IMG/VR virus record: IMGVR_UViG_3300032268_000759
Location: 1-64,000 of that record
Direction: 5' to 3' (one strand)
Length of the DNA: 64,000 nt
DNA from: an uncultured virus (IMG/VR IMGVR_UViG_3300032268_000759)
Taxonomy: Duplodnaviria > Heunggongvirae > Uroviricota > Caudoviricetes
Positions 1 through 64,000 of this stretch are shown here, piece by piece. Numbering within the stretch: the first letter of the stretch is position 1; each line of letters begins with the position of its first letter. The position numbers were made by a program, and so were the translations under genes. A model generated the notes under the pieces. That model made no database searches and was not told the DNA's origin. It saw only the letters and a program-made list of their open reading frames with translations.

Positions 1-87
1 AAAACCAATTCAACATAACCCAAAAAACAATCTTAAATATTTATAATAAAGTTTGGCTTTTTAAAATACTTTAATTATATTTACACC

Positions 88-411
88 ATGGCAAGAACTG
101 TGAAACAATATGTACCACCAAACATTGAATTGGTAATACATGAACAAGAAGAAATTAAATTGTTAAAAGAGTCAGTTGAGTTTAAAACATTTATATTTGA
201 GCAAGTTTTAACAGCTATTAAAGATGCTATTAAAAATAAACTTAATGAGGCAAAAGTATTAAATGTAGTTAATTTTAATTATTCATTAACTATAACTAAA
301 TCACAGTTTAAAGATATTCTTAATAATATTTTAAAATTTAATGAAGAACAGGAAGAATATCTTAAATGTAAAGATATAACTAAATTAATTAAGAAGTATG
401 AGAAATTATAG
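88..411 (+). CDS. Hypothetical protein with C-terminal UvrB/UvrC (UVR)-like motif
   Basis: C-terminal EEQEEYLKCKDI resembles the E-x-Y-E-x-A/C-A-x-I UVR motif. Confidence 0.55.
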   Translation: MARTVKQYVPPNIELVIHEQEEIKLLKESVEFKTFIFEQVLTAIKDAIKNKLNEAKVLNVVNFNYSLTITKSQFKDILNNILKFNEEQEEYLKCKDITKLIKKYEKL

Positions 412-559
412 TTTTGCTTATTTCAATGATGAAAATAATGAAGCCATTGATACTAAACAGTTTAATAATTTATTAGAAGCAATTGAATTTTTTGCTAAAA
501 TAAAGAAATTATCACCAAGCGAGTTTTTAAAAATATATAAGGTTTTTGATAAAAAATGA
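398..559 (+). CDS. Small hypothetical protein (53 aa, not in ORF track)
   Basis: MRNYSFAYF...KVFDKK fills the gap and overlaps the next start (ATGA). Confidence 0.6.
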   Translation: MRNYSFAYFNDENNEAIDTKQFNNLLEAIEFFAKIKKLSPSEFLKIYKVFDKK

Positions 560-999
560 ATAATAAACAAGAATTAAATCAAATCTTCAGTGATATATTA
601 GGTGTTACTATAATACTTAATGAAGATAAATCTGGATATGATGAAAAAGCATTTATTAGAGTTATTGAAAACTGGGAACGTGCTTGGTTTGTAAAAAATG
701 ATTTAATTGATAAATATGGAATATTATTTGAAGGTGTTGATAATTTATTATTTCCAGCCTTAGAAGAAATGATTACATTAATGTATGGTGAGAAAAAATC
801 TGAAATAATACAGTGGTATATATATGAAAATAAAGATGAAAAGGGCAAACCCACTACATTAACAGATCCAAATACTAAAAAATCATATACATTAAATAAA
901 CCTAAAGATTTATATGATTTTATTCAACTTGAGTTTGATATAGATAATCTTCCAAGTATTGAAGATAGTGATGAAAATGAAGAAGACGATGAAGAATAA
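556..999 (+). CDS. Hypothetical protein with acidic tail
   Basis: 147-aa ORF in operon context. Confidence 0.75.
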   Translation: MNNKQELNQIFSDILGVTIILNEDKSGYDEKAFIRVIENWERAWFVKNDLIDKYGILFEGVDNLLFPALEEMITLMYGEKKSEIIQWYIYENKDEKGKPTTLTDPNTKKSYTLNKPKDLYDFIQLEFDIDNLPSIEDSDENEEDDEE

Positions 1000-1035
1000 A
1001 GGTTATAAATAATTATGGTTATAAATAGATAGAAA

Positions 1036-1347
1036 ATGACAAAACCGTGCATTAAATGTGGAGATGATATCCACCCAAAACGATTAGAAATATTACCTGG
1101 AACTAAAACTTGTGTTTGTTGTTCAACTGCTGGTAAAAAAAGAGGAGTAGATGTTCAATTAGGTGAAGGAGACCATACATATAATGAAATCATTATTATG
1201 GAAGAAGATGAGTATAGAAATTACTTAGCCTTAGAACAATCCCACCGTAAAACAATATCTGGGCAAGCAGCTTTAGATTATTTGGACCATGAGAATACAG
1301 ATCCAGATTTAGTTGAGCCTGAAGTAGATATAGCAATCCCAGAATAA
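1036..1347 (+). CDS. DksA/TraR-type C4 zinc-finger protein
   Basis: CIKCGDDIHPKRLEILPGTKTCVCC fits the C-x2-C-G-x2-I-x3-RL-x3-P-x4-C-x2-C pattern. Confidence 0.8.
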   Translation: MTKPCIKCGDDIHPKRLEILPGTKTCVCCSTAGKKRGVDVQLGEGDHTYNEIIIMEEDEYRNYLALEQSHRKTISGQAALDYLDHENTDPDLVEPEVDIAIPE

Positions 1348-1979
1348 TGAAAGCCAAACCGCTTACAAAAGAAGATATATTGCGGGCAATGAGAAATACT
1401 AAAAGTAACAAAGCTGCGGCTCGTTATCTTAGTGTTTCATGGATGCATTATAAACGCTATGCTAAGTTATATAATGGAGAAGATGGTAGAACATTATTTG
1501 ATAATCATTTAAATCAAGCAGGTAAAGGTATACCTAAATTTTTAAATAATTCTAAAAAAGAACCAGCATTACTTGATTTATTAGAAGGTAGAGTACCAAT
1601 GACTAACTACCGACCTGAGAAAGTAAGAAGTCGTTTAATTAAAGAAGGTCTATTACAAGAGCATTGTTACCTATGTGGATTTAATGAACGTCGTGTATCT
1701 GATTATAAAATGCCTTTAATATTGGATTTTGTAGATAGGAATAAAAGAAACTACAAACAAGCAAATTTACGTTTATTATGCTATAATTGTTACTACATGA
1801 ATATAGGTGACTTATACACTAATAAACAACTGCATGGAATGGAAGATCATTTGACTACATTCAATAGTGAGGTGGATTGGGAGTTAGATGACTATCAAAA
1901 ACAACGACTACAAGAATTAGGTATGTATACTCCTCCAGACATAGAAAGTGATGGAACTGAATTTGTAAGTAAATGGTAA
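1347..1979 (+). CDS. HTH + HNH-like endonuclease-fold protein (degenerate HNH)
   Basis: N-terminal SNKAAARYLSVS HTH; CYLCG...LDFVDRNKRN...NLRLLCYNCY. Confidence 0.65.
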   Translation: MKAKPLTKEDILRAMRNTKSNKAAARYLSVSWMHYKRYAKLYNGEDGRTLFDNHLNQAGKGIPKFLNNSKKEPALLDLLEGRVPMTNYRPEKVRSRLIKEGLLQEHCYLCGFNERRVSDYKMPLILDFVDRNKRNYKQANLRLLCYNCYYMNIGDLYTNKQLHGMEDHLTTFNSEVDWELDDYQKQRLQELGMYTPPDIESDGTEFVSKW

Positions 1980-1991
1980 TATTTATATCAA

Positions 1992-2147
1992 ATGAAAAAG
2001 AAAAAACATATTGAAGTAATAACTGATTTTGATGAAAAGAAACAAAAACATCTAGAAAAATTAGCTACTCAGATGCTCAAAAATGATGATCGCAACAATA
2101 AGTTAAAAGAAAAATATATTGATAAAAAATTTTTAGATTTATTTTAA
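1992..2147 (+). CDS. Small basic hypothetical protein (51 aa, not in track)
   Basis: MKKKKHIEV...KFLDLF directly after a TATTTATA motif. Confidence 0.6.
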   Translation: MKKKKHIEVITDFDEKKQKHLEKLATQMLKNDDRNNKLKEKYIDKKFLDLF

Positions 2148-2148
2148 C

Positions 2149-2448
2149 ATGGTTAAAGAAATAACAGTTCGTAATAACGAAGAGTTAATTGAAGTTATGG
2201 AAAATGGTAGTTATGAAATATCAAAATCTATAGTTGAAAACATTATAAAACATTTAAATAGTAAGAAAAAACGTGTACATGTTATAAGCATTTTCTGTGA
2301 AGAAGATCAGGCGGTTTATGACTTGACACTTGAAAGATCAAATTTCTTAAGTACACTCGAAAAGAATTTAACTACATTTGAGCAAGCCGAGGATTTTGAA
2401 GGTTGTATTGGTATTCAAAACGCAATTAATCAACTCAAACCCTCATAA
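2149..2448 (+). CDS. Hypothetical protein with C-terminal UVR-like motif
   Basis: FEQAEDFEGCIGIQNAI. Confidence 0.55.
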   Translation: MVKEITVRNNEELIEVMENGSYEISKSIVENIIKHLNSKKKRVHVISIFCEEDQAVYDLTLERSNFLSTLEKNLTTFEQAEDFEGCIGIQNAINQLKPS

Positions 2449-2450
2449 TA

Positions 2451-2594
2451 ATGGCAAAAGCAAAAGCAAACACAACAGTTAAATCACACATCTCATCACC
2501 AAAAGTAAAAAGAAAAGGCATTCATGCCAAATCAAAATCAAGTAGTCTTAAATCATCAAAACTTTATAAAAAGTTAAGCAAAGGGCAGGGTTAA
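2451..2594 (+). CDS. Small Lys/Ser-rich basic protein (47 aa, not in track)
   Basis: MAKAKANTT...KLYKKLSKGQG; similar to the xKKYxGQG-ending small proteins of large phages. Confidence 0.6.
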   Translation: MAKAKANTTVKSHISSPKVKRKGIHAKSKSSSLKSSKLYKKLSKGQG

Positions 2595-2604
2595 TCCGCC
2601 CTTT
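2581..2604 (+). terminator. Intrinsic terminator-like hairpin
   Basis: AAGGGC...GCCCTTT immediately before the promoter at 2606. Confidence 0.5.
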
Positions 2605-2660
2605 GTTTGGCCTCCCCAAATGTTGATGTTATATTTATATTGTAATAAAAATAAATAGTT

Positions 2661-2963
2661 ATGGCGCAAAGAGGTAGAAAAAGTAAGTTACAAGTAGAAA
2701 CTGAGGCAGCAGAAGCATTAGCTACATCAATTAAATTTGAAAGACGTTATGTGGATGAGGATGGATCAGTTGAAGTTTGGAAGTATGATATTAGAAAAAA
2801 TCCAAATGGTCCATATGAAACAACAATGGAGTATCCAAAAGGTACTAAAACATTTGAACAAATACAAGAACTATTACCTAAAACTAAGCGTAGGTACTTA
2901 AACCCAGAAACAGGCAAAGATGTAGCTTATTCAAGAGCAAAGGAATTAGGACTTATAAATTAA
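2661..2963 (+). CDS. Hypothetical protein (N-terminal RGRK)
   Basis: ORF with own promoter. Confidence 0.75.
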   Translation: MAQRGRKSKLQVETEAAEALATSIKFERRYVDEDGSVEVWKYDIRKNPNGPYETTMEYPKGTKTFEQIQELLPKTKRRYLNPETGKDVAYSRAKELGLIN

Positions 2964-3021
2964 GTTTGGCCTACCAAAAATAAGATGTTATATTAATATT
3001 AACATAAAAATAAAATAAGTT

Positions 3022-3234
3022 ATGAGCAAATTAAACAGAACTGCTAAGTTGAGTTTTTTCACAAGCAGAAAAAGAAGCGGAGATGCAACCCGTTTATCGG
3101 AAGTTACTGGTTATTCAGTATCACACATCAGTAATGTAATGTCAGGTGTACGTAGTGTACCTCAAGAGTTAGCGAATGAGATGTATAACATCAGTCGCAG
3201 ACGTATGAAGAACAGTGAGCGTTCAATCGCTTAA
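3022..3234 (+). CDS. Small XRE/Cro-like helix-turn-helix protein
   Basis: ATRLSEVTGYSVSHISNVMSG. Confidence 0.7.
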   Translation: MSKLNRTAKLSFFTSRKRSGDATRLSEVTGYSVSHISNVMSGVRSVPQELANEMYNISRRRMKNSERSIA

Positions 3235-3242
3235 TTGATTCC

Positions 3243-3280
3243 AGGGCATCCGAGTTGAAATAAACTCGGGCCCTTTTTTT
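3243..3280 (+). terminator. Intrinsic terminator
   Basis: AGGGC-CCGAGTT / AACTCGG-GCCCT stem followed by a T run that merges into the next TTTG box. Confidence 0.75.
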
Positions 3281-3323
3281 GGCTTTCCAAAGTAAAAATA
3301 TTATATTAATAGAAATAAAGGTT

Positions 3324-3551
3324 ATGAAAAAGAATTTATCAATTACAAAATTGTGGTTACAGGCTAAAGATTTATTTGGAAAAGGTAAAATTGATAAAGC
3401 TGATGAGAATTTAGATTGGTGTTTAGTTATTCTATCTAAACATGCTTTAGCAGGTTCTAAAGGAACAGATTTACTAGAAGGTACTAAAATGGATGTTTGG
3501 TATGAGAGAGTTTGGACATCAATAGAACATATGGGTTTATTACCAGAATAA
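3324..3551 (+). CDS. Hypothetical protein
   Basis: Start moved to ATG 3324, downstream of promoter 3278. Confidence 0.7.
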   Translation: MKKNLSITKLWLQAKDLFGKGKIDKADENLDWCLVILSKHALAGSKGTDLLEGTKMDVWYERVWTSIEHMGLLPE

Positions 3552-3552
3552 T

Positions 3553-3765
3553 ATGATTAAGAAAAAAAGACGTAAATACAGAAAACTTATTCCTGAAAAA
3601 GGATATGTTGTAATGACTGATGATTGTAGAGTATTCAGTGGACTAAAAGGTGGTTATCCTACATTTTCAGAAATCATTGATGAAGCAAAACAATTTACTG
3701 AAATTCATCAGTCAGAAATGTTACATTTAATGTACCCATTTAAATTAGAAACAATATGGCTTTAG
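3553..3765 (+). CDS. Hypothetical protein
   Basis: ORF in operon. Confidence 0.65.
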   Translation: MIKKKRRKYRKLIPEKGYVVMTDDCRVFSGLKGGYPTFSEIIDEAKQFTEIHQSEMLHLMYPFKLETIWL

Positions 3766-4142
3766 GACAAAAAATAAGATATTTTATTAATAGTGTTAAA
3801 AATCTTATCAAGTGGTTTCCCATTATTTGGAATGACAGAGATTGGGATAGTGCTTATATTGAAGAAATGTTGTTATTTAAGTTGAATAACATGTATAAAC
3901 GATTCTCAGACCCAAATGCCACTTATGTTGATTGGAACAGTAAACATGCTAAACCTGCACTTAAAGCATTAAAACTATCTATTCAAATACTTAAACGTAG
4001 ACAAAGTAATTATTACACTGATTATTGGTGGAATAGAGGTCAAGAAGATAAAGATTTAATGATATCAAGTCAATTAGAACAAAGGGACTGGAAGTTGTTC
4101 TGTAAATTAATGGAAAAATATTCTGATTATTGGTGGGACTAG
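3756..4142 (+). CDS. Hypothetical phage protein (WxDRDWD ... WWD family)
   Basis: WFPIIWNDRDWD and C-terminal YWWD, common in phages. Confidence 0.75.
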   Translation: MALGQKIRYFINSVKNLIKWFPIIWNDRDWDSAYIEEMLLFKLNNMYKRFSDPNATYVDWNSKHAKPALKALKLSIQILKRRQSNYYTDYWWNRGQEDKDLMISSQLEQRDWKLFCKLMEKYSDYWWD

Positions 4143-4195
4143 TTTGGTCTCCCAAATGTAAGATATTATATTTAAGTAAATTAAAAATTAAAAAT

Positions 4196-4354
4196 ATGAG
4201 TATAGCATTTATTATTGGTTGGTTATTTATGATAACCACATGGATTCCAAAATCATTTATTAAGGATGAGCGTAAACGCACAGGAACAAATTTAGCATTA
4301 GCTGCAATTGCTTTAGGTATTTTCATAGCAGATCTTGTATATCTTATATATTAA
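4196..4354 (+). CDS. Small two-TM membrane protein
   Basis: Two hydrophobic stretches; start after promoter 4143. Confidence 0.65.
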   Translation: MSIAFIIGWLFMITTWIPKSFIKDERKRTGTNLALAAIALGIFIADLVYLIY

Positions 4355-4450
4355 ATAATATGTATTTAATAGGAATAATATTGGGATTTGGATTTCTAGT
4401 ATTAGTAGTTTCATTATACAATTCATTAAAGAAATTGATTAAAAAGAAAA

Positions 4451-4759
4451 ATGGATCAAAATCTAAAAAACACAACAGAAGTGGAAAATAACAAAAGTAA
4501 TCCATCATCAGGATTCTTTGATATTTTTTTATCTAAAGTAAAAGAGCAATCTTTTTTAATAATTCTTATGCTTGGCATAATTTATTACCAACATAGAATG
4601 ATGGAGGAAAGAGTTGGTTTTTGGCAAAGACAATTTGAACAAGAAGATTTGTATATTAAGCAAATTGAAAAAGAACGAAGAGATGATTTAATACAAAGAA
4701 ATGAATATCTGCTAAACCAAAGAGATAAATATGTAGAAGAAATTATAAACACAAAATAA
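4451..4759 (+). CDS. Single-TM coiled-coil membrane protein (holin/BhlA-like shape)
   Basis: FLIILMLGIIYY followed by a charged helix. Confidence 0.55.
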   Translation: MDQNLKNTTEVENNKSNPSSGFFDIFLSKVKEQSFLIILMLGIIYYQHRMMEERVGFWQRQFEQEDLYIKQIEKERRDDLIQRNEYLLNQRDKYVEEIINTK

Positions 4760-4771
4760 AATAAATAAATT

Positions 4772-5821
4772 ATGTCAACAGAAACAAACACAAATTTAGA
4801 AACTAACCAAACAGCTGAAACACATTCAGATGGAACTTCAGGTGGTGCATCATTTGATAATACAACTACAGCGTCAGCTGGTGTATCAACAGGAGATGAG
4901 AACGCCTCAATTGGTATTGAAGTATCTGCTAAAACTGGAACTGAAGCATCAGTTGATGGTGGTTTAGATGGTAATAATGTTTATGTAGAAGCAAGTTACT
5001 CAGACACAACTGAAGTTCATGTTACAGTAGATGGTCAAGCTAATGCTGAAGGATTTGGTGTTAGTGGTACGGTAGATGCTTATGCTAAAACAGGAAACGA
5101 AGCTAGTCTTGAAGTGAGAGCAGGTGATGAAGGAGTAGTAGCTAATGGAAATTTATCAGCAGGATCAGCAGTTGGTGTAGATGGAGAAGGAACAGTTGAT
5201 TTAAGAGAAGGTTCAGTAACAGCAGGTGCAGGTGTATCAGTTGGAGAGCAAGTTGGTATTGGTGGTGGTGGAGAAGCCACTTTAGTAGATGGTGTTGCTA
5301 CTGTAGGAGTTAGTGGTGAAGTAGCAGTTTTATTAGGTGTTGATGTTGATTTAAGTGTGAGTATTGATACAAATCAAATAGCTGAAGATGCTAGATTAGC
5401 TGCTGAGAAATCTGAACAATTAGCTAAAGAAACTGAACGAATTGCAAAAGTAGCTGCTGAAGAAACTGAACGAAAAGCTAAAGAAGTAGCAGCTGAAACT
5501 GAAAGAAAAACAAAAGCAGCAGCTGATGAAGTTGAAAGAAAAGCTAAGGAAGCAGCAGCTGAAACAGAAAGAAAAACTAAGGAGGCAGCAGCAGCAGCTA
5601 AAAAAGAAACTGAAAGATTAGCTGCTGAGACTGAAAGAAAGACAAGGGAAGCAGCAGCTGAAACTGAGCGAAGGACTAGAGAAGCAGCAGAAGCAGCTCA
5701 AAGAGAAACAGAAAGATTGGCAGCAGAAACTGAAAGAAAAACTCGTGAGGCGGCTGAGGCGACAAAAAGAGAACTTGAAAAAGTAGCTAAAAAAGCTAAT
5801 CCTAAAAATTGGTTTAGATAA
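4772..5821 (+). CDS. Gly/Val/Ala-rich beta-repeat domain + 11-residue coiled-coil repeat protein
   Basis: N-terminal GxSAGxxVGV repeats; C-terminal (A)AAETERKT(R/K)E repeats; ends NPKNWFR. Confidence 0.8.
   Translation: MSTETNTNLETNQTAETHSDGTSGGASFDNTTTASAGVSTGDENASIGIEVSAKTGTEASVDGGLDGNNVYVEASYSDTTEVHVTVDGQANAEGFGVSGTVDAYAKTGNEASLEVRAGDEGVVANGNLSAGSAVGVDGEGTVDLREGSVTAGAGVSVGEQVGIGGGGEATLVDGVATVGVSGEVAVLLGVDVDLSVSIDTNQIAEDARLAAEKSEQLAKETERIAKVAAEETERKAKEVAAETERKTKAAADEVERKAKEAAAETERKTKEAAAAAKKETERLAAETERKTREAAAETERRTREAAEAAQRETERLAAETERKTREAAEATKRELEKVAKKANPKNWFR
5440..5780 (+). repeat. Coding tandem repeat (~33-nt unit GCAGCTGAAACTGAAAGAAAAAC...)
   Basis: About 9-10 imperfect copies encoding AETERK repeats. 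Confidence 0.8.
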
Positions 5822-5831
5822 AAAAAGGTTT

Positions 5832-5908
5832 GGTCAGGTGGGTGTAATGAGGGAAGGTCCCAAGTCCATTTAATGGTTACTTATCCGGTTCGAGTCCGGC
5901 CCTGACTA
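5832..5908 (+). ncRNA. tRNA-like RNA, non-canonical D/anticodon arms
   Basis: GGTCAGG/CCTGACT acceptor stem and CCGG-TTCGAGT-CCGG T arm; the middle lacks a canonical D arm and has a CCAT-TTA-ATGG hairpin. Confidence 0.65.
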
Positions 5909-5924
5909 CTAAATTAAAATAAAT

Positions 5925-6176
5925 ATGGTTATAGCGATAACAATCTTATCTGTATTATTAGTTGTCACAATGTTATTTGTGACAGCATGTATAATACACA
6001 TTCTAAAAATTCAGAAAGAATTAGAATTAATAAGTAAAGAACAAACAAATCAAAATACAGACATTAGGAATACAATGGTATCACTTATGTCTTTAATTCA
6101 AGCCCTTAGAGAAGCATCTGAGGTAGAACAAATTAATAAAACTTATAATTATAATAATATAAAAGGAGAAGCATAA
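5925..6176 (+). CDS. Single-TM membrane protein
   Basis: N-terminal hydrophobic helix + coiled coil. Confidence 0.7.
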   Translation: MVIAITILSVLLVVTMLFVTACIIHILKIQKELELISKEQTNQNTDIRNTMVSLMSLIQALREASEVEQINKTYNYNNIKGEA

Positions 6177-6177
6177 T

Positions 6178-6447
6178 ATGGCAGATATGAATGTTAGTTT
6201 TGATGTTGAAGATATCATTTGGGGTATGGATAGATATGAAAAACAAGATATGGTTGATTCACTTTATGATGATGGTTTTGTTCCAAGTAATGTTAAAAAA
6301 GATTTAGATTTAGTAATTGATCGTTTACCATTAACTTCATTAGAACAAGAATTATCTGATTTATTAGATAAAGTATGGAATAATAGAAATGTTATTAATA
6401 ATAATGATTTAGAAATATTAAAACACTTATCTAAGAAAGGGATATAA
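6178..6447 (+). CDS. Hypothetical protein
   Basis: ORF, TAATG-coupled to next gene. Confidence 0.7.
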   Translation: MADMNVSFDVEDIIWGMDRYEKQDMVDSLYDDGFVPSNVKKDLDLVIDRLPLTSLEQELSDLLDKVWNNRNVINNNDLEILKHLSKKGI

Positions 6448-6737
6448 TGGAAGTAGGAAGTTTAGTGGAGTGTGTTAATGGTAATTTTGAACATAAACAA
6501 ATTGAACTAATAGCGAATAGACCTAAACAAGGTAAAATATATACTGTACGTTTAATAAAACAATATCCAAGTAATAAAATAGGAGTATTATTAGAGGAAA
6601 TAGTGAATGAACCATTAATGTTACCTAATTTAGATGGTTTATTTGAACCAACATTTGATATAAATCGATTTAGAGAAGTGCAAGAAGGTAGTATTGAAGA
6701 GTTAACTGAGATATTAGAACTAGAAAATACTAAATAA
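6447..6737 (+). CDS. Hypothetical protein (SH3-like start VGSLVECV)
   Basis: ORF. Confidence 0.7.
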   Translation: MEVGSLVECVNGNFEHKQIELIANRPKQGKIYTVRLIKQYPSNKIGVLLEEIVNEPLMLPNLDGLFEPTFDINRFREVQEGSIEELTEILELENTK

Positions 6738-6793
6738 CAAGTTTGGCTCCTCAGGGAGCCTTTGTTATATTTACACTGTAATAAGAAACAGAT

Positions 6794-7234
6794 ATGAGAA
6801 AAATAGTTTATAATGCAATACAGACACCTGATGGTACTGTATTAGAATCAACACATCATCATGATTATAAAGAATATGTTGATACTAATGGTAAAATGTA
6901 TATAGTTGATGGTGGCTTAGACTATAGTAGACATTCATCAAATGGTGATGAAGTATTATTAACTAAATATCAAGATCAATCACATGAACAAATACGTGAG
7001 CATGCTTTTAGAGCAGGTTATGGTAAGCCAGGTACTTCAGATTATGGTACTTATAGAATAACTCGTATTGCAGATATGGATGATGAATATTTAAATGAGG
7101 CTATTAAGTATGTTAAACAATTTATTTTAGATGTAGCAAATAATGTTCCAACAGCATTAGATAAATATGATGATGATGAACATCCATTTGCTTTACAAGT
7201 ATTATTAAATGAAAAACAATATAGAAACATATGA
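6794..7234 (+). CDS. Conserved phage hypothetical protein
   Basis: NAIQTPDGT..S.H.HDY...VDGG.DY.R motif. Confidence 0.75.
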   Translation: MRKIVYNAIQTPDGTVLESTHHHDYKEYVDTNGKMYIVDGGLDYSRHSSNGDEVLLTKYQDQSHEQIREHAFRAGYGKPGTSDYGTYRITRIADMDDEYLNEAIKYVKQFILDVANNVPTALDKYDDDEHPFALQVLLNEKQYRNI

Positions 7235-7425
7235 TATATTTTGATATTTTTAACACAACAAAGTTTACAGGTACTGAGTTAAAAACAGCAAGTGCTATTG
7301 TAAAGAAGGAATTTCCTAATGGACCTAAAGTTAAGCATATGGAAGTGGAACAGTTTTCATTTAATGAAATAGCAAACCATATTCATATTTCATATCAAGA
7401 AGTAACTAAATCATTACACGCATGA
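7231..7425 (+). CDS. Hypothetical protein
   Basis: ATGA overlaps on both sides. Confidence 0.65.
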   Translation: MIYFDIFNTTKFTGTELKTASAIVKKEFPNGPKVKHMEVEQFSFNEIANHIHISYQEVTKSLHA

Positions 7426-7631
7426 TTATAACACCAAAAGAAAAAGCAAATGAACTAGTAGAGTACTTCCTTGATCTTAAACCAATTAAGTTATCAGATT
7501 ACTCACACATATACTCACCTACAGCAAAACGATTTGCTTTAAAAGTATGTGATGAGGTATTAGGTGATATGGGTGCTGATAGAGGTTATGATTTTTGGAC
7601 TGAAGTAAAACAAGAAATAGAAAAGTTATGA
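7422..7631 (+). CDS. Bacteroidota-phage small protein (TPKEKA.EL...W.EVKQEIEKL family)
   Basis: Motif recognised. Confidence 0.7.
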   Translation: MIITPKEKANELVEYFLDLKPIKLSDYSHIYSPTAKRFALKVCDEVLGDMGADRGYDFWTEVKQEIEKL

Positions 7632-7834
7632 GAACGCAAACAGCAGTAGAATGGTTGATTGGTAAATTGCCAATGATAAACTTAGAAGATGGTTATTATA
7701 AGACTTTAATAAAACAAGCCAAAGAAATAGAAAAGGAGCAGATGTGTCAATTTGTAAGTGACTACATAGACGATGGACAAGACTTGACAGCGGAGGAATA
7801 TTACGAGCAAACATTTAAACTAGAAAAGTTATGA
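7628..7834 (+). CDS. Bacteroidota-phage small protein (QTAVEWL family), paralog of 19684..19920
   Basis: QTAVEWL...QAKEIEKEQ...EEYYEQTF. Confidence 0.75.
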   Translation: MRTQTAVEWLIGKLPMINLEDGYYKTLIKQAKEIEKEQMCQFVSDYIDDGQDLTAEEYYEQTFKLEKL

Positions 7835-8154
7835 GTGATAAAGATGATAAAATATTAATGGAAATTTACAAACGTACTTACGCTGTAGCTACTCCACCAG
7901 CTGATTTTGATGTATTATTAGCCAATGCTACATTAGATGAACATAATAGAAAGGTAATACCATATGATGATTATGAATTGGAAGATGATGTTGCCCAACA
8001 AATAATTAATGATGTGATGAAGGAATTTAAAGTAGCTAAATGGAAACGCCAATCATTCAGTAATACATACTGGTTAGGTTGTTCACCTAAGAGTAAACGA
8101 GATGACTTATCAGATTGGGATGTTACACTTAATGATGGATTAGAAAATGAATAA
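7831..8154 (+). CDS. Hypothetical protein
   Basis: ORF in operon. Confidence 0.7.
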   Translation: MSDKDDKILMEIYKRTYAVATPPADFDVLLANATLDEHNRKVIPYDDYELEDDVAQQIINDVMKEFKVAKWKRQSFSNTYWLGCSPKSKRDDLSDWDVTLNDGLENE

Positions 8155-9256
8155 TATAGATAAACAATATCAATCACTCCTACAAGACATACTTGATAAT
8201 GGAGTTGAGAAACAAGACAGAACAGGAACAGGTACAATCAGTGTATTTGGAAGACAAATACGTCATAAAATGAGTGATGGTTTCCCACTATTAACAACTA
8301 AGAAAATGGCTTGGAAAACTATGGTAACTGAATTACTATGGTTTCTACGTGGTGATACTAATATTAAGTATTTAGTTGATAATGGATGTCATATATGGGA
8401 TGGTGATGCTTATAAGAACTATTGTAACCAAATCCCTGAGTACAGTAAACAGTTCACTATGTCTAAGGAAGAATATATTGATAAAATCAAAACAGATGAT
8501 GAGTTTGCTAAACAGTGGGGTGAGTTAGGTCCAATTTATGGTAAGCAATGGAGAGCTTGGGATTTTCCTGAAGTAAATGGTTATTTTGGTCCTATTGATC
8601 AAATTAAAATACTTATTCAATCATTAAAAACAAATCCTGACTCAAGACGATTAATGGTTAATGCTTGGAATGTAGGTAAGTTACATGAAATGGTTTTACC
8701 TCCTTGTCATTATGGATTTCAAGTTTATACAAGAGAATTGAGTTTAGAAGAGAGATTATTATTGGCAGATAAAATCAATAAAGAAATTAGACAAGACTTG
8801 TATACATACTCTTTTAATAACCCAATTTATATTGGAGGTATACAACAAACAGATGATGATATGAGACATGAACTATTAAATGATTTATATATACCAACAA
8901 GAGCAATTTCTTTAATGTGGAATCAACGTTCAGTAGATACATTCTTAGGTTTACCATTCAATATAGCATCTTATGGTTTATTATTAGAAATTATTGCTAA
9001 AGCAGTTAATATGGTACCTGATGAATTGATTGGTAACTTGGGTGATGTACATTTATATAGTAACCATGTTGAACAGGCTAAGGAACAGATAACAAGAGAA
9101 CCATACCTATTACCAACATTAAAAATTAATTCGGGTAATGAGAACTGGCATTTATTAGACATAGATGAAATTATTAATAGTTTAGATGTTGACATTACAT
9201 TTAAAGTAGATGGTTATCAATCACATCCAGCAATCAAAGCACCTTTATCTAATTAA
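8147..9256 (+). CDS. thyA: Thymidylate synthase
   Basis: DRTGTGT, FPLLTTKK, ELLWF, LGPIYGKQWR, PDSRR, LPPCH, QRSVD.FLGLPFNIASY, HLYSNH. Confidence 0.97.
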   Translation: MNNIDKQYQSLLQDILDNGVEKQDRTGTGTISVFGRQIRHKMSDGFPLLTTKKMAWKTMVTELLWFLRGDTNIKYLVDNGCHIWDGDAYKNYCNQIPEYSKQFTMSKEEYIDKIKTDDEFAKQWGELGPIYGKQWRAWDFPEVNGYFGPIDQIKILIQSLKTNPDSRRLMVNAWNVGKLHEMVLPPCHYGFQVYTRELSLEERLLLADKINKEIRQDLYTYSFNNPIYIGGIQQTDDDMRHELLNDLYIPTRAISLMWNQRSVDTFLGLPFNIASYGLLLEIIAKAVNMVPDELIGNLGDVHLYSNHVEQAKEQITREPYLLPTLKINSGNENWHLLDIDEIINSLDVDITFKVDGYQSHPAIKAPLSN

Positions 9257-9271
9257 TATTTATAATAAAAT

Positions 9272-9919
9272 ATGAAAAAAATATTAGCAATTGTTACATC
9301 TATAATGTTATTTAGTTGTAACCAACATGAGAAAGATCATGGAAAAGAAAAAGGTGTATTAAGAATTCATGAAGGTAAATTTGCATTTTGTGGAGCATCA
9401 AGTGCTGTACCAACAGGTAAAAAAATTATAATACAAGGTGTAGAGTATAATGAAGGCTGTGCTGTTTGCCCTGTGTTAGATGGACCATCAATTTCAAACT
9501 TAGCAATGTATGGTAGTGGAGGTACTTGGGGTGAATTTAATGTAGAAAATAATTTTGAAACACCTGATGGAACAAATAATACAATATGGTCTTTATTTTG
9601 GTATTTTGATTCAACAACTACTGTTCCTCAATTTAATCCTGAAACTAAAAAGTGGGAACTAATGGCACCAATAAATCGTATGTTTACTATTGATATGAGT
9701 GACCCAGCAACCAGTGAAAGTAATATGTTCGCGATGCCAGGAATTATATTTGATACAACTGAAACAGGTATTGTTCTTGCTAAAGTATATGGTCCATTAA
9801 ATGAAGATGCTGTTCCATTAAGAATTGCAGTTCCAGTTAAAAATGGAGAAACTTCAGTTACAGCGGCTAAAGAAGGTACACCATACCCTGTAGGCACACC
9901 AATCCCTACTAGTAAATAA
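9272..9919 (+). CDS. Lipoprotein of unknown function
   Basis: SPII signal MKKILAIVTSIMLFS-C. Confidence 0.75.
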   Translation: MKKILAIVTSIMLFSCNQHEKDHGKEKGVLRIHEGKFAFCGASSAVPTGKKIIIQGVEYNEGCAVCPVLDGPSISNLAMYGSGGTWGEFNVENNFETPDGTNNTIWSLFWYFDSTTTVPQFNPETKKWELMAPINRMFTIDMSDPATSESNMFAMPGIIFDTTETGIVLAKVYGPLNEDAVPLRIAVPVKNGETSVTAAKEGTPYPVGTPIPTSK

Positions 9920-9940
9920 ATCACTTTATCAAATTAAGTT

Positions 9941-10639
9941 ATGACTAAAGTAAAGCAGGTAGAAGCTATCTTTATTTCTGATATACATTTAGGGAGTAAA
10001 GGCTCAAATGCATATCAACTACTTGAAATGCTAAAACAATATGAACCAAAGCGTTTATTCATTGTTGGTGACTTTATTGATGGTTGGTTATTAAAAAAGA
10101 GACATTACTGGACTCAAGACTTTACTAATATTATTCGTAAAATACTATCTTACTCTAAAAAAGGAACTAAAGTAATTTATATTACAGGTAACCATGATGA
10201 GTTTTTAAGACAATATTCACCAAGTGAATTTGGAAAAAATATAACTATATGTGATGAATATATTTGGAATGATTATTACATCACACATGGTGATTTATAT
10301 GATGGTGTAATTAAATTAAAGTGGCTAGCTCATTTAGGATCTGTTGGTTATGAATTAGCTATACAAATTGATCGTTTAATGAAACGATTTGGTTATAAAA
10401 GATCATTAAGTAAATGGGCTAAAGATAAAGTAAAAAATGCAGTTAAGTTTATTACTGATTTTGAAAACCAATTAGCATTTCAAGCCATTAAACGAAACTG
10501 CAAAGGTGTTATATGTGGACATATCCATAAACCTGAAGATAAACATATTCAAAAAATCCATTATCTTAATTGTGGTGACTGGATAGAAAATAATAGTTAT
10601 ATCATTTATAATGATGGTAAGTTTAAGTTATGGAACTAA
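9941..10639 (+). CDS. Calcineurin-like metallophosphoesterase, UDP-2,3-diacylglucosamine diphosphatase (LpxH-like) family
   Basis: SDIHLG, GDFID, GNHD, HGD, GHIH, NCGDW. Confidence 0.85.
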   Translation: MTKVKQVEAIFISDIHLGSKGSNAYQLLEMLKQYEPKRLFIVGDFIDGWLLKKRHYWTQDFTNIIRKILSYSKKGTKVIYITGNHDEFLRQYSPSEFGKNITICDEYIWNDYYITHGDLYDGVIKLKWLAHLGSVGYELAIQIDRLMKRFGYKRSLSKWAKDKVKNAVKFITDFENQLAFQAIKRNCKGVICGHIHKPEDKHIQKIHYLNCGDWIENNSYIIYNDGKFKLWN

Positions 10640-11049
10640 TATCAACATACATTTGTAAAACAGGTGATATAGGTGTACATTCTAATATGTTTGGAGGTCA
10701 TATAATGTCACTAATTGATGATGCCGCAGCAGCATACACTTGTCAGATTTGTGATACATTAAGAGTAGTTACAATTAAAATAGATGAATTGATATTTAAA
10801 AAACCAATCAAAGTAGGCAACATTGTTAAAGTATATGGTGAAGTTAAGGAGTTTGGTAATACATCAATTACACTATATGTTGAAGTGAGAAAACATAATG
10901 TATATACAGGTAAACAAGAAGTAGTTACCCATACTAATATTAAATTTGTTCGTATTGATGATGAAGGTAATTCATTAGCAATATCAGAACGAGTTAAGGG
11001 ACGTTATTATGAACGTGTTAAATCTATAGGTAAAGGATTATTAACTTAA
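10630..11049 (+). CDS. Hotdog-fold acyl-CoA thioesterase (YciA-like)
   Basis: NMFGGHIMSLIDDAAA...VVT...F.KPI.VG...GNTS...FV.ID. Confidence 0.88.
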   Translation: MELISTYICKTGDIGVHSNMFGGHIMSLIDDAAAAYTCQICDTLRVVTIKIDELIFKKPIKVGNIVKVYGEVKEFGNTSITLYVEVRKHNVYTGKQEVVTHTNIKFVRIDDEGNSLAISERVKGRYYERVKSIGKGLLT

Positions 11050-11068
11050 TATTTATCAATAAAACGTT

Positions 11069-11659
11069 ATGGATACTAAAGAATTCATTAAGCATGTTAA
11101 ACAGGAATGTAAAACTCATAACATTAAATGTGTTTTAAAAAATACTAAAACTGTTAAATTAACTAATGATAACGATCGCTGTTCAGGTTATTTTGATGAG
11201 GAAAGTTTAGTTGTAGCTATGAAACGTCCTGATGCAATTCAAATATTAGTTCATGAATATTGTCATTTAACTCAATGGGTTGAACAATGTGATATATGGA
11301 AAATGAGCACTAAAAATGGAAGCCATGATAAATTGTATAGATGGTTAGCAGGTGAAGAGGTTAAAGACATTGAAAAAGCAATTAACATATGCCGTGACCT
11401 GGAACTGGATAATGAAAAACGTGCAGTTAAAATGATAAAACACTTTAACTTACCTGTTGATATTGACATTTATATTAAAAAAGCAAACGCTTACATTCAA
11501 TATTATAACTATTTACCCATCTCACGTAAGTGGTGTAAACCAGGTAATAGCCCATATAAAAATGATCGTTTAGTAGAAGCCATGTCTACTAAGTTTAATA
11601 TGGATTATAATAAACTAACTAACAAGTTATTAAAACTATTCGAAGAAGAAAAAATCTAA
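11069..11659 (+). CDS. Zincin-like HExxH protein
   Basis: ILVHEYCHLTQ...ELDNE. Confidence 0.6.
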   Translation: MDTKEFIKHVKQECKTHNIKCVLKNTKTVKLTNDNDRCSGYFDEESLVVAMKRPDAIQILVHEYCHLTQWVEQCDIWKMSTKNGSHDKLYRWLAGEEVKDIEKAINICRDLELDNEKRAVKMIKHFNLPVDIDIYIKKANAYIQYYNYLPISRKWCKPGNSPYKNDRLVEAMSTKFNMDYNKLTNKLLKLFEEEKI

Positions 11660-11666
11660 CATATTT

Positions 11667-11918
11667 ATGAGTATGAATAAAATATTATTATTTCTTAATC
11701 ACCCCTTTGTAAAACTTATATTCAATAAACTTAAGGAAGTTTTTGGAAGTAAAGAATTTAAAGAACTAACAGTAGTTGAATCTACTGTTGAGCCGGTTAC
11801 AGAAGAAGTAACTATACCAAAATCAACCCCAGTTATTAAAGAAACAGTTACTACAAAGTCAGTTGCTAAAAAACCAGTTGTAAAAAATACAGGTAATAAA
11901 ACAACTAACAAAAAGTAA
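11667..11918 (+). CDS. Hypothetical protein, Lys/Thr-rich tail
   Basis: ORF after late-type motif. Confidence 0.6.
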   Translation: MSMNKILLFLNHPFVKLIFNKLKEVFGSKEFKELTVVESTVEPVTEEVTIPKSTPVIKETVTTKSVAKKPVVKNTGNKTTNKK

Positions 11919-11919
11919 C

Positions 11920-12213
11920 ATGAAAAAATTTTTTAGAGAATTATTTGATGACAATAATTCCATCAACGAAAAAGCAGTTGTTGGGTTTATTGCCTTCTTT
12001 ATGCTTGTAATAGCACTAGGTACAGATCTTATCACTGGATATTTTGGTAACCCATTAGTATTAAATGAATTCATATTTGATGGCTTCATGGTTATTGTTT
12101 TAGGTTCATTTGGAATAGCATCTGTTGATAAATGGATGAATAAAAAAGATAAAAAACATGGCGAAGAAAATAGCAACAACAGCAGCATCAACGATAGCGA
12201 AGGAGGCGAGTAA
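11920..12213 (+). CDS. Two-TM membrane protein, putative holin
   Basis: Two hydrophobic helices and a charged C-tail. Confidence 0.5.
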   Translation: MKKFFRELFDDNNSINEKAVVGFIAFFMLVIALGTDLITGYFGNPLVLNEFIFDGFMVIVLGSFGIASVDKWMNKKDKKHGEENSNNSSINDSEGGE

Positions 12214-12472
12214 CGTAGTGAAAATGCCTATCTCATTTGAGCAATTCTCAAAAGATCCAGTTAAAGGTTTATTATTTATAGTATTAATAGCAATTGGCTA
12301 TTTATATGTTGATGGTAAAATGAATTACCAAGCACAAATAGAAAAACATGAAGCAAAAATAATATTGTTAGAGAGTAAAACTGAACTATTATACACTGCC
12401 CTTAAACGTAGTGATAGTGCTCTAGCAGTAACTGTTACTAAGTTAGAAATTTTAACTCAAATATCTAAATAA
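12158..12472 (+). CDS. Single-TM coiled-coil protein (lysis cassette candidate)
   Basis: GLLFIVLIAIGYLYV + coiled coil. Confidence 0.55.
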   Translation: MAKKIATTAASTIAKEASNVVKMPISFEQFSKDPVKGLLFIVLIAIGYLYVDGKMNYQAQIEKHEAKIILLESKTELLYTALKRSDSALAVTVTKLEILTQISK

Positions 12473-12807
12473 TGAAAACACTCCTAATCTCCTTTTTATT
12501 AACGTTGCTAGTTGTATCAGCCTCAACCCCAACAAGAGAAAAAGAATCAGAAGTTGACATAGATGCTATGTTAACTAAATGCAACACAAATTTAACCAAA
12601 GCATTAACTGTTACTAAAAAAGCAGATCAACAGCAAAAAGCTAAAATGATTGAAATGCATGAAACTGTAACTAAGTTAGAAGAAGAAAAAAAAGAATTAG
12701 AAACTACATTAACTGAAACAAAACATGAATTACAAACTGTTAAAGAAGTTATCAATAGCAATGCTGTTGATACTGGTGAGCGCTTCGACATATTCCCAAA
12801 GGATTAG
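12472..12807 (+). CDS. N-terminally anchored coiled-coil protein, i-spanin (Rz)-like
   Basis: Hydrophobic N-terminus and long heptad region; overlaps the next gene by 83 nt. Confidence 0.5.
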   Translation: MKTLLISFLLTLLVVSASTPTREKESEVDIDAMLTKCNTNLTKALTVTKKADQQQKAKMIEMHETVTKLEEEKKELETTLTETKHELQTVKEVINSNAVDTGERFDIFPKD

Positions 12808-13525
12808 AATAATAGGAAACGATACATTTGTAGCATTTACTCGTGAACAAGCAAAAGCAGTTAATGATACATTTACATCTCAAAAAAACAATATTAGTCG
12901 TTTAAAAACACAGGATAGTTTAAACACAGCAAACATTCAATATCTTAAACAACAAACTGAAGCTAAACAATTAAAAGATAGTATCACTTATTTTGAGCAA
13001 ATACTTCCAACATTAACTGAAATAAAGAAATTATTAGTCACTCAAATTGAAACACCATTTAAAGGTAATGTTGAAATAGGAGTGGGAGCAGGCGCATCTA
13101 CATATTTTGGATCATATAGACCATTTAGTTCTGTTATTGATGGTAAATATTATATCCCAGTAGGTGCAGGTGTATTGAAGTATAACTTCTATAAACACTT
13201 AACAACTCAGTTTGAGGTAATGGCGACTCAAATATCAGCTGGCCCAATCAATAAACAAATAATGGCTGGCATGTTACTTGCAAATTATAACATTGCTCCT
13301 AACACATATAGTGTTCGAGTAGGTATGATCCCAGTAGTAAGTGTTGGATATACTGTATTTGGATTACCAAAAGCAGTAGTTGTAGGAGCAGGATTAAAAG
13401 GATACTTTACATCAAATACAGCACTTGAAATAAATGTTAGATACCAATTAACTAATATTGATGACATTGGAGGAAATGACCACTTTATGTGGGGTCACCT
13501 CATGATAACAAGAAAAATAAAATAA
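12725..13525 (+). CDS. Signal peptide + coiled coil + outer-membrane beta-barrel protein
   Basis: SPI signal ending STYS|Q; alternating strands EIGVGAGASTYFG, VGAGLKGYF, LEINVRYQLT, WGHLMITRKI. Confidence 0.7.
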   Translation: MNYKLLKKLSIAMLLILVSASTYSQRIRIIGNDTFVAFTREQAKAVNDTFTSQKNNISRLKTQDSLNTANIQYLKQQTEAKQLKDSITYFEQILPTLTEIKKLLVTQIETPFKGNVEIGVGAGASTYFGSYRPFSSVIDGKYYIPVGAGVLKYNFYKHLTTQFEVMATQISAGPINKQIMAGMLLANYNIAPNTYSVRVGMIPVVSVGYTVFGLPKAVVVGAGLKGYFTSNTALEINVRYQLTNIDDIGGNDHFMWGHLMITRKIK

Positions 13526-13563
13526 CGTTTGGCTCCTCCAGGAGCCTTTGTTATATTTACGTT

Positions 13564-14655
13564 ATGATATTAAATAAGTTGTATAAGCGTTCAATAACAG
13601 GAAAAGTTGTGGAATGGCAAATCGAGGTTAATAATAACAGTTACAGAACAACATCTGGATTTACAGATGGTATTAAAACAACTTCTGACTGGACACAATG
13701 TGAAGCCAAATCATACTGTACAGCAGATGAACAAGCACTTAAAGAAGCACAAGCCATACATCGTAAACGTATTGAGTTAGGTTCATTTGAAAATATAAAT
13801 GACATTGATACACCTGTATTTTTTAAACCAATGCTTGCTCATAAGTTTGAAGATTATAAAGACAAAATTAAATACCCAGTTTACACACAACCAAAACTTG
13901 ATGGTATCAGATGTATTGTAAAAGTAGATGGTATGTGGTCACGTAATGGTAAACGTATTGTATCTGCACCTCATATTTTTGAATCATTAAAAAACGTATT
14001 TGGCATTGCTCCTGATTTAATATTAGATGGGGAACTATATGCTGATAAATTTGCAAATGATTTTAATGCAATTTGTTCATTGGTTAAAAAAACAAAACCA
14101 ACAGAAGCAGATTTACTTGAATCAAAAAATAAAATTGAATATCACATTTACGATATGCCAAGTTTAGGTAATGGTACAGGAATATTCAGTAAAAGAATAA
14201 GTCATTTAGAAGGTTCTAGTTGGATTAGGGGATGTTGTAAGATAGTTAAAACTCACCTTATTGAAAATGAAACTAAGTTATTAGAGTGGTATGACTTTTA
14301 TATGGAAAGTGGATATGAGGGTCAAATGATTCGTTTAGATGAACTTTATGAAAACAAACGTTCAAAATCATTACTTAAACATAAATCATTTACTGATGAA
14401 GAATATACAATATTAGGTGTTGAAGAAGGTCAAGGTAATAAAACAGGTATGATTGGTTCATTTATATTTGAAAATAAAGATGGTAAACGATTCAATTCAT
14501 CACCTAAATTCAATTGGGAAGTATGTAAACAAATGTGGAATGAAAGAGACACATTAATAGGTAAACAAGCCACAGTCAAATATTTTAACTTAACACCTGG
14601 TGATAGTCCAGTTCCAAGATTTCCATATGTAACAGCAATTCGTGATTATGAATAG
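13564..14655 (+). CDS. ATP-dependent DNA ligase
   Basis: QPKLDGIRC (motif I), LDGELY, YEGQMIR, LLKHK, PRFP; start set at the ATG after promoter 13528. Confidence 0.93.
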   Translation: MILNKLYKRSITGKVVEWQIEVNNNSYRTTSGFTDGIKTTSDWTQCEAKSYCTADEQALKEAQAIHRKRIELGSFENINDIDTPVFFKPMLAHKFEDYKDKIKYPVYTQPKLDGIRCIVKVDGMWSRNGKRIVSAPHIFESLKNVFGIAPDLILDGELYADKFANDFNAICSLVKKTKPTEADLLESKNKIEYHIYDMPSLGNGTGIFSKRISHLEGSSWIRGCCKIVKTHLIENETKLLEWYDFYMESGYEGQMIRLDELYENKRSKSLLKHKSFTDEEYTILGVEEGQGNKTGMIGSFIFENKDGKRFNSSPKFNWEVCKQMWNERDTLIGKQATVKYFNLTPGDSPVPRFPYVTAIRDYE

Positions 14656-14710
14656 AAGTTTGGCCTCCCAAATATAAGATGTTATATTTACACTGTAATA
14701 AGAAACATAT

Positions 14711-15139
14711 ATGTTATACGAAGTTCAAAAACGATTTAAAGATGGCACTGTAACAAATGAGTTAGTTTATAGTGAGGGTGCTTACAATAGTAAAGAACAA
14801 GATATTGTTTATTGTAATGTAAATTTATTTAAATATAAATATGAGGGTAAAGTTTTACCTCCAACTGTAATTAAGGGTGGATTAGGTAAGACATATATTG
14901 TTCCTACATGGCAAGAAGTTCATCCACAAACAACATTAAAGGATATTGAATGGATTAAACCAAAACCATTAAAATTAGATTCTATTAAATTTGAAGTAAC
15001 AGGTTCAAATGGAGATAAATACAATACTGTTTATAATCCAAATACTAATAAGTGGAAATGTTCATGCCCAGGCTCTTGGCGCGCGAAAAATAGTATTTGT
15101 AAACATATTAAAGCTAAAATTGAATTAACAACAATCTAA
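14711..15139 (+). CDS. SWIM zinc-finger protein
   Basis: WKCSCPG...ICKHI. Confidence 0.8.
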   Translation: MLYEVQKRFKDGTVTNELVYSEGAYNSKEQDIVYCNVNLFKYKYEGKVLPPTVIKGGLGKTYIVPTWQEVHPQTTLKDIEWIKPKPLKLDSIKFEVTGSNGDKYNTVYNPNTNKWKCSCPGSWRAKNSICKHIKAKIELTTI

Positions 15140-15147
15140 TAAATAAT

Positions 15148-15729
15148 ATGAGAAACATTTTTAAAATTGATCCAGCAACACTTGAACCTCAACCGTTCAA
15201 TGTATTTAGAAAGATTATTATTACAACAGCAATTGTATCAACTGTCCTAAGTTCAATATTTTTATATATTGGATATAGTTTAGGTAGTGATGTATTAACA
15301 GGCTTATCAGAGGAAGAAAAATTAGTTATCATTCAAGAACATAATCAGTTTTCAGAAGATAGATTAATTGATAAACTAAAAGAGTTAAATGTTAAATTTC
15401 CTTATATAGCATTTGCTCAATCAAAACTTGAAACAGGTAATTTCACAAGTAAAGTATTTAAAGAAAATAATAATTTATTTGGGATGCGTGAAGCCAAACA
15501 ACGAATAACAACTGCTCAAGGTACAGAACATAACCATGCTTATTATACTACATGGGTTGAGTCAGTTCTTGATTACTCATTTTACCAATGTAAATACTTA
15601 TCTAGTATTAATAGTGAGGAACAGTACTTTCAATACTTAAGTCAAAGTTACGCTGAGAATCCAAACTATGTATCTATATTAAAGGGAATGATTATTAATG
15701 AAAATCTTAAAGCAAAGTTTGGCTCTTAG
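15148..15729 (+). CDS. Membrane-anchored glucosaminidase (GH73/FlgJ-like)
   Basis: AQSKLETG...NNLFG...YAENPNY; N-terminal TM. Confidence 0.82.
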   Translation: MRNIFKIDPATLEPQPFNVFRKIIITTAIVSTVLSSIFLYIGYSLGSDVLTGLSEEEKLVIIQEHNQFSEDRLIDKLKELNVKFPYIAFAQSKLETGNFTSKVFKENNNLFGMREAKQRITTAQGTEHNHAYYTTWVESVLDYSFYQCKYLSSINSEEQYFQYLSQSYAENPNYVSILKGMIINENLKAKFGS

Positions 15730-15772
15730 AAATAATGATGTTATATTTACTAGGTAATAAATAATTAAGGTT

Positions 15773-15961
15773 ATGGAAAAAAATCATATTATTATCAACT
15801 ATTATGTTGATTGGAAATCCACAGATTGGATGAAAGAATTATTTGAATTGAATGGTTTTGATTCAGATAGTATTAATTGGGATACAATGTTTGGAGGTAG
15901 CCTAAACCCAGAAACACCTGGTCGTGCACCATCTTTAAATGATAATCAAAACGGAATATGA
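15773..15961 (+). CDS. Hypothetical protein
   Basis: ORF with own promoter. Confidence 0.6.
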   Translation: MEKNHIIINYYVDWKSTDWMKELFELNGFDSDSINWDTMFGGSLNPETPGRAPSLNDNQNGI

Positions 15962-16419
15962 ACAAAGAATTTATACCTTACGAACAAGCATTAGCTCTTA
16001 AAGAGTTAGGATTTAATGAACCTTGTTTAGGATATTGGAGAAATGAAGATTTACCAAATCCTATAACTATAGGTCAATATACTACTAAAGAAGATATAGA
16101 GTATGAAATTAGTGGTCAAGATGAGTATCATAATTTTAAAAATATAATTGCACTTGCACCACTTTACCAACAAGCATTTAGATGGTTTAGAGAGAAGTAT
16201 AAAATGCATGCAGAAATAACATGGTCTCCTTCTTATGAATATGAACCTGAAAAATGGTCAGATGCTATCTATGAAATAACTTTTGTAAATGTATCTTATA
16301 CTAAAGAATGGGAAGCTGAGTCTCCAGATATGCAAAGAGCAAATGGTAAACAATTGACACACGAAGAAGCAGAACTTGAATGTTTGATTAAGTTAATAGA
16401 AATAGTAAAAACTAAATAA
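15958..16419 (+). CDS. Bacteroidota-phage conserved protein (KEFIPYEQALALKELGF family)
   Basis: ALKELGFNEPC...APLYQQAFRWFREK...EEAELECL.KLIEIVK. Confidence 0.8.
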   Translation: MNKEFIPYEQALALKELGFNEPCLGYWRNEDLPNPITIGQYTTKEDIEYEISGQDEYHNFKNIIALAPLYQQAFRWFREKYKMHAEITWSPSYEYEPEKWSDAIYEITFVNVSYTKEWEAESPDMQRANGKQLTHEEAELECLIKLIEIVKTK

Positions 16420-16420
16420 C

Positions 16421-17038
16421 ATGAAAATAGGAGATAAAGTAAGATTTACAAATGATGGTAGTTGCTCAGCACCTACAGGTTCAACAGCAAGAGTAATTGG
16501 AATCAAAGCACCTTGGATTCAAGTAGAGTGGATTGATAAAGGAGATAGTGGACAAATGAATGGAAGTTACTATCCAGAACATTTTGAAGTAATTGAAGAA
16601 GTACAAAATAATAAAACAGTTATGTCAAAACAAAAACTAACAGTATCGGTTACTGATGTATTAGAGATTCATAGGATTGCTTGCACTAATTGGAAACAGA
16701 TAATTGTAAATTACTTATCAAGAGTAAATTCAGATCAAGAAATTACATTTAATCAAGAAGAAATAGATGAAATGTTTGAGGCAGCTACCAACTACCAAAT
16801 ACCATTACTTGAAAGAATATTTGGTGTACAATATACTGAATCTACATTAAAAGGTATAGCTAATGGTAAACCATTGTTTAGAGAAGATGCTAATGGAGAT
16901 GGAAAAGCGGGTATGATTGAGGTAAGAGCAGAAGATGAATATAAAAATAAAGCGTTTTGGTTGAGTCACATTTATAATTGGGAAATGAAAGAAGATAATA
17001 GTGGTATGTTAGTTTTAATTCCAACACTTAAAGACTAA
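16421..17038 (+). CDS. Hypothetical protein
   Basis: 205-aa ORF. Confidence 0.75.
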   Translation: MKIGDKVRFTNDGSCSAPTGSTARVIGIKAPWIQVEWIDKGDSGQMNGSYYPEHFEVIEEVQNNKTVMSKQKLTVSVTDVLEIHRIACTNWKQIIVNYLSRVNSDQEITFNQEEIDEMFEAATNYQIPLLERIFGVQYTESTLKGIANGKPLFREDANGDGKAGMIEVRAEDEYKNKAFWLSHIYNWEMKEDNSGMLVLIPTLKD

Positions 17039-17733
17039 TGAAACAACTAATATTAATATTTACAATTCTTAGTATTGTTTTAATAATCAGCAATGTTTCA
17101 GCTCAAATGTCTTTTAACAACAAAACTGTGAGCGTAAGCGGCTGGGGGAATGATAATAATCCGAAAACTACCTTATGTGTCATAACCAATAATTCACCAT
17201 CTATAGCTGATTCAATGATTAATTGGTCAATAATATCTTTTGATATCCCAACAGGTTGGCAGTTTGATTTCTGTGATCCTTATGATTGTGTTTCTAATAT
17301 AGAATTAGGTTCTAACAACTTGTTTAAACTTAAAACTAAGACTTCAGGTCCTTTAAAAGGAGATTTCTATAGTAAATCAATCCCAGGTAATGCTACAATT
17401 AAAATACAATTGATATATACTAACAATTCGCACAATGCTGATACTATAATACTGATGGCAAGGGGTTGGGCAACAGGGTTAAATAATGTTAAAAAACAAA
17501 GTGAGGTAACTTTTTTTCCTAACCCAACAAAGGATATTATTACATTAAAATATGAAACAATAAAAGCAATTAATATAACTGTTTACAATGTTATGGGTGC
17601 AAAAGTAAAATCATTTATACATAGCAGTAACGAAACTTCCTTAAATATTAGCGATTTAGAAAAAGGATTGTACCATATTAGATTTTCAGACAATGGAAAC
17701 GTAACATCAAAATCATTTGTAAAAACCGAATAA
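17038..17733 (+). CDS. Secreted protein with T9SS type A C-terminal sorting domain
   Basis: Signal peptide VSA|Q; CTD FFPNPTKD...VYNVMG.KV...ISDLEKGLYHIR...KSFVK. Confidence 0.9.
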   Translation: MKQLILIFTILSIVLIISNVSAQMSFNNKTVSVSGWGNDNNPKTTLCVITNNSPSIADSMINWSIISFDIPTGWQFDFCDPYDCVSNIELGSNNLFKLKTKTSGPLKGDFYSKSIPGNATIKIQLIYTNNSHNADTIILMARGWATGLNNVKKQSEVTFFPNPTKDIITLKYETIKAINITVYNVMGAKVKSFIHSSNETSLNISDLEKGLYHIRFSDNGNVTSKSFVKTE

Positions 17734-17746
17734 AAATATAATTAAT

Positions 17747-17905
17747 ATGAAAACATTAGCAGGTTTAGTTTTATTACTAGTTATAATTCGACTATATATT
17801 ACTATTAGTAGTTTAATAGTTAATGGTTGGACATGGGATACTTTAATAGGAGTAGTAATTGTTACTTGGGGTATTTGGTTTTTTGAAAAATATAGAGCAA
17901 AATGA
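17747..17905 (+). CDS. Small two-TM protein (52 aa, not in track)
   Basis: MKTLAGLVLLLVII...WFFEKYRAK. Confidence 0.55.
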   Translation: MKTLAGLVLLLVIIRLYITISSLIVNGWTWDTLIGVVIVTWGIWFFEKYRAK

Positions 17906-18210
17906 GAAGAGCACTTAAAAAGAAAATCAATGTAATGGATGCTAGAACAACTCCATTAGAAATTATATATGAGTCACTAGTTAATTTTACTTGGGGTTTC
18001 TTAGGTAACAGCATAGTATTATTCATGGCTAAAGAAATGGATGTGGCTGTGTTTATTAATTTTATTCTATATTATACTTTAATATCATTTATTTTGAATA
18101 GAGCAAAGTACAAAACTAAATTAGGTAAATTTATTGTATTACCATTCTCAGCAGCGTTAGGTGCTTATAGTGGTTATATGTTTGCAAAATGGTTAACATT
18201 AGTTATATGA
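17902..18210 (+). CDS. Multi-TM membrane protein
   Basis: Three hydrophobic segments. Confidence 0.7.
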   Translation: MRRALKKKINVMDARTTPLEIIYESLVNFTWGFLGNSIVLFMAKEMDVAVFINFILYYTLISFILNRAKYKTKLGKFIVLPFSAALGAYSGYMFAKWLTLVI

Positions 18211-18533
18211 AAGTAATATTATTTATTTTATTAGCATTGGTTAGTTTACAATCAATAGCATCATCTCATGATTCATTATCAACATACTATTATATGGCTC
18301 CCTTAAAAGTAGAAACATTAACTGAGGAAGAAAATGATGGAGCATTAGCTATAGCATTAGGAGTGTTATTAACAGGTATTGGTATAGTTAAAGAATCAAC
18401 ACGTAAACCATATCCAAATCATGCGACAAGTATAGATCATGATCCTAACGCTCCACTAGTATTAAATTACTTATTAATTGGATCAGGATTAGGATTAACA
18501 GGTTATGGACTTAAATTAATAATTAAATTTTAA
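18207..18533 (+). CDS. Signal peptide + two-TM protein
   Basis: MKVILFILLALVSLQSIA; two further hydrophobic helices. Confidence 0.65.
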   Translation: MKVILFILLALVSLQSIASSHDSLSTYYYMAPLKVETLTEEENDGALAIALGVLLTGIGIVKESTRKPYPNHATSIDHDPNAPLVLNYLLIGSGLGLTGYGLKLIIKF

Positions 18534-18727
18534 TATATGAGTAAATCAAGTAACACTTTAAGATGGGCAGCATTAGATGCTTGGCTCTTAGGTATCAAGA
18601 AAAACACTAAACAAAAACGTAAAGTGGAAGAGAGTATTGATTACAGTAGTGGTGAAGTGATTAGACATAAAAAACCTAATCGTAAATAATGTTTGGCTCC
18701 GTGAGGAGCCTTCATTATATTTATACT

Positions 18728-18868
18728 ATGATGAAACAAGAAACAAAATTAATTAAAATTGAATTGACGGTTCAAGAAATATGGGGCGCGTCAAAACACA
18801 TGGTGGTTAAAAATAAGAAAAAATATAACCGAAAAGCAAAATATAACAAGTTTGGCTTAGCCGAATAG
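18728..18868 (+). CDS. Small basic protein (46 aa, not in track), KNKKKYNRK motif
   Basis: Between promoters 18692 and 18851. Confidence 0.6.
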   Translation: MMKQETKLIKIELTVQEIWGASKHMVVKNKKKYNRKAKYNKFGLAE

Positions 18869-19075
18869 TGATATTATATTTACAATGTAATAAAAATAAA
18901 GATTATGATAACAATAGAAATAATAGCAATGATATGGGCCATGATAACATCGTTTTATGGTTTAATAGCTAAAGTAAATAATGCAAGTGCATTTTTTATA
19001 TTACTTATTAAATTCATATCGTTTATAACTTTTATATGGTTCGGTTACAAATTAATACTATTAATACCTTAAATT

Positions 19076-19342
19076 ATGAAACAAGAAACAATTGAAGAAG
19101 CTGCTGAAAATTATGGATGGAGAATTAAAATAAATACATTTTCTGACCCTGTAAAAGCTAATGACTTAGCAAATTCTGCTAAACAAGATTTTATTGAAGG
19201 TGCTAAATGGCAAGCTGAAAGAATGTATAGTGAAGAAGATATGGCAGAAGCATTTATTGCTTGTTGGAAAGCAAATGTTCCTGATGGAATTGAATGCAAA
19301 GTATCATTTAATGAATGGTTTGAACAATTTAAAAAGAAATAA
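19076..19342 (+). CDS. Bacteroidota-phage small protein (KQETIEEAAE...GAKWQAERMYSEE family)
   Basis: Motif recognised. Confidence 0.75.
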   Translation: MKQETIEEAAENYGWRIKINTFSDPVKANDLANSAKQDFIEGAKWQAERMYSEEDMAEAFIACWKANVPDGIECKVSFNEWFEQFKKK

Positions 19343-19346
19343 CAAT

Positions 19347-19691
19347 ATGAGTGGAGGACATTTTGATTACAAGCAACATCATATCAATGAGATTGCTGAT
19401 AGTATAGAAAGAGTAGTTGAGAACAACGGCCGTAAAAAGACACAGGAGGAACTAAAAGAGGAATCTTGGCGTGGAGATGATTGGTATGAAAGATACCCAG
19501 AAGATTTACACCACTATAAGTACCCAGATGAAGTGATTGAGAAGTTTAAAGAAGGCCTAACTATCATGAAACAAGCAGCGATATATGCCCAACGCGTTGA
19601 TTGGTTACTATCGGGTGATGATGGCAATGAAAGTTTTATAGAGCGATTACAAAATGATTTATCGAAATTAGAAGGAGGCAAAAATGTCTAA
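19347..19691 (+). CDS. Conserved phage protein (MSGGHFDY...DWLLSGDDG family)
   Basis: Motif recognised; start revised to MSGGH. Confidence 0.8.
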   Translation: MSGGHFDYKQHHINEIADSIERVVENNGRKKTQEELKEESWRGDDWYERYPEDLHHYKYPDEVIEKFKEGLTIMKQAAIYAQRVDWLLSGDDGNESFIERLQNDLSKLEGGKNV

Positions 19692-19920
19692 ACAAACAGC
19701 AGTTGAATGGTTAGTAAAAGAATTTAGTGAAATATTAGGACCAATTAAAACTGGGGACATGCAGCATTTATTATTGGTGGATGCAATTAAACGAGCCAAA
19801 CAAATGGAGAAGGAGCAGATAATTGATGCTTGTAATTTACAAAGAAATGATTATAAAGGTATGCCCACTTATAATAAAAGTGGAGAACAATACTACAATG
19901 AAACATACGGAGACAAATAG
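19684..19920 (+). CDS. QTAVEWL-family small protein
   Basis: Paralog of 7628..7834. Confidence 0.75.
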   Translation: MSKQTAVEWLVKEFSEILGPIKTGDMQHLLLVDAIKRAKQMEKEQIIDACNLQRNDYKGMPTYNKSGEQYYNETYGDK

Positions 19921-20000
19921 AGGATGTAATAGAGGGTGCAATAGGAGATGTAAAGGGGATGTAAAAGAGGATGTAGAAGAGGATGTAAATAGGGGACGTA
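19919..20000 (+). repeat. Tandem array 1: 7 x AG(A/G)(G/A)G(A/G)(T/C)G(T/C)A, period 11-13 nt
   Basis: Units at 19919, 19931, 19943, 19954, 19966, 19978, 19991. Confidence 0.9.
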
Positions 20001-20221
20001 GAAGTAATTACTTAATAGTAATTAAGTACTTCAAAGGAGGACTAGTCATATATACCTATATAAGTAGATACGATTAGGTGATATAGTAGGTGACAAGTTG
20101 ACAGGGCATAGTACAAGTTAAGGGGTCAGGGATCCACCCTTTCACCCACCCAGCCAAACTAAAGTTCATCGACAAAGTATATACTAGGCTTGGCCATTTA
20201 ATAAAAAAATGTTATATTAGG

Positions 20222-20550
20222 GCGCGTCTTGGTTAGGGGCGGCATATGTATAACGGACAAAAGGTCACACTCCTGGATAGGTAAAGTCACTGGCCAAGTA
20301 GTTAAACAATATCATTACCTATTACGTTGGGTTTAAACGTGAAATTAGTTGGTTTAAACAACAGTCAATTCGAGGTCGCCCAAGTAGGTGATCCAATACC
20401 AAGTGGTATTAAAACGCAGTTTAAGCAACAAAGAGGATGTAAAGAAGATGTACTAGAGGATGCAAAGAGGATGTAAAGAAGATGTACTAGAGGATGTAGG
20501 AAAGGAGATGTAAAAAAAGCCAGGCAAAGAGCCAGGCCACCTTACTGCTC
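20222..20550 (+). ncRNA. Candidate promoter-driven non-coding RNA (or origin-priming transcript)
   Basis: Promoter 20189-20220 fires into a GC-richer tract with no ORF in the track; stems ATAGGTAA/TTACCTAT and AATACCA/TGGTATT. Confidence 0.4.
20432..20512 (+). repeat. Tandem array 2: 7 x AGAGGATGTA-like, period 11-14 nt
   Basis: Units at 20432, 20443, 20455, 20466, 20477, 20489, 20503. Confidence 0.9.
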
Positions 20551-20614
20551 AAATGTTTGGCTTCGCGATCAATTGATGTTATATTTATATCATAATAATT
20601 AATAATAACAACAT

Positions 20615-20983
20615 ATGAAAGTATTAACATCAAACAAAGCATTATTTAAGTTCGAAAACTTCGGACAACTAACTATTAACAATCAAATCGATAAAGATGA
20701 TTTATGGGGTGAAGGAGATAATTGGAAGTTATTTCTGAAAGAGAATAAGGAATTAAAAGAGTGTTTAAAGAAGATAGGTAAAGAAATGTTTGGCTCAGGT
20801 TATAAGATTAAAAAAGATATGTTTTGTTTAGTTAATCTTCCAGAAGCTAAAGAATATGATACATTGTATGTTCAAGTAACAGGAGATTCATCACTTTACT
20901 TTACTGAAGATTTTAGTGAGTTTCACGAAGATTGGAATACTGAGGAAAAATGGGGAGTGAAAGAGTGGATTGAGATGATTTAA
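20615..20983 (+). CDS. Early small hypothetical protein (cassette)
   Basis: Own promoter 20556. Confidence 0.75.
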   Translation: MKVLTSNKALFKFENFGQLTINNQIDKDDLWGEGDNWKLFLKENKELKECLKKIGKEMFGSGYKIKKDMFCLVNLPEAKEYDTLYVQVTGDSSLYFTEDFSEFHEDWNTEEKWGVKEWIEMI

Positions 20984-21078
20984 AAAACATTTATTGTGAA
21001 AAGCTTGGCTGTAACATCGCTAGGCTTTTCATTTTTTTGATGTTATATTTACAATGTAATAATAAATAATATAAAAAT

Positions 21079-21339
21079 ATGAAATTAACATTAGAACAAT
21101 TAAAAGAAAACTTTTTAAACAATTTTATCATTGAAAGAACTGAGTTATATGAAAATAATGATGGGACAATAGATGATGAAGCCAAAGAAGATTTGGAAGA
21201 TGATATTAAAGAGATGAAAGAAGAATTAAGTAAAATTAAATCTCTTAAAGGTATGGTTGGATTATTTGATGATGAGAGATTTGAGAGTTGGGATGTACAT
21301 GGAATGATAAGATTTGTATTAGAAGTTTGTGTTGAGTAA
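21079..21339 (+). CDS. Early small acidic protein (cassette)
   Basis: Own promoter variant 21020. Confidence 0.75.
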   Translation: MKLTLEQLKENFLNNFIIERTELYENNDGTIDDEAKEDLEDDIKEMKEELSKIKSLKGMVGLFDDERFESWDVHGMIRFVLEVCVE

Positions 21340-21393
21340 TGTTTGGCCCTTCGGGGCCATTTTGTTATATTTACTAAGTTAAAATAATAATAT

Positions 21394-21615
21394 ATGAAAG
21401 CAGCAGATTTAAAATTAGGTCAAAAAGTTAGATTCACTCAAAATGAGGAAGTAGGCGTTTACTATGACAACTATTATGGAGCAATGACTCGTACATCAAA
21501 TGTAGAGTATGTGGGTATAGTTAAGGAAATTGTTAGTAAAACGTGTGTTATAGTAATGGATATGGGTGGAGATACTCACCCAGTTGAACCAAGAAAAATT
21601 AAATTGGAACAATAG
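21394..21615 (+). CDS. Early small SH3/KOW-like protein (cassette)
   Basis: LKLGQKVRF...GIVKEI; own promoter 21342. Confidence 0.7.
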   Translation: MKAADLKLGQKVRFTQNEEVGVYYDNYYGAMTRTSNVEYVGIVKEIVSKTCVIVMDMGGDTHPVEPRKIKLEQ

Positions 21616-21674
21616 GTTTGGCTATGTTGAGTTTTGATGTTATATTTACTGAGTAAAAATAAATAAATAAAATT

Positions 21675-21890
21675 ATGACAGTTAACGAATTAAAAGACAT
21701 ATTAGAACAATTTGATGGTGATATGGAAGTTAAGTTTTCTTACACATCAAGTGATTATTGGAAAACACAAGTAGCAGCAAATATTTTAGATGCTGAAGAA
21801 GGGTATGTTACTTATTCAGATTATCATAGAATGAATAAGGTTAGTGAAGATCAAGATGATGATACAGAAAGAGTAGTATTGTTAAGCTAA
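21675..21890 (+). CDS. Early small protein (MTV.EL...L..FD.D.EV family)
   Basis: Own promoter 21617. Confidence 0.75.
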   Translation: MTVNELKDILEQFDGDMEVKFSYTSSDYWKTQVAANILDAEEGYVTYSDYHRMNKVSEDQDDDTERVVLLS

Positions 21891-21955
21891 TTTGGCTATG
21901 TTGAGATTAGATGTTATATTTAAAATGTTAAATTAAAAAAATAAAAATTAAGGTT

Positions 21956-22159
21956 ATGAAAAATCAATTAGAAAAATTAGAAGGATTTATCGGTACGGAA
22001 AGTGGTAAATCAGTAAAACGCGGCAGACCAATTCTTGAAGGTTCAAAACGCCAAATGCGTGAGACAATTAAGGCAGCAACAATTGCTGCAGGTGGAACCA
22101 TTAAGCGTGGTAGACCAAAAGGTTCAAGTAAGCCGAAAGCAGCTACAGTAGCTGAGTAA
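21956..22159 (+). CDS. Small AT-hook DNA-binding protein
   Basis: Two KRGRP motifs. Confidence 0.7.
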   Translation: MKNQLEKLEGFIGTESGKSVKRGRPILEGSKRQMRETIKAATIAAGGTIKRGRPKGSSKPKAATVAE

Positions 22160-22165
22160 TTAAAG

Positions 22166-22190
22166 TGGGTCGTGTAAGCGGCCCATTTTG
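22166..22190 (+). terminator. Intrinsic terminator
   Basis: TGGGTCG/CGGCCCA stem + TTTT. Confidence 0.65.
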
Positions 22191-22245
22191 TTTGGCTTCC
22201 CGGGTATGTGATGTTATATTTATACTGTAATAAAAAATAAATAAT

Positions 22246-22503
22246 ATGAACAAGACAGAACAACTTAAACACGTAACAAAATCAGTTATCACATTTATGG
22301 CCGCTTTAAACTATGAAATTATAGATGATGAAGGCGGGAATTTAACATTTGATAATGGTAGAGGTAACAATAACAATTATATTGATTATCATAGATCATA
22401 TCAAGATGTATATGTTATGAATTGGGCTGATGACAGTACAAAAGAAATAGCAAATAAATTAGAACAGTTTGTTAAAATAGTTAAACAGGGCTTGGCCCTG
22501 TAA
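22246..22503 (+). CDS. Early small hypothetical protein (cassette)
   Basis: Own promoter 22191. Confidence 0.75.
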   Translation: MNKTEQLKHVTKSVITFMAALNYEIIDDEGGNLTFDNGRGNNNNYIDYHRSYQDVYVMNWADDSTKEIANKLEQFVKIVKQGLAL

Positions 22504-22542
22504 TTATTTTATGTTATATTTACAATGTAATAATAAAAATAT

Positions 22543-22908
22543 ATGACAAACGGATTTATTAAAAAAAACTTATCAACAATTAAGGAATTATTAATTTCAA
22601 ATGGGTTGGTTGATGAAAATTGGGAAACTGGTGAAATTTATGTTATTGATGGTAAATGGGGTGGATTTAAAAATGATTATTTTACAATTTCATTTATACA
22701 AAAATGGGTTTATAAGGATGATAATGTTGAACCAAATTGTATAAATATTAATGGTAAAAATGTTTATTGGAGTTATGATAGGAGAGATGAAGGGGCTTTT
22801 GATGTTAAATATTTGATTGGACGTGATAGTCGTTATGGTATTAATGATGAATGGACTATTAATTATTGGTTAAATAAAGGTGTAATTCCTGAACCATTTC
22901 CACGTTAA
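22543..22908 (+). CDS. Early small hypothetical protein (cassette)
   Basis: Own promoter 22491. Confidence 0.75.
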   Translation: MTNGFIKKNLSTIKELLISNGLVDENWETGEIYVIDGKWGGFKNDYFTISFIQKWVYKDDNVEPNCININGKNVYWSYDRRDEGAFDVKYLIGRDSRYGINDEWTINYWLNKGVIPEPFPR

Positions 22909-22968
22909 TGTTTGGCCTTCGGGCCTCATTATGTTATATTTACCGAGTAATAAAGATAATAAAAACAT

Positions 22969-23166
22969 ATGACACATTCAGTTTACACATGCGAAGATTT
23001 TAAAGTTGAAGGTAATATTTTAACTATTTGGGACGCTAAAGAAGTAGCTAAAGTTAATGATGTAGTAGGATTAAATAAAGTAATGGAATTAACAACTTAT
23101 AACACTTTAATATGTCCTGACATTTATTTACGTAATAGAGAAGTTGATATTATTATGTTTAAATAA
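22969..23166 (+). CDS. Early small hypothetical protein (cassette)
   Basis: Own promoter 22911. Confidence 0.7.
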   Translation: MTHSVYTCEDFKVEGNILTIWDAKEVAKVNDVVGLNKVMELTTYNTLICPDIYLRNREVDIIMFK

Positions 23167-23224
23167 TTGATTTGGCTATGTTGAGTTTAGATGTTATATT
23201 TACTAAGTAATAATAATAAATAAT

Positions 23225-23458
23225 ATGAACATAAAAGAAATTATTGGAGCAGTTATTGAAAGTAAACATGGTTGGGCTGTAGCTGAACAATTTGTAAGTA
23301 CTTGGGATGGTGAGGATTTTGAAAAACAAAATACTAATGCCTTAATTTATATTGAAAAGACAATTAAATCATTAATTGGTGAAGACATTTTTAGTGAACA
23401 TATTGAAGATGAGTTAGTGGGTTATTTATTAGGATTAGAAGAGTATTTGACCATGTAA
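23225..23458 (+). CDS. Early small hypothetical protein (cassette)
   Basis: Own promoter 23171. Confidence 0.7.
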   Translation: MNIKEIIGAVIESKHGWAVAEQFVSTWDGEDFEKQNTNALIYIEKTIKSLIGEDIFSEHIEDELVGYLLGLEEYLTM

Positions 23459-23516
23459 TAATTGGTTTGGCTCTCCAGGATCAAGGTGTTATATTTACTA
23501 AGTAATAATAAATAAT

Positions 23517-23729
23517 ATGAAATTAATTAAAGTAACAACGTTAAATGATAAAAGTCCTATTTACATTAATGTAGAATATATAGGTCATTTTTATGAAGCA
23601 GCAGAAACAAGAAGCTATGGAACAGTAGATAAACCAAAACATACTGTAATAGGAGTAACTACTCATAATAATGGTGGATTTAGAATAACCGAAAGTGTAG
23701 AACAAATATTAAAGTTAATTCAGGACTAA
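23517..23729 (+). CDS. Early small protein (FlbD/SwrD-like fold pattern)
   Basis: LIKVT..ND.PIYINVEYI...ITESVEQILKLI; own promoter 23466. Confidence 0.6.
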   Translation: MKLIKVTTLNDKSPIYINVEYIGHFYEAAETRSYGTVDKPKHTVIGVTTHNNGGFRITESVEQILKLIQD

Positions 23730-23796
23730 ACAAGGTTTGGCTCTCCGGGATGATGATGTTATATTTATACTGTAATAAAAATAATAAATAAAGGTT

Positions 23797-24678
23797 ATGA
23801 AAAACATTGAAACAACAAAACGCGGAAAAGGTAGACCAAAAAAGGTTCAAAATGTAACTTATGTACCATCAGTTATTAACTTTGATCAGGTAACTAAGTT
23901 AAACAGTTTAGATATTGATCCTAAAATGTTAGAATCAATGCTAAGTGGTTTAGGTAACATGGATAAGTTTATATCACACGAAGGTGGTGTTCCATGTGCA
24001 AGTAATATAATGGGGATAGGTGACCCAGGAGTAGGTAAAACAACTATATTATTAGATGTATTATCAGGAATTCAAAATAGGGGTCGTAGAGTGTTATTTA
24101 TAAGTGGTGAAATGGGAAGAAAGCAGATGTATAAATATACAAATCGCTTTCCACAATTTGGAAATATACAAACATTATTCATGAGTGATTATTTAGAATA
24201 CAATACAAAGGATGTTGTAGAACAAATATTAAATCAAGGATGGGATTGTGTATTGATTGATTCAATTGCTGAGATTATTGATGGTGTGAGGGATGATAAC
24301 AATTGGGATAGGAAAATGGCTGAGTCATGGTTAGTTGATATGTGTGTTAAGATGAATAAGGGTGAGAATGATAAAAATATATTTACATCATTCTTATTAA
24401 TTCAGCAAGTAACAAAATCAGGTGTGTTTGTAGGTTCAAATAAACTTAAACATTTAACTGATGCAATGTTAGAGATGAGAAGAAGAAGTGAAAAAGATGG
24501 TGGTGGAACATATATGATGTTTTCAAAGAATAGAAATGGTGAGAGTGGAATGGAAATGGGTTATGATTTAGGAGCAAATTCAATTATATATGGTTCAATT
24601 TCAGAACGTTTTGAGGATGAGGATGAAGATAATGGGGTTGAGTTTGAGTTGACCAACCCAGATATGTTGAGAGGTTAA
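23797..24678 (+). CDS. RadA/Sms-like RecA-family ATPase with N-terminal AT-hook
   Basis: GDPGVGKTT, LFISGEM, VLIDSI, QVTKSG..VGSNKLKHLTDA, KNRNG; N-terminal KRGKGRPKK. Confidence 0.85.
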   Translation: MKNIETTKRGKGRPKKVQNVTYVPSVINFDQVTKLNSLDIDPKMLESMLSGLGNMDKFISHEGGVPCASNIMGIGDPGVGKTTILLDVLSGIQNRGRRVLFISGEMGRKQMYKYTNRFPQFGNIQTLFMSDYLEYNTKDVVEQILNQGWDCVLIDSIAEIIDGVRDDNNWDRKMAESWLVDMCVKMNKGENDKNIFTSFLLIQQVTKSGVFVGSNKLKHLTDAMLEMRRRSEKDGGGTYMMFSKNRNGESGMEMGYDLGANSIIYGSISERFEDEDEDNGVEFELTNPDMLRG

Positions 24679-24704
24679 TTTTTATTATTATTACAGCAGC
24701 GACT

Positions 24705-24725
24705 GAGCCCATAACGGGCTCTTTC
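24705..24725 (+). terminator. Intrinsic terminator
   Basis: GAGCCC-ATAAC-GGGCTC-TTT. Confidence 0.6.
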
Positions 24726-24811
24726 GTTGTGGTATATTTGTTTTAAAATATGTTTGGTTATTGGGATAATTTATGTTATATTTACAATGTAATAAATAAT
24801 AAAATAAAAAT

Positions 24812-25123
24812 ATGAAAAAATTTGAAAAAGTAATTGTTTGGAATGAAAAAACTAATGTAGGACCTTTATTAGTAATTGGAGATTTGATTGATGATAGAAT
24901 TGGGGGTGATTGGGGTGTGTATGATGAATATGAGGAAGTAAGATATAGTTGGGATTTAAGTGATGAGGATGATGTAGAGTTAGAAGAAGTAAGTTTAGAG
25001 GATATTAAAGAATTTGTTGGAGATGGAATTTGTATTGAAGTTGTAGAGGATGATAGGATTTGGTATAATGTTAGTATTAAAGATAATATGTTGTATGTTG
25101 ATTGGTTAAGTATTGAGATTTAA
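24812..25123 (+). CDS. Early acidic hypothetical protein
   Basis: Own promoter 24753. Confidence 0.75.
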   Translation: MKKFEKVIVWNEKTNVGPLLVIGDLIDDRIGGDWGVYDEYEEVRYSWDLSDEDDVELEEVSLEDIKEFVGDGICIEVVEDDRIWYNVSIKDNMLYVDWLSIEI

Positions 25124-25190
25124 GAAATGGAGGGCCTTGTTTGGCCCTCCACATCATTGATGTTATATTTACTAGGTAATAATAAATAAT

Positions 25191-25424
25191 ATGAACAGAC
25201 AAGAATTAATTAACACATTGAAAGAATTAGATGGTGAAACATTAGAACACATCATCAGAATAATTGGAATGGAAGATCAAATGTTGAGACAATTGATTAT
25301 GAAAGCACCTATGTTTCAAGTAATGGATTTAGTGAGGGAAAAGGATTATTTAGACATTGTAGAACTTGAAAGGGCTACAGACAATTATTTAGACATTGTA
25401 GAACTTGAAAGGGATTTGGCTTAG
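25191..25424 (+). CDS. Early small protein with internal 10-aa duplication
   Basis: YLDIVELER twice; own promoter 25140. Confidence 0.7.
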   Translation: MNRQELINTLKELDGETLEHIIRIIGMEDQMLRQLIMKAPMFQVMDLVREKDYLDIVELERATDNYLDIVELERDLA

Positions 25425-25474
25425 TTAATCACTGATGTTATATTTACTGAGTAATAAAGATAATAAATACAGTT

Positions 25475-25636
25475 ATGAAAAAAACAGAAATTGAAGTGAT
25501 AATTGAAGCACTAAAAAAGCAATTAAACACAACTGAGGAAATGTGGAACAATAAAGAATCACACGCCCAAATAGTTGGTTACTTACAGGGCACAATTAAA
25601 GGTGTTATTGGTCATTTAGAAACTAAATTAAACTAA
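25475..25636 (+). CDS. Early small protein (53 aa, not in track)
   Basis: MKKTEIEVII...ETKLN after promoter 25415. Confidence 0.65.
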   Translation: MKKTEIEVIIEALKKQLNTTEEMWNNKESHAQIVGYLQGTIKGVIGHLETKLN

Positions 25637-25637
25637 C

Positions 25638-25790
25638 ATGCAAAATCAACACTTACGAATTGCTAAACAGTTAATTGAACTAAAGTACAATATCCAAGTA
25701 CTGGGTATTGAATTTGAAGATGGTAGTGGTAATAAATTTATTGTTACTGAGTCATCTAATCCAGCTAAGAAACGGTTTATTGTTTTATAG
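25638..25790 (+). CDS. Early small protein (50 aa, not in track)
   Basis: MQNQHLRIAK...IEFEDGSGNKF...RFIVL. Confidence 0.6.
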   Translation: MQNQHLRIAKQLIELKYNIQVLGIEFEDGSGNKFIVTESSNPAKKRFIVL

Positions 25791-25852
25791 ACTGATTTGG
25801 CTCACCGGATTAAGGATGTTATATTTACCGAGTAATAAAAATAATAAATAAT

Positions 25853-26071
25853 ATGAAGACAGATAGAATGACAGCGCAAGACAGAGTGTTAAACCAGTTC
25901 AAGCACACATTAAGAACATCAGGCTCAATTGATGAAAAACCATTAACACTGGCAGAACAGATAGCGCAAGTGGATTCAGCACCAGTAGTTAAACGAGCGA
26001 GTGATGATTCAGAAATAGAAAAGCGTTATAACACTCCAATCTATAGTGAGGTGAGAGCGGGTAAGAAATAA
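25853..26071 (+). CDS. Early small hypothetical protein
   Basis: Own promoter 25796. Confidence 0.7.
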   Translation: MKTDRMTAQDRVLNQFKHTLRTSGSIDEKPLTLAEQIAQVDSAPVVKRASDDSEIEKRYNTPIYSEVRAGKK

Positions 26072-26078
26072 ATAATAT

Positions 26079-26153
26079 AGTCAGGTAGTTTAATGGTAAA
26101 ACGGCAGACTTTAAAATCTGCAACTACATGGTCAGTACATGTCCTGACTACCA
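26079..26153 (+). tRNA. Aberrant tRNA-like RNA: 8-nt anticodon loop CUUUAAAA, non-canonical T loop, encoded CCA
   Basis: AGTCAGG/CCTGACT-A-CCA; D stem GTTT/AAAC; anticodon stem GCAGA/TCTGC; T stem ACATG/CATGT with loop GTCAGTA. Confidence 0.75.
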
Positions 26154-26227
26154 TCGCAAGTAGATTTGACAGCCGCGTAAAGGTGCTGCTACTAAAAAAC
26201 TCAATGACTGATGGAAAGACATCAAAC

Positions 26228-26375
26228 AGTCAGGTGGCGGAATGGTAGACGCTATTAAACGAAGTACAAGTTTGGTGAAGAAAGTATATACGAGAGAACA
26301 TCATATCAACGAACGGGTATGCTCTACGGGTCAAATTTTTGACAGAACTTACAGGTTCGAATCCTGTCCTGACTG
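26228..26375 (+). ncRNA. tRNA-like RNA with a 97-nt insert replacing the anticodon/variable arms
   Basis: AGTCAGG-TG-GCG-GAATGGTAGA-CGC (Leu/Ser-type D arm) ... ACAGG-TTCGAAT-CCTGT-CCTGACT-G. Confidence 0.75.
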
Positions 26376-26436
26376 CTAAACATGTTTGGCCTCCCGATTC
26401 AGTTATGTTATATTTACACTGTAATAAAAAACAAAT

Positions 26437-26736
26437 ATGATGAATCCAAAAATTAGAGAAGCGGCATTAGATTTTATTAAATCACAAATTAGACCAGGAC
26501 ACACATTATCAGGTCAGGAATTATATGATGTGTTTGATGTGGAACGTACATTATTTAATGAGCATTTTGGGGGTATGACAAAAACTGAATTGAGTCTATA
26601 CACCAGGTTTGTTACATGGTTAGACAATTCAAGTATGTGGAAATCGGATTTGACAGTGGATGAATTGTTTGAGGTATTCACAGGGATAGAATATGATTTA
26701 TTAATGGAATGTTATGAAGATAGCTTATATGAATAA
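26437..26736 (+). CDS. Early hypothetical protein
   Basis: Own promoter 26385. Confidence 0.7.
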   Translation: MMNPKIREAALDFIKSQIRPGHTLSGQELYDVFDVERTLFNEHFGGMTKTELSLYTRFVTWLDNSSMWKSDLTVDELFEVFTGIEYDLLMECYEDSLYE

Positions 26737-26953
26737 ACGTAAAACAGTAAACGTGGAATGGTTAAAGGGTAAAGCTAATACATTATTAGCTAATCCTGAC
26801 CTGCTAATGGAAGAAAAGCTGGGCGTGATCACTATGATTGAAATGGTGCTGCTTGAATCAGACAACTATAATGGATTCAGGTTCCTATATTATGTGAATG
26901 GAGCAACACCTGAGTTAGGTACAGATGAATGGACAACCAGAAAATACATTTAA
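26729..26953 (+). CDS. Early hypothetical protein (RKT..VE.L...AN...E.VL....NY.GF family)
   Basis: Motif common in phages. Confidence 0.7.
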   Translation: MNKRKTVNVEWLKGKANTLLANPDLLMEEKLGVITMIEMVLLESDNYNGFRFLYYVNGATPELGTDEWTTRKYI

Positions 26954-27019
26954 CCAATATCAACTAACATGACAACAGTATTTTTATTTATTATTATATG
27001 GGTGGTAATGTATATGGTT

Positions 27020-27340
27020 GCTGATTAGAGCGGCCATTACATACTCCTTTTTCACATGGTTACATCCCCTATCTTTGTGCGTACGGTATACGTACGTGGT
27101 GCGAGAATGGCACGTATCTATAACGCGCGTTGCTATCCATATATACGTGCGCTATGATATCGCGTGGGTTAGACGAACCTTCACATCGAGTATAACCTTT
27201 ACGCATCGATTTTGTATATACATATATACTCGCCACAACCACAAACACAATTCTCAAAATACCATTTTGACCACATTCCACTAGGATGTGGATTTTCTCT
27301 TTTAAAAAAACTTTCCACATCGATAAAGTATATACATATA
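27020..27340. other. Non-coding, CpG/palindrome-rich element
   Basis: CGTACG, GTATAC, ACGTACGT, AACGCGCGTT, GATATC, ATCGAT x2, GTATATAC x2; C-rich tract. Confidence 0.65.
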
Positions 27341-27394
27341 TATTTGGCTCCCTAAAAACAAGATGTTATATTTACAATGTTAAAAGAAACAAAT

Positions 27395-28045
27395 ATGAAA
27401 AATATATTAATAACAACAGTAGTAGGTTTAGCATTATTCACATCATGTGAAAAACCAGATCAAGGAGCTTACCCATGTCCAGATGGAAATTGTGATGGTA
27501 GATTTTGGGTTGAAACACCTACTACAGCAAAACAAGACAGTTTAGGTTATTGGCATGTTCCATTTTGGGGACCAAATTATTTCTCCATTAGAGGTGAATT
27601 AGATGAATTACATCCGGACTATGTTATAAATGGAGTCCCATTAATTGAAACCTCTTTTGATTCAGATTATTGGTTGTTGTTTGATACTATTCAATGGCGT
27701 TTCCCAGTGTATTCTCATTTGGGGTTATATCGTGATAAAAAATTTAAGGACCCAATTCCAATTGGTAATCGTACTTATACTTTAACTAATATAGCTAATT
27801 CTCACCCACCACTAAACATTGTTGGTTATCAGATATCTCCCCATATGTGTATGACGTGCCCGTACACTCCAACTCTGATTGGTACGTATAGTAAATACAA
27901 TTATCGCCCGAAACAAAACGTAGTATTCGATGATGAAATGATAGGTGACACAGCATCCATTTTTATTGAGGTGATGTTTAACTCGGATTTAGGCGAGCGA
28001 GTAACACGTAATTATAGAATGAATATTGTATTTGATCCTAAATAA
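27395..28045 (+). CDS. Lipoprotein of unknown function
   Basis: MKNILITTVVGLALFTS-C. Confidence 0.75.
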   Translation: MKNILITTVVGLALFTSCEKPDQGAYPCPDGNCDGRFWVETPTTAKQDSLGYWHVPFWGPNYFSIRGELDELHPDYVINGVPLIETSFDSDYWLLFDTIQWRFPVYSHLGLYRDKKFKDPIPIGNRTYTLTNIANSHPPLNIVGYQISPHMCMTCPYTPTLIGTYSKYNYRPKQNVVFDDEMIGDTASIFIEVMFNSDLGERVTRNYRMNIVFDPK

Positions 28046-28326
28046 TGGATAAAGAAACACTAAAAGGCTTAGAACATTTAATTAATACTAGTTCTAATTT
28101 AATTGATATTGATTTGGCTATAGCTATATTAACTCATAACATGGGTCCTGATATGGAAAGGGAGGTAGCTGTTGTGTTGGTTGCCGCTATTGAAAAACGA
28201 AAGTTAATTCAATAATATTTGGTATATAAGTATATACATATGAGAGGTGCATAGGGTAGGGATTGTAGGGTTGAATTATTTTGTGATTTAAACATATTTA
28301 TAATCACAATAATAACATTTTATTAA

Positions 28327-29913
28327 ATGGCAATCTTATCAAAAGTTGGTATAACATCTGGAAGCTTAATTCAAGCAGTTCAAATAACACAAATTATTGA
28401 TGCGTTAACAGCATCAGGTAGTGTGATCGATATTCTAGTAACAGGATCTGTAAATGTAGAAGGTCCTATTCGATTAGGAACACTAGGAGAAAACTCTCAA
28501 TCACCATTAATTTTTAATCCGGATGCGTCTGGAAATTCTGTTTTTTATGCTAAGAATCCTAGTGGTACTCTTACTATAGGTACAGGTGCAAATCCATATG
28601 CTGGTTCAGATTTAATGACTTTAAGTCCATTAGGTGCTTTAGGTGTAACTGGTATAAATGTTGGATTTACTGCTTCTGCTGGTAGTGTTCTTGTGAGTGG
28701 TAAAACAGGTTTAGGTACTACAACTCCTCAAGCTAGATTATCTGTTTCTAATAATGGTTCTCAAAGTATTGAAATGGATTATTCTGCTGTATTAAATGCT
28801 AATTACATTGAAAGCTACAATAGATCATCTTCTGCTCCCTTAGATTTAGTTTATTATATAAGTCCTGGTCCTACAGGTAGTCATAGATTTTATACTAATG
28901 GTGGACAAAGAATGATTATTAATAGAGATGGTTATGTAGGTATAAATACTGCTACTCCAACCGCACCATTAAATGTTAATGGTAATACTATTATTGATGG
29001 TGGTAATTTTACTATATCTAATTCATATCCTAGACTATTTTTAACAGATACAGATAGCAATTCAGATTATAGTTTAATAAATGATAATGGTGGATTTACT
29101 ATTTATGATGATACTAACTCAGCTGTAAGAATGTATATTTTACCTAATGGTAATGTTGGTATAGGAACTGTTTCTCCTAATACTAAATTAGATGTTAATG
29201 GTAATACCACAGTGACAGGTAGTATTACAGCTACAAGTACTATATCTAGTCCTACTATGACTACTACTACTTTTAGTTCTACTAATACTACTAATGTTAA
29301 TACAACAACTACTAATTTTAGTAGTTCAGGAACAGTAACTATAGGTACTCCAGGTGTAACCAATGCAAGCCATATACAGTTTTGGCCTAATGATGCGTCA
29401 GGTAATGCTTATTATATTCAAGACAGTGCTTCTATATTCAGTATAGGTGGTGGAGTTTATGGTTCAGGTACTAGTGTACTTTCAATTAATGGTAGTAATA
29501 ATGTAGGTATTGGTAAAACTACTCCTACTACTAAATTAGATGTAAATGGAAATGTATTAGTTACAGGATCTTTATTAATAACAGGAAATTTAGGCTATGA
29601 AGTTGGGGCTGGTGGTTTTGTATCACAAGCTACATCTAGAACTACTTCAGTTACTATAAATAAAGCATGTGGAACTATAATATTATTCTCAGCAGCAGGT
29701 ACAACTTCTTATACAACATTTACAGTGAATAATAGTTTAGTTGCCGCTACAGATGTGATAATAGTTAATGCTCGACAATCTACTAATCTTTATGAAACAT
29801 TTGTCACTGAAGTAGGTACAGGTAGTTTTAAAATTACTTTTAGATCAACAGGTGGAGTAGCAACAGATTCATTATTTATAAGTTTTGCTATTATTAAAGC
29901 TGTCACAACTTAA
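28327..29913 (+). CDS. Tail fibre / receptor-binding-like protein
   Basis: Repeated G(N/Y)VGIG(T/K)xTPxxKLDVNG fibre motifs. Confidence 0.8.
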   Translation: MAILSKVGITSGSLIQAVQITQIIDALTASGSVIDILVTGSVNVEGPIRLGTLGENSQSPLIFNPDASGNSVFYAKNPSGTLTIGTGANPYAGSDLMTLSPLGALGVTGINVGFTASAGSVLVSGKTGLGTTTPQARLSVSNNGSQSIEMDYSAVLNANYIESYNRSSSAPLDLVYYISPGPTGSHRFYTNGGQRMIINRDGYVGINTATPTAPLNVNGNTIIDGGNFTISNSYPRLFLTDTDSNSDYSLINDNGGFTIYDDTNSAVRMYILPNGNVGIGTVSPNTKLDVNGNTTVTGSITATSTISSPTMTTTTFSSTNTTNVNTTTTNFSSSGTVTIGTPGVTNASHIQFWPNDASGNAYYIQDSASIFSIGGGVYGSGTSVLSINGSNNVGIGKTTPTTKLDVNGNVLVTGSLLITGNLGYEVGAGGFVSQATSRTTSVTINKACGTIILFSAAGTTSYTTFTVNNSLVAATDVIIVNARQSTNLYETFVTEVGTGSFKITFRSTGGVATDSLFISFAIIKAVTT

Positions 29914-29944
29914 TATTTAATAAATACAATCAATAATTAAACAT

Positions 29945-30535
29945 ATGGCTTACACAAGAGAACAAATCGAAGCAGCTGTTAAAGCAAAAGGTTATGTATG
30001 GTTTGAAGGAGCAAAAGATTATGACATTAACATTGTTGGTGTTCGTAACTCAGCTACTGGAAATAAAGTTACTAATGTATTTGATGATACAATGACTGTA
30101 TCTTACAAAGTAAATGGAGCATGGATGTTTAAACAATGGTCTTGTACCACTGATCCAGGTACTAAAGGAGTTAAAGAATTCCATAACACAGCAGGTGTTG
30201 CTCGTTTAGTTGAAGGACAGTATCGTGGTTCACATGCACTTGGTTTACATCAAGGTAAGTATGAAGCTTTAAAACAAGCTAAACCAGTTAAGGTATACCG
30301 TGATGCTAATAAGGACATGACTTATGATGAGTCTAAAATTCAAGAAGGTATTTTTGGTATTAACATTCATAAAGCAGGTGTTGATTCAACTTATGTTGAG
30401 AACTGGTCTGAAGGATGTCAAGTATTTAAAAAGGCAGCAAACTTTGAAGAGTTTATGACTATTGCTCGTCAAGCAGCTAAAATTCATGGTCCATCATTTA
30501 CTTATACTTTAATTGAAAGTTCAGACATAAAGTAA
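29945..30535 (+). CDS. Putative endolysin, L,D-transpeptidase (YkuD)-like catalytic motif
   Basis: GINIHKAG...NWSEGCQV; VYRDANKD. Confidence 0.6.
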   Translation: MAYTREQIEAAVKAKGYVWFEGAKDYDINIVGVRNSATGNKVTNVFDDTMTVSYKVNGAWMFKQWSCTTDPGTKGVKEFHNTAGVARLVEGQYRGSHALGLHQGKYEALKQAKPVKVYRDANKDMTYDESKIQEGIFGINIHKAGVDSTYVENWSEGCQVFKKAANFEEFMTIARQAAKIHGPSFTYTLIESSDIK

Positions 30536-30618
30536 TGGAAGAGTACCCTGATTTTATTGATAATTATGATTTATAAGAAACGTTTGGCTCCCCAGGGAGC
30601 CTTCGTTATCTTTACACT

Positions 30619-30939
30619 ATGAGTGAAAAGAAAGGTAATACAGTTAAAATTGAGTATGGTTTTGATACTTGGAAGTGTCTTGAGATATATGTTGAGTCAT
30701 TAGAAAGATGGCATCGTGTCACAGCTCGTGAATTTAGATCATATAGTGGTAAACGTAGAGTAACTACTTGGGATAAAGAGGATAATATAATTCACACTGA
30801 ACATAATGGTCCAGTATATTATTTCATGACTAATAATGTTTGTAAAGAACCTGATGGAAATAAAGTACAACATTTAGTTACACTTGAAAAAATGAAGCCA
30901 CGTATGTTTGAAGAATATGCTTTGGCTTCCCAGGAATAA
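30619..30939 (+). CDS. Hypothetical protein
   Basis: Leaderless after promoter 30583. Confidence 0.7.
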   Translation: MSEKKGNTVKIEYGFDTWKCLEIYVESLERWHRVTAREFRSYSGKRRVTTWDKEDNIIHTEHNGPVYYFMTNNVCKEPDGNKVQHLVTLEKMKPRMFEEYALASQE

Positions 30940-30979
30940 GATGTTATATTTAAGATGTAAAAATTAATAAATAAAAGTT

Positions 30980-32230
30980 ATGATAGACAATGTACACTCA
31001 GAGATTGCAAAGTACTCTAAAACTTTGATGTTTAAAGAACCATTTTATGGTTTATTTTTAATTGGTTTAAATAAAAAATTAAATAAAGGTATTGGTACAG
31101 CTTGTGTCTGTAAAGAAAACATCAATACCTCATTAATGATTAATCCAGATTTTTGGGTTAAACAAGATGAACAAACCAAAGTAGCTATTCTAAAACATGA
31201 GTTGTTACATATAGCATTTCACCATTTAACTCAATTAGATTCTTATAGTGATAAAGAGTTATTAAATATAGCAGCTGATATTGAGATCAATCAATTTATT
31301 GAAGATGTTTGGAAAGGTAAAACTTGGGAGGGTTTAGAAATAAATAAAAAACCATTTAAAGCACTTAGTTTACCTAAAAGAGCAGGTACTAGAGTTTATT
31401 ATGATTTATTAAAAAAGGAAGTTGATGATAATCCTGATGGTGATGTAGCTAAAATGTTAGGTGCTTTAAAAGACGCAGCTAATGGAGGAGCAGGATCAGA
31501 AATAACTGTAACTTTAGGTGATGGTTCAACTATGACTGTACCTTGTTCTCATGAAATGTGGAAAGAGTTTGAGGGAATGAGTGAAGCAGATAAGAAATTA
31601 TTAGGTAAACAAATTGATCATCAATTAAAAGAAGTAGCTAATATTACTAATAAATCAAGAGGCACCATACCATCAGAAATGGTAGAATATATTAATGGTT
31701 TATTTGAAATTGAAGAAGCAGTAATTGATTGGAAGGCGTATTTAAGACGCTTTAATGGTATGGCTACCAAAGTATATACTAAGAAAACTAGACGTAAATT
31801 AAACAAACGTTTTGTCGGTAATCCCGCACTTAAAATTAAACAACGTAAAAACACTTTAGTAGCAATTGATACTTCAGGTTCAGTTAGTAATAAAGATTTA
31901 GAGGAATTTTTTAATGAAATACATCATATTCATAAAACAGGTACTGAAGTAGATATTATTGAGTGTGATGCGGTTATTCAGAGAGTTTATAAGTATGATG
32001 GTAAACAAAAAGATAAAATAGAAGTTAAAGGTAGAGGAGGAACAGCATTTGAACCTGTAATTAAATATTTAAATACTCATAAAGGTAAATATCAAAATAT
32101 TATTTATTTGACTGATGGTGAATGTCCAGCACCTTCTACTAAACCAGCTAGACCTATATTATGGGTTATAAGTGAAAGTGGAACTATGGGAGATGATTTA
32201 CCAGGTGCTAAAGTTCAAATCAAAAGATAA
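30980..32230 (+). CDS. DUF2201-type metallopeptidase-like + VWA domain protein
   Basis: HELLH, NIAADIEIN, AIDTSGSV, GRGGT.F, YLTDG. Confidence 0.88.
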   Translation: MIDNVHSEIAKYSKTLMFKEPFYGLFLIGLNKKLNKGIGTACVCKENINTSLMINPDFWVKQDEQTKVAILKHELLHIAFHHLTQLDSYSDKELLNIAADIEINQFIEDVWKGKTWEGLEINKKPFKALSLPKRAGTRVYYDLLKKEVDDNPDGDVAKMLGALKDAANGGAGSEITVTLGDGSTMTVPCSHEMWKEFEGMSEADKKLLGKQIDHQLKEVANITNKSRGTIPSEMVEYINGLFEIEEAVIDWKAYLRRFNGMATKVYTKKTRRKLNKRFVGNPALKIKQRKNTLVAIDTSGSVSNKDLEEFFNEIHHIHKTGTEVDIIECDAVIQRVYKYDGKQKDKIEVKGRGGTAFEPVIKYLNTHKGKYQNIIYLTDGECPAPSTKPARPILWVISESGTMGDDLPGAKVQIKR

Positions 32231-32308
32231 TAGGTTTGGCTTTTCAGAACTATTATGTTATATTTACAATGTTAAAAAGATAAAATAATAATTAAAAAAA
32301 TAAAGGTT

Positions 32309-33496
32309 ATGGCTAAAAAAACAACAAAAACAGAAGCGTTATCGTTAAATCCAAACGAATTAAAGGATTTTTTAAAACACATCATTACTAATAATCGTTA
32401 TTTACAGGATAATAATAAGATTCCTGTATCAACTGAGGTAGTAGGTGAATCAGGTATTGGTAAAACATCATCAATTATTCAACTAGCTGAAGAGTTAGAT
32501 TTGAGTTTTGTTAAATTAAATTTAGCTCAAATTGAAGAAATAGGTGACTTAGTAGGATTTCCAATCCGTCAATTTGAAATGGAACTAGATGGTTCTAAAT
32601 TATGGATTGATGAACATGCATTTGATGAGTATAGGAAATTAGGTTATAATTCAACTTCTAAAAATAGAATGAGTTATTGTCCACCTGAATGGATTGCTGG
32701 CAAATCAAATGGAGGTATTTTATTATTAGATGATTGGAATAGAGCTGACATTAGGTTTATTCAAGCTGTAATGGAATTAATAGATCGTCAACAATATATT
32801 AGTTGGAAGTTACCTAAAGATTGGCATATTATTTTAACCGCTAATCCTGATAATGGTGACTATTTAGTTAACAGTATTGATACCGCCCAAAAAACACGTT
32901 TTATCTCAGCTAATCTTAAATTTGATTTAAACAGTTGGGGTAAGTGGGCAGAGGAGAATGGGTTAGATGGTCGTTGTATAAATTTCTTATTAATGCATCC
33001 TGAATTAGTTACTAAGGAAATAAATGCTAGGAGTATAGTAATGTTCTTTAATTCAATATCATCTATTAAAACATTTGAAGAACAATTATCATTAATTCAG
33101 ATGATTGGTGAAGGTAGTGTTGGTACTGAGTTTGCTAGTTTATTTACAATGTTTATTAATAATAAATTAGATAAGATGATTTCACCACAAAACATATTTG
33201 AACAAGATGAGAAATATGTTATGAATACTCTAAAAGGTTTAGTAGGTAAAGATAAAAATTATAGAGCAGATATTGCCTCAACATTAGGTACTAGGGTTGT
33301 TAATTATTTAGATGTTTATTCTAAAACAAATAAAATTGAAAAACCATTAATAGATCGTTTAAGTAAAATTGTTACAGATGAGATTTTTGCTACTGATATT
33401 TGTTATCAAATGGTAAAATCAATTTATAATAATAATCCAAGTAAATTTAATTTATTAATGTTAAATAAAGATTTAGTTAAGTATATTATTAAATAA
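32309..33496 (+). CDS. MoxR-like AAA+ ATPase
   Basis: GESGIGKT, DLVGFP, LLLDDWNRA, TANP, D.AQKTRF. Confidence 0.88.
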   Translation: MAKKTTKTEALSLNPNELKDFLKHIITNNRYLQDNNKIPVSTEVVGESGIGKTSSIIQLAEELDLSFVKLNLAQIEEIGDLVGFPIRQFEMELDGSKLWIDEHAFDEYRKLGYNSTSKNRMSYCPPEWIAGKSNGGILLLDDWNRADIRFIQAVMELIDRQQYISWKLPKDWHIILTANPDNGDYLVNSIDTAQKTRFISANLKFDLNSWGKWAEENGLDGRCINFLLMHPELVTKEINARSIVMFFNSISSIKTFEEQLSLIQMIGEGSVGTEFASLFTMFINNKLDKMISPQNIFEQDEKYVMNTLKGLVGKDKNYRADIASTLGTRVVNYLDVYSKTNKIEKPLIDRLSKIVTDEIFATDICYQMVKSIYNNNPSKFNLLMLNKDLVKYIIK

Positions 33497-33557
33497 TGTT
33501 TGGCTCCTCAGGGAGCCTTCATTATATTTATGATGTAAAAAATAAAAAATAAAGGTT

Positions 33558-34682
33558 ATGATAAAAAACAGCACATTAAAAACACACATTATTACTCAAA
33601 TCAATTATAATAATCATGGTGATTCTATGACTTATAATAATTGGAATAGAAGTTTTTACTTTGATTCACTTCAAATTAATAAATTAAGACTTAAAATTAA
33701 TCAATTATTAGAAAATAATAATACTTTAAGTAGTAGTGATTTGATTTATACTAATTCTTCTAGTGATATTCCTCGTTTTAAATTAAAAGAATTTATGATT
33801 GAAAAAGGTATTAATCGTACCTCTAGAATAGAACAAAGTACTTGTATTTTATTAAGTAAAAAATTATTACAAGAACTAAAAGGAATGAAAAAATTATTTG
33901 ATGATAAAGAAATAATATATTTTGTTAGTGAAGAAGTAGCTAGTATGTTATATAATGGATGGAATAATGATAAAAACTATTATGTTAAACCAGAAAAACC
34001 AAGTTTTAATGTAGATAAATGGTTATATTTACCAGAGTGGGTTATCAAACCATCAACAAATTATAATGTTTCTCTAACTAATTCTAAAAAATATGGTAAA
34101 TATGTTCCTACTCATTTTACTAAAGAAGAAGTATATATGATAGATCATAGAAGTAAAAAGTGGGTTGATTTATTAGACACAGTTAATTTCTTATATGAAA
34201 ATCCTAATATTAAAGTAGTATTTGATGAGGATTTATTTAAAGATCTTAATAAAGAAGGTATGGTTTTAGATTCAGATATAGAATCAACTTTAAAAGATAT
34301 GATTTATAGTAAAGATAAAGATAATATTAAATTAGGTTTAGAATTGATTTCTAATCTAGAGGTAAATGATCATACTTTATATAAAATGTCTTTACTATTA
34401 AATAACTTTATTAATATGGGTGGTGATAGACTTAATAGAAGTAATAGAGCTCAAATAACTCAATTATCTATGAATAATCGTAATTTAAAAACACTTTTAA
34501 ATACATTTAAAACTAAAGAAATATATTGGGATAGAGATTGGAAAACATTTGCTTCAGGTTTAATTAAAAACTTTAGAGGTACAGAACATGAAATACTAAT
34601 TAAAGAGTATTTTATTGATAAATTAAATAATGAGTTTGCATCATTATCAGGAGTAAAAATAGAGGATATTAAATTTGCTTAA
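33558..34682 (+). CDS. Hypothetical protein
   Basis: 374-aa ORF with own promoter. Confidence 0.8.
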   Translation: MIKNSTLKTHIITQINYNNHGDSMTYNNWNRSFYFDSLQINKLRLKINQLLENNNTLSSSDLIYTNSSSDIPRFKLKEFMIEKGINRTSRIEQSTCILLSKKLLQELKGMKKLFDDKEIIYFVSEEVASMLYNGWNNDKNYYVKPEKPSFNVDKWLYLPEWVIKPSTNYNVSLTNSKKYGKYVPTHFTKEEVYMIDHRSKKWVDLLDTVNFLYENPNIKVVFDEDLFKDLNKEGMVLDSDIESTLKDMIYSKDKDNIKLGLELISNLEVNDHTLYKMSLLLNNFINMGGDRLNRSNRAQITQLSMNNRNLKTLLNTFKTKEIYWDRDWKTFASGLIKNFRGTEHEILIKEYFIDKLNNEFASLSGVKIEDIKFA

Positions 34683-34732
34683 GTAAAATATCTATATTAT
34701 ATTATAAACAAATAAAATAAGTTAAAACAAAA

Positions 34733-34915
34733 ATGAAAAAAGTAATCGTTTTAGTTGCTATTGCAACAGTATTTATGTCATGTACATCAAATAACAATTC
34801 AAATTCAGGTCTATTAGGTGGTGATTCAGCTACAGTATCAGTTGATTCTACAAATGTAGAATGTTGTGATTCAACAGCATTAGAATCAGCTATTCAAGAT
34901 ACATTTACAAACTAG
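34733..34915 (+). CDS. Small lipoprotein
   Basis: MKKVIVLVAIATVFMS-C; DS(A/T) motifs. Confidence 0.7.
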   Translation: MKKVIVLVAIATVFMSCTSNNNSNSGLLGGDSATVSVDSTNVECCDSTALESAIQDTFTN

Positions 34916-34995
34916 TATCACAAGAATTACAGTTTTAATTCCCAATAAAGACTAGAAGATATTCTAGAAACTAATTGGGGATTTCTTCTTGCCTT

Positions 34996-35412
34996 ATGGA
35001 CATAGAAAAAATATTTGACTTATTTGATACACCAGATGAACCTAAAAAACAGGTCATAATGGATATAAGTGAGCATCCTGCTTTTTGGATAGGTATGTTT
35101 CGTAAAATTATTATGAATCATTCTAACTTTAATTCAGCCCAATTATCTGTCTTTAAAACGGCTTTCCCTAATATGGACATAAACGATATTAGGAACGCAG
35201 GTGAGTTTATTATATACACTAGATCATACGAATTCTTACAGAAATTAAATATTGAGCGTGAGTTCGATTTACAGATATTAAAAGATAGCACTTCTATTGA
35301 GTTAGTTGTGTCTTTAAAATTATCTATTTCATATTTTGAAAGTATTGAAGAATATGAAAAATGTGCCTTTTTAATAAAGATTTTAACAATAGTGGAAGAA
35401 GGTTTAACCTAA
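34996..35412 (+). CDS. Hypothetical protein with C-terminal UVR-like motif
   Basis: YFESIEEYEKCAFLIKIL. Confidence 0.65.
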   Translation: MDIEKIFDLFDTPDEPKKQVIMDISEHPAFWIGMFRKIIMNHSNFNSAQLSVFKTAFPNMDINDIRNAGEFIIYTRSYEFLQKLNIEREFDLQILKDSTSIELVVSLKLSISYFESIEEYEKCAFLIKILTIVEEGLT

Positions 35413-35539
35413 GTTAGGCCTTTTACCTATTAATACGTATCTTCTAATTACGGAAATAGGGAATTAGGGAACAGGAAAAAAATGAGATTAGAGAGAATGA
35501 ATAAGGTAACAGATGAAATAAACGAGAAAATAAAATAAT

Positions 35540-35740
35540 ATGAGATACAGAGAATTAACAACACGCAAGATCGAGAACATCGAGGGACAGCTGAAAGCGC
35601 TGAAATTTATGGTAAACAGAGGAGAACCAATACAAGATTTTCTTAATACTATAGAACATACTGAAAGTATCTTAGCTGAAGTAAAATCACTTCTCCAACA
35701 AGAACCACTCTCAGCAGATGAAGGATTTGGATTACAATAA
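35540..35740 (+). CDS. Small helical hypothetical protein
   Basis: ORF. Confidence 0.7.
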   Translation: MRYRELTTRKIENIEGQLKALKFMVNRGEPIQDFLNTIEHTESILAEVKSLLQQEPLSADEGFGLQ

Positions 35741-35757
35741 TTTAATACTAAATAGTT

Positions 35758-36540
35758 ATGACATTAACAGCAGAACAAATACAAGAAAATTGGGATATAC
35801 TAATGTCTCAAATTGATACTTATATTTCTGAACCTCGTAGAACTAAACTTAAAGAATTCTATTCTAAATTTCAGGAACGTATTATGATGATGCCTGCATC
35901 ACATAAGAAAGAGTACCATAATGCTATGCCTGGAGGATATGTAGAACATGTTGTTCGAGTTATAGATTGTTCACTTAAAATAAATAATATTTGGGAAGAA
36001 ATGGGAGTAGATAATACTACATATACTCTTGAAGAATTAGTATTTTCAGCTTTGAATCATGACTTAGGTAAAATTGGAGATGAAGAAAATGAATCATATA
36101 TCCCTCAGACTGATCAATGGAGACGAGATAAGCTAGGAGAAGAATATATGTTTAACTCTAAGATACCATTTGCATCAGTACCTGATCGAGGTTTATTCCT
36201 ATTACAATCTCATGGTATCCAGTATACATTTAATGAGATGATTACTATCCAGACTCATGATGGTTTATATGATGAGGCAAATAAGAAATATTTAATGACT
36301 TATATGCCAGAACAAAAACCACGTACTGCTTTACCATTTATAATTCATCAAGGTGATTTTATGGCCGCCAGAATTGAGTGGGAACGTGATTGGCTACCTA
36401 AATTAAACTCAAACGTGCCTAACACAGGAAAAAATAGTACATTGTCGAATAAATCAGATACTAAAAAACTCCCAACTAAATCTAAAGCTCTTAGTAGTAT
36501 TAAGAGTGCAGGATTAATGAATATGTTAGATAATTTATGA
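35758..36540 (+). CDS. HD-domain phosphohydrolase
   Basis: HNAMPGGYVEH...HDLGK...HDG...HQGD. Confidence 0.85.
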   Translation: MTLTAEQIQENWDILMSQIDTYISEPRRTKLKEFYSKFQERIMMMPASHKKEYHNAMPGGYVEHVVRVIDCSLKINNIWEEMGVDNTTYTLEELVFSALNHDLGKIGDEENESYIPQTDQWRRDKLGEEYMFNSKIPFASVPDRGLFLLQSHGIQYTFNEMITIQTHDGLYDEANKKYLMTYMPEQKPRTALPFIIHQGDFMAARIEWERDWLPKLNSNVPNTGKNSTLSNKSDTKKLPTKSKALSSIKSAGLMNMLDNL

Positions 36541-36812
36541 TAGCAATAATAACAACATTAAGCGTTTTGGTCGTGATCTTAGGATTCACGACCATTAATC
36601 TTTTGCGAAAAAATGAAAAAGCAGAAGATATTATATTCTCATATAGAGAATACATTACTCAAGTCACAGAGGTAATTGATCAATCTAGTAAAAAATTAGA
36701 TGAAATTGATCAAAAAGGTATATTTAAAAGTGATGATGAAATTGGTTGGTTTTTTGAGAAAGTAAAATTAATTCAAGAAATATTAGACCAATATAGATTA
36801 AAAAACTTTTAA
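36537..36812 (+). CDS. Single-TM membrane protein
   Basis: N-terminal TM; F.SDDEIGWFF. Confidence 0.7.
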   Translation: MIAIITTLSVLVVILGFTTINLLRKNEKAEDIIFSYREYITQVTEVIDQSSKKLDEIDQKGIFKSDDEIGWFFEKVKLIQEILDQYRLKNF

Positions 36813-36813
36813 T

Positions 36814-37515
36814 ATGACTAAAGTAAAGAAAAAATCAGTTCAATATTTTACATCTGCTACAGAGGCAGCTATTGTAGAGTATAATAAAAGTGAGTCATTT
36901 AAAGATAAAAGTAAAATATATTACGAACGGATACATCCTGCTTTTCTTAAGTTAACAGAAAATATAATTCATACCTTTAAATTCTACTATACTGAAGTAG
37001 ATAATATAGAGGATTTACAACATGAGGTTATAACATTCCTATTATCAAAAATCCATCTATTCAACCCAGATAAAGGCGCTAAAGCCTACTCTTACTTTGG
37101 AACAATAGCAAAGCGTTACCTTATAATATCTAATGCTAAAAACTATAAAAAACGAGTAGATAAAGTGCCTATTGAAGATATAAGTGAAGATGAACGTCAT
37201 TCTTATATTATTGATCCAAATGTTGGGAGCCATGAAAAATTATATTGGTTCATAGATCAATATGTAGAACATTGTACTAATAATATATTTAAGATGTTCC
37301 CTAAAGAAATAGATGCCAAAATAGCAGATGCTATTCTTGAATTATTTCGTAAACGTGAACATATTGATATATTTAATAAAAAAGCATTATACATATATAT
37401 CCGTGAAATAATTGATGCTAAGACACCTAAAATAACAAAAATAGCTAATACATTATACTCTACATTTAAAAATGGGTATGCTTTTTATTTAGAATATGGA
37501 TATGTAAAGTTTTGA
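36814..37515 (+). CDS. Phage RNA polymerase sigma factor (sigma70 region 2; gp55-like late sigma)
   Basis: EDLQHEVITFLLSKIHLFNPDKGAKAYSYFGTIAKRYL. Confidence 0.75.
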   Translation: MTKVKKKSVQYFTSATEAAIVEYNKSESFKDKSKIYYERIHPAFLKLTENIIHTFKFYYTEVDNIEDLQHEVITFLLSKIHLFNPDKGAKAYSYFGTIAKRYLIISNAKNYKKRVDKVPIEDISEDERHSYIIDPNVGSHEKLYWFIDQYVEHCTNNIFKMFPKEIDAKIADAILELFRKREHIDIFNKKALYIYIREIIDAKTPKITKIANTLYSTFKNGYAFYLEYGYVKF

Positions 37516-37551
37516 TCTATTTATATTTATAATTAAATAATTAACATAAAT

Positions 37552-37893
37552 ATGAGTGATTTTGATAAAATAGTATTTGGTAAAACTAAATTTTCTGATT
37601 TGTTGGAAGAAATATATGATAACCAAAAGAAAAAAGCTCGTCAAATTTCCGCTTTAATAACTGAATTAAAACCATTAGTAGGTGATATAGGTGATGCTAC
37701 ATTAATTGTTCCTTTAATAAAAGAATATCTTGAAATAGATGTTAAAAATGATGAGCAACTAATTAAAATAGCTACAATCATCCAGCGAGCTATGAATAAT
37801 GCTACTCCAACTGATGATGGATTTGGTATTTCTGAAGCTGAAAAAGCTCAATTATTAGCAGATATTAATAAAGTTAGTAAAGAAGATAAATAA
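37552..37893 (+). CDS. Conserved helical hypothetical protein
   Basis: First gene of late operon; ATLIVPLIKEYLE. Confidence 0.7.
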   Translation: MSDFDKIVFGKTKFSDLLEEIYDNQKKKARQISALITELKPLVGDIGDATLIVPLIKEYLEIDVKNDEQLIKIATIIQRAMNNATPTDDGFGISEAEKAQLLADINKVSKEDK

Positions 37894-39134
37894 TGGCTAA
37901 ATTTAGAGAAGGTCAAGGAGCAATAAATAATGTTCATAACTCAACTCCATATGATAATGTTTTAGCAGGTTTATCTCAAAAGATTAAGTCAGTAGACACT
38001 AATGTAGTTAGAGTTAAAAGTATTATTCTTGATCCAACTCATCCTAGATATGATGAGTTAGGTGGAGAAAATAGTATTGGTACTATTATATTTGATGACA
38101 ATATTGAAATACCTAATATTAGTAATGATATTAGTGCATTTCCATATGCTCGTCCATTATATAGTAATATAAAACATTATCCTTTAATTAATGAATTAGT
38201 TTATATTTTTAGATTTCCTTCAAATGAAATAGGAAAAAATACAGCTCTTAAACAAATATATTATGCAGATGTAGTTTCATTATGGAACCATCCCCATCAT
38301 AATGCTTATCCAGACACACCTAATGCTTTACCTCCATCACAAGATAAAGATTATACAGAAACTGAAGCAGGTAGTGTTAGACGAGTAACAGATCAATCTA
38401 CTGAAATAAATTTAGGTGTTACATTTAAAGAACGAGATAATATACATCCTCTAACTCCATTTGAAGGAGATTTTATAACAGAAGGAAGATGGGGTAATAG
38501 TATTAGATTAGGTTCTACTGTTAAGGATACATCTAATAATTGGTCAGTCACAGGTACAGATGGAGATCCAATTATTATTTTTCGTAATGGTCAAGGAAAA
38601 CAAAATAATGATGGATGGGTTCATATTACTGAAGATATAAATAATGATGAATCATCTATTTATCTAACTAGTACTCAACAAATACCAATAAAAGCATCAA
38701 GTACTAATTATACTAGTTATAAAACTCAACCTGATAATCCAAGTCAATACTCAGGTAAACAAATAATATTAAATTCAGGTCGTTTAATACTAAATAGTAC
38801 TAATGACCATATACTCCTTACCTCTAATAAAACTATTAATTTAAACGCGGTATCCTCAATTAATATTGACAGTCCTACAACTATAATACAATCAAAATCA
38901 GTATTATTAGGTGGTAAAAACGCTACTGAATCTATATTATTAGGTGATACTACTATTAATTTATTAGTTGGATTAGTTGATCAATTAACTGCTTTAACTC
39001 AGGCCTTAACTACAGTAATGCCAGATGCTGGTCCTGCTGTTAGCCCCGCAGCAATTCAGTTAATACCATACTTAACCCAGTTAAGATTACAACTACGTAA
39101 TACTACACTCTCAAAAATAAGTAAAACATTATAA
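37893..39134 (+). CDS. Baseplate hub/central spike protein (gp5/gpV-like)
   Basis: OB-like YPLINELV; EGRWGNSIRLG; beta-helix-like IILNSGRLILNS; position before gp25/gp6. Confidence 0.65.
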   Translation: MAKFREGQGAINNVHNSTPYDNVLAGLSQKIKSVDTNVVRVKSIILDPTHPRYDELGGENSIGTIIFDDNIEIPNISNDISAFPYARPLYSNIKHYPLINELVYIFRFPSNEIGKNTALKQIYYADVVSLWNHPHHNAYPDTPNALPPSQDKDYTETEAGSVRRVTDQSTEINLGVTFKERDNIHPLTPFEGDFITEGRWGNSIRLGSTVKDTSNNWSVTGTDGDPIIIFRNGQGKQNNDGWVHITEDINNDESSIYLTSTQQIPIKASSTNYTSYKTQPDNPSQYSGKQIILNSGRLILNSTNDHILLTSNKTINLNAVSSINIDSPTTIIQSKSVLLGGKNATESILLGDTTINLLVGLVDQLTALTQALTTVMPDAGPAVSPAAIQLIPYLTQLRLQLRNTTLSKISKTL

Positions 39135-39988
39135 TGGCTTTAGGAATTGATATAATCACAATCCAAAATTCTATACCTGATAATTTAAAGAGACAGGGTA
39201 TAGATAAGTTATCTAGTGTACTTATTAAAAAAGGTGAGGAGATTAAAACTCAAATTGAACCTAAATTAACACAAGAGATTCAAAAAGCAAAAGATGTATC
39301 ATTATGTGATGATATAGAGAAATTAAATCAATTAATTCAAACTCGAAATAATATAGTAAGTAAATTAAATAGTATATCTAAATTTGTAAATCAAGTATCA
39401 TTAGCATTTACAGGTATATCCACTTTACTTCAATTATTAATATTAGCTAAAAATATATTAGATGTCACTACATTGGCGTCATATATCGCATTAGGTTTTG
39501 CACCTGCGGTACCTGGTGCGGCAATCACTGCTATTGGCACTGTTCAAGATGCTTCAAATAAAATAACATATGATACTTTAGGTGCTTCACGTTTAGAAAA
39601 AGCCCAAAATATAATTGGAGGAGCAGCTATAGCAATAGCAGTATTATCAGCTACTATAAAAAGTGTTATATTATTATTAAATCAATTGGATGCTGAATTA
39701 AGTAAATGTACTAATATAGAATTAGACCCAGTTGATCAAAATTTAATTGATATAAGTAATCAAGTAATTGAAGCTGAAGCTACTATTAATGAGTCAATCT
39801 ATAAAGGATTTACTATTGAAATAGAAACAGTTCCATATGCAAATAATGTAGATCGTTATAAAGCAATTGGAGTTAATAGTGATGGTATTAAGTTAATAGA
39901 AACACCATTATCATTCACAACAAATAAGCAAACTTTAATAGATGAACTAAAATTTATTATTGATAGAGATAATTTAAAAGCTAATTAA
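39134..39988 (+). CDS. Structural-operon hypothetical protein with hydrophobic helices
   Basis: TAATG-coupled. Confidence 0.65.
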   Translation: MALGIDIITIQNSIPDNLKRQGIDKLSSVLIKKGEEIKTQIEPKLTQEIQKAKDVSLCDDIEKLNQLIQTRNNIVSKLNSISKFVNQVSLAFTGISTLLQLLILAKNILDVTTLASYIALGFAPAVPGAAITAIGTVQDASNKITYDTLGASRLEKAQNIIGGAAIAIAVLSATIKSVILLLNQLDAELSKCTNIELDPVDQNLIDISNQVIEAEATINESIYKGFTIEIETVPYANNVDRYKAIGVNSDGIKLIETPLSFTTNKQTLIDELKFIIDRDNLKAN

Positions 39989-40005
39989 TTAAATATTTAT
40001 AACAA

Positions 40006-40356
40006 ATGAAACCAAGTGAATTTAAACAAATAATTAAAGAATCGGTTAGAGAAGCGATTCAGGATGAACTAAAAGATATACTTTTAGAAGCCCTTAAAAC
40101 TACTAAAACTCAAGTTACAGAACATGTGGTATCTAAAAATATAAATGATGTAATACCAACCGCAGATAAACGTCAAGCTTATATGAATGTATTAAATGAA
40201 ACTGCTGGATTTGCACCAGGCGCTGAAACCATCAGTATGAATACTAATAACATATTCAGACCAACAGGTACTAATACAGCAGCAGAAGGTTCATCATTAC
40301 CACCAGGTGAGGTAGATATGAGTCAAATTATGGGTTTATTAAATCCTAATAAATAA
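40006..40356 (+). CDS. Leader-bearing protein (MKPSEFKQIIKE), putative head-associated
   Basis: Shared leader; LLE/VTE/LNE motifs. Confidence 0.6.
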   Translation: MKPSEFKQIIKESVREAIQDELKDILLEALKTTKTQVTEHVVSKNINDVIPTADKRQAYMNVLNETAGFAPGAETISMNTNNIFRPTGTNTAAEGSSLPPGEVDMSQIMGLLNPNK

Positions 40357-40883
40357 TGGCATACGGTATATTTTACATATATTGCCACCGTAGAAAAACA
40401 GACGGAAAATGCTTTTATATAGGTAAAGGTACCGGATATAGATATAAACATTCATATGGTAGAAATAACTATTGGAATAATATAGTTAATAAATATGGAT
40501 TCACTTGGGAAATATTAGTAAATAACATCACTGAAGAAAAAGCATTTGAACTTGAATCTATTATTTGTAACCAAATCGGTTACGAAAATTTATGTAATAT
40601 AAATCAAGAAAAAGGAAATGGAGGATGGACTAGATCTGATGAAACCATTTTTAAATTAAAAAAACCAAAACCTAAAGGATTTGGTGATAAAATTAGTAAA
40701 ACTAAAACTAAATATATTGTATTGCAATATTCTTTAGATAATATATTTATTAAAGAATGGGATAATACATATGAAGCTGCTGAATATGTAGATGGAAATG
40801 CAACAGCTATAAGAGGATGTTGCACAGGAGAAAGAAAAACAGCTAATGGATATATTTGGAAATATAAATTAAAAACAACATGA
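40356..40883 (+). CDS. GIY-YIG homing endonuclease with NUMOD1-like C-terminus
   Basis: FYIY...FYIGKG..R...E; VLQYSLD..FIKEW....EAA...I..CC.G..KTANGYIWKY. Confidence 0.85.
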   Translation: MAYGIFYIYCHRRKTDGKCFYIGKGTGYRYKHSYGRNNYWNNIVNKYGFTWEILVNNITEEKAFELESIICNQIGYENLCNINQEKGNGGWTRSDETIFKLKKPKPKGFGDKISKTKTKYIVLQYSLDNIFIKEWDNTYEAAEYVDGNATAIRGCCTGERKTANGYIWKYKLKTT

Positions 40884-41287
40884 GCTACGGAGCTAAAAAA
40901 ATATTTCCTATTGATAAGAAACCTAGAGTAGCCATAGGTGTGGGTATTCCTTTTAATCAACCTGGAGTATTTAGTTCTACTTATTTAACTCAAGATGCTA
41001 TTAAAACTAATTTAATTAATTATTTTCTTACTAATGCTGGTGAAAGATATATGAATCCTTCATTTGGAGGAAATTTAAGACAATTCATATTTCAACAAAT
41101 AACTAATGGTAATATTGATTTTTTAAAAGAAGATATTCAAACAAAAATAAATCAATATTTCCCTAGTGTAATAATAGGTAATTTAGATATATTACAAGAC
41201 ACTGATAATAATACTATAACTGTACAATTGTATTATTCAATAGCAGATACAGGTATAAATGATAACTTACAATTAGAATTTCAATAA
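40880..41287 (+). CDS. Baseplate wedge subunit gp25-like
   Basis: IKTNL.N..LTNAGERYMNPSFG.NL..FIF. Confidence 0.9.
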   Translation: MSYGAKKIFPIDKKPRVAIGVGIPFNQPGVFSSTYLTQDAIKTNLINYFLTNAGERYMNPSFGGNLRQFIFQQITNGNIDFLKEDIQTKINQYFPSVIIGNLDILQDTDNNTITVQLYYSIADTGINDNLQLEFQ

Positions 41288-43143
41288 TGGCTGAAAAAAA
41301 AGACATAAGATATATTAATAGAGAATTTGGTGAATTGAAAACAGCGCTTATCAATTATACTAAAACCTATTTTCCAAACACATATAATGATTTTAGTCCA
41401 TCATCTCCAGGTACAGCTTTTATAGAAATGGCTGCTTATGTAGGTGATGTATTATCATTTTATCAAGATAATCAATTTCAAGAAACATTTTTACAATATG
41501 CTAGACAAGCTAATAATTTATATGAATTAGCTTATATGTTTGGCTATAAGCCAAATGTAACAGGTGTATCAACAACTAATATAGATGTATATCAACAATT
41601 ACCTTCTATAACTAGTGGTAGTGTTCAAATACCTGATTTTTCTTATGCTTTATATTTTGCTCCAAATTCATTAGTAAAAGCAAATTTATCAGGTTCAACA
41701 AGTTTCTTAATTCAAGATCCTATTGACTTTACAGTATCAAGTTCAGGAGATCCAACTGAAATAACAGTATATAGTATAAGTGGAGATCAACCTACAAGTT
41801 TCTTATTAAAGAAAACTCGTAAAGCAATTTCATCTACTGTTAATGCAACTACCTTCACTTTTAATGACCCAGTTCCATTTTCAACAGTTGAAATAAATAC
41901 TGAAAATATTGTTGGTATAATAGAAGTAATGGATAGTGATGGTAATCAATGGTATGAAGTAGATTATTTAGCTCAAGAAACAGTATTTGATTCAATAAAA
42001 AATACAAATGTTAATGATCCTAATTTTACATTAAGTAATGATACTCCATATCTATTAAAATTAAAACAAGTACAACGTAGATTTGCTACTCGTTTTATAA
42101 ATACAGGTTCATTACAAATTCAATTTGGATCAGGTATAGCATTTGAAGATGATGAGACAATAGTACCTAATCCATATAATGTTGGTTTAGGTTTACCATC
42201 AGAGCAAAGTAAATTAACCACCGCATACTCACCTTCAAATTTCATATTTACTAAAACTTATGGTATAGCTCCTTCAGCTACTACTTTAACAGTTATATAT
42301 TTAACAGGAGGAGGAATAAGTTCAAATGTTCCTGCTAATACAATTAATACAATAATAAGTACCCCAAGATTTGTAAATTCTAATTTAGCTTCATCAATTA
42401 TAGCTCAAAGTATACTTGGATCAGTAGCTATAAACAATCCAGAAGCAGCTGATGGAGGACAAGATGGAGACACAGTTGAAGAAATAAGACAAAATTCAAT
42501 AGCAAATTTTGCTACTCAACTTAGAACTGTAACTCAAGATGATTATTTAGTTAGAGCTTTATCAATGCCTTCTAAATATGGAGTTATAGCTAAAGCATAT
42601 ATTGAACCAGTAAGAGCGCAAAATATATCAACAGGTGAAATTCCTGCTACTTTAGATTTATATACTTTATCATATGATTCAAATAACAATCTAAGAACAT
42701 GTTCAACTACTTTAAAACAAAATTTATCTACTTATCTATCTCAATATAGAGTAATAGGTGATTCAATTAGAATTAGAGATGGATTTATTATTAACATAGG
42801 TGTAAATTTTGAAATAATAGTACTGCCAGATTATAATAATAATGATATTATACTTGCTTGTATAACTGCATTACAAAATTATTTTGCTATAGATAAATGG
42901 TTAATTAATCAACCAATTGTTTTAAGAGAATTATATATCTTATTAGATAAAATAGAAGGAGTTCAAACTATTAAAACTATAAATATAGTAAATAAAGTTG
43001 GTACTAGTTTAGGATACTCACAATACGCTTATGATATACAAGGTGCTACACAAAATGGTATTATCTATCCTAGTTTAGATCCATCAGTATTTGAAGTTAA
43101 ATATCCTAACACAGATATTCAAGGTAAAATAGTATCATTATAA
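41287..43143 (+). CDS. Baseplate wedge protein gp6 / baseplate J-like
   Basis: NDFS.SSPG..FIEMAAYVGDVLSFY.D; YLTGGG..N; GG.D.D..EEIR; R.VT.DDY. Confidence 0.9.
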   Translation: MAEKKDIRYINREFGELKTALINYTKTYFPNTYNDFSPSSPGTAFIEMAAYVGDVLSFYQDNQFQETFLQYARQANNLYELAYMFGYKPNVTGVSTTNIDVYQQLPSITSGSVQIPDFSYALYFAPNSLVKANLSGSTSFLIQDPIDFTVSSSGDPTEITVYSISGDQPTSFLLKKTRKAISSTVNATTFTFNDPVPFSTVEINTENIVGIIEVMDSDGNQWYEVDYLAQETVFDSIKNTNVNDPNFTLSNDTPYLLKLKQVQRRFATRFINTGSLQIQFGSGIAFEDDETIVPNPYNVGLGLPSEQSKLTTAYSPSNFIFTKTYGIAPSATTLTVIYLTGGGISSNVPANTINTIISTPRFVNSNLASSIIAQSILGSVAINNPEAADGGQDGDTVEEIRQNSIANFATQLRTVTQDDYLVRALSMPSKYGVIAKAYIEPVRAQNISTGEIPATLDLYTLSYDSNNNLRTCSTTLKQNLSTYLSQYRVIGDSIRIRDGFIINIGVNFEIIVLPDYNNNDIILACITALQNYFAIDKWLINQPIVLRELYILLDKIEGVQTIKTINIVNKVGTSLGYSQYAYDIQGATQNGIIYPSLDPSVFEVKYPNTDIQGKIVSL

Positions 43144-43152
43144 TAAAAGAAA

Positions 43153-44277
43153 ATGGCAATATACAAATTATATCCATATAAAGACGCTACTTTATATTCA
43201 TTCTATCCTAATGCAAACATGGGTTTAGATTCTATATTAGAAGTAGGTAATCCATTAACTATAGATGGCTCATCAGGAGTATTTAGAGCATTATTAGCTT
43301 TTGATCAAACTGAAATAAATAGTATTTTAAACACTAGAATTAGTAGTTCATTATGGCAGGCTAATTTAAAATGTTATATTGCTAATGCTGAAGGTGTAGA
43401 TTTTAGTAGTACTGTATTTGCATACCCAGTATCAGGTACTTGGAGTAATGGTACTGGTCAATTTGGAGATAATCCTATAACTACAGATGGTGTTAGTTGG
43501 GGATGGATAAACTATGAAAGTGGAAGTACTTGGAATATATCAACATTCCCAGCTTATGTAACTGCTTCATTTTTAAATTCAAATAAAGGAGGAGGAAATT
43601 GGTATACAGGTTCATCAAATCCTAATTTAAAAATTCCTGCTTCACAATCATTTGATATTAGAAGTGATAAAGATTTAAATATAGTTGTAACAGATACTGT
43701 TAAAGCTTGGTATAGTGGTTCTTTTAACAATGAAGGATTTATCATTAAATGGAGTGATTCTATTGAATTTAGTAATTTAGAAGCAATTCAACCTGATTTA
43801 AAATTCTTCTCAGTAGATACTCACACAATCTATCCTCCTGAATTAGAATTTAGATGGAGAGACTATATAAATAATACAGGCTCATCAGTACAAACCACAT
43901 TAACTACTTCTCAAATATATGCTTCAGTAATTGAAAACCCAGGATTTTTTTATCCTGAGAGTGTAAATAGATTTAGAATAGAATGTAGACCACAATATCC
44001 AACTCGTGTATACCAAACATCTTCAATATATACAAATAATTTTTATTTACCTACAGCATCATATTACGCTATAAAAGATTTAGATACTAATGAATATGTA
44101 ATTGATTTTGATACTAACTATACTCAAATTAGTGCTGATAGTACAAGTAATTATTTTGACATTTATATGAATGGTTTACAACCAGAACGTTACTATAAAA
44201 TTTTAATTAAAACTACAATAAATAATAGTACAATTATATTAGATAATAATTATTACTTTAAAATAATAAATGGATAA
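43153..44277 (+). CDS. Virion structural protein (DNRLRE-like domain)
   Basis: KDATLY...N.G.D.ILEV...RALLAFD...W.NGTG...NEGFIIK...P.LE. Confidence 0.6.
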   Translation: MAIYKLYPYKDATLYSFYPNANMGLDSILEVGNPLTIDGSSGVFRALLAFDQTEINSILNTRISSSLWQANLKCYIANAEGVDFSSTVFAYPVSGTWSNGTGQFGDNPITTDGVSWGWINYESGSTWNISTFPAYVTASFLNSNKGGGNWYTGSSNPNLKIPASQSFDIRSDKDLNIVVTDTVKAWYSGSFNNEGFIIKWSDSIEFSNLEAIQPDLKFFSVDTHTIYPPELEFRWRDYINNTGSSVQTTLTTSQIYASVIENPGFFYPESVNRFRIECRPQYPTRVYQTSSIYTNNFYLPTASYYAIKDLDTNEYVIDFDTNYTQISADSTSNYFDIYMNGLQPERYYKILIKTTINNSTIILDNNYYFKIING

Positions 44278-44627
44278 TGGCTCAAGTTGAACTAAATAAA
44301 AGAGTATTCTCAAAAAATCAATACCAAAAGGTAATTGATACTTCTTTTACTCAATTAGTACCTTTAAATCAAACTAATATAACACCAACATCATCTGTTA
44401 CTGTAGATCAATTTTTTGAATCTTACAATCAATTATTCTTTGATATACCTAAATTTGGAGAAGTAAATTCTCATGAGTACCTTATAAAAACAAGTCAAGA
44501 ATATGTTGGTTCAACATTTCAATCAGATGAAATACAAGCATTAATTGATGAAGTTACATTCTTAAGACAACAAAATCTTGATTTACAGCAACAATATCAA
44601 GTAATAAATAACAACCTACCTAAGTAA
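44277..44627 (+). CDS. Structural-operon hypothetical protein
   Basis: TAATG-coupled. Confidence 0.7.
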   Translation: MAQVELNKRVFSKNQYQKVIDTSFTQLVPLNQTNITPTSSVTVDQFFESYNQLFFDIPKFGEVNSHEYLIKTSQEYVGSTFQSDEIQALIDEVTFLRQQNLDLQQQYQVINNNLPK

Positions 44628-47600
44628 TGGATAGAATAGTTAATATACAAAATGTAGACCCTACAACTTTAGAGTTACAAAACTACTCTTCTGAGGATCA
44701 AAACCTGATTTCAAGTTTTGAATTGGAAAATTCTTTTACTTCTAGTGTTGACTATATAGAATATACAATATATGACTTCAATCAGAATATATTATTATAT
44801 ACTGATCAATTTTCAAATTATTCAATTATAAACAATAAAGTCCAAATAGATCCAGAAAATGATTTAGTATCATATGGATTTGATGAAGGACAATATATAA
44901 CTAATTATAATTTCTTTAAAAATATATTAGGTTCATCTAATGATAATACCTACTATATATCAGAAATAAGTTCAGATAGAACTGAAGTAAGATTAGATAC
45001 TACATTAATTGATAATATTCTTGTAATATCATCATCAACAGATTTCTCAATTCAATTACAACAATCTAATTATTATAAAGATTTTTATTTAAATTTTGGA
45101 AATAATAATTTAGTAATAGCAAATAATGTTTTATTAGATACATCTGATCCTACTAATCCAACTGTATTAATTAAACTATATGAACCATTACCTACTAATT
45201 TTGATTTAAAAACAGAATTATGGGTAGTTGAATCTATAGCTGATCCTTTATCATATCAAATTAGTATTTCATTAATATTTGATAGTGTAGATAGTGGTAT
45301 ACAATTAAATGGTCCTAATTTTAATATATCAACTAAAGATAGGATTAATAATTCTTCTGAATATGCTAGCTTTAATTCAATAACAAATACTACTTCACAA
45401 TTTGGTAGTTCAAGTTTACGTTATCAATTAAATAGTTTATTAGTAGAAAAAGGAATAGAAATAAATATTGATTATAATAGTTATTATAATTTTGTATTTT
45501 TCTCATCAGCTCAAACTCGATTAGAAAATTTCTATTATAAAATGTCATTACTTGAAGAATATACAGCTAATGCTAAAATGTCTTCAACAGGTTCATCAAG
45601 TACTTCATATTATGTTTCATCAAGTTATAACATATATCAAGCTAAAATAGATGATATTATAACTAATTTTGATGGATATGAATATTTCTTATATTTTGAA
45701 TCAGGTAGTAAATGTTGGCCTAAAACTAATGATGAACAACCATATATTAATGCTACAGTAAATTCATTAGTAGTTCAAAATTGGTTAGCTGAACAATATG
45801 CTAGTGCTTCAGACTATGATAATAATTTAAATCCTAATGCTTTAATAAATACTATTCCTAGTTATCTAAGAGATGATCCTTCAAATTCACAATATGAATT
45901 ATTTGTGGAAATGGTAGGTCAACATTTTGATAGTATCTGGGTTTATATTAAAGATATAGATAATAAATATAACGCTGATAATCGTTTAGATTATGGTGTG
46001 TCTAAGGATTTAGTAGCAGATGTATTAAGAGATTTAGGTGTTAAAATATATCAAAATAACTTCTCTGTAGATGATTTATATACATCATTTATAGGAATAA
46101 CCCCAGGTGGTTCATCTTTACCTTCAACAGGAAATGAATTAATTACTAACTATGTAACAGCTTCTCTATCACCTTATGTACTACCAGGATATGTTATCAC
46201 AGGATATGTTAATGGTAAACCTATTATAGTACCATTAGATGATATTAATAAATCAATATATAAACGTATATATCATAATGTACCTTACTTATTTAAGAAA
46301 AAAGGTACTATTGAAGGACTAAGAGCATTAATAACTTTATATGGTATTCCTGATACTATTTTAAGGATAAATGAATTTGGAGGTAAAAATAAAGATAATT
46401 CTAATGACTGGGATCAATGGCAAAACCAATATAATTACTCATTATATTCATCACTTGTAGATAATTATCCTACATCTGAAAGTGGAAGTGTTTATGGTAG
46501 TGGTACATATGGTACTTCAGTTTATACCTCAACTTCAAATAAATCAGGGGTTGTTATTATTCCTTGGGATAAATTATCAACAACTAATACCAGCCCAGCA
46601 TCAATAGCTTTTAGATTTAAAACAGAAGGTGTTTCTTTTTTCTATCCTAGTCAATCATTATTATTTAATGAATTATCATTAGGTGGTAATGCTTTTAGTT
46701 TAGTATTAGAACGCTCAGAATCAATATATGGAACCTACTCAGGTTCAGGTGCTCCAATCTCACCAACATATGATTGGGGTACATTAAAATTAATACTACC
46801 AGATACATCAGTATCATGTAGTGTTTATTTACCTTTATTTAATAGTGGTTGGTGGTCAGTATTAGTAACTCGAACTAATTCAACTCACAGTTTATATGTT
46901 AAAAACAAAATAAATAATGGAGAGGATGGAAACCAATTAGGTTTTCAAGCATCATCTAGTGTGATATCTTCAAATCCAAGTTGGAATAATGTTGGTAATT
47001 CATATTTAGGTGGATTCAGATCAGGAGTAACCAGTAGTCTTATATCAGGTAAAATTTATACTCCATTTTTAGGTACTTTTCAAGAATTTAGATATTATAG
47101 TTTACCACTAAATGAAGGTACATTTGATGATTTTGTAATGAATCCTTACTCTATAGAAGGAAATACAATTGATGGTGCTCAATCATCAGTTGAAATTCTT
47201 AAATTAAGAGCACCATTAGGTTCAATATTAGATATAGATGTATCACAAAGTGCAAGAACATCAGTTCATCCAAGTTTAACTGTTGTTCCTACTACTTCAT
47301 CATTTTATAATGGTACTAACAATTATACTATAACAGGTAGTTTTCAATTTGTATCAAATACTGAAACTATATTTTTAGATCAATTCCCAGCTGGTATAAG
47401 AAATACTATTAATAATAAAATTAAAATAGCTCAAACTATTTTACCAACGGGAGATACATTATCACCTTATATTAGAATACAACAAGATTCACCTGTAAGT
47501 GGTAGTTATACTAAAGATTTAAATTTATTAGAAGTAGCATTTTCCCCACAAAATGAAATAAATGAGGATATTATAGCTCAATTAGGGTATTTTAACTTAG

Positions 47601-49636
47601 GAGATTATATTGGTGATCCAAGACAGTTGGCTCAATCTAAAGATTTTTATCCTGATTTAAATACTTTAAGAGATGAATACTTTAAAAAATATACTTCAAA
47701 TTATAATTTAACTGATTATATTCGTTTAATAAAATACTTTGATAACTCATTATTTAAAATGATTAAAGATTTTGTTCCTGCAAGAACAAGTTTATCGTCA
47801 GGTATAGTTATTAAACAGCATTTATTAGAAAGAAATAGATACAGAGTACCTTCAGCTTCATACTCAGAACCATACTATACAGCATCAGTTAAATCATTTC
47901 CATTTGATTTTAACTCATCACAGTTATATAAAACTACAGCTGCTGGGGCAGGAGAATTTGATTCAGTATATATAGATAGTTTAAATCAAGCTTGGTCTGA
48001 ATCTATTGTCACTCCATTAGGTATAGTAAATAGAATTCATAATGATAAAAGTGAATTTTTAACAGGTGAATTAAGTGGAAGTACAATTGTAGCATCAACT
48101 CAAAGTTTAGGTCCAACTCCACTTTTATTTAATTTAGATTTAATATCTACAGATAATGGAGCAGGTTTAATCACATACTATGATATTAATTTTAAATTTA
48201 AATCAGATAAAACATATTATATTCAACTTAATATTAATAATACTGATACAACATTTTTAGGTAATATCTATGCTTTTTGGTTAGGTACAAGTTTATTAGA
48301 TTCAAGTGATATTATATATGAAAATGCTAGCATCCCAGTATCAACACTGTTATCTCCATTTATAAAAATTGAGAATGCTAAAACTAGAACATTAAGAGTA
48401 GTTAATGCTAGTTTATTTAATAATAATACATCTATATCTGCCTTAATATACGAAACTCCAAATGATTTACCTGAACCATTATTAAATAATGTTTCAATAT
48501 ATCCACCAAGTAGATATTTTATGGATATTGATTATTCATCAGGTCAACTTTCTCCAACTAATCAAGGAGTACTTATTACAGGATCAGCTACTAAAGCTCC
48601 TGTACAAGATTATAATTATAATGTTCGTAGAAGTACTTTACCAAGATATGCTGGTAGTAAATTAACAGGAGCAAAAATAAATGTTCATACAGATGGAGAT
48701 ATTAGTTATGGTAAAGAACCTGTAATTAACAACTACCAAACATCTTTTTTAACATTTAAAGAAATTAGAAATGCTTATCCTGAGTTAGTAGGTAAATCAA
48801 CATTATGGATTAATAGTCTAGTTGATAAAGATGGTAATCAATTAGCTGTAAATTTTAGTACTGGTTCAAATTACTATTATAATTTAATTGATAATTTTGG
48901 AAAAGATAGTCAAGTAAACTTACAAATAACTACAACACCTACAGGCTCAACATCAACTGATTTAGATTTATCTACAACTGTATATAGACCTGCTTTATTA
49001 TGGCCTAAAGTAGTATTAACCAATGAATCAGGAAGTACTTTAAATAGTGATAATACTATTAGATATGTAACTGCTTCAATAGCTATAAATGAAACTTTAA
49101 TTTCAAGTGGAGTTGTTTCACCTTACACTCTTTTAAGTTCTAGTGTGTGGGGAACAGGAGGATCAACTTTATTGAATGTGATAACATCATCAACCCAATT
49201 ATATAATACTTATGTAGCATCAGCTTTTTTCCCAAGTTATTCATTTAGTCAAAATAATACAACAACTTCATCAGTAGGTGGAGTTGGAGGATATGATCCA
49301 ATAACATTAGATATATCTCATATTAAAGTTGGAAATGAAATTAGATTTAATCAAGATGAAAGTAGAGTATATGTCATTAAAGAAGTAAATCTTAACCCTA
49401 TGTTATTTTATATATGGTTAGTTCTTGATAAACCAATACCTTCAGCTCATACTTCTTCATTAAATAATGGATTTTTAATCAGAGAATATCAAACTGATCC
49501 ATCTAAACTAGTAATAAATGCTCCTAAATTAGTAGGAGGCGCACCAGGATATTTAACACCACAATATATATCTCCTGATCTTATAGCGAGTTTAGATAAA
49601 ACAGTTGAAACTTTAAAAGAAACCGGAATATTATAA
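44627..49636 (+). CDS. Large baseplate/tail protein (gp7-like wedge region + LamG-like domain)
   Basis: KKGTIEGLRALITLYGIP; WWSVLVTR...LYV...F.G.FQEFRYY; IKDFVPART. Confidence 0.7.
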   Translation: MDRIVNIQNVDPTTLELQNYSSEDQNLISSFELENSFTSSVDYIEYTIYDFNQNILLYTDQFSNYSIINNKVQIDPENDLVSYGFDEGQYITNYNFFKNILGSSNDNTYYISEISSDRTEVRLDTTLIDNILVISSSTDFSIQLQQSNYYKDFYLNFGNNNLVIANNVLLDTSDPTNPTVLIKLYEPLPTNFDLKTELWVVESIADPLSYQISISLIFDSVDSGIQLNGPNFNISTKDRINNSSEYASFNSITNTTSQFGSSSLRYQLNSLLVEKGIEINIDYNSYYNFVFFSSAQTRLENFYYKMSLLEEYTANAKMSSTGSSSTSYYVSSSYNIYQAKIDDIITNFDGYEYFLYFESGSKCWPKTNDEQPYINATVNSLVVQNWLAEQYASASDYDNNLNPNALINTIPSYLRDDPSNSQYELFVEMVGQHFDSIWVYIKDIDNKYNADNRLDYGVSKDLVADVLRDLGVKIYQNNFSVDDLYTSFIGITPGGSSLPSTGNELITNYVTASLSPYVLPGYVITGYVNGKPIIVPLDDINKSIYKRIYHNVPYLFKKKGTIEGLRALITLYGIPDTILRINEFGGKNKDNSNDWDQWQNQYNYSLYSSLVDNYPTSESGSVYGSGTYGTSVYTSTSNKSGVVIIPWDKLSTTNTSPASIAFRFKTEGVSFFYPSQSLLFNELSLGGNAFSLVLERSESIYGTYSGSGAPISPTYDWGTLKLILPDTSVSCSVYLPLFNSGWWSVLVTRTNSTHSLYVKNKINNGEDGNQLGFQASSSVISSNPSWNNVGNSYLGGFRSGVTSSLISGKIYTPFLGTFQEFRYYSLPLNEGTFDDFVMNPYSIEGNTIDGAQSSVEILKLRAPLGSILDIDVSQSARTSVHPSLTVVPTTSSFYNGTNNYTITGSFQFVSNTETIFLDQFPAGIRNTINNKIKIAQTILPTGDTLSPYIRIQQDSPVSGSYTKDLNLLEVAFSPQNEINEDIIAQLGYFNLGDYIGDPRQLAQSKDFYPDLNTLRDEYFKKYTSNYNLTDYIRLIKYFDNSLFKMIKDFVPARTSLSSGIVIKQHLLERNRYRVPSASYSEPYYTASVKSFPFDFNSSQLYKTTAAGAGEFDSVYIDSLNQAWSESIVTPLGIVNRIHNDKSEFLTGELSGSTIVASTQSLGPTPLLFNLDLISTDNGAGLITYYDINFKFKSDKTYYIQLNINNTDTTFLGNIYAFWLGTSLLDSSDIIYENASIPVSTLLSPFIKIENAKTRTLRVVNASLFNNNTSISALIYETPNDLPEPLLNNVSIYPPSRYFMDIDYSSGQLSPTNQGVLITGSATKAPVQDYNYNVRRSTLPRYAGSKLTGAKINVHTDGDISYGKEPVINNYQTSFLTFKEIRNAYPELVGKSTLWINSLVDKDGNQLAVNFSTGSNYYYNLIDNFGKDSQVNLQITTTPTGSTSTDLDLSTTVYRPALLWPKVVLTNESGSTLNSDNTIRYVTASIAINETLISSGVVSPYTLLSSSVWGTGGSTLLNVITSSTQLYNTYVASAFFPSYSFSQNNTTTSSVGGVGGYDPITLDISHIKVGNEIRFNQDESRVYVIKEVNLNPMLFYIWLVLDKPIPSAHTSSLNNGFLIREYQTDPSKLVINAPKLVGGAPGYLTPQYISPDLIASLDKTVETLKETGIL

Positions 49637-49663
49637 TATTTATTAACATATAAACAAATACAA

Positions 49664-50317
49664 ATGGCATACTTAAATAATTCAGTAGTAACAGTAGACG
49701 CTATATTAACAACAAAAGGTCGCGAACTTTTAGCAAAAAGCGATGGTAGTTTTAGAATTACCCAATTTTCATTAGCAGATGATGAAATTGATTATACTTT
49801 ATATAATCCAACACATCCATCTGGGTCAGCTTATTATGGTGAAGCATTAGCGAACTTACCTTTACTTGAAGCATTTCCTCAAGAAACCCAAATTATGAAA
49901 TATAAATTGGCTACTTTACCTCGTGGAACTTCAAAATTACCAATATTAAATTTAGGTACATCAAATATAGTTATACCTCAAGGTGGAACATATATTATTA
50001 ATCCTCAAACTTTAAACTATTTAGGTGGTAATTCAACAACAGAACAGTCAGGTTACACTGCTACTATATCTGATGTTCGTTTATTAAAATCATTTACTGG
50101 GACAGGTGTTAATACAGCAGCGGCTCAAGCATTAAATGTTTCAACTACTATAGGTACAAATGTATCTAAAACAGTAGTAGGTACTACAATTAGTTTAACT
50201 GCTACAACTGTTAATACATTGTTTGGTGCAAACTCATCAGCAACAGCTACATTAACAGTAGAAGGTAGAGATAGTGGTGCTCGTGTTACTATTCCTGTTA
50301 CTATAACAAAATCATAA
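49664..50317 (+). CDS. Baseplate/tail structural protein
   Basis: DAILTTKGRELLA...ITQFSLADDEIDY. Confidence 0.65.
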   Translation: MAYLNNSVVTVDAILTTKGRELLAKSDGSFRITQFSLADDEIDYTLYNPTHPSGSAYYGEALANLPLLEAFPQETQIMKYKLATLPRGTSKLPILNLGTSNIVIPQGGTYIINPQTLNYLGGNSTTEQSGYTATISDVRLLKSFTGTGVNTAAAQALNVSTTIGTNVSKTVVGTTISLTATTVNTLFGANSSATATLTVEGRDSGARVTIPVTITKS

Positions 50318-50330
50318 AATTAAATAAAAT

Positions 50331-51371
50331 ATGTCATTCAAAAGATTAGACCCAGAAGATTTTATACTATCAGCAGATTCAATAACTGCTGCGTTATGGA
50401 CTACTAACAACCCAACATTAAGTACTTTCTTTACTTCATCAACTCAAGAAGCATCAACTACAGGTGATTATTACTTAAGTGTATATCAAACTAGTTCAGC
50501 TTTATCAGGTTCAGAAGTTCAATTTGATACTACATATGGTAACAAATTTGGTAGTGGTAGTGCTTTATATAATACATTAGTACCAGAAAATTCTCCAACT
50601 AAAACTATATATGGTCAATATAGAGCATTGGTTTTAGGAGATGAAAATTCTGATTTTGTATTTGGTAATATAACATCTTCTGATTTTTGGGCTATATCAG
50701 TTTCAAGAAACAGATATAAAGAATCATTATTTCCAGGTTCATTAACTTTAAGACTATCAGGTTCAACAGGTTTAAATATATTATTAACTGATGATTCACA
50801 ATATGTTTCTACTGTATCTTTCTTAGATTCAGGTCGAGTTTATAATTTAATTTCAGGTTCAGCTGGTGTAAAAAGCACAACAACTGCTACAACTAGTGAT
50901 GGTTGGTCATTAAACTCAGGTTCATATGGTTGGTTCTTACCAGATATTGGAACAATATTACTTAATCCATTAGCATTAGGAAGTTCAGTAGTAGGTGGTG
51001 GTATTTCATTAACATCAAATAAAACAAATAATTCTGATGGACAAAATCCTCAACTATTGTTTAGAGCAATTAGTGGTAGTGGTCCATCTTTAGCAGCATT
51101 CCGTTTAAACTCTCAAGAAACAATTACTTCAGATTACGTATTTGTTAGAGCTAGAAACTCAGAATTTAACTACTCAGAAAATCCAACATTCATATCTGGT
51201 TCAACAGGTGAAGTGTTATATGATGATTTTATTAATAATCCTCAAGTATATTTCACAACTGTAGGCATGTATAATGATAACAATGAATTAGTAGCAGTAG
51301 CTAAATTATCAAAACCATTAGTTAAAGACTTTACTAAAGAAGCTTTAATTCGTGTGAAATTAGATTTCTAA
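50331..51371 (+). CDS. Baseplate/tail structural protein
   Basis: EFNYSENPT...TTVGMYNDNNELVAVAKLSKP; paralog of next gene. Confidence 0.65.
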   Translation: MSFKRLDPEDFILSADSITAALWTTNNPTLSTFFTSSTQEASTTGDYYLSVYQTSSALSGSEVQFDTTYGNKFGSGSALYNTLVPENSPTKTIYGQYRALVLGDENSDFVFGNITSSDFWAISVSRNRYKESLFPGSLTLRLSGSTGLNILLTDDSQYVSTVSFLDSGRVYNLISGSAGVKSTTTATTSDGWSLNSGSYGWFLPDIGTILLNPLALGSSVVGGGISLTSNKTNNSDGQNPQLLFRAISGSGPSLAAFRLNSQETITSDYVFVRARNSEFNYSENPTFISGSTGEVLYDDFINNPQVYFTTVGMYNDNNELVAVAKLSKPLVKDFTKEALIRVKLDF

Positions 51372-51374
51372 TGA

Positions 51375-52301
51375 ATGGGTGCTTACAAAACATTACTTGC
51401 ACAAGATATAATTATAACTCCATTTGAGGTGAACAAACTGTTCACCTTTTATGGAAATAATCAACTAATTGGTTCTGAAGTAGGTATTGATAGATTTTTA
51501 GGTAAAAACATAACCTCAAGTTTTGGACAAGATTCAACATTATTTAATCCAAATACTGATCCTACAACAGGACAATTATCTACTCAATATCAAAGACTAA
51601 TATATAATTCAATAAAAGAATTATATTACTCTAATTATTTAAGCTCAAGTTTTGGCTCACCAGTAACTACAGCTAGTTTAATTCCTGGTAAAGACACAGA
51701 CGGAAATGTACTAGTAGGAGGAACATATTCTCCATTATTCTATAATTACTTACAAACTACCTTATCATACCCACACTTTTTTCCAACATCATCAGATGCT
51801 ATTATAGGTGTATTAGCTATACCTTCAAGATTATTTGGAGATAACATTTCACCTAATAGTTTAGTTTATATTTGTGATAGTGGAAGTTACACAGATGATG
51901 GTGAAGGTAATTTAATATCTGGTAGTAATATTGTAGGTAACGTCATATACCAACATGGTATGGTAGTGTTATCAAGCGGTAGTAATAGTGTTATAAATAA
52001 CTTTATCTCAACTAATAACACAACTTGCTCATTTAAAAGCTCATATTCAATATATGAAACTCAATACAAATGTACTATCAGAGAAAATGAATTTAACTTT
52101 AGTCAAAATCCTACTTTACTATCTGGAAGTAGTAATGATACGTTATATAATTTTGCTACTGGTTCTTACTTTGCTCCGTTTATAACAACAGTTGGTTTAT
52201 ATGATGAACAACAAAATTTAGTAGCTGTAGGTAAATTGGCACAACCCTTACCATCATCAAGAACAACAGATATGACAATATATGTCAATTTAGATAGATA
52301 A
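51375..52301 (+). CDS. Baseplate/tail structural protein
   Basis: EFNFSQNPT...TTVGLYDEQQNLVAVGKLAQP. Confidence 0.65.
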   Translation: MGAYKTLLAQDIIITPFEVNKLFTFYGNNQLIGSEVGIDRFLGKNITSSFGQDSTLFNPNTDPTTGQLSTQYQRLIYNSIKELYYSNYLSSSFGSPVTTASLIPGKDTDGNVLVGGTYSPLFYNYLQTTLSYPHFFPTSSDAIIGVLAIPSRLFGDNISPNSLVYICDSGSYTDDGEGNLISGSNIVGNVIYQHGMVVLSSGSNSVINNFISTNNTTCSFKSSYSIYETQYKCTIRENEFNFSQNPTLLSGSSNDTLYNFATGSYFAPFITTVGLYDEQQNLVAVGKLAQPLPSSRTTDMTIYVNLDR

Positions 52302-52306
52302 AAAAT

Positions 52307-52768
52307 ATGCATTTATTAGAATTAGTTACGACAATTGAAGATTTAATTGATGATGAGAATTTTGATTCAACTCAATATGAAGGGTACATATACATGACCA
52401 CTAACTTGGAAACAAATCGTAGTTATATAGGTAAGAAAAATTTCTTCCATAAAACCAATGTTAAATTAGGTAAAAAAGAATTAGCTAACTTACCAGTTAC
52501 ACGTGGTAGAACCAAACAAACTAAATTAGTAGTTAAACCAAGCGATTGGAAAACATATTATGGTTCATCACAGGAAATAAAAGAGGATCTTAAAAAATAT
52601 CCTAAAGATAAATTTGTACGAGTATTATTAAAACTTTGTAAATCAAAAAAATCTTTAACTTATTATGAAAACAAATATTTATTCCAATATGGAGTACTAG
52701 AAGATCCAAAACAATGGATTAACGATAATATCCAGGGTCGTTTTTTCTCATCTGATACCTTAGAATAA
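52307..52768 (+). CDS. GIY-YIG (Seg-like) nuclease
   Basis: GYIYMTTN...YIGKK...WKTYYGSS...F.R..L...E...NDNI. Confidence 0.8.
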   Translation: MHLLELVTTIEDLIDDENFDSTQYEGYIYMTTNLETNRSYIGKKNFFHKTNVKLGKKELANLPVTRGRTKQTKLVVKPSDWKTYYGSSQEIKEDLKKYPKDKFVRVLLKLCKSKKSLTYYENKYLFQYGVLEDPKQWINDNIQGRFFSSDTLE

Positions 52769-52795
52769 AAGATATATATTTATAACAAAATAACT

Positions 52796-53113
52796 ATGAA
52801 AATACAAGACTTACGTAAACTAATCAAAGAAGAAATACAAAACGTATTAAATGAAGCAACTGACTTCAAATCATTTACTGTTCTTCAACCAGGTGGATCT
52901 TGGTATGAAGTTAAATATGGTGCGGGTAAATCATTTATAGCTGCAGGTGTTGGCAAACCTGAAATGACATTAATAGGTTCAACTCCAGAAGAAAAAAAAG
53001 TTTTTGATGAAATAGCACAAATGATTGGAGGTCAAGTTCAAGAAAATGATGTATTTGGATTTGAACTATCTATTCCAGCAACTAAATTTAAAGAATTATT
53101 TAATGTACAATAA
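52796..53113 (+). CDS. Leader-bearing protein (MKIQDLRKLIKEEIQNVLNE)
   Basis: Shared leader; follows late-type motif. Confidence 0.7.
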   Translation: MKIQDLRKLIKEEIQNVLNEATDFKSFTVLQPGGSWYEVKYGAGKSFIAAGVGKPEMTLIGSTPEEKKVFDEIAQMIGGQVQENDVFGFELSIPATKFKELFNVQ

Positions 53114-53118
53114 CTAAT

Positions 53119-53670
53119 ATGAAAAAACAAATATTAAACGAAGAATTTCGTAGAATGAAAAAAATTGCAGGTTTAATCACTGAAAACGAAATTAGTGAAG
53201 AAACCCTAACTGAAAACAAATACAGAGCATCAGATTTTCCTGAAGTAACTGGATTTGAAGAAGATAATAATAGGATAATCATTACTTTTTCTGACAATAC
53301 TAAAGATTTAATTGAACCAAGAAATTTTGCTAATAAAGAAGTAGGATACTCTAAATTCCTTGAGTTATTAAATACTATGGATACTGATCCTAAAGCTAAA
53401 CAAGCAGTAAGTGATTTTTTAGAAATCAAAAGATTTAATGTAATTAGTACAAGTGACATTAATAAACTTTTAGCTGATAATGGTGTAGATGAAGAATATT
53501 ATGCAGGTATGGGTGGTAAAGAAATTGAAGGAGGAACAGAGGAATGGTTAGATATATTATCTGATATTACTGGTAAAGACGCTTATAGTGGAGAATTCAG
53601 TAAAAAAGATGATATGAAAATACAAACATTCATGAATCATCTAAGTCGTTTAGGTATTGAAGTAGTATAA
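53119..53670 (+). CDS. Leader-bearing acidic protein (LNEEFRRMKKIAGLITE)
   Basis: Shared leader with 59007. Confidence 0.7.
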   Translation: MKKQILNEEFRRMKKIAGLITENEISEETLTENKYRASDFPEVTGFEEDNNRIIITFSDNTKDLIEPRNFANKEVGYSKFLELLNTMDTDPKAKQAVSDFLEIKRFNVISTSDINKLLADNGVDEEYYAGMGGKEIEGGTEEWLDILSDITGKDAYSGEFSKKDDMKIQTFMNHLSRLGIEVV

Positions 53671-53721
53671 AAAATATAAGTAAGCTTGGTTCGCCAAGCT
53701 TTCTTTATTATATTACTGCTA

Positions 53722-54645
53722 ATGGTAAACCAACTATTAGTTACATTAATAAATTCTGTACTTGGTACAGGTAAGTCAACATCAAGAGGTAATTATGCTT
53801 ATACTTGCCCGAGTTGCCACCACCATAAACCAAAACTAGAGATATGTTTAGATGAAACTAGTCCTGATTTTCAAAAATTTGGATGTTGGGTTTGTAAGGT
53901 TAAAGGTAAAAAACTAATTAATTTATTTAAATTAGTTGGAGCTCACTCAGATGTGATGTTAGAGCTTAAATCATTAGTTAAAAACGTCACACCCGTTGAA
54001 CAAAGACAACTTGAGGAAATTAAAGTTATATTACCTGAAGAGTTTAAATCTGTACTTAATTCTACAACATTATCATCAAAACAAGCTTTGTCATATCTAA
54101 AAGGACGAGGCATAACAGAAGATGATATTATTAAATATAATATAGGTTATTGTGAGTCAGGACTATATTCAAATATGATTATTATACCATCATATAATGA
54201 ATCTGGTTCTTTAAATTATTTTGTTGGTAGAAGTTTTATACATGACTCAGATAGAAAACTTAACCCAGATGTATCTAGAGATATAATACCATTTGAAATA
54301 TTCATTAACTGGAATTCACCTATAATATTATGTGAAGGAATGTTTGATGCTATAACAATTAAACGAAATGCTATACCATTATTAGGTAAAAATTTACAGT
54401 CAAAATTAATGAAAAAAATTGTTACTTCAACTGTAAAGAAAATATATATAGCATTAGATAAAGATGCTATAAAACAAGCACTTGATTTTTGTGAACAATT
54501 AATAAATGAAGGAAAAACAGTTTACTTAGTAGAATTAACAGATAAAGATCCAAATGAAATAGGTTTTAAACAATTTACAACACTAATCCAAAACACGTTC
54601 CCGTTAACCTATTCAGGACTGTTAGAAAAAAAATTATCATTATGA
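53722..54645 (+). CDS. DNA primase (Zn finger + TOPRIM)
   Basis: CPSC...CWVC; YL..RGI; IIIP; YFVGR; CEGMFDA; ALDKDA; KDPNE; start revised to the ATG after promoter 53685. Confidence 0.9.
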   Translation: MVNQLLVTLINSVLGTGKSTSRGNYAYTCPSCHHHKPKLEICLDETSPDFQKFGCWVCKVKGKKLINLFKLVGAHSDVMLELKSLVKNVTPVEQRQLEEIKVILPEEFKSVLNSTTLSSKQALSYLKGRGITEDDIIKYNIGYCESGLYSNMIIIPSYNESGSLNYFVGRSFIHDSDRKLNPDVSRDIIPFEIFINWNSPIILCEGMFDAITIKRNAIPLLGKNLQSKLMKKIVTSTVKKIYIALDKDAIKQALDFCEQLINEGKTVYLVELTDKDPNEIGFKQFTTLIQNTFPLTYSGLLEKKLSL

Positions 54646-55409
54646 GTCAAATAAAACACTCTTACAATCGTATCTTAGAAATATCAGACGATCACAAACA
54701 AATCACATTGCCTGATTCAAGATATTATAGACGAAATGGAGAATATTATCCAAGTGTTACATATGTTTTAGGTTATTATCCAAAAGGTAAATTTTTTGAA
54801 GATTGGTTAAAAAAAGTTGGTTACTCAGCTGAACATATTGTTAAAAAAGCAGCTGATGAAGGTACTCAAGTTCATGAGATGATTGAGGAATATCTTGAAG
54901 GTAAAGAATTAAGTTATTTAAATCAACATGGTGCTCCATCAATGCATCCTGATGTTTGGGTAATGTTTTTAAAATTTGTTGAATTTTGGGAAACATATAA
55001 TCCAAAACTTATTGAAACTGAAGTACATTTATTTTCAGACGAGCTTAAAGTAGCTGGTACATGTGATATGATTTGTGAAATTGATGGTAAGTTATGGTTA
55101 ATAGATTTTAAAACATCAAATCATATCCAATTAACATATCAATTACAAACAGCAGTATATGGTCAATGTTACAAAGAATGTTATGGAAAAACTATTGATA
55201 ACTATGGTGTGTTATGGTTGAAATCATCTAAACGTAAACTTAATAAAGAAAAAATGTCTGGTAAAGGTTGGGAAATAGTAGCATCAGAACGTACTCATGA
55301 AGAAAATATTGAAATATTTAAAACTGTGAAACGTTTATTTGATTTAGAAAATCCAAACAGTTCACCAATATTTACTGAATTTAAAACAACTGCTAAACGA
55401 ACTTTATAG
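54642..55409 (+). CDS. PD-(D/E)XK exonuclease
   Basis: YPSVT, GTQVH..IE, AGTCD, IDFKTS, QT.VY. Confidence 0.85.
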   Translation: MSQIKHSYNRILEISDDHKQITLPDSRYYRRNGEYYPSVTYVLGYYPKGKFFEDWLKKVGYSAEHIVKKAADEGTQVHEMIEEYLEGKELSYLNQHGAPSMHPDVWVMFLKFVEFWETYNPKLIETEVHLFSDELKVAGTCDMICEIDGKLWLIDFKTSNHIQLTYQLQTAVYGQCYKECYGKTIDNYGVLWLKSSKRKLNKEKMSGKGWEIVASERTHEENIEIFKTVKRLFDLENPNSSPIFTEFKTTAKRTL

Positions 55410-55475
55410 TTCTAATTTTCATAAATATTTATAGGAGACTTGGCATCCCCAAGTCTCTTCATTATATTTACATCG

Positions 55476-56300
55476 ATGATAAAACTTGTAGACCTATTAT
55501 TAGAAATATCCCAAAATAAAATGGTAGTCATGGCTGGTGGAGCTGGGGCAGGTAAATCGTATTTACTTAATAAAGTAAAATCTAAAGAACCAAACATAAA
55601 AATACTTAATCCTGATTCATATATTGAGGACAAAAATAGTCCAATGTATAATAACTTAACAAAAGCATCATCACAAATTGATGATGTGGATGTACCTAAT
55701 GCTATAAGTAGAGGTGAATCATTTATTTGGGACACAACAGCATCTAATGCTGCTAAAATGATTGGTGGTGAATATCGTCGTAAACAAGTAAAAGGAATAT
55801 TAAATACTGAAGGTTATGATGAGATGATGGTAATGGTTTATACACATCCTATAGTGTCATTTTTACGTAACTTTAAACGTGAACGTAAAGTACCTACAGT
55901 AGGTGTATTATCAACTTGGAATAATGTTTATGGTAATATAGACACATATAAGTCGAAATTAGGCGATAATTTTATATTGTATCAAGCGCCTGATAAAGAA
56001 TACGCTAAAGAAATACAGGCGTTTAACTCAGCGATTTCTAACGGAAAATTAAATGACTATTTCTCAAACTTGTTATCAACAGGTGAATATGCTTCAACAT
56101 TTAGAAAAGACAAACCTGAACCACAAACACCAGAAGAAATAGAAAAAGCTGAAAAAGCTAAAGAACAATCAAAAGCTTTAGTTAACACTCAGATTGATAG
56201 ACTTGAAAAAGAGTTTATGAATATTGAAAATAAAATCAAAGATTCTATCATAACTGATGAGAATGAAGTAGTAAACAGAATAGTTAACTTTATAAAATGA
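55476..56300 (+). CDS. P-loop kinase (zeta-toxin/AAA_33-like) with leader MIKLVDLLLE
   Basis: MAGGAGAGKS, NPD, IWDTTA, RN.KRER.VP. Confidence 0.75.
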   Translation: MIKLVDLLLEISQNKMVVMAGGAGAGKSYLLNKVKSKEPNIKILNPDSYIEDKNSPMYNNLTKASSQIDDVDVPNAISRGESFIWDTTASNAAKMIGGEYRRKQVKGILNTEGYDEMMVMVYTHPIVSFLRNFKRERKVPTVGVLSTWNNVYGNIDTYKSKLGDNFILYQAPDKEYAKEIQAFNSAISNGKLNDYFSNLLSTGEYASTFRKDKPEPQTPEEIEKAEKAKEQSKALVNTQIDRLEKEFMNIENKIKDSIITDENEVVNRIVNFIK

Positions 56301-57757
56301 GTTTAGGTAAATACTTAGCAGAAATTATAATAGAACCAACTCCTAAAAAAGTGGCTTTATATCCTGGTGCTTTTAAACCACCACATAAAGGACATTTTGA
56401 GTTAGTTCAACGTCTATCTAAAGTATCAGATGAAGTATTAGTCATTATATCTCCTATAGCTCGTGATGGTATCACAGCTGAACAATCTTTAAGTGCTTGG
56501 AAATTATATTTACCATTTTTACCTAAAGCAAAAGTAGTAATATCAAATGTATCTTCTCCTGTATCATATGTTTATGATTATGTAAAATCAAATCCACAAC
56601 AAGATATTCAAGTAGCATTTGGTAAAGATGAAGGTGAAAGATATAAAGCCTTTTTAAACAAAGAAAAATATCCAAATGTAAAAGTTTATGATGCTGGTAA
56701 TATAGGAAGTTTAAGTGCATCTGGTTTACGTGCAGCTATAAAATCTAATAATCCAGTTGATATAGCTAAATTTTTACCACAAGGTATAGAAGTAAATGAT
56801 TTTTTAAATGCTTTAAAACTTAGTCCAAGAACTGAACCTACATTTAATAGTATAAATGAAAATATATCTGACCCAGATTTTACAAATGCATTAGCTAGTA
56901 TAACTAAACATTATGTTGATAATGGATACAATGTAAAACCATTACCTAAAGTAAAAATAATAAGTAATGATGAAGTAAACGCTTCTAATATGTTAGGTAA
57001 AACAGCATATTATGATCCAACAAATAAATCAATTACTTTATTTACAGCTGGGAGACATCCAAAAGATATATTACGCTCATTCTCACATGAGATGATACAT
57101 CATATACAAAACTTAGAAAATAGATTAAATAATATTACTACTACCAACACAACTGAAGATGATTATTTAAGCCAATTAGAACAAGAAGCTTACTTAAACG
57201 GTAATATGAATTTTAGGAATTGGGAGGATGGTATTAAAAATAAGGTTATGAACGAACAACAAACAACAAATAAATACCGTATATTCTGTGATATGGATGG
57301 TGTATTAGTAGACTTTGACAAAGGTTATGAAGATTTAACAGGTTTACATACCAAACATGTTGATGTGCAAGATAGTAATGAGTTTTGGAACAAATTTAGA
57401 GAAGGATTAAAAGAAAAAAACATAGGTGAATTAGAATATTGGTCTAGATTAGACTGGATGTCTGATGGAAAAGAATTATGGAACTATATTAAACAATATA
57501 ACCCATATGTGTTAACAGCTCCATCTCGTGATCCTCAATCAAGAGAAGGTAAACGAGCTTGGGCTGAACGTTTAGATAATATGAAAAATATTTATTTTAA
57601 AGCAGCAGCATTTAAATCTGAATATGCTGCTCCAAATCGAATACTTATTGATGATAGAGCAGATACCATTGAAAAATGGAATAAAAATGGAGGTATAGGT
57701 ATATTACATACATCTACATCTGATACAATTGAACAACTTAAAAAATTAGGACTATAA
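56297..57757 (+). CDS. Three-domain protein: HxGH nucleotidyltransferase + HExxH zincin + HAD 5'(3')-nucleotidase-like
   Basis: PGAFKPPHKGH...SASGLR; RSFSHEMIHH...EQEAY; CDMDGVLVDF...LTA...LIDDR...W...GG.GILH. Confidence 0.85.
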   Translation: MSLGKYLAEIIIEPTPKKVALYPGAFKPPHKGHFELVQRLSKVSDEVLVIISPIARDGITAEQSLSAWKLYLPFLPKAKVVISNVSSPVSYVYDYVKSNPQQDIQVAFGKDEGERYKAFLNKEKYPNVKVYDAGNIGSLSASGLRAAIKSNNPVDIAKFLPQGIEVNDFLNALKLSPRTEPTFNSINENISDPDFTNALASITKHYVDNGYNVKPLPKVKIISNDEVNASNMLGKTAYYDPTNKSITLFTAGRHPKDILRSFSHEMIHHIQNLENRLNNITTTNTTEDDYLSQLEQEAYLNGNMNFRNWEDGIKNKVMNEQQTTNKYRIFCDMDGVLVDFDKGYEDLTGLHTKHVDVQDSNEFWNKFREGLKEKNIGELEYWSRLDWMSDGKELWNYIKQYNPYVLTAPSRDPQSREGKRAWAERLDNMKNIYFKAAAFKSEYAAPNRILIDDRADTIEKWNKNGGIGILHTSTSDTIEQLKKLGL

Positions 57758-58164
57758 TGATAAAAAGATTAGTAACAGACTCACCAGAAACATTAAACAT
57801 ATTAGTGAATAATGTTAAAACTTTATTTACTAAAAAAGATAGTACAGGTAAACCATACAAGTACTCAACTAAAATTTCAACTGAAAAACGCAAATTTCAA
57901 AATCCAGATACTAAACAAATTGAAGAAAAGGATATTGAAGTACTAACTATCACTGATGTTGAAAGTAAAGATGTGGTAACAGTTAAAATGATACCACTTA
58001 TTAAACCAGGAGAAATGCGTTTTGAAATTGGTGGAGAAGGTGAAACTACAGTTGGATCTAAAATAAAAGATACAGTTATAGGTAAAGGTCAATGGAAAGA
58101 TTATTCTAAAGATACTTTAAAAACTAAGTTAACTGAAAATATTGTAAAAAAATTAAAACAATAA
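57757..58164 (+). CDS. Hypothetical protein
   Basis: TAATG-coupled. Confidence 0.7.
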   Translation: MIKRLVTDSPETLNILVNNVKTLFTKKDSTGKPYKYSTKISTEKRKFQNPDTKQIEEKDIEVLTITDVESKDVVTVKMIPLIKPGEMRFEIGGEGETTVGSKIKDTVIGKGQWKDYSKDTLKTKLTENIVKKLKQ

Positions 58165-58721
58165 TGTTAAATAAAGAGTTTCAAAAAAAAGATGTACAAC
58201 GTCTTCGTAATATTGTTCAAGGTAAATATGGAGATAAAACTGTTGTAGGTGTTGGTTATACTAAAAAATATGAAAATCATATTGAAGGAGATATATGGGA
58301 AGAAAATGGACGTACATGGACTATTAAGAATAGTATTAAACAAAATATAACTAAATTAGATAAAGCTAAAGAGTTATATGCTATGCCTATATTATGTCCT
58401 AAATGTAGTAAACCAATGAAATCTCATATAGATAAACCATTCTATAATATTCATAAGCAATGTATGAATTGTGTTGTTGAGTTTGAAACTAAATTAAAAA
58501 TAGAAGGTAAGTGGGAAGAATATCAAAAACAAATTCATAACTCAGAAATTGATAATGTAATTAATGAATTTAAAGTTTGGTCTCAAGAAGAACTAGATGA
58601 ATCAATAGAATCATTTGTAACTGAAGGAGGTGTTGTTGAAAAGTGGCAAGGAGGTAATAAAAATATTGTTAAACAAAATATAGAAGATTCTATAAAATTT
58701 TTGGAAACTCTTAAAAAATAA
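58164..58721 (+). CDS. Zinc-ribbon hypothetical protein
   Basis: CPKC...CMNC. Confidence 0.7.
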   Translation: MLNKEFQKKDVQRLRNIVQGKYGDKTVVGVGYTKKYENHIEGDIWEENGRTWTIKNSIKQNITKLDKAKELYAMPILCPKCSKPMKSHIDKPFYNIHKQCMNCVVEFETKLKIEGKWEEYQKQIHNSEIDNVINEFKVWSQEELDESIESFVTEGGVVEKWQGGNKNIVKQNIEDSIKFLETLKK

Positions 58722-58758
58722 TTTTCCTATGTTTCACCTAATAAATTAAATATGGATA

Positions 58759-58980
58759 GTGATAAACAAGCAACAAAAGACGAACCTCGAAGTATTATCT
58801 CAAATATTATTAATGGTAGGAATGTTTTTCAATCCATTAGGTTTCGATATCCTTTTTTATTCAGTGATGAAACTCACGAATTCTTATTGGATTACAACAT
58901 CTCTTTTCTACCTGGCATCAGCGTCATGCTTTGGTGTTTATTACTTTTTGCGTAAAAAATTAAAGAATAATAAATCTTAA
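58759..58980 (+). CDS. Small membrane protein
   Basis: GMFFNPLGFD...YW.T...Y; hydrophobic. Confidence 0.6.
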   Translation: MINKQQKTNLEVLSQILLMVGMFFNPLGFDILFYSVMKLTNSYWITTSLFYLASASCFGVYYFLRKKLKNNKS

Positions 58981-59006
58981 CATATTTATATATAAATAAT
59001 AATACA

Positions 59007-59819
59007 ATGAACAATCAATTTAAAAGAATGCAAAAACTCGCTGGTCTAATTACTGAAGGTGAAGCTGCATACGAATATGAAAAAGGTAAAGAAGCTGGGG
59101 AAAAAGCTGAAAAGAAAAAAATGAAAAAATCTGAACTTAAAAAACAGATTAAAGAAATGATTTTAGCTGAGATAGATATTGATTTATCTAACACTGATAG
59201 TTTTTATGATTTCTTAGCTGAAGGAGAATTAACAGCTGATTCATTATATAAGATGTTTGAAAAAGAAGGTCTAATTGATGATAGACGTGAATATGATGAA
59301 GAAGATTTAATGGCTGCTTACCCTGGTTTATCTCAATCTGAAGCTGAAAAATTAGTAAATAAAATATCAGATGGGCTAAACGAAGCCAAGAAAAAGAAAA
59401 AAGATAAAGACAAAGAAGTTGAAGACGTTGAAATAGACACAGACGTTGATATGGGTGACAAAATGGATATGGGTGCCGAAATGAACACCACACCAGTTCC
59501 AGCAGCATCAGACGTTCAAAAAGAACTAATGGACGCGTTAGAAGCAGCTAAAGCATCAGGCGACGAAAAGTTAGTTCGTCAAATCGGAAATGCGTTAACA
59601 TACTTCACTCGTAGTCAAGTATCTAAAGACGAAAATCCACCATCAATGAATGAGGAAATAAGTATGGAAGCTATAGATAGACTAGAAGGTTTAGCTAATA
59701 TGCAAGATTTAGCTGTACTAAAAGCTAAACTTCGTATCTTATCTTCAGATTGGATGCAAGATGGATTTGAGAAAGAAGATATTATTGAATATATAACTGA
59801 ACTTATAAACCAAATATAA
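59007..59819 (+). CDS. Leader-bearing acidic protein (putative prohead core/internal protein)
   Basis: FKRMQKLAGLITE; internal MKKSELKKQIKE; LNE/MNE motifs. Confidence 0.7.
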   Translation: MNNQFKRMQKLAGLITEGEAAYEYEKGKEAGEKAEKKKMKKSELKKQIKEMILAEIDIDLSNTDSFYDFLAEGELTADSLYKMFEKEGLIDDRREYDEEDLMAAYPGLSQSEAEKLVNKISDGLNEAKKKKKDKDKEVEDVEIDTDVDMGDKMDMGAEMNTTPVPAASDVQKELMDALEAAKASGDEKLVRQIGNALTYFTRSQVSKDENPPSMNEEISMEAIDRLEGLANMQDLAVLKAKLRILSSDWMQDGFEKEDIIEYITELINQI

Positions 59820-59824
59820 ACAAA

Positions 59825-59992
59825 ATGAAACAAGAGTTATTTGAAAAAATGCATCAAACATGGGATATGTTTGTAGTAGAGCACAATGGTACAAGTAAAG
59901 CTGCTCAAGGTCGCGCAAGAAAATTATCAAGCGAACTAAAAAAGTTAGCTGCTGAATACAAAAAAGTATCAGTTGCTGAAGCGAAAGCATAA
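59825..59992 (+). CDS. Histone H1-like (Hc1-type) small protein (55 aa, not in track)
   Basis: KAAQGRARKLSSELKKLAAEYKKVS matches the Bacteroidota Hc1-like KAAGxRARKxSxELxK pattern. Confidence 0.75.
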   Translation: MKQELFEKMHQTWDMFVVEHNGTSKAAQGRARKLSSELKKLAAEYKKVSVAEAKA

Positions 59993-59993
59993 T

Positions 59994-60024
59994 GAAGGTG
60001 GAGGACTTATATAGTCCTCCCTTC
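59994..60024 (+). terminator. Hairpin after Hc1-like gene
   Basis: GAAGG-T-GGAGGACT / AGTCCTCC-CTTC. Confidence 0.55.
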
Positions 60025-60045
60025 ATATTTAAAATAAAAAATACT

Positions 60046-61140
60046 ATGAAAAAATCAGAATTAAAAGAATATATTAAAGAACTTTATTCATCTAAAGATG
60101 AAACATTAAATGAAGAGTTTAATCCAGCTGACAAAATAATGATGGATGTTCCATTATTTATTCGTTTATTAGAATATGCTCGTGAAGATGCTAAAACTGA
60201 TATGGATTTACATAATATAACTGAAAAAGCTATTAGTTTAAGTACAGAAGATAAAGTATTAACTATGTCTGACTACAATAGTATTGTAGGTGGTTTAAAT
60301 GAAGGAATAGCTGGATCTCCTGGTTTATCTCAAATAGCAGATGAAATATACGCTAAGATGCCTAAAGAAGGATCTTATGATGCTTTTAAAGAAACTCAAA
60401 AGCATATTAAAGTATATAACTTAAGTCCTGAAGAAGAAAAACAAGTATATGCTATCATTAGAGACAAAGAAAATGACAATCTAGCAGAATCAGCTATTGG
60501 TGAAAAGAAATTAACATCTGCTGAGTTAAAAAAACGTGAAGAAATAGTTAAATCAATGAAAGATACTTTTAAAGGTCCTAAAGCAGCTATGTATGCTATA
60601 GCAACTGATAAAGCTAAAAGAGTAGCTGAAGATTTAGATATTGGTCATGAAGATGATGAGCCAGCAATGTTAAAAGCTGATGTTTATCGTATAATGGAAT
60701 ACGCTGAAGAATTATATAAAATGCTAAATACATTTGATCAAATATCAGGTGAAGTAGATTTTCCAGATTGGTGGCAATCAAAAATTCATATAGCAGCAGA
60801 AAATATGGATAAAGCTAAACATTATTTAGAATTTGAAATGAAACAATCTAGTATGGATAATAAGGTTAATATGTCTGCTTTAGCAGAAGTTATAGCTAAA
60901 AAATTAAAAGAATCAGCAGGTGGTACTTTAGATTTTGCTAGTGGTAAATTATCTAAACCAACCCCAAAAGAAGGTGAAGTATACTTAAAAGACTTAAAAC
61001 CAGGTGACAAATTTTCTACTGGTAAATTAGAATATGTAGTAGTAAATTCTGAAAAGGGTGATCGTGGAGTAGGAGTAAAATACTCAGATGGAACTGGCAA
61101 TATGAATTTCAGAGGAGATGTGATTGTTAAAAAGAAATAA
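60046..61140 (+). CDS. Leader-bearing multi-module protein (MKKSELKEYIKE)
   Basis: Modules separated by LNE/LAE/VAE/LKE; DVPLFIRLLEYARED; A.MYAIATDKAK; PDWWQSKI. Confidence 0.75.
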   Translation: MKKSELKEYIKELYSSKDETLNEEFNPADKIMMDVPLFIRLLEYAREDAKTDMDLHNITEKAISLSTEDKVLTMSDYNSIVGGLNEGIAGSPGLSQIADEIYAKMPKEGSYDAFKETQKHIKVYNLSPEEEKQVYAIIRDKENDNLAESAIGEKKLTSAELKKREEIVKSMKDTFKGPKAAMYAIATDKAKRVAEDLDIGHEDDEPAMLKADVYRIMEYAEELYKMLNTFDQISGEVDFPDWWQSKIHIAAENMDKAKHYLEFEMKQSSMDNKVNMSALAEVIAKKLKESAGGTLDFASGKLSKPTPKEGEVYLKDLKPGDKFSTGKLEYVVVNSEKGDRGVGVKYSDGTGNMNFRGDVIVKKK

Positions 61141-61164
61141 TCAAATTTCTATAAATTAAAAATA

Positions 61165-61602
61165 ATGACTAAACAAGAACTAATAGATAAAATTAAGTCA
61201 ATAGCTAAAGAAAAATATGAGCCACAAATTACATTTGTGTCTGGTATGAAATTTACAGCTATTCAAGCATATCCTAAATTGCATGATGTGCTTGTTGAAT
61301 TAATGACTAATGCTTATGAAATATTTGTTGTTGATGTTGAATGGGTAGCCCCAAAACCAACAACATTTAGAATTCAATTAGCTAATGGTGAATATTTTTT
61401 CTTAACTAATACAGATAGAACTTGGATAGCAACAGTAGAAGGTAAAAAATTCTATATGCTAAATTTAAATGAAAAACAAGATGCTATTAATTCTATAGCT
61501 CGTGTGTTAAGATACGGTAAAACTAAATCAGAAATTGAAGCAACAAAAACAACTGAAAAAACTTCAACTGAAGAAATCCCAGAAGAATTACCAGCAGCCT
61601 AA
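61165..61602 (+). CDS. Hypothetical protein (leader-like MTKQELIDKIK)
   Basis: ORF. Confidence 0.7.
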   Translation: MTKQELIDKIKSIAKEKYEPQITFVSGMKFTAIQAYPKLHDVLVELMTNAYEIFVVDVEWVAPKPTTFRIQLANGEYFFLTNTDRTWIATVEGKKFYMLNLNEKQDAINSIARVLRYGKTKSEIEATKTTEKTSTEEIPEELPAA

Positions 61603-61613
61603 AATAAAATAAA

Positions 61614-62828
61614 ATGGATGTATTAGATTTGTTTTTTAAAAAATATTCTTATAAATTTCCTAAAGGATATCCTGACATGAATAATGAGCAGGATATCTTA
61701 TTACTTGAAAATATATTAAATGAACTAGGTGTAGATCTAAATGAAGGATCAGTTATGAATAATTCTGCTAAAGCTATTAAGAAAATTCTTAATTCTCCAG
61801 AAGGAAAACAATATAATTTTAAATTACAAACTGCAAGTAATAGATTAGGTAATTTAGATAAAATATCTAAAGAAGATTTTTTAAATATACTTAACTCTGT
61901 ATTTCCAAATATTAAAATTATAGTACATGCCCCAGGTGAAGGTCCTAATATTAAGCCTAAAGGTAGTTCTAAATTTAATATGTATGAATTCAATACTGAA
62001 GATGGTAAGGTACAAATTATATTATCTGGTGGAGCAAATGAAGGAGAAAAATACGAACAATCATTTACTAGTGATTTAAAAGCATCAGCAGGTCAATCAT
62101 TAGAAAGTATTGAAAATGAAAATGTTAAAAAATTATTTCAATCATTAAATATTGATCCTAAAAATTTAACACCTGAGGATATTGATTTTGCTGGTACGGC
62201 TGATACAAAACGATCTCTTAGTTTTACCAACCCAGAGAATATTGGTAAAAAAATAGCTGATGTTATTATAAAATATAAAGGTAAAGAATATTATATATCA
62301 TTAAAAAATATTTCAGGACATACTTTCTATAATGGAGGTAATGTTCCATTTATAGTATTTGATGAAAATAATAAAGTAGTCTTTGATAAATCTAAATATA
62401 ATAATAATGAAATAATTAAAACATTATTTGAAATATTTAATATAGATATTAATAAAGTAACCCAAGGATTAAATGAATATATAGCTGGAGAAGGTAACAT
62501 TTCTAATAGTTTTGAACCAGTTAATAATATTAATGTTAATGCTGTTAAAAATATGATAACATCAGGTTTTGGATATGGTTACTATTATGTTAAAGAAAAA
62601 AAAGATGGTTTAAGTGTAATATCTCTTTTAACACAAGAAGACGCGTATAGAGCTATAGGAGATATATCATCTGCTTCTATAAAATATCCTAATTCTGAAA
62701 CAAAATCTCTAACTATTAAAGTACCTTTAGATAGTGAAATATTTGGAAAGGTAGATTGTTTAATAGAAATAAGAAATACAACAGGTAATGTTTTACCATT
62801 ATCTCTTAAAATAAAAACTAACAAGTAA
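61614..62828 (+). CDS. Leader domain + putative PD-(D/E)XK nuclease
   Basis: SYKFPKGYPD...LNELGVDLNE leader; GEKYE...IADVII...YISLK. Confidence 0.55.
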   Translation: MDVLDLFFKKYSYKFPKGYPDMNNEQDILLLENILNELGVDLNEGSVMNNSAKAIKKILNSPEGKQYNFKLQTASNRLGNLDKISKEDFLNILNSVFPNIKIIVHAPGEGPNIKPKGSSKFNMYEFNTEDGKVQIILSGGANEGEKYEQSFTSDLKASAGQSLESIENENVKKLFQSLNIDPKNLTPEDIDFAGTADTKRSLSFTNPENIGKKIADVIIKYKGKEYYISLKNISGHTFYNGGNVPFIVFDENNKVVFDKSKYNNNEIIKTLFEIFNIDINKVTQGLNEYIAGEGNISNSFEPVNNINVNAVKNMITSGFGYGYYYVKEKKDGLSVISLLTQEDAYRAIGDISSASIKYPNSETKSLTIKVPLDSEIFGKVDCLIEIRNTTGNVLPLSLKIKTNK

Positions 62829-62839
62829 TATTTATCAAC

Positions 62840-63703
62840 ATGGATAAATTAAGACAAATAATTAGAGAATCGTTAAAAAACCGCGCTTTAAATGAAGATT
62901 GCGGTTGTGGTTGCCATGGTAAGTGTGGTGATGATGCTCCTGTTTTAAATGAAAATTTAGCACGTAAACCATTACTAAGTGAACACCTACAATACCATGT
63001 TGATAATAAAAAACCACTAACTGAAAACACATTCCGTTATGGTTCCTCAGCATTCCTTGATTTATGGAAAGAAGCAAGAAAATTATACTCACGTAACTTA
63101 CTTGAAGTTGCTGGTTTAGATAAAGATATTATAGTTGAAACTGACTTAGGTGAATATGGTATATATGAAGGTCAAGAAGTACCATTAGATTTACCTATGA
63201 TTGAAGAAGGTCAAATGTTAGATAACTATGAAGTTGATTTTTTTCATACTAAAGCTAATGTATATGCTAATATAGAAATACCTAGTGAAAATCCAACATT
63301 TGAAGATGATATTCAAATAAAAGGAACAGGTAAAACTGAAGAAGAAGCTTTTGAAGATTTAAAACAAAATTACAATAATTACAAGAAAACAGGAATAAAT
63401 GAAGCTAAGTATCAAGGTAAAGAGGTTCAACTTAATAAACCTAAACGTGGTGGATCAAAGAAATTTTTTGTATATGTTATGAATCCTAAAACTAAAAAAG
63501 TTAAAAAAGTACAGTTTGGAGCAGCAGGTGGAGGTCAAAACTTAGCAGTTAAACTTAGAGATCCTAAAGCACGTAAAGCATTCGCTGCACGCCAAAACTG
63601 TGATAAGAAAAAAGACAGAACAACACCTGGTTACTGGAGTTGTAATATAGGTAGATATTGGAAATCATTGGGCGGTAGCTCAAATTTTAGCGGGTATTGG
63701 TAA
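62840..63703 (+). CDS. Leader-bearing multi-module protein with conserved basic C-terminal myophage domain
   Basis: MDKLRQIIRES..LNE-DCGCGC; INE-AKYQGKEV.LNKP...KKFFVYV...FG...RKAFAARQNC...YWSC. Confidence 0.75.
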   Translation: MDKLRQIIRESLKNRALNEDCGCGCHGKCGDDAPVLNENLARKPLLSEHLQYHVDNKKPLTENTFRYGSSAFLDLWKEARKLYSRNLLEVAGLDKDIIVETDLGEYGIYEGQEVPLDLPMIEEGQMLDNYEVDFFHTKANVYANIEIPSENPTFEDDIQIKGTGKTEEEAFEDLKQNYNNYKKTGINEAKYQGKEVQLNKPKRGGSKKFFVYVMNPKTKKVKKVQFGAAGGGQNLAVKLRDPKARKAFAARQNCDKKKDRTTPGYWSCNIGRYWKSLGGSSNFSGYW

Positions 63704-63704
63704 T

Positions 63705-64000
63705 ATGAAACTATCAGAATTAAAACAAATAATTAGAGAAGAATACAGTTCAGCTTCAAAATTATATGAAATTGAAGGTGTTATTGCCATTGATACAGAT
63801 ACAGCATTTCATAAACAAATTATGTCTGATGTTCGCGCTATTAAAGGAGTTACAATTGTAAAGGATTATATTTATGACCCAGCAGGAGCATCAAGTAATA
63901 GAGGATATGCTAATTTAAATATAAAAATTGATCCATCACCATTTCCAGGTATGCAAGCTAAAGAAATTGTTGATATAGTAATTGATGATATTAAAAACAT
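63705..64000 (+). CDS. Leader-bearing protein (MKLSELKQIIREE), truncated by window edge
   Basis: Open frame to the end of the window. Confidence 0.7.
   Translation, partial: MKLSELKQIIREEYSSASKLYEIEGVIAIDTDTAFHKQIMSDVRAIKGVTIVKDYIYDPAGASSNRGYANLNIKIDPSPFPGMQAKEIVDIVIDDIKN

Follow-up and report, generated by a model that had tools for sequence, protein, structure and literature searches.

A tRNA-shaped element and its surroundings

The window, meaning here the whole stretch of DNA that was analysed, is the initial 64 kb of a freshwater virus record, which is complete at 154,840 bp and carries direct terminal repeats. On its plus strand, at positions 26228-26375, lies an element of 148 nt that has the shell of a tRNA-Leu and no anticodon arm. 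Its letters were re-read, and these coordinates, the D arm and the T arm agree with the first-pass annotation. The 5' strand of the acceptor stem (AGTCAGG, 26228-26234, with an A1:U72 pair at its end) pairs perfectly over 7 bp with positions 26368-26374. It is followed at 26235-26252 by U8-G9 and what reads as a D arm of the class-II tRNA-Leu type. The D arm itself (26237-26252) consists of a 3-bp stem and a loop with A14, A15, G18G19, and A20a; it is letter-identical to a class-II tRNA-Leu D arm, and its 20-mer also matches genuine tRNA-Leu genes. The place of the anticodon and variable arms is taken by a core of 98 nt (26253-26350), of which the last nucleotide, 26350, is the equivalent of U48; the insert had earlier been counted as 97 nt, starting at 26254 and ending at the same position. 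Downstream of the core, a T arm with the strands ACAGG, TTCGAAT, and CCTGT (26351-26367) was read from the sequence and contains GGTTCGAATCC, and the element closes with the 3' strand of the acceptor stem (CCTGACT, 26368-26374) and the discriminator G73 (26375). The next base is a C (26376), and CCA is not encoded.

The acceptor stem, the D arm, the T arm, and the elbow nucleotides (G18G19 and T54-Psi55-C56) are thus all present, and the stems are stable when enforced in folding. However, neither default ARAGORN nor Rfam called the element as a tRNA. The Rfam tRNA model (RF00005) matched the T arm alone, with 14 bits and E = 9 as compared to a gathering score of 29, and no other Rfam family reached even E = 10. 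The element was found to lack a 5-bp anticodon stem closed by a loop of 7 nt with U33, an anticodon, and purine 37. The best hairpin at the anticodon position is a weak candidate of 8 bp, including three G-U pairs, with a 9-nt loop that lacks U33 (26253-26277); it is a thermodynamic prediction from the shell-enforced fold.

For the whole element, the predicted folding energy is -38.8 kcal/mol (z = -2.3), and the 98-nt core alone has a folding z of about -1.0. Two nearly isoenergetic folds were obtained, one with the shell enforced (-36.0 kcal/mol) and one unconstrained (-36.5 kcal/mol). A second hairpin (26291-26328), composed of the outer strands CGAGAG and CTCTACG, the inner strands CATATC and GGTATG, and an 8-nt loop, is predicted in both folds. 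Two of the pairings that had been proposed from inspection of the letters belong to it: CATATC with GGTATG (26302-26307 and 26316-26321) forms with one G-U pair, and AGAG with CTCT also pairs in the predicted fold. The third pairing proposed, GTCAAA with TTTGAC, corresponds to a third hairpin (26330-26343) that is present in the shell-constrained fold with 5 bp and a 4-nt loop; 5 bp is its maximum, since the 6 bp originally suggested would leave a loop of 2 nt. This hairpin competes with a long-range helix of the unconstrained fold. As this type of core shows no sequence variation among its copies, its fold has no support from covariation.

The core also contains the 11-mer AAAGTATATAC, which occurs four times in the window compared to 0.24 times expected, and the positions listed for it previously, in the core and elsewhere in the window, are correct. 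At 20174-20184 and 27325-27335 (plus strand), the 11-mer forms part of a longer repeat that is located a few bases upstream of promoter-like sites of the type TTGGC...TATATT. This repeat may be an upstream element of early phage promoters. Because two of the copies belong to a promoter-upstream repeat, the presence of the motif in the core may be due to chance, and the 11-mer was rejected as a functional link; the core copy has no promoter after it.

Further tRNA-like genes are found in the window. A gene at 26079-26153 (plus strand), 75 nt upstream of the element, was called by ARAGORN and reached 49.5 bits with Rfam; its anticodon loop has 8 nt, its T loop is unusual, CCA is encoded, and the acceptor stem is the same as in the shell. 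Since this stem is precisely the one shared by the shell family described below, the gene is probably a relative and not an ordinary decoder. A third shell-type element, at 5832-5909 (plus strand), pairs GGTCAGG with CCTGACT in its acceptor stem, ends in an A73-C tail, and has a canonical T arm and a degenerate D arm. It starts 10 nt past the stop codon of the open reading frame (ORF) 4772-5821, and a near-identical type is present at L119:3062-3140. No RNA-related protein was found to be conserved next to shell elements; the neighbours that recur are an RNase H-like protein, a methyltransferase, ERF, and the large and small terminase subunits. On viral contigs of smaller size, a terminase gene, small or large (8 and 12 loci), is often found no more than about 40 to 200 nt away from the shell, as seen for L013:5836-7170 and L098:10155-10574. 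The early region of the window also holds an ORF of 293 aa (23797-24678, plus strand) with weak matches to RecA/KaiC-type ATPases near the curated cut-offs, namely, 26.8 bits for KaiC, for which the cut-off is 26.6 bits, and values just below the cut-offs for the others.

One shell and many cores

IMG/VR was scanned with the 20-nt D-arm motif, which identified at least 120 viral loci. About one quarter of the D-arm loci listed are ordinary tRNA-Leu genes with other acceptor stems, and the remaining ones listed have the same acceptor stem, D arm, T arm, and A-C tail, combined with cores that differ wholly in sequence and length. The resulting AGTCAGG-shell family was defined by the acceptor strands (A/G)GTCAGG and CCTGACT, U8-G9, a Leu-type D arm, the T arm ACAGG/TTCGAAT/CCTGT, a purine at position 73 followed by a C tail, and a variable core without an anticodon arm. 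Every one of these features is present at 26228-26376. Among the matches listed, a first pass provided 88 shell elements with 72 distinct cores, and a wider pass provided 151 shell elements, 139 of them distinct, in 88 viral or metagenome loci. In the wider pass the elements measured 62 to 195 nt, with a median of 102 nt, and up to 9 of them were present per locus; the cores range from about 24 to 170 nt and fall into 80 singleton types and some 20 small clusters. Arrays of shell elements sit within clusters of genuine tRNA genes.

Among 94 elements picked by the D arm alone, the exact AGTCAGG/CCTGACT stem was found in 55, and compensatory acceptor variants were present in 7 more. The exact T stem was found in 58 of the 94, and its variants are compensatory as well. 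These compensatory variants in both stems argue that the shell is under selection as RNA. At the 3' end, approximately 86% of the copies carry A73-C, and approximately 10% carry G73-C.

The cores were found to have no motif in common, as the few 5- and 6-mers that are mildly enriched occur in at most 20% of the cores each. They also have no shared architecture, their helices occupying the same positions as in shuffled cores, and are on average weakly structured (mean z of -0.78). In 16 loci that bear arrays, Rfam was searched for known families that might serve as cargo and returned tRNAs and one tmRNA only. A full-length tmRNA (98.7 bits) is encoded at L116:2660-3047 (minus strand) in the tRNA cluster of a viral contig, and a shell element whose core measures 131 nt lies in the same cluster. 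One conserved sub-type, approximately 92 nt long (L102:2809-2901, L011:2390-2480, and L042:13264-13355), has no D arm, and its core contains a second T-arm-like hairpin, so that one tRNA-like piece is nested in another.

The core of the 26228 element recurs with 98 of 98 nucleotides identical in the metagenome contig L131, in which the 500 nt on each side do not align. An identical core in another phage, amid unrelated flanks, speaks against a unique recent insertion that is absent from all relatives. In this contig the same element (L131:1249-1406, minus strand) lies directly upstream of a gene (L131:583-1010) that resembles window positions 15955-16424, with 88 to 93% identity over two short blocks; in the present phage, that gene is 10 kb away. 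This arrangement indicates that the RNA gene and small early genes have been reshuffled between related phages. Four RNA-library runs, which come from four studies (freshwater sediment, freshwater, lake water, and a mosquito metagenome), contained contigs with the whole element at 95 to 100% identity and unlike flanks. Most of these contigs carry A73; contigs from RNA libraries can stem from DNA carry-over, so that their presence there does not equal transcription. Another 16 runs from lakes, rivers, and estuaries, in which 7 to 33% of the sampled words are present, were left out of this evidence. Searches for relatives through the flanking proteins provided a single locus, which ended at the contig end, in one case and none in the other, and viral_contigs contained no exact match to a 20-nt piece of the core.

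At least eight other pairs have elements that are 89 to 100% identical between flanks that cannot be aligned. Such whole-element identity in unrelated flanks could in part be due to the unit having been transferred recently, and not to selection. In three syntenic pairs that belong to other core types and have flanks of 85 to 93% identity, 0, 0, and 3 core positions differ, whereas the flank rates predict about 4, 11, and 7 differences (P = 0.012, 5e-6, and 0.096, respectively). These pairs, in which the cores are more conserved than the flanks, point to purifying selection acting on the core. In clusters A, B, and C, the cores show G-U-compatible changes and some two-sided compensatory ones.

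The string formed by the acceptor and D arm was also searched in one genome per species for 185,579 prokaryote species, which resulted in 8 matches, all of them on contigs of metagenome-assembled genomes (MAGs). Several of these contigs were binned as Chitinophagaceae or Sediminibacterium, and within the corresponding MAGs the shell is confined to the same contigs. As far as these genomes tell, the family is phage-only, and its acceptor sequence is private to phages. The tRNA-Leu(CAA) of the Chitinophagaceae and Sediminibacterium MAGs has the D arm of the shell with one extra T in the loop, a T arm nearly identical to that of the shell, and an A-C end with no CCA encoded; in its acceptor stem it differs from the shell. 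Canonical tRNA-Leu genes with this combination of D arm and T arm were present in 15 of 301 Bacteroidota genomes versus none of 151 genomes of a control phylum (that of a Neisseriaceae-labelled MAG; phylum names are those of the MAG record titles). The window also encodes, at 17038-17733 (plus strand), a protein with a Por_Secre_tail domain, the C-terminal sorting domain of the T9SS (52 bits), which points to a Bacteroidota host. Taken together, the match of the tRNA-Leu arms and the T9SS-tailed protein indicate that the host is very probably a member of the Bacteroidota. The shell is very probably a phage derivative of the Bacteroidota host's tRNA-Leu that copies its elbow and minihelix.

Readings of the element

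Phage tRNA genes are normally interpreted as helpers in codon usage or as spares against tRNA-cutting defences. The family described here appears to retain only those parts of tRNA-Leu that are read by maturation enzymes and by leucyl-tRNA synthetase (LeuRS), and to have given over the decoding half to conserved, exchangeable modules. RNase P and the enzymes that trim the 3' end, add CCA, and modify the elbow read the stack of acceptor stem and T arm and the D/T elbow; the parts that the shell retains are exactly those read by tRNA maturation enzymes. Furthermore, the LeuRS of Escherichia coli needs A73, A15-U48, G18G19, A20a, and contacts of the D loop with the T loop, still charges tRNA-Leu from which the anticodon and variable arms have been removed, and is repelled by G73 as an antideterminant (PMC9976931). 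The family consensus retains every E. coli-type LeuRS identity element; because this set is complete, most members are probably leucylated, and leucylation is a likely property of the family. It is doubtful for the 26228 copy, which has A15, U48, G18G19, and A20a but carries G73, which counters E. coli LeuRS, so that this copy may not be leucylated; the same core carries A73 elsewhere.

The reading that we favour, at about even odds, is that the gene encodes a non-decoding, tRNA-Leu-shaped carrier that is matured by host tRNA enzymes and of which the core is the selected cargo. The first-pass annotation had suggested a cargo or guide RNA in a tRNA scaffold, or else a mini-tmRNA. The cargo part of this proposal is upheld by the invariant shell, the unrelated cores, and the maintenance of cores across unrelated flanks, whereas the guide part found no support and the mini-tmRNA part was rejected. 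For a guide, the complementarity of the core to the phage's own 155-kb genome does not exceed chance, the best opposite-strand match being of 13 nt with E = 0.17. For a tmRNA, the pair U3:A70 stands in place of G3:U70 (that this alanine identity is lacking had been noted correctly), RF00023 gave no match at E <= 10, and default ARAGORN made no call. A tag was called by ARAGORN at a relaxed threshold only, as one of 9 such noise calls in the 64-kb window, and some cores of the family, at 24 nt, are too short for a tag reading frame. A Y RNA of the YrlA type was likewise rejected, as RF02553 did not match and TROVE, the domain of Ro60, is absent from the 154.8-kb genome in searches that detected the positive controls. 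The 45-codon ORF from the ATG at 26242 to the TAA at 26379 exists, and its reservation as possibly fortuitous is in line with the absence of frame conservation across the family: 24 of 79 members can be read through from the D-loop ATG, and the frames are split 29/27/23, for which reason a coding function was rejected.

In the carrier reading, the gene would be transcribed early, either in one transcript with the upstream gene and the 26079 tRNA-like gene or immediately after them. RNase P would cut the 5' end at A26228, host enzymes would trim the 3' end and add CCA, and the product, owing to its tRNA body, would be stable and about 150 nt long. The core would then be displayed at the place of the anticodon and variable arms and act on some protein or RNA target, and phages with arrays would carry many different cores in one type of shell. 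Several observations weigh against the carrier reading. The cores share no motif and show no architecture beyond that of shuffled sequences, and their weak average structure would also fit a tolerated filler. In addition, no partner protein is conserved nearby, there is no target in the phage's own genome, and the G73 of the 26228 copy departs from the A73 of the family.

These same features of the cores bring into consideration that the shell itself is active, serving as a decoy or sponge that imitates host tRNA-Leu for a tRNA-binding factor, with the core as a tolerated spacer. Candidate factors are LeuRS, an enzyme that modifies or processes tRNAs, or a defensive nuclease or transferase directed against class-II tRNAs or their acceptor ends. 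The invariance of the shell over cores without common motif or architecture, its host-type tRNA-Leu elbow with the full LeuRS identity set, the presence of up to 9 copies per phage inside tRNA clusters, and the location of the gene in the early-gene region are all compatible with such a decoy. It is nevertheless judged unlikely, since a sponge would be served by identical copies, yet the arrays hold unrelated cores of 24 to 170 nt; moreover, the cores of the syntenic pairs exceed their flanks in conservation, structure-compatible changes are seen, and an acceptor stem that is private to phages and not that of the host fits a pure mimic poorly. Still less probable is a role in punctuation or recombination, in which the shell would provide an RNase P/Z site and a 3'-end stabilizer for early mRNAs, or homology arms for the shuffling of cassettes exchanged between co-infecting phages, and the RNA would have no function in trans. 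Tandem arrays of 5 to 9 elements among genuine tRNA genes need no punctuation, and processing requires neither an invariant acceptor sequence nor conserved cores. This has to be set against the start of the elements at 5832 and 26079 only 8 to 10 nt past the stop codons of upstream ORFs, the lack of an intrinsic terminator in 25700-26600, the occurrence of the same element beside different genes in different phages, and its frequent position next to terminase genes in small phages.

Splicing to a decoding tRNA-Leu, as expected of an intron-containing gene, is very improbable. The shell does resemble tRNA-Leu, the ARAGORN intron mode proposes a tRNA-Leu(CAA) with a 70-nt intron at 26228, and "enigmatic" conserved tRNA introns have been reported in Lak megaphages (PMC6784885). 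However, of the pairs in the anticodon stem so proposed, three are A-U and one is G-U, and the stem also has one U-U mismatch. The intron mode made calls for 73 of 80 real elements and for 70 of 80 elements with shuffled cores, with anticodons scattered across amino acids throughout the family; given these equal rates, the calls carry no information. Group I introns have a conserved P3-P8 catalytic core and a length of approximately 200 nt or more, so that 98 nt is far below their range. The first-pass annotation was right in regarding the insert as too short for such an intron, RF00028 did not match, and no halves of an anticodon stem flank the core. A search of the complete phage genome revealed no RtcB, RNA_ligase, or PolyA_pol (the family of CCA-adding enzymes). 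Five joints in public RNA-library contigs bridge the two shell halves, and three of them hold 51, 55, or 103 other letters, which are other cores. Among these assembled contigs, with the intervening letters known for three of the five joints, none joins the halves with nothing in between, which counts mildly against an intron. There is no sign of splicing in these data. The gene might also be a decaying tRNA-Leu pseudogene with a chance insertion and without function, which is equally hard to credit. The missing anticodon arm, the G73 in place of A73, and the weakly structured core would suit decay; the perfect pairing of the shell, the recurrence of the identical core both in a second phage and in contigs from four more samples, and a family of at least 139 distinct members with an intact shell do not.

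A broader form of the carrier reading, which we put forward tentatively and regard as rather less probable than not, is that freshwater Bacteroidota phages keep a horizontally exchanged library of effector RNAs with tRNA-Leu bodies, a natural "tRNA scaffold" system. If so, the invariant shell, private to phages, would ensure that the RNA is stable and that host enzymes mature it and probably leucylate it, with every swappable core engaging a host or phage target of its own, for instance as a protein sponge, anti-defence decoy, or regulator. Such elements would constitute a novel class of phage RNA with a regulatory or anti-defence role. Should the carrier reading prove correct, phages would have reached the trick that RNA biochemists use for the expression of foreign RNA in a tRNA scaffold, and every phage tRNA cluster may hide unannotated effector RNAs. 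The family is also a warning for annotation, as tRNA finders miss shell genes or assign arbitrary anticodons or introns to them.

Relation to known systems

The shell family is absent from Rfam 15, and full-text literature searches gave no description of it. Among cultured phages, blastn against 50,697 GenBank phage records returned only matches of 21 to 24 nt to ordinary tRNA arms. Judged by its sequence features, the 26228 element belongs to a real, widespread, and uncatalogued phage-only family of tRNA-Leu-shaped RNAs that are predicted to be non-decoding. The family shares with the tRNA-Leu(CAA) of Bacteroidota the 7-bp acceptor stem, U8-G9, the 3-bp D stem, U48, TTCGAAT, and the A-C tail; unlike a class-II tRNA-Leu, the 26228 element has no anticodon arm or recognisable variable arm and carries an unrelated core of 98 nt instead.

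Other non-decoding RNAs are comparable in part. Like tmRNA (RF00023), the element combines a tRNA-like module with a putative functional domain at the place of the missing anticodon arm, but it has no G3:U70, tag ORF, or pseudoknots. Y RNAs of the YrlA type (RF02553) are also non-decoding RNAs with a tRNA-like module, which is said to be internal and not terminal. The recently described bacterial tRNA mimics (skipping-rope, DUF2693-FD, and salivarius-1) have folds different from that of the shell. Lak megaphages, with a Prevotella (Bacteroidota) host, possess oversized tRNA genes with inserts that are identical across cohorts, and anticodons were assigned to these genes after removal of a predicted intron (PMC6784885). 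The shell sequence is different from that of the Lak genes, and no anticodon arm can be restored in the 26228 element; the enigmatic Lak introns are a possible cousin of the shell family.

The nearest natural analogue is the species 1 RNA of phage T4 (rnaC), which is encoded in the T4 tRNA cluster and annotated as a "small, stable RNA." Both RNAs are phage-encoded and have a canonical T arm, a terminal stem in which the 5' end is paired with the 3' end, and a large structured centre, and their lengths are similar (139 nt for rnaC and 148 nt for the 26228 element). However, rnaC has no sequence similarity to the element, no Leu-type D arm was seen in it, and it is a single gene of a phage with an E. 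coli host, whereas the shell family has one shell and many cores. We know of no account of the function of T4 species 1 RNA; if the carrier reading holds, this RNA would gain relatives with a testable function, and rnaC-like RNAs would obtain a first functional context.

The nearest designed analogue is the engineered "tRNA scaffold" of Ponchon and Dardel, in which an arbitrary RNA replaces the anticodon region of a tRNA and the tRNA body reportedly provides correct processing and stability in bacteria (cf. PMC3753655). That scaffold is a laboratory design; the natural element, known here from its sequence, replaces the whole anticodon arm together with the variable region.

Follow-up and report, generated by a model that had tools for sequence, protein, structure and literature searches.

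Analysis of a T4-like phage of Flavobacteria (genome of 154.8 kb, 216 ORFs) revealed a few interchangeable short N-terminal peptides, each with a head-protease cutting motif at its end, on about 15 otherwise unrelated proteins. Judging from their sequences, these leaders are probably capsid-targeting propeptides of the T4 type removed by a prohead protease, and the delivery of the cargo into the host is less certain than its packaging and cutting. The leaders are borne by genes spread from 52.8 to 72.2 kb, of which eight fall within the window, i.e. the whole stretch of 64,000 nucleotides that was analysed.

Leader classes and the genes that carry them

Three leader classes were told apart in this phage: class A, with the consensus M-K-x-S-E-L-K-x-I-I-K-E...L-x-E(20), class B, with F-K-R-M-Q-K-L-A-G-L-I-T-E, and class C, with M-I-K-L-x-D-L-L-x-E; a fourth, class D, is known in its relatives. 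A regular-expression search at any ATG of the whole 155-kb genome retrieved 9 copies of class A, 4 loci of class B and 3 copies of class C. All 16 copies are confined to 40.0-71.6 kb, one fifth of the genome, beside the head genes; the 68 ORFs called in 0-27 kb and the 34 of 111-139 kb contain none. Over the 216 genome ORFs, the similarity of N-terminal 12-mers exceeds that of shuffles, with 9 pairs scoring at least 35 (0.9 expected) and 5 scoring at least 40 (0.05 expected), and the payloads of genes sharing a leader belong to different BLAST families. The leaders are conserved at the amino-acid rather than the nucleotide level, identical codons being slightly over expectation (74 vs 60.9).

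Every leader peptide quoted in the first-pass annotation of the window was recovered at its coordinate, far beyond chance, including the five class A copies (40006, 52796, 60046, 62840 and 63705), the two class B copies (53119 and 59007) and the internal class A copy claimed in ORF 59007, which lies at 59121. All the genes concerned are on the plus strand. The first, of 105 aa (52796..53113), opens with class A at residues 1-20 (nt 52796-52855, ending L-N-E), and its payload matched no known family. It is followed by a gene of 183 aa (53119..53670) with class B at residues 1-22 (nt 53119-53184, ending I-T-E), whose motif F-R-R-M-K-K-I-A-G-L-I-T-E copies the C-terminal tail of the scaffold and whose homologue in phage immuto retains the class B leader. 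A 274-aa Zeta-toxin-like P-loop kinase (55476..56300; Pfam Zeta_toxin, 1.8e-8) has, in front of its Walker A strand, the class C leader M-I-K-L-V-D-L-L-L-E (nt 55476-55505), and this leader is retained in 33 of the 38 readable homologues from the best 120. The first-pass annotation had listed this peptide as a short form; by N-terminal similarity it clusters with 65002 and 65644 as the third class, C.

The 270-aa acidic protein at 59007..59819 starts with class B (nt 59007-59057, ending I-T-E) and then contains the class A copy, with its own Met, at nt 59121-59156. The 364-aa protein at 60046..61140 has class A at nt 60046-60114, ending L-N-E; 60046 is an in-frame ATG of ORF 59992, the longest ORF beginning at 59992, yet a homologue begins at the leader (MKKSDFIKLV...KLNE, continuing EFNPADKI). 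In the 287-aa protein at 62840..63703, class A lacks its first two residues (nt 62840-62896, ending L-N-E) and precedes a CxCxC motif, many L-x-E sites (11 vs 2.9 expected) and a basic C-terminal domain. The last leader gene of the window, of 116 aa, spans 63705..64000 and continues to 64055 beyond it, with class A at nt 63705-63770, ending L-Y-E. Two replication genes lying within this region (53722..55409, plus strand), a DNA primase (53722-54645; PHROGs, 9.3e-39) and a PD-(D/E)XK exonuclease (54642-55409; PHROGs, 4.8e-47), are devoid of a leader and served as internal negative controls.

Two of the genes first proposed probably fall outside the tagged set. The 116-aa protein at 40006..40356 (plus strand) has a 30-residue N-terminal helix that matches the class A core, but instead of variable cargo it proved to be a strictly syntenic core protein of the baseplate (tail) module, whose neighbourhood, with the gp25-like 40880 and the gp6-like 41287, recurs in 17 of 17 relatives. 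The 486-aa cytidylyltransferase-like and HAD-like protein at 56297..57757 (plus strand) is a doubtful member: the MSLGKYLAE quoted as its leader does open a 17-residue N-terminal extension, but it matches no leader family and has only KYLAE in common with the class D leader of relatives. Both 55476 and 56297 resemble enzymes of nucleotide or NAD metabolism, which was counted against the packaging reading.

The claim that the leaders end in (L/I)-x-E, the cleavage motif of gp21, was borne out. An [LI]xE with its Glu at residues 9-24 was found in 19 of the 31 genes of the region and 45 of the 185 elsewhere (Fisher p = 7e-5), and 16 of 18 non-terminal class B copies run on into (L/I/V)I(T/N)E. 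In a set of 45 class A leaders, taken without redundancy from this phage and its relatives, 20 have an [LI]xE ending at aligned residue 20, a position outside the scoring window, as against 9 of 355 family representatives (p = 2e-20). The class A logo is dominated by L6, I10 (44/45), E12, L18 and E20, although L6/I10/I14/L18 and E12/E16/E20 recur with a simple helical periodicity of 4 residues, and an amphipathic helix alone could therefore generate L-x-E. The same tripeptides had been said to separate internal modules, which holds for the tandem leader copies in 59007 and 67235, and for the abundance of sites in 62840, but not in general, the [LI]xE density of leader-bearing proteins beyond residue 25 being that of other proteins (p = 0.42). 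The N-terminus of the large terminase also matches the 12-residue class A core (21 bits), which is therefore not fully specific; it was rejected as a leader, its helix being ancestral, aligned to T4 gp17 from residue 108, and without L18-x-E20.

A late-type promoter-like motif, the core of AATATTTATAA, is found at 39993..40000 (plus strand), with further copies before leader genes at 52776-52783, 58982-58989 and 62828-62835. Within the window, the 8-mer ATATTTAT on its own shows no enrichment (36 vs 27.6 +/- 5.4); the longer AATATTTATAA form is genuine and common to portal, sheath-region, tape-measure and tail genes, and 38 of the 54 plus-strand copies of the late-type motif lie at most 45 nt from a start codon. 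Many leader genes were initially thought to follow this motif, but only 40006, 52796, 59007 and 62840 do so directly, and the remaining leader genes of the window do not; 55476 and 56297 are downstream of an early-type promoter, the former also behind a hairpin. Late-type promoters in common with structural genes support the packaging reading.

The head module and the variable locus of relatives

The genome encodes a T4-type head module with Terminase_6N, Portal_T4 (6.9e-67), Peptidase_S77 (1e-30), an acidic scaffold and Gp23 (3e-77). The gp21-like protease that the first-pass annotation proposed to look for elsewhere in the genome is present 15 kb past the window, flanked by the portal (PF07230) on one side and the scaffold plus Gp23 (PF07068) on the other, at 79243-79857 (Pfam PF03420, Peptidase_S77; PHROG 207, head maturation protease, 2.3e-56). 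Its N-terminus begins LIE, as in T4 gp21 (PMC9026906), and the propeptide of the major capsid protein (MCP) displays invariant LLE9, LLE35, (I/M)LE51 and LVxE60, of which the fourth precedes VQPM by about 44 residues, compared with about 49 in T4 gp23. The gp22-like scaffold (80055-81152 of the genome) terminates in ...RFQKLAGII*, a peptide of the class B kind conserved in 24 of the 24 scaffold homologues examined; class B repeats these last ~12 residues (F/W/M-Q/R-K-L-A-G-I/L). Unlike the scaffold tail, the cargo peptide occupies an N-terminal or internal position, where an added T-E or N-E turns it into a predicted protease site. Class A-like helices also occur in head proteins, at the start of the small 77135, just before a copy of the MCP mature N-terminus, and inside 77793, and head protein 76278 is dense in L-x-E.

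Searched with the terminase, IMG/VR yielded at least 598 matching contigs; about 40 distinct payload families bear a tag in the 80 loci that were sampled. Within a payload family the leader can differ, the pairs observed being C/D, A/C and A/D, payload homology begins directly after the L-x-E of the leader, and classes A and B are found together in one polypeptide. Gene content is hypervariable 2.5-10 kb upstream of TerL, where 173 genes fall into 92 families with a median prevalence of 3-5 loci, against medians of 20-57 in the head module; the locus of the T4 internal proteins is likewise hypervariable (PMC9026906, PMC3012670). Members of family 4 (71559 in this phage) have a variable propeptide of 20-100 residues followed by a conserved xE|MAR junction, and the AF2 model displays a separate helix of lower confidence at residues 6-21, then a winged-helix domain; some homologues end with the scaffold tail. 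An ART-PolyVal domain was detected in 64055-65005 (36.3 bits for a cut-off of 31.2; 1.2e-8), and the other payloads of the set matched no polyvalent-protein domain.

Taken as a whole, the initial proposal of a T4-like set of address tags and protease sites gained from the protease, the scaffold-tail identity, the head-protein helices, the leader swaps, the hypervariable locus and the types of payload; it lost ground on 40006 as a core gene, on the leaderless 56297, on the early-type promoter of 55476 and 56297, on the unenriched internal (L/I)xE sites and on the class A-like N-terminus of the terminase.

Comparison with known systems and alternative readings

In T4, the internal proteins IPI, IPII and IPIII and Alt bear a capsid targeting sequence (CTS) and are processed by gp21 (Mullaney and Black 1996, reviewed in PMC9026906, PMC3012670, PMC5694885). 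The CTS is MKTYQEFIAE (PMC8442874), in which Y4, F7, I8 and E10 were shown to matter (PMC9026906), and Alt is a packaged, gp21-processed ADP-ribosyltransferase (PMC5512222, PMC5694885). The phage described here resembles T4 in its 10-20-residue putative N-terminal propeptides on unrelated proteins, ending in (L/I)-x-E, in the gp21-family protease of its T4-type head module, in the hypervariability of the gene set and in the presence of an ADP-ribosyltransferase among the tagged proteins. Class A also reproduces the CTS spacing (hydrophobic-x-x-hydrophobic-hydrophobic-x-Glu); agreement in sequence is confined to the MK start and this hydrophobic/Glu spacing, in a peptide too short for a significance test. 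It differs from T4 by at least three interchangeable leader classes (four in the clade), by a class B that copies the scaffold tail and is placed N-terminally, internally or C-terminally, by about 15 tagged genes against about 4, by its Bacteroidota hosts and by being known from sequence alone. Literature searches on this phage and its cultured relative, Flavobacterium phage immuto, turned up neither virion proteomics nor N-terminal mapping nor packaging assays.

Polyvalent proteins of phages and conjugative elements (Iyer, Burroughs, Anand, de Souza, Aravind 2017, PMC5512222) offer a second comparison, with an ART-PolyVal effector domain encoded beside packaging genes and predicted to accompany the DNA into the host; here, however, most payloads are separate small genes with their own predicted clip-off tags, not parts of one giant multidomain polypeptide. 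The giant phages phiKZ, 201phi2-1 and SPN3US have propeptides on head and ejection proteins that are thought to target them into the prohead (PMC5694885). Processing after Glu by a gp21-related protease, predicted here, is common to both, whereas their propeptides are 80-160 residues long, protein-specific and cut at (A/S/G)-x-E, in contrast to the short shared modules of the present phage.

Under the T4-type reading, the tagged proteins would use their N-terminal amphipathic helix to join the scaffolding core as the prohead assembles late in infection. Docking by class B may imitate the scaffold's own C-terminal tail, which we assume by analogy to bind the capsid protein. The gp21-family (S77) protease would then cut after the Glu of the leader-closing (L/I/V)-x-E, with sites predicted at residues 10-12 and 18-20 in class A, after I-T-E in class B and at residue 10 in class C, so freeing within the head a mature protein that may be retained in the virion. 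A more novel but less likely reading is that, across this abundant T4-like clade, the leaders form a small code of interchangeable tags, each mimicking a different piece of the prohead core, by which any protein could be loaded, released by the protease and delivered along with the DNA, the choice of tag setting copy number or position in the head. Class B would then mimic the coat-binding tail of the scaffold and class A the helix of the core proteins 77135 and 77793, for a cargo including ADP-ribosyltransferases, kinases and enzymes of nucleotide metabolism.

The tagged proteins could also be auxiliary parts of the core or scaffold, targeted to the prohead and then degraded and expelled at maturation like T4 gp22, gp67 and gp68; being cut up and expelled, they would deliver nothing to the host. 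The acidic, helical and low-complexity nature of 59007, 59992, 67235 and 71559 fits this, as do the family 4 homologues terminating in the scaffold tail, the dense L-x-E of 62840 and 76278 and the similar degradation of core proteins in T4 (PMC5694885). We nevertheless consider it unlikely, since the tagged set also includes compact enzymes and basic domains (ART-PolyVal, the Zeta-like kinase, a Cys-rich domain), the set as a whole lacks internal L-x-E enrichment and its hypervariable gene content suits arms-race effectors better than assembly parts.

It is also quite improbable that the leaders have no sorting role and are generic amphipathic helices, similar through frequent cassette recombination at conserved 5' ends, whose benefit might lie in oligomerisation or, given an AT-rich genome, in efficient initiation of translation. 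An MK(K) start with a K/E/I/L-rich helix would suit such a genome, the terminase N-terminus is similar by ancestry, identical codons are slightly in excess and the internal copies retain fossil Met codons, which point to cassette fusion. Against it stands the confinement of every copy near the head genes, and it leaves unexplained the identity of class B with the scaffold tail, followed by I-T-E, the fixed E20 and the replacement of one class by another on the same payload. That same identity with the scaffold tail, together with the copies in head-module proteins, points to the prohead rather than to a non-capsid machine such as a modifying enzyme (RiPP-like), a phage GroEL/GroES or a metabolic complex, for which the leaders would be recognition peptides. 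Although an FAD oxidoreductase, DUF6884 and an AAA_28 ATPase are conserved at the flank of the cluster in all relatives and, from a reading of the ORF list, some phage ORFs putatively resemble GroES and GroEL, no specific partner enzyme co-varies with the leaders, and recognition of this kind appears very unlikely.

Biological significance

If the leaders are capsid-targeting propeptides, the device that T4 applies to three or four internal proteins would serve a very abundant group of aquatic phages as a general, modular means of loading proteins. Their payloads would make up a large and for the most part unannotated reservoir of candidate first-strike proteins, for anti-defence or host takeover, recognisable by sequence alone, and the leaders would be natural short self-removing tags for loading foreign proteins into the heads of Bacteroidota phages. 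Mimicry of the scaffold tail would moreover provide a concrete and testable docking mechanism.

Leader families and their genomic setting

The complete virus record comprises 154,840 bp with direct terminal repeats, and the window covers its initial 64 kb; nearly all genes are carried by the + strand and the G + C content is about 29%. The closest cultured relative is the Flavobacterium phage vB_FspM_immuto (hereafter immuto), with 56% identity in the major capsid protein (MCP). At least 598 IMG/VR contigs matched the terminase query, and a megablast of the 52-64 kb segment against cultured phages returned no match. The head module, which begins just beyond the window, includes a large terminase of T4 type (genome positions 72769-74346), a Portal_T4 portal, a Gp23-type MCP, an acidic scaffold protein (80055-81152) and a Peptidase_S77 prohead protease (79243-79857), the gp21-like enzyme for which the first-pass annotation had proposed a search. 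Further away, open reading frame translations point to an apparently phage-encoded pair of GroES-like and GroEL-like chaperonins (134681-136616) and to apparent queuosine-pathway-like genes at about 123-128 kb.

The observation that unrelated proteins share N-terminal leaders is largely confirmed, every quoted leader peptide being found at its position. When the N-terminal 21 residues of the 216 ORFs were compared with one another without any seed, and with shuffled N-termini as control, there were 9 pairs scoring 35 or more against 0.9 expected, and 5 scoring 40 or more against 0.05 expected. For class A (M-K-x-S-E-L-K-x-I-I-K-E...L-x-E, ending at residue 20), the tightly connected core of the similarity graph reproduces exactly the set of the first-pass annotation and adds to it 64055, 66840, 67235 and 71559, genes beyond the window named, like the others, by their genome start. 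Class C (M-I-K-L-x-D-L-L-x-E) forms a separate cluster of 55476, 65002 and 65644. Searched at every ATG in the three forward frames of the whole genome, the patterns of these two classes and of class B (F-K-R-M-Q-K-L-A-G-L-I-T-E) had no match outside 40.0-71.6 kb, and each match was in the frame of a real ORF. What is conserved is the protein sequence: codon choice for Leu, Ser, Arg and Ile is free to differ from one leader copy to the next, and a nucleotide-level element was therefore rejected.

The same leaders are present in the syntenic region of immuto (host Flavobacterium sp. LMO8), where gp072, gp080, gp083, gp093, gp094 and gp095 bear them, and the class B leader matched only immuto phages by tblastn. 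A class A matrix from which the initiator Met had been left out gave 115 matches in 80 related loci, 105 of them at residues 1-4, positions representing just 1.5% of the total; many of them correspond to the terminase itself, the remaining N-terminal ones being spread over many different proteins. The consensus of 45 non-redundant class A leaders is M-K-K-S-E-L-K-x-(I/L/Y)-I-(K/R)-E-E-(I/L)-x-x-x-L-x-E, with Ile10 in 44 of them. An (L/I)-x-E ending exactly at residue 20, which is outside the scoring window, occurs in 20/45 leaders versus 9/355 family representatives (p = 2e-20), and no conservation is found past this residue.

A AATATTTATAA motif precedes 40006, 52796, 59007, 62840 and 71559, as well as the portal, sheath-region and tape-measure genes, whereas 53722 (primase) and 55476 have a hairpin and an early-type TTATATTTAC motif upstream. 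The early-type units (13525-13563, 30580-30618, 53686-53721, 55440-55475 and many in 20-27 kb) have a fixed layout, in which a G+C-rich hairpin (e.g. GGCTCC...GGAGCC) is followed by (G)TTATATTTAC, often by GTAATAA about 5 nt downstream, and by a start codon 15-25 nt later; the arrangement is suggestive of a terminator and a promoter united in one cassette.

Interchangeable leaders and their payloads

Payload families, defined by BLAST on residues 26 to the end in the 80 loci, mostly short, number about 23 for class A (terminase excluded), 13 for class C and 9 for class B. Homologous payloads bear different leader classes. A Cys-rich domain carries a class C leader in two phages and, in two others, a fourth one (class D, M-D-N-F-D-L-R-K-Y-L-A-E-N-K-L), the homology starting directly after the leader. 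The basic DRCLRIADRK domain occurs behind various leaders and is joined to C-terminal modules that also differ, here an ADP-ribosyltransferase. The stretch from 2.5 to 10 kb ahead of the terminase is hypervariable, unlike the head module.

Among the payloads, 64055 has an ADP-ribosyltransferase domain of polyvalent proteins (ART-PolyVal), 55476 a Zeta-toxin-like kinase domain, and 56297 is a cytidylyltransferase-like and HAD-like protein; most others match no family. The P-loop kinase and the cytidylyltransferase-like/HAD protein are adjacent (55476-57757) and may be an NAD+ salvage pair; JGI gives some homologues of the kinase the name nicotinamide riboside kinase, and in immuto the homologue of 56297 is annotated as the NMN adenylyltransferase NadR. 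An ORF at 52307-52768 matches the PHROG “NAD synthetase” but also homing-endonuclease families.

In family 4, represented by 71559, a propeptide whose length ranges from 20 to about 100 residues precedes a conserved xE|MAR junction. AF2 modelling of 71559 gave a separate helix (residues 6-21) before a winged-helix domain, and the matches of this model in a fold search were all weak, to winged-helix proteins (best E = 0.29). A small terminase could not be recognised. Scaffold-type tails on some family 4 homologues argue for a probable internal head protein rather than a small terminase. In many relatives, family 4 is separated from the large terminase by a gene for a predicted lipoprotein or membrane protein (here 72224-72772).

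Two genes listed in the first-pass annotation probably fall outside the payload set. One of them, 40006, is not variable cargo: homologues of its product form over 130 clusters and do not vary in length, the N-terminal helix of 30 residues is the part that is best conserved, and in 17/17 relatives sampled the gene has unchanged neighbours and stands immediately ahead of the gp25-like and gp6-like baseplate genes; tblastn against cultured phages gave no match. This gene (40006-40356) also encodes a second conserved peptide at the C-terminus, L-P-P-G-E-V-D-M-S-Q-I-M-G-L-L, after a variable low-complexity linker. A homing-endonuclease-like ORF (40356-40883), with a GIY-YIG-like N-terminus and weak HNH/intron-nuclease PHROG matches, separates it here from the gp25-like gene and is missing at this place in all 17/17 relatives examined. 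As for 56297, its N-terminus MSLGKYLAE matched no leader family.

Links with prohead components and limits of the motifs

The scaffold C-terminus, ...N-R-F-Q-K-L-A-G-I-I, is the class B motif, and this tail is kept in 24/24 scaffold homologues examined. Elsewhere, the peptide is N-terminal in 12 other proteins, internal in 6 and C-terminal in 7, and (L/I/V)-I-(T/N)-E comes next in 16 of the 18 copies that are not C-terminal. The small head-module protein 77135 (77135-77767) has a class A-like N-terminal helix ending in L-K-E, with the mature N-terminus of the MCP copied immediately after it; the repeat covers the first ~20 residues of the predicted mature MCP (T-G-G-G-T-A-G-A-A-F...) and is kept in relatives, as is an internal class A-like helix in the head-module protein 77793. 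The MCP propeptide contains four invariant (L/V)-x-E motifs, the last of which, L-V-x-E60, is at the position of the maturation cut predicted by homology with T4, and the S77 protease has an N-terminal L-I-E, as in gp21 (PMC9026906). Classes A and B are found within one polypeptide in 59007, 67235, several small proteins and family 4 members of relatives; at the thresholds used here this co-occurrence is suggestive only (odds ratio 3.0, p = 0.066). A complex prediction for the scaffold and the class A protein 52796 gave no answer (score 0.00) and was counted neither for nor against binding. Two internal peptides of the tape-measure-like protein (102986-105127) resemble leaders, possibly by chance: G-G-F-Q-K-L-A-G-V-V at residue 166 is close to class B, and Q-S-E-I-K-Q-I-Q-K-E-E-V at residue 620 to class A.

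The terminase N-terminus was rejected as a leader: its class A look-alike can be aligned, from residue 108 of T4 gp17, with a helix that is internal there. As this look-alike is devoid of L18-x-E20, the 12-residue class A core is not specific by itself. (L/I)xE had been expected to be more frequent here than in replication proteins, and this is the case, with 1.96 versus 1.45 per 100 residues, or 1.49 versus 1.20 relative to shuffles; the excess sits in the leaders, however, and a general enrichment inside payloads was rejected since there is none past residue 25 (p = 0.42), exceptions being 62840 and 59992, and 59007 and 67235 with their leader copies in tandem. Moreover, L-x-E falls within a four-residue helical period, and thus does not independently prove that cleavage takes place there.

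Probable prohead targeting and comparison with T4

In T4, the internal proteins and Alt have propeptides of 10-19 residues, the capsid targeting sequence (CTS), which target the scaffolding core and are cut off by gp21; residues 4 and 7 serve targeting and residues 8 and 10 processing. In T4, replacing the Glu by Asp prevents processing and leaves targeting intact (PMC9026906). Internal proteins differ among T-even phages, and the CTS has been suggested in reviews to be a loading device of general use (PMC9026906, PMC3012670, PMC5694885). In class A, hydrophobic residues and Glu are spaced as in the T4 CTS, with a shift of two residues, and no sequence homology can be demonstrated. A comparable system, targeting the class A, B and C gene products of 52.8-72.2 kb to the prohead and cleaving them there, is the best explanation of the leaders and a reasonably probable one; injection of the cargo into the host is less certain.

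Our literature searches, including those on motif strings and Immutovirus proteomics, found no paper describing such a tag system. Compared with T4, what is new is that there are several tags which can replace one another, that one copies the scaffold tail, that the tagged set is so large and that the hosts belong to another group. The T4 CTS (PMC8442874) is also similar to the N-terminus of T4 gp22, suggesting that tags imitating scaffold ends may be an old principle.
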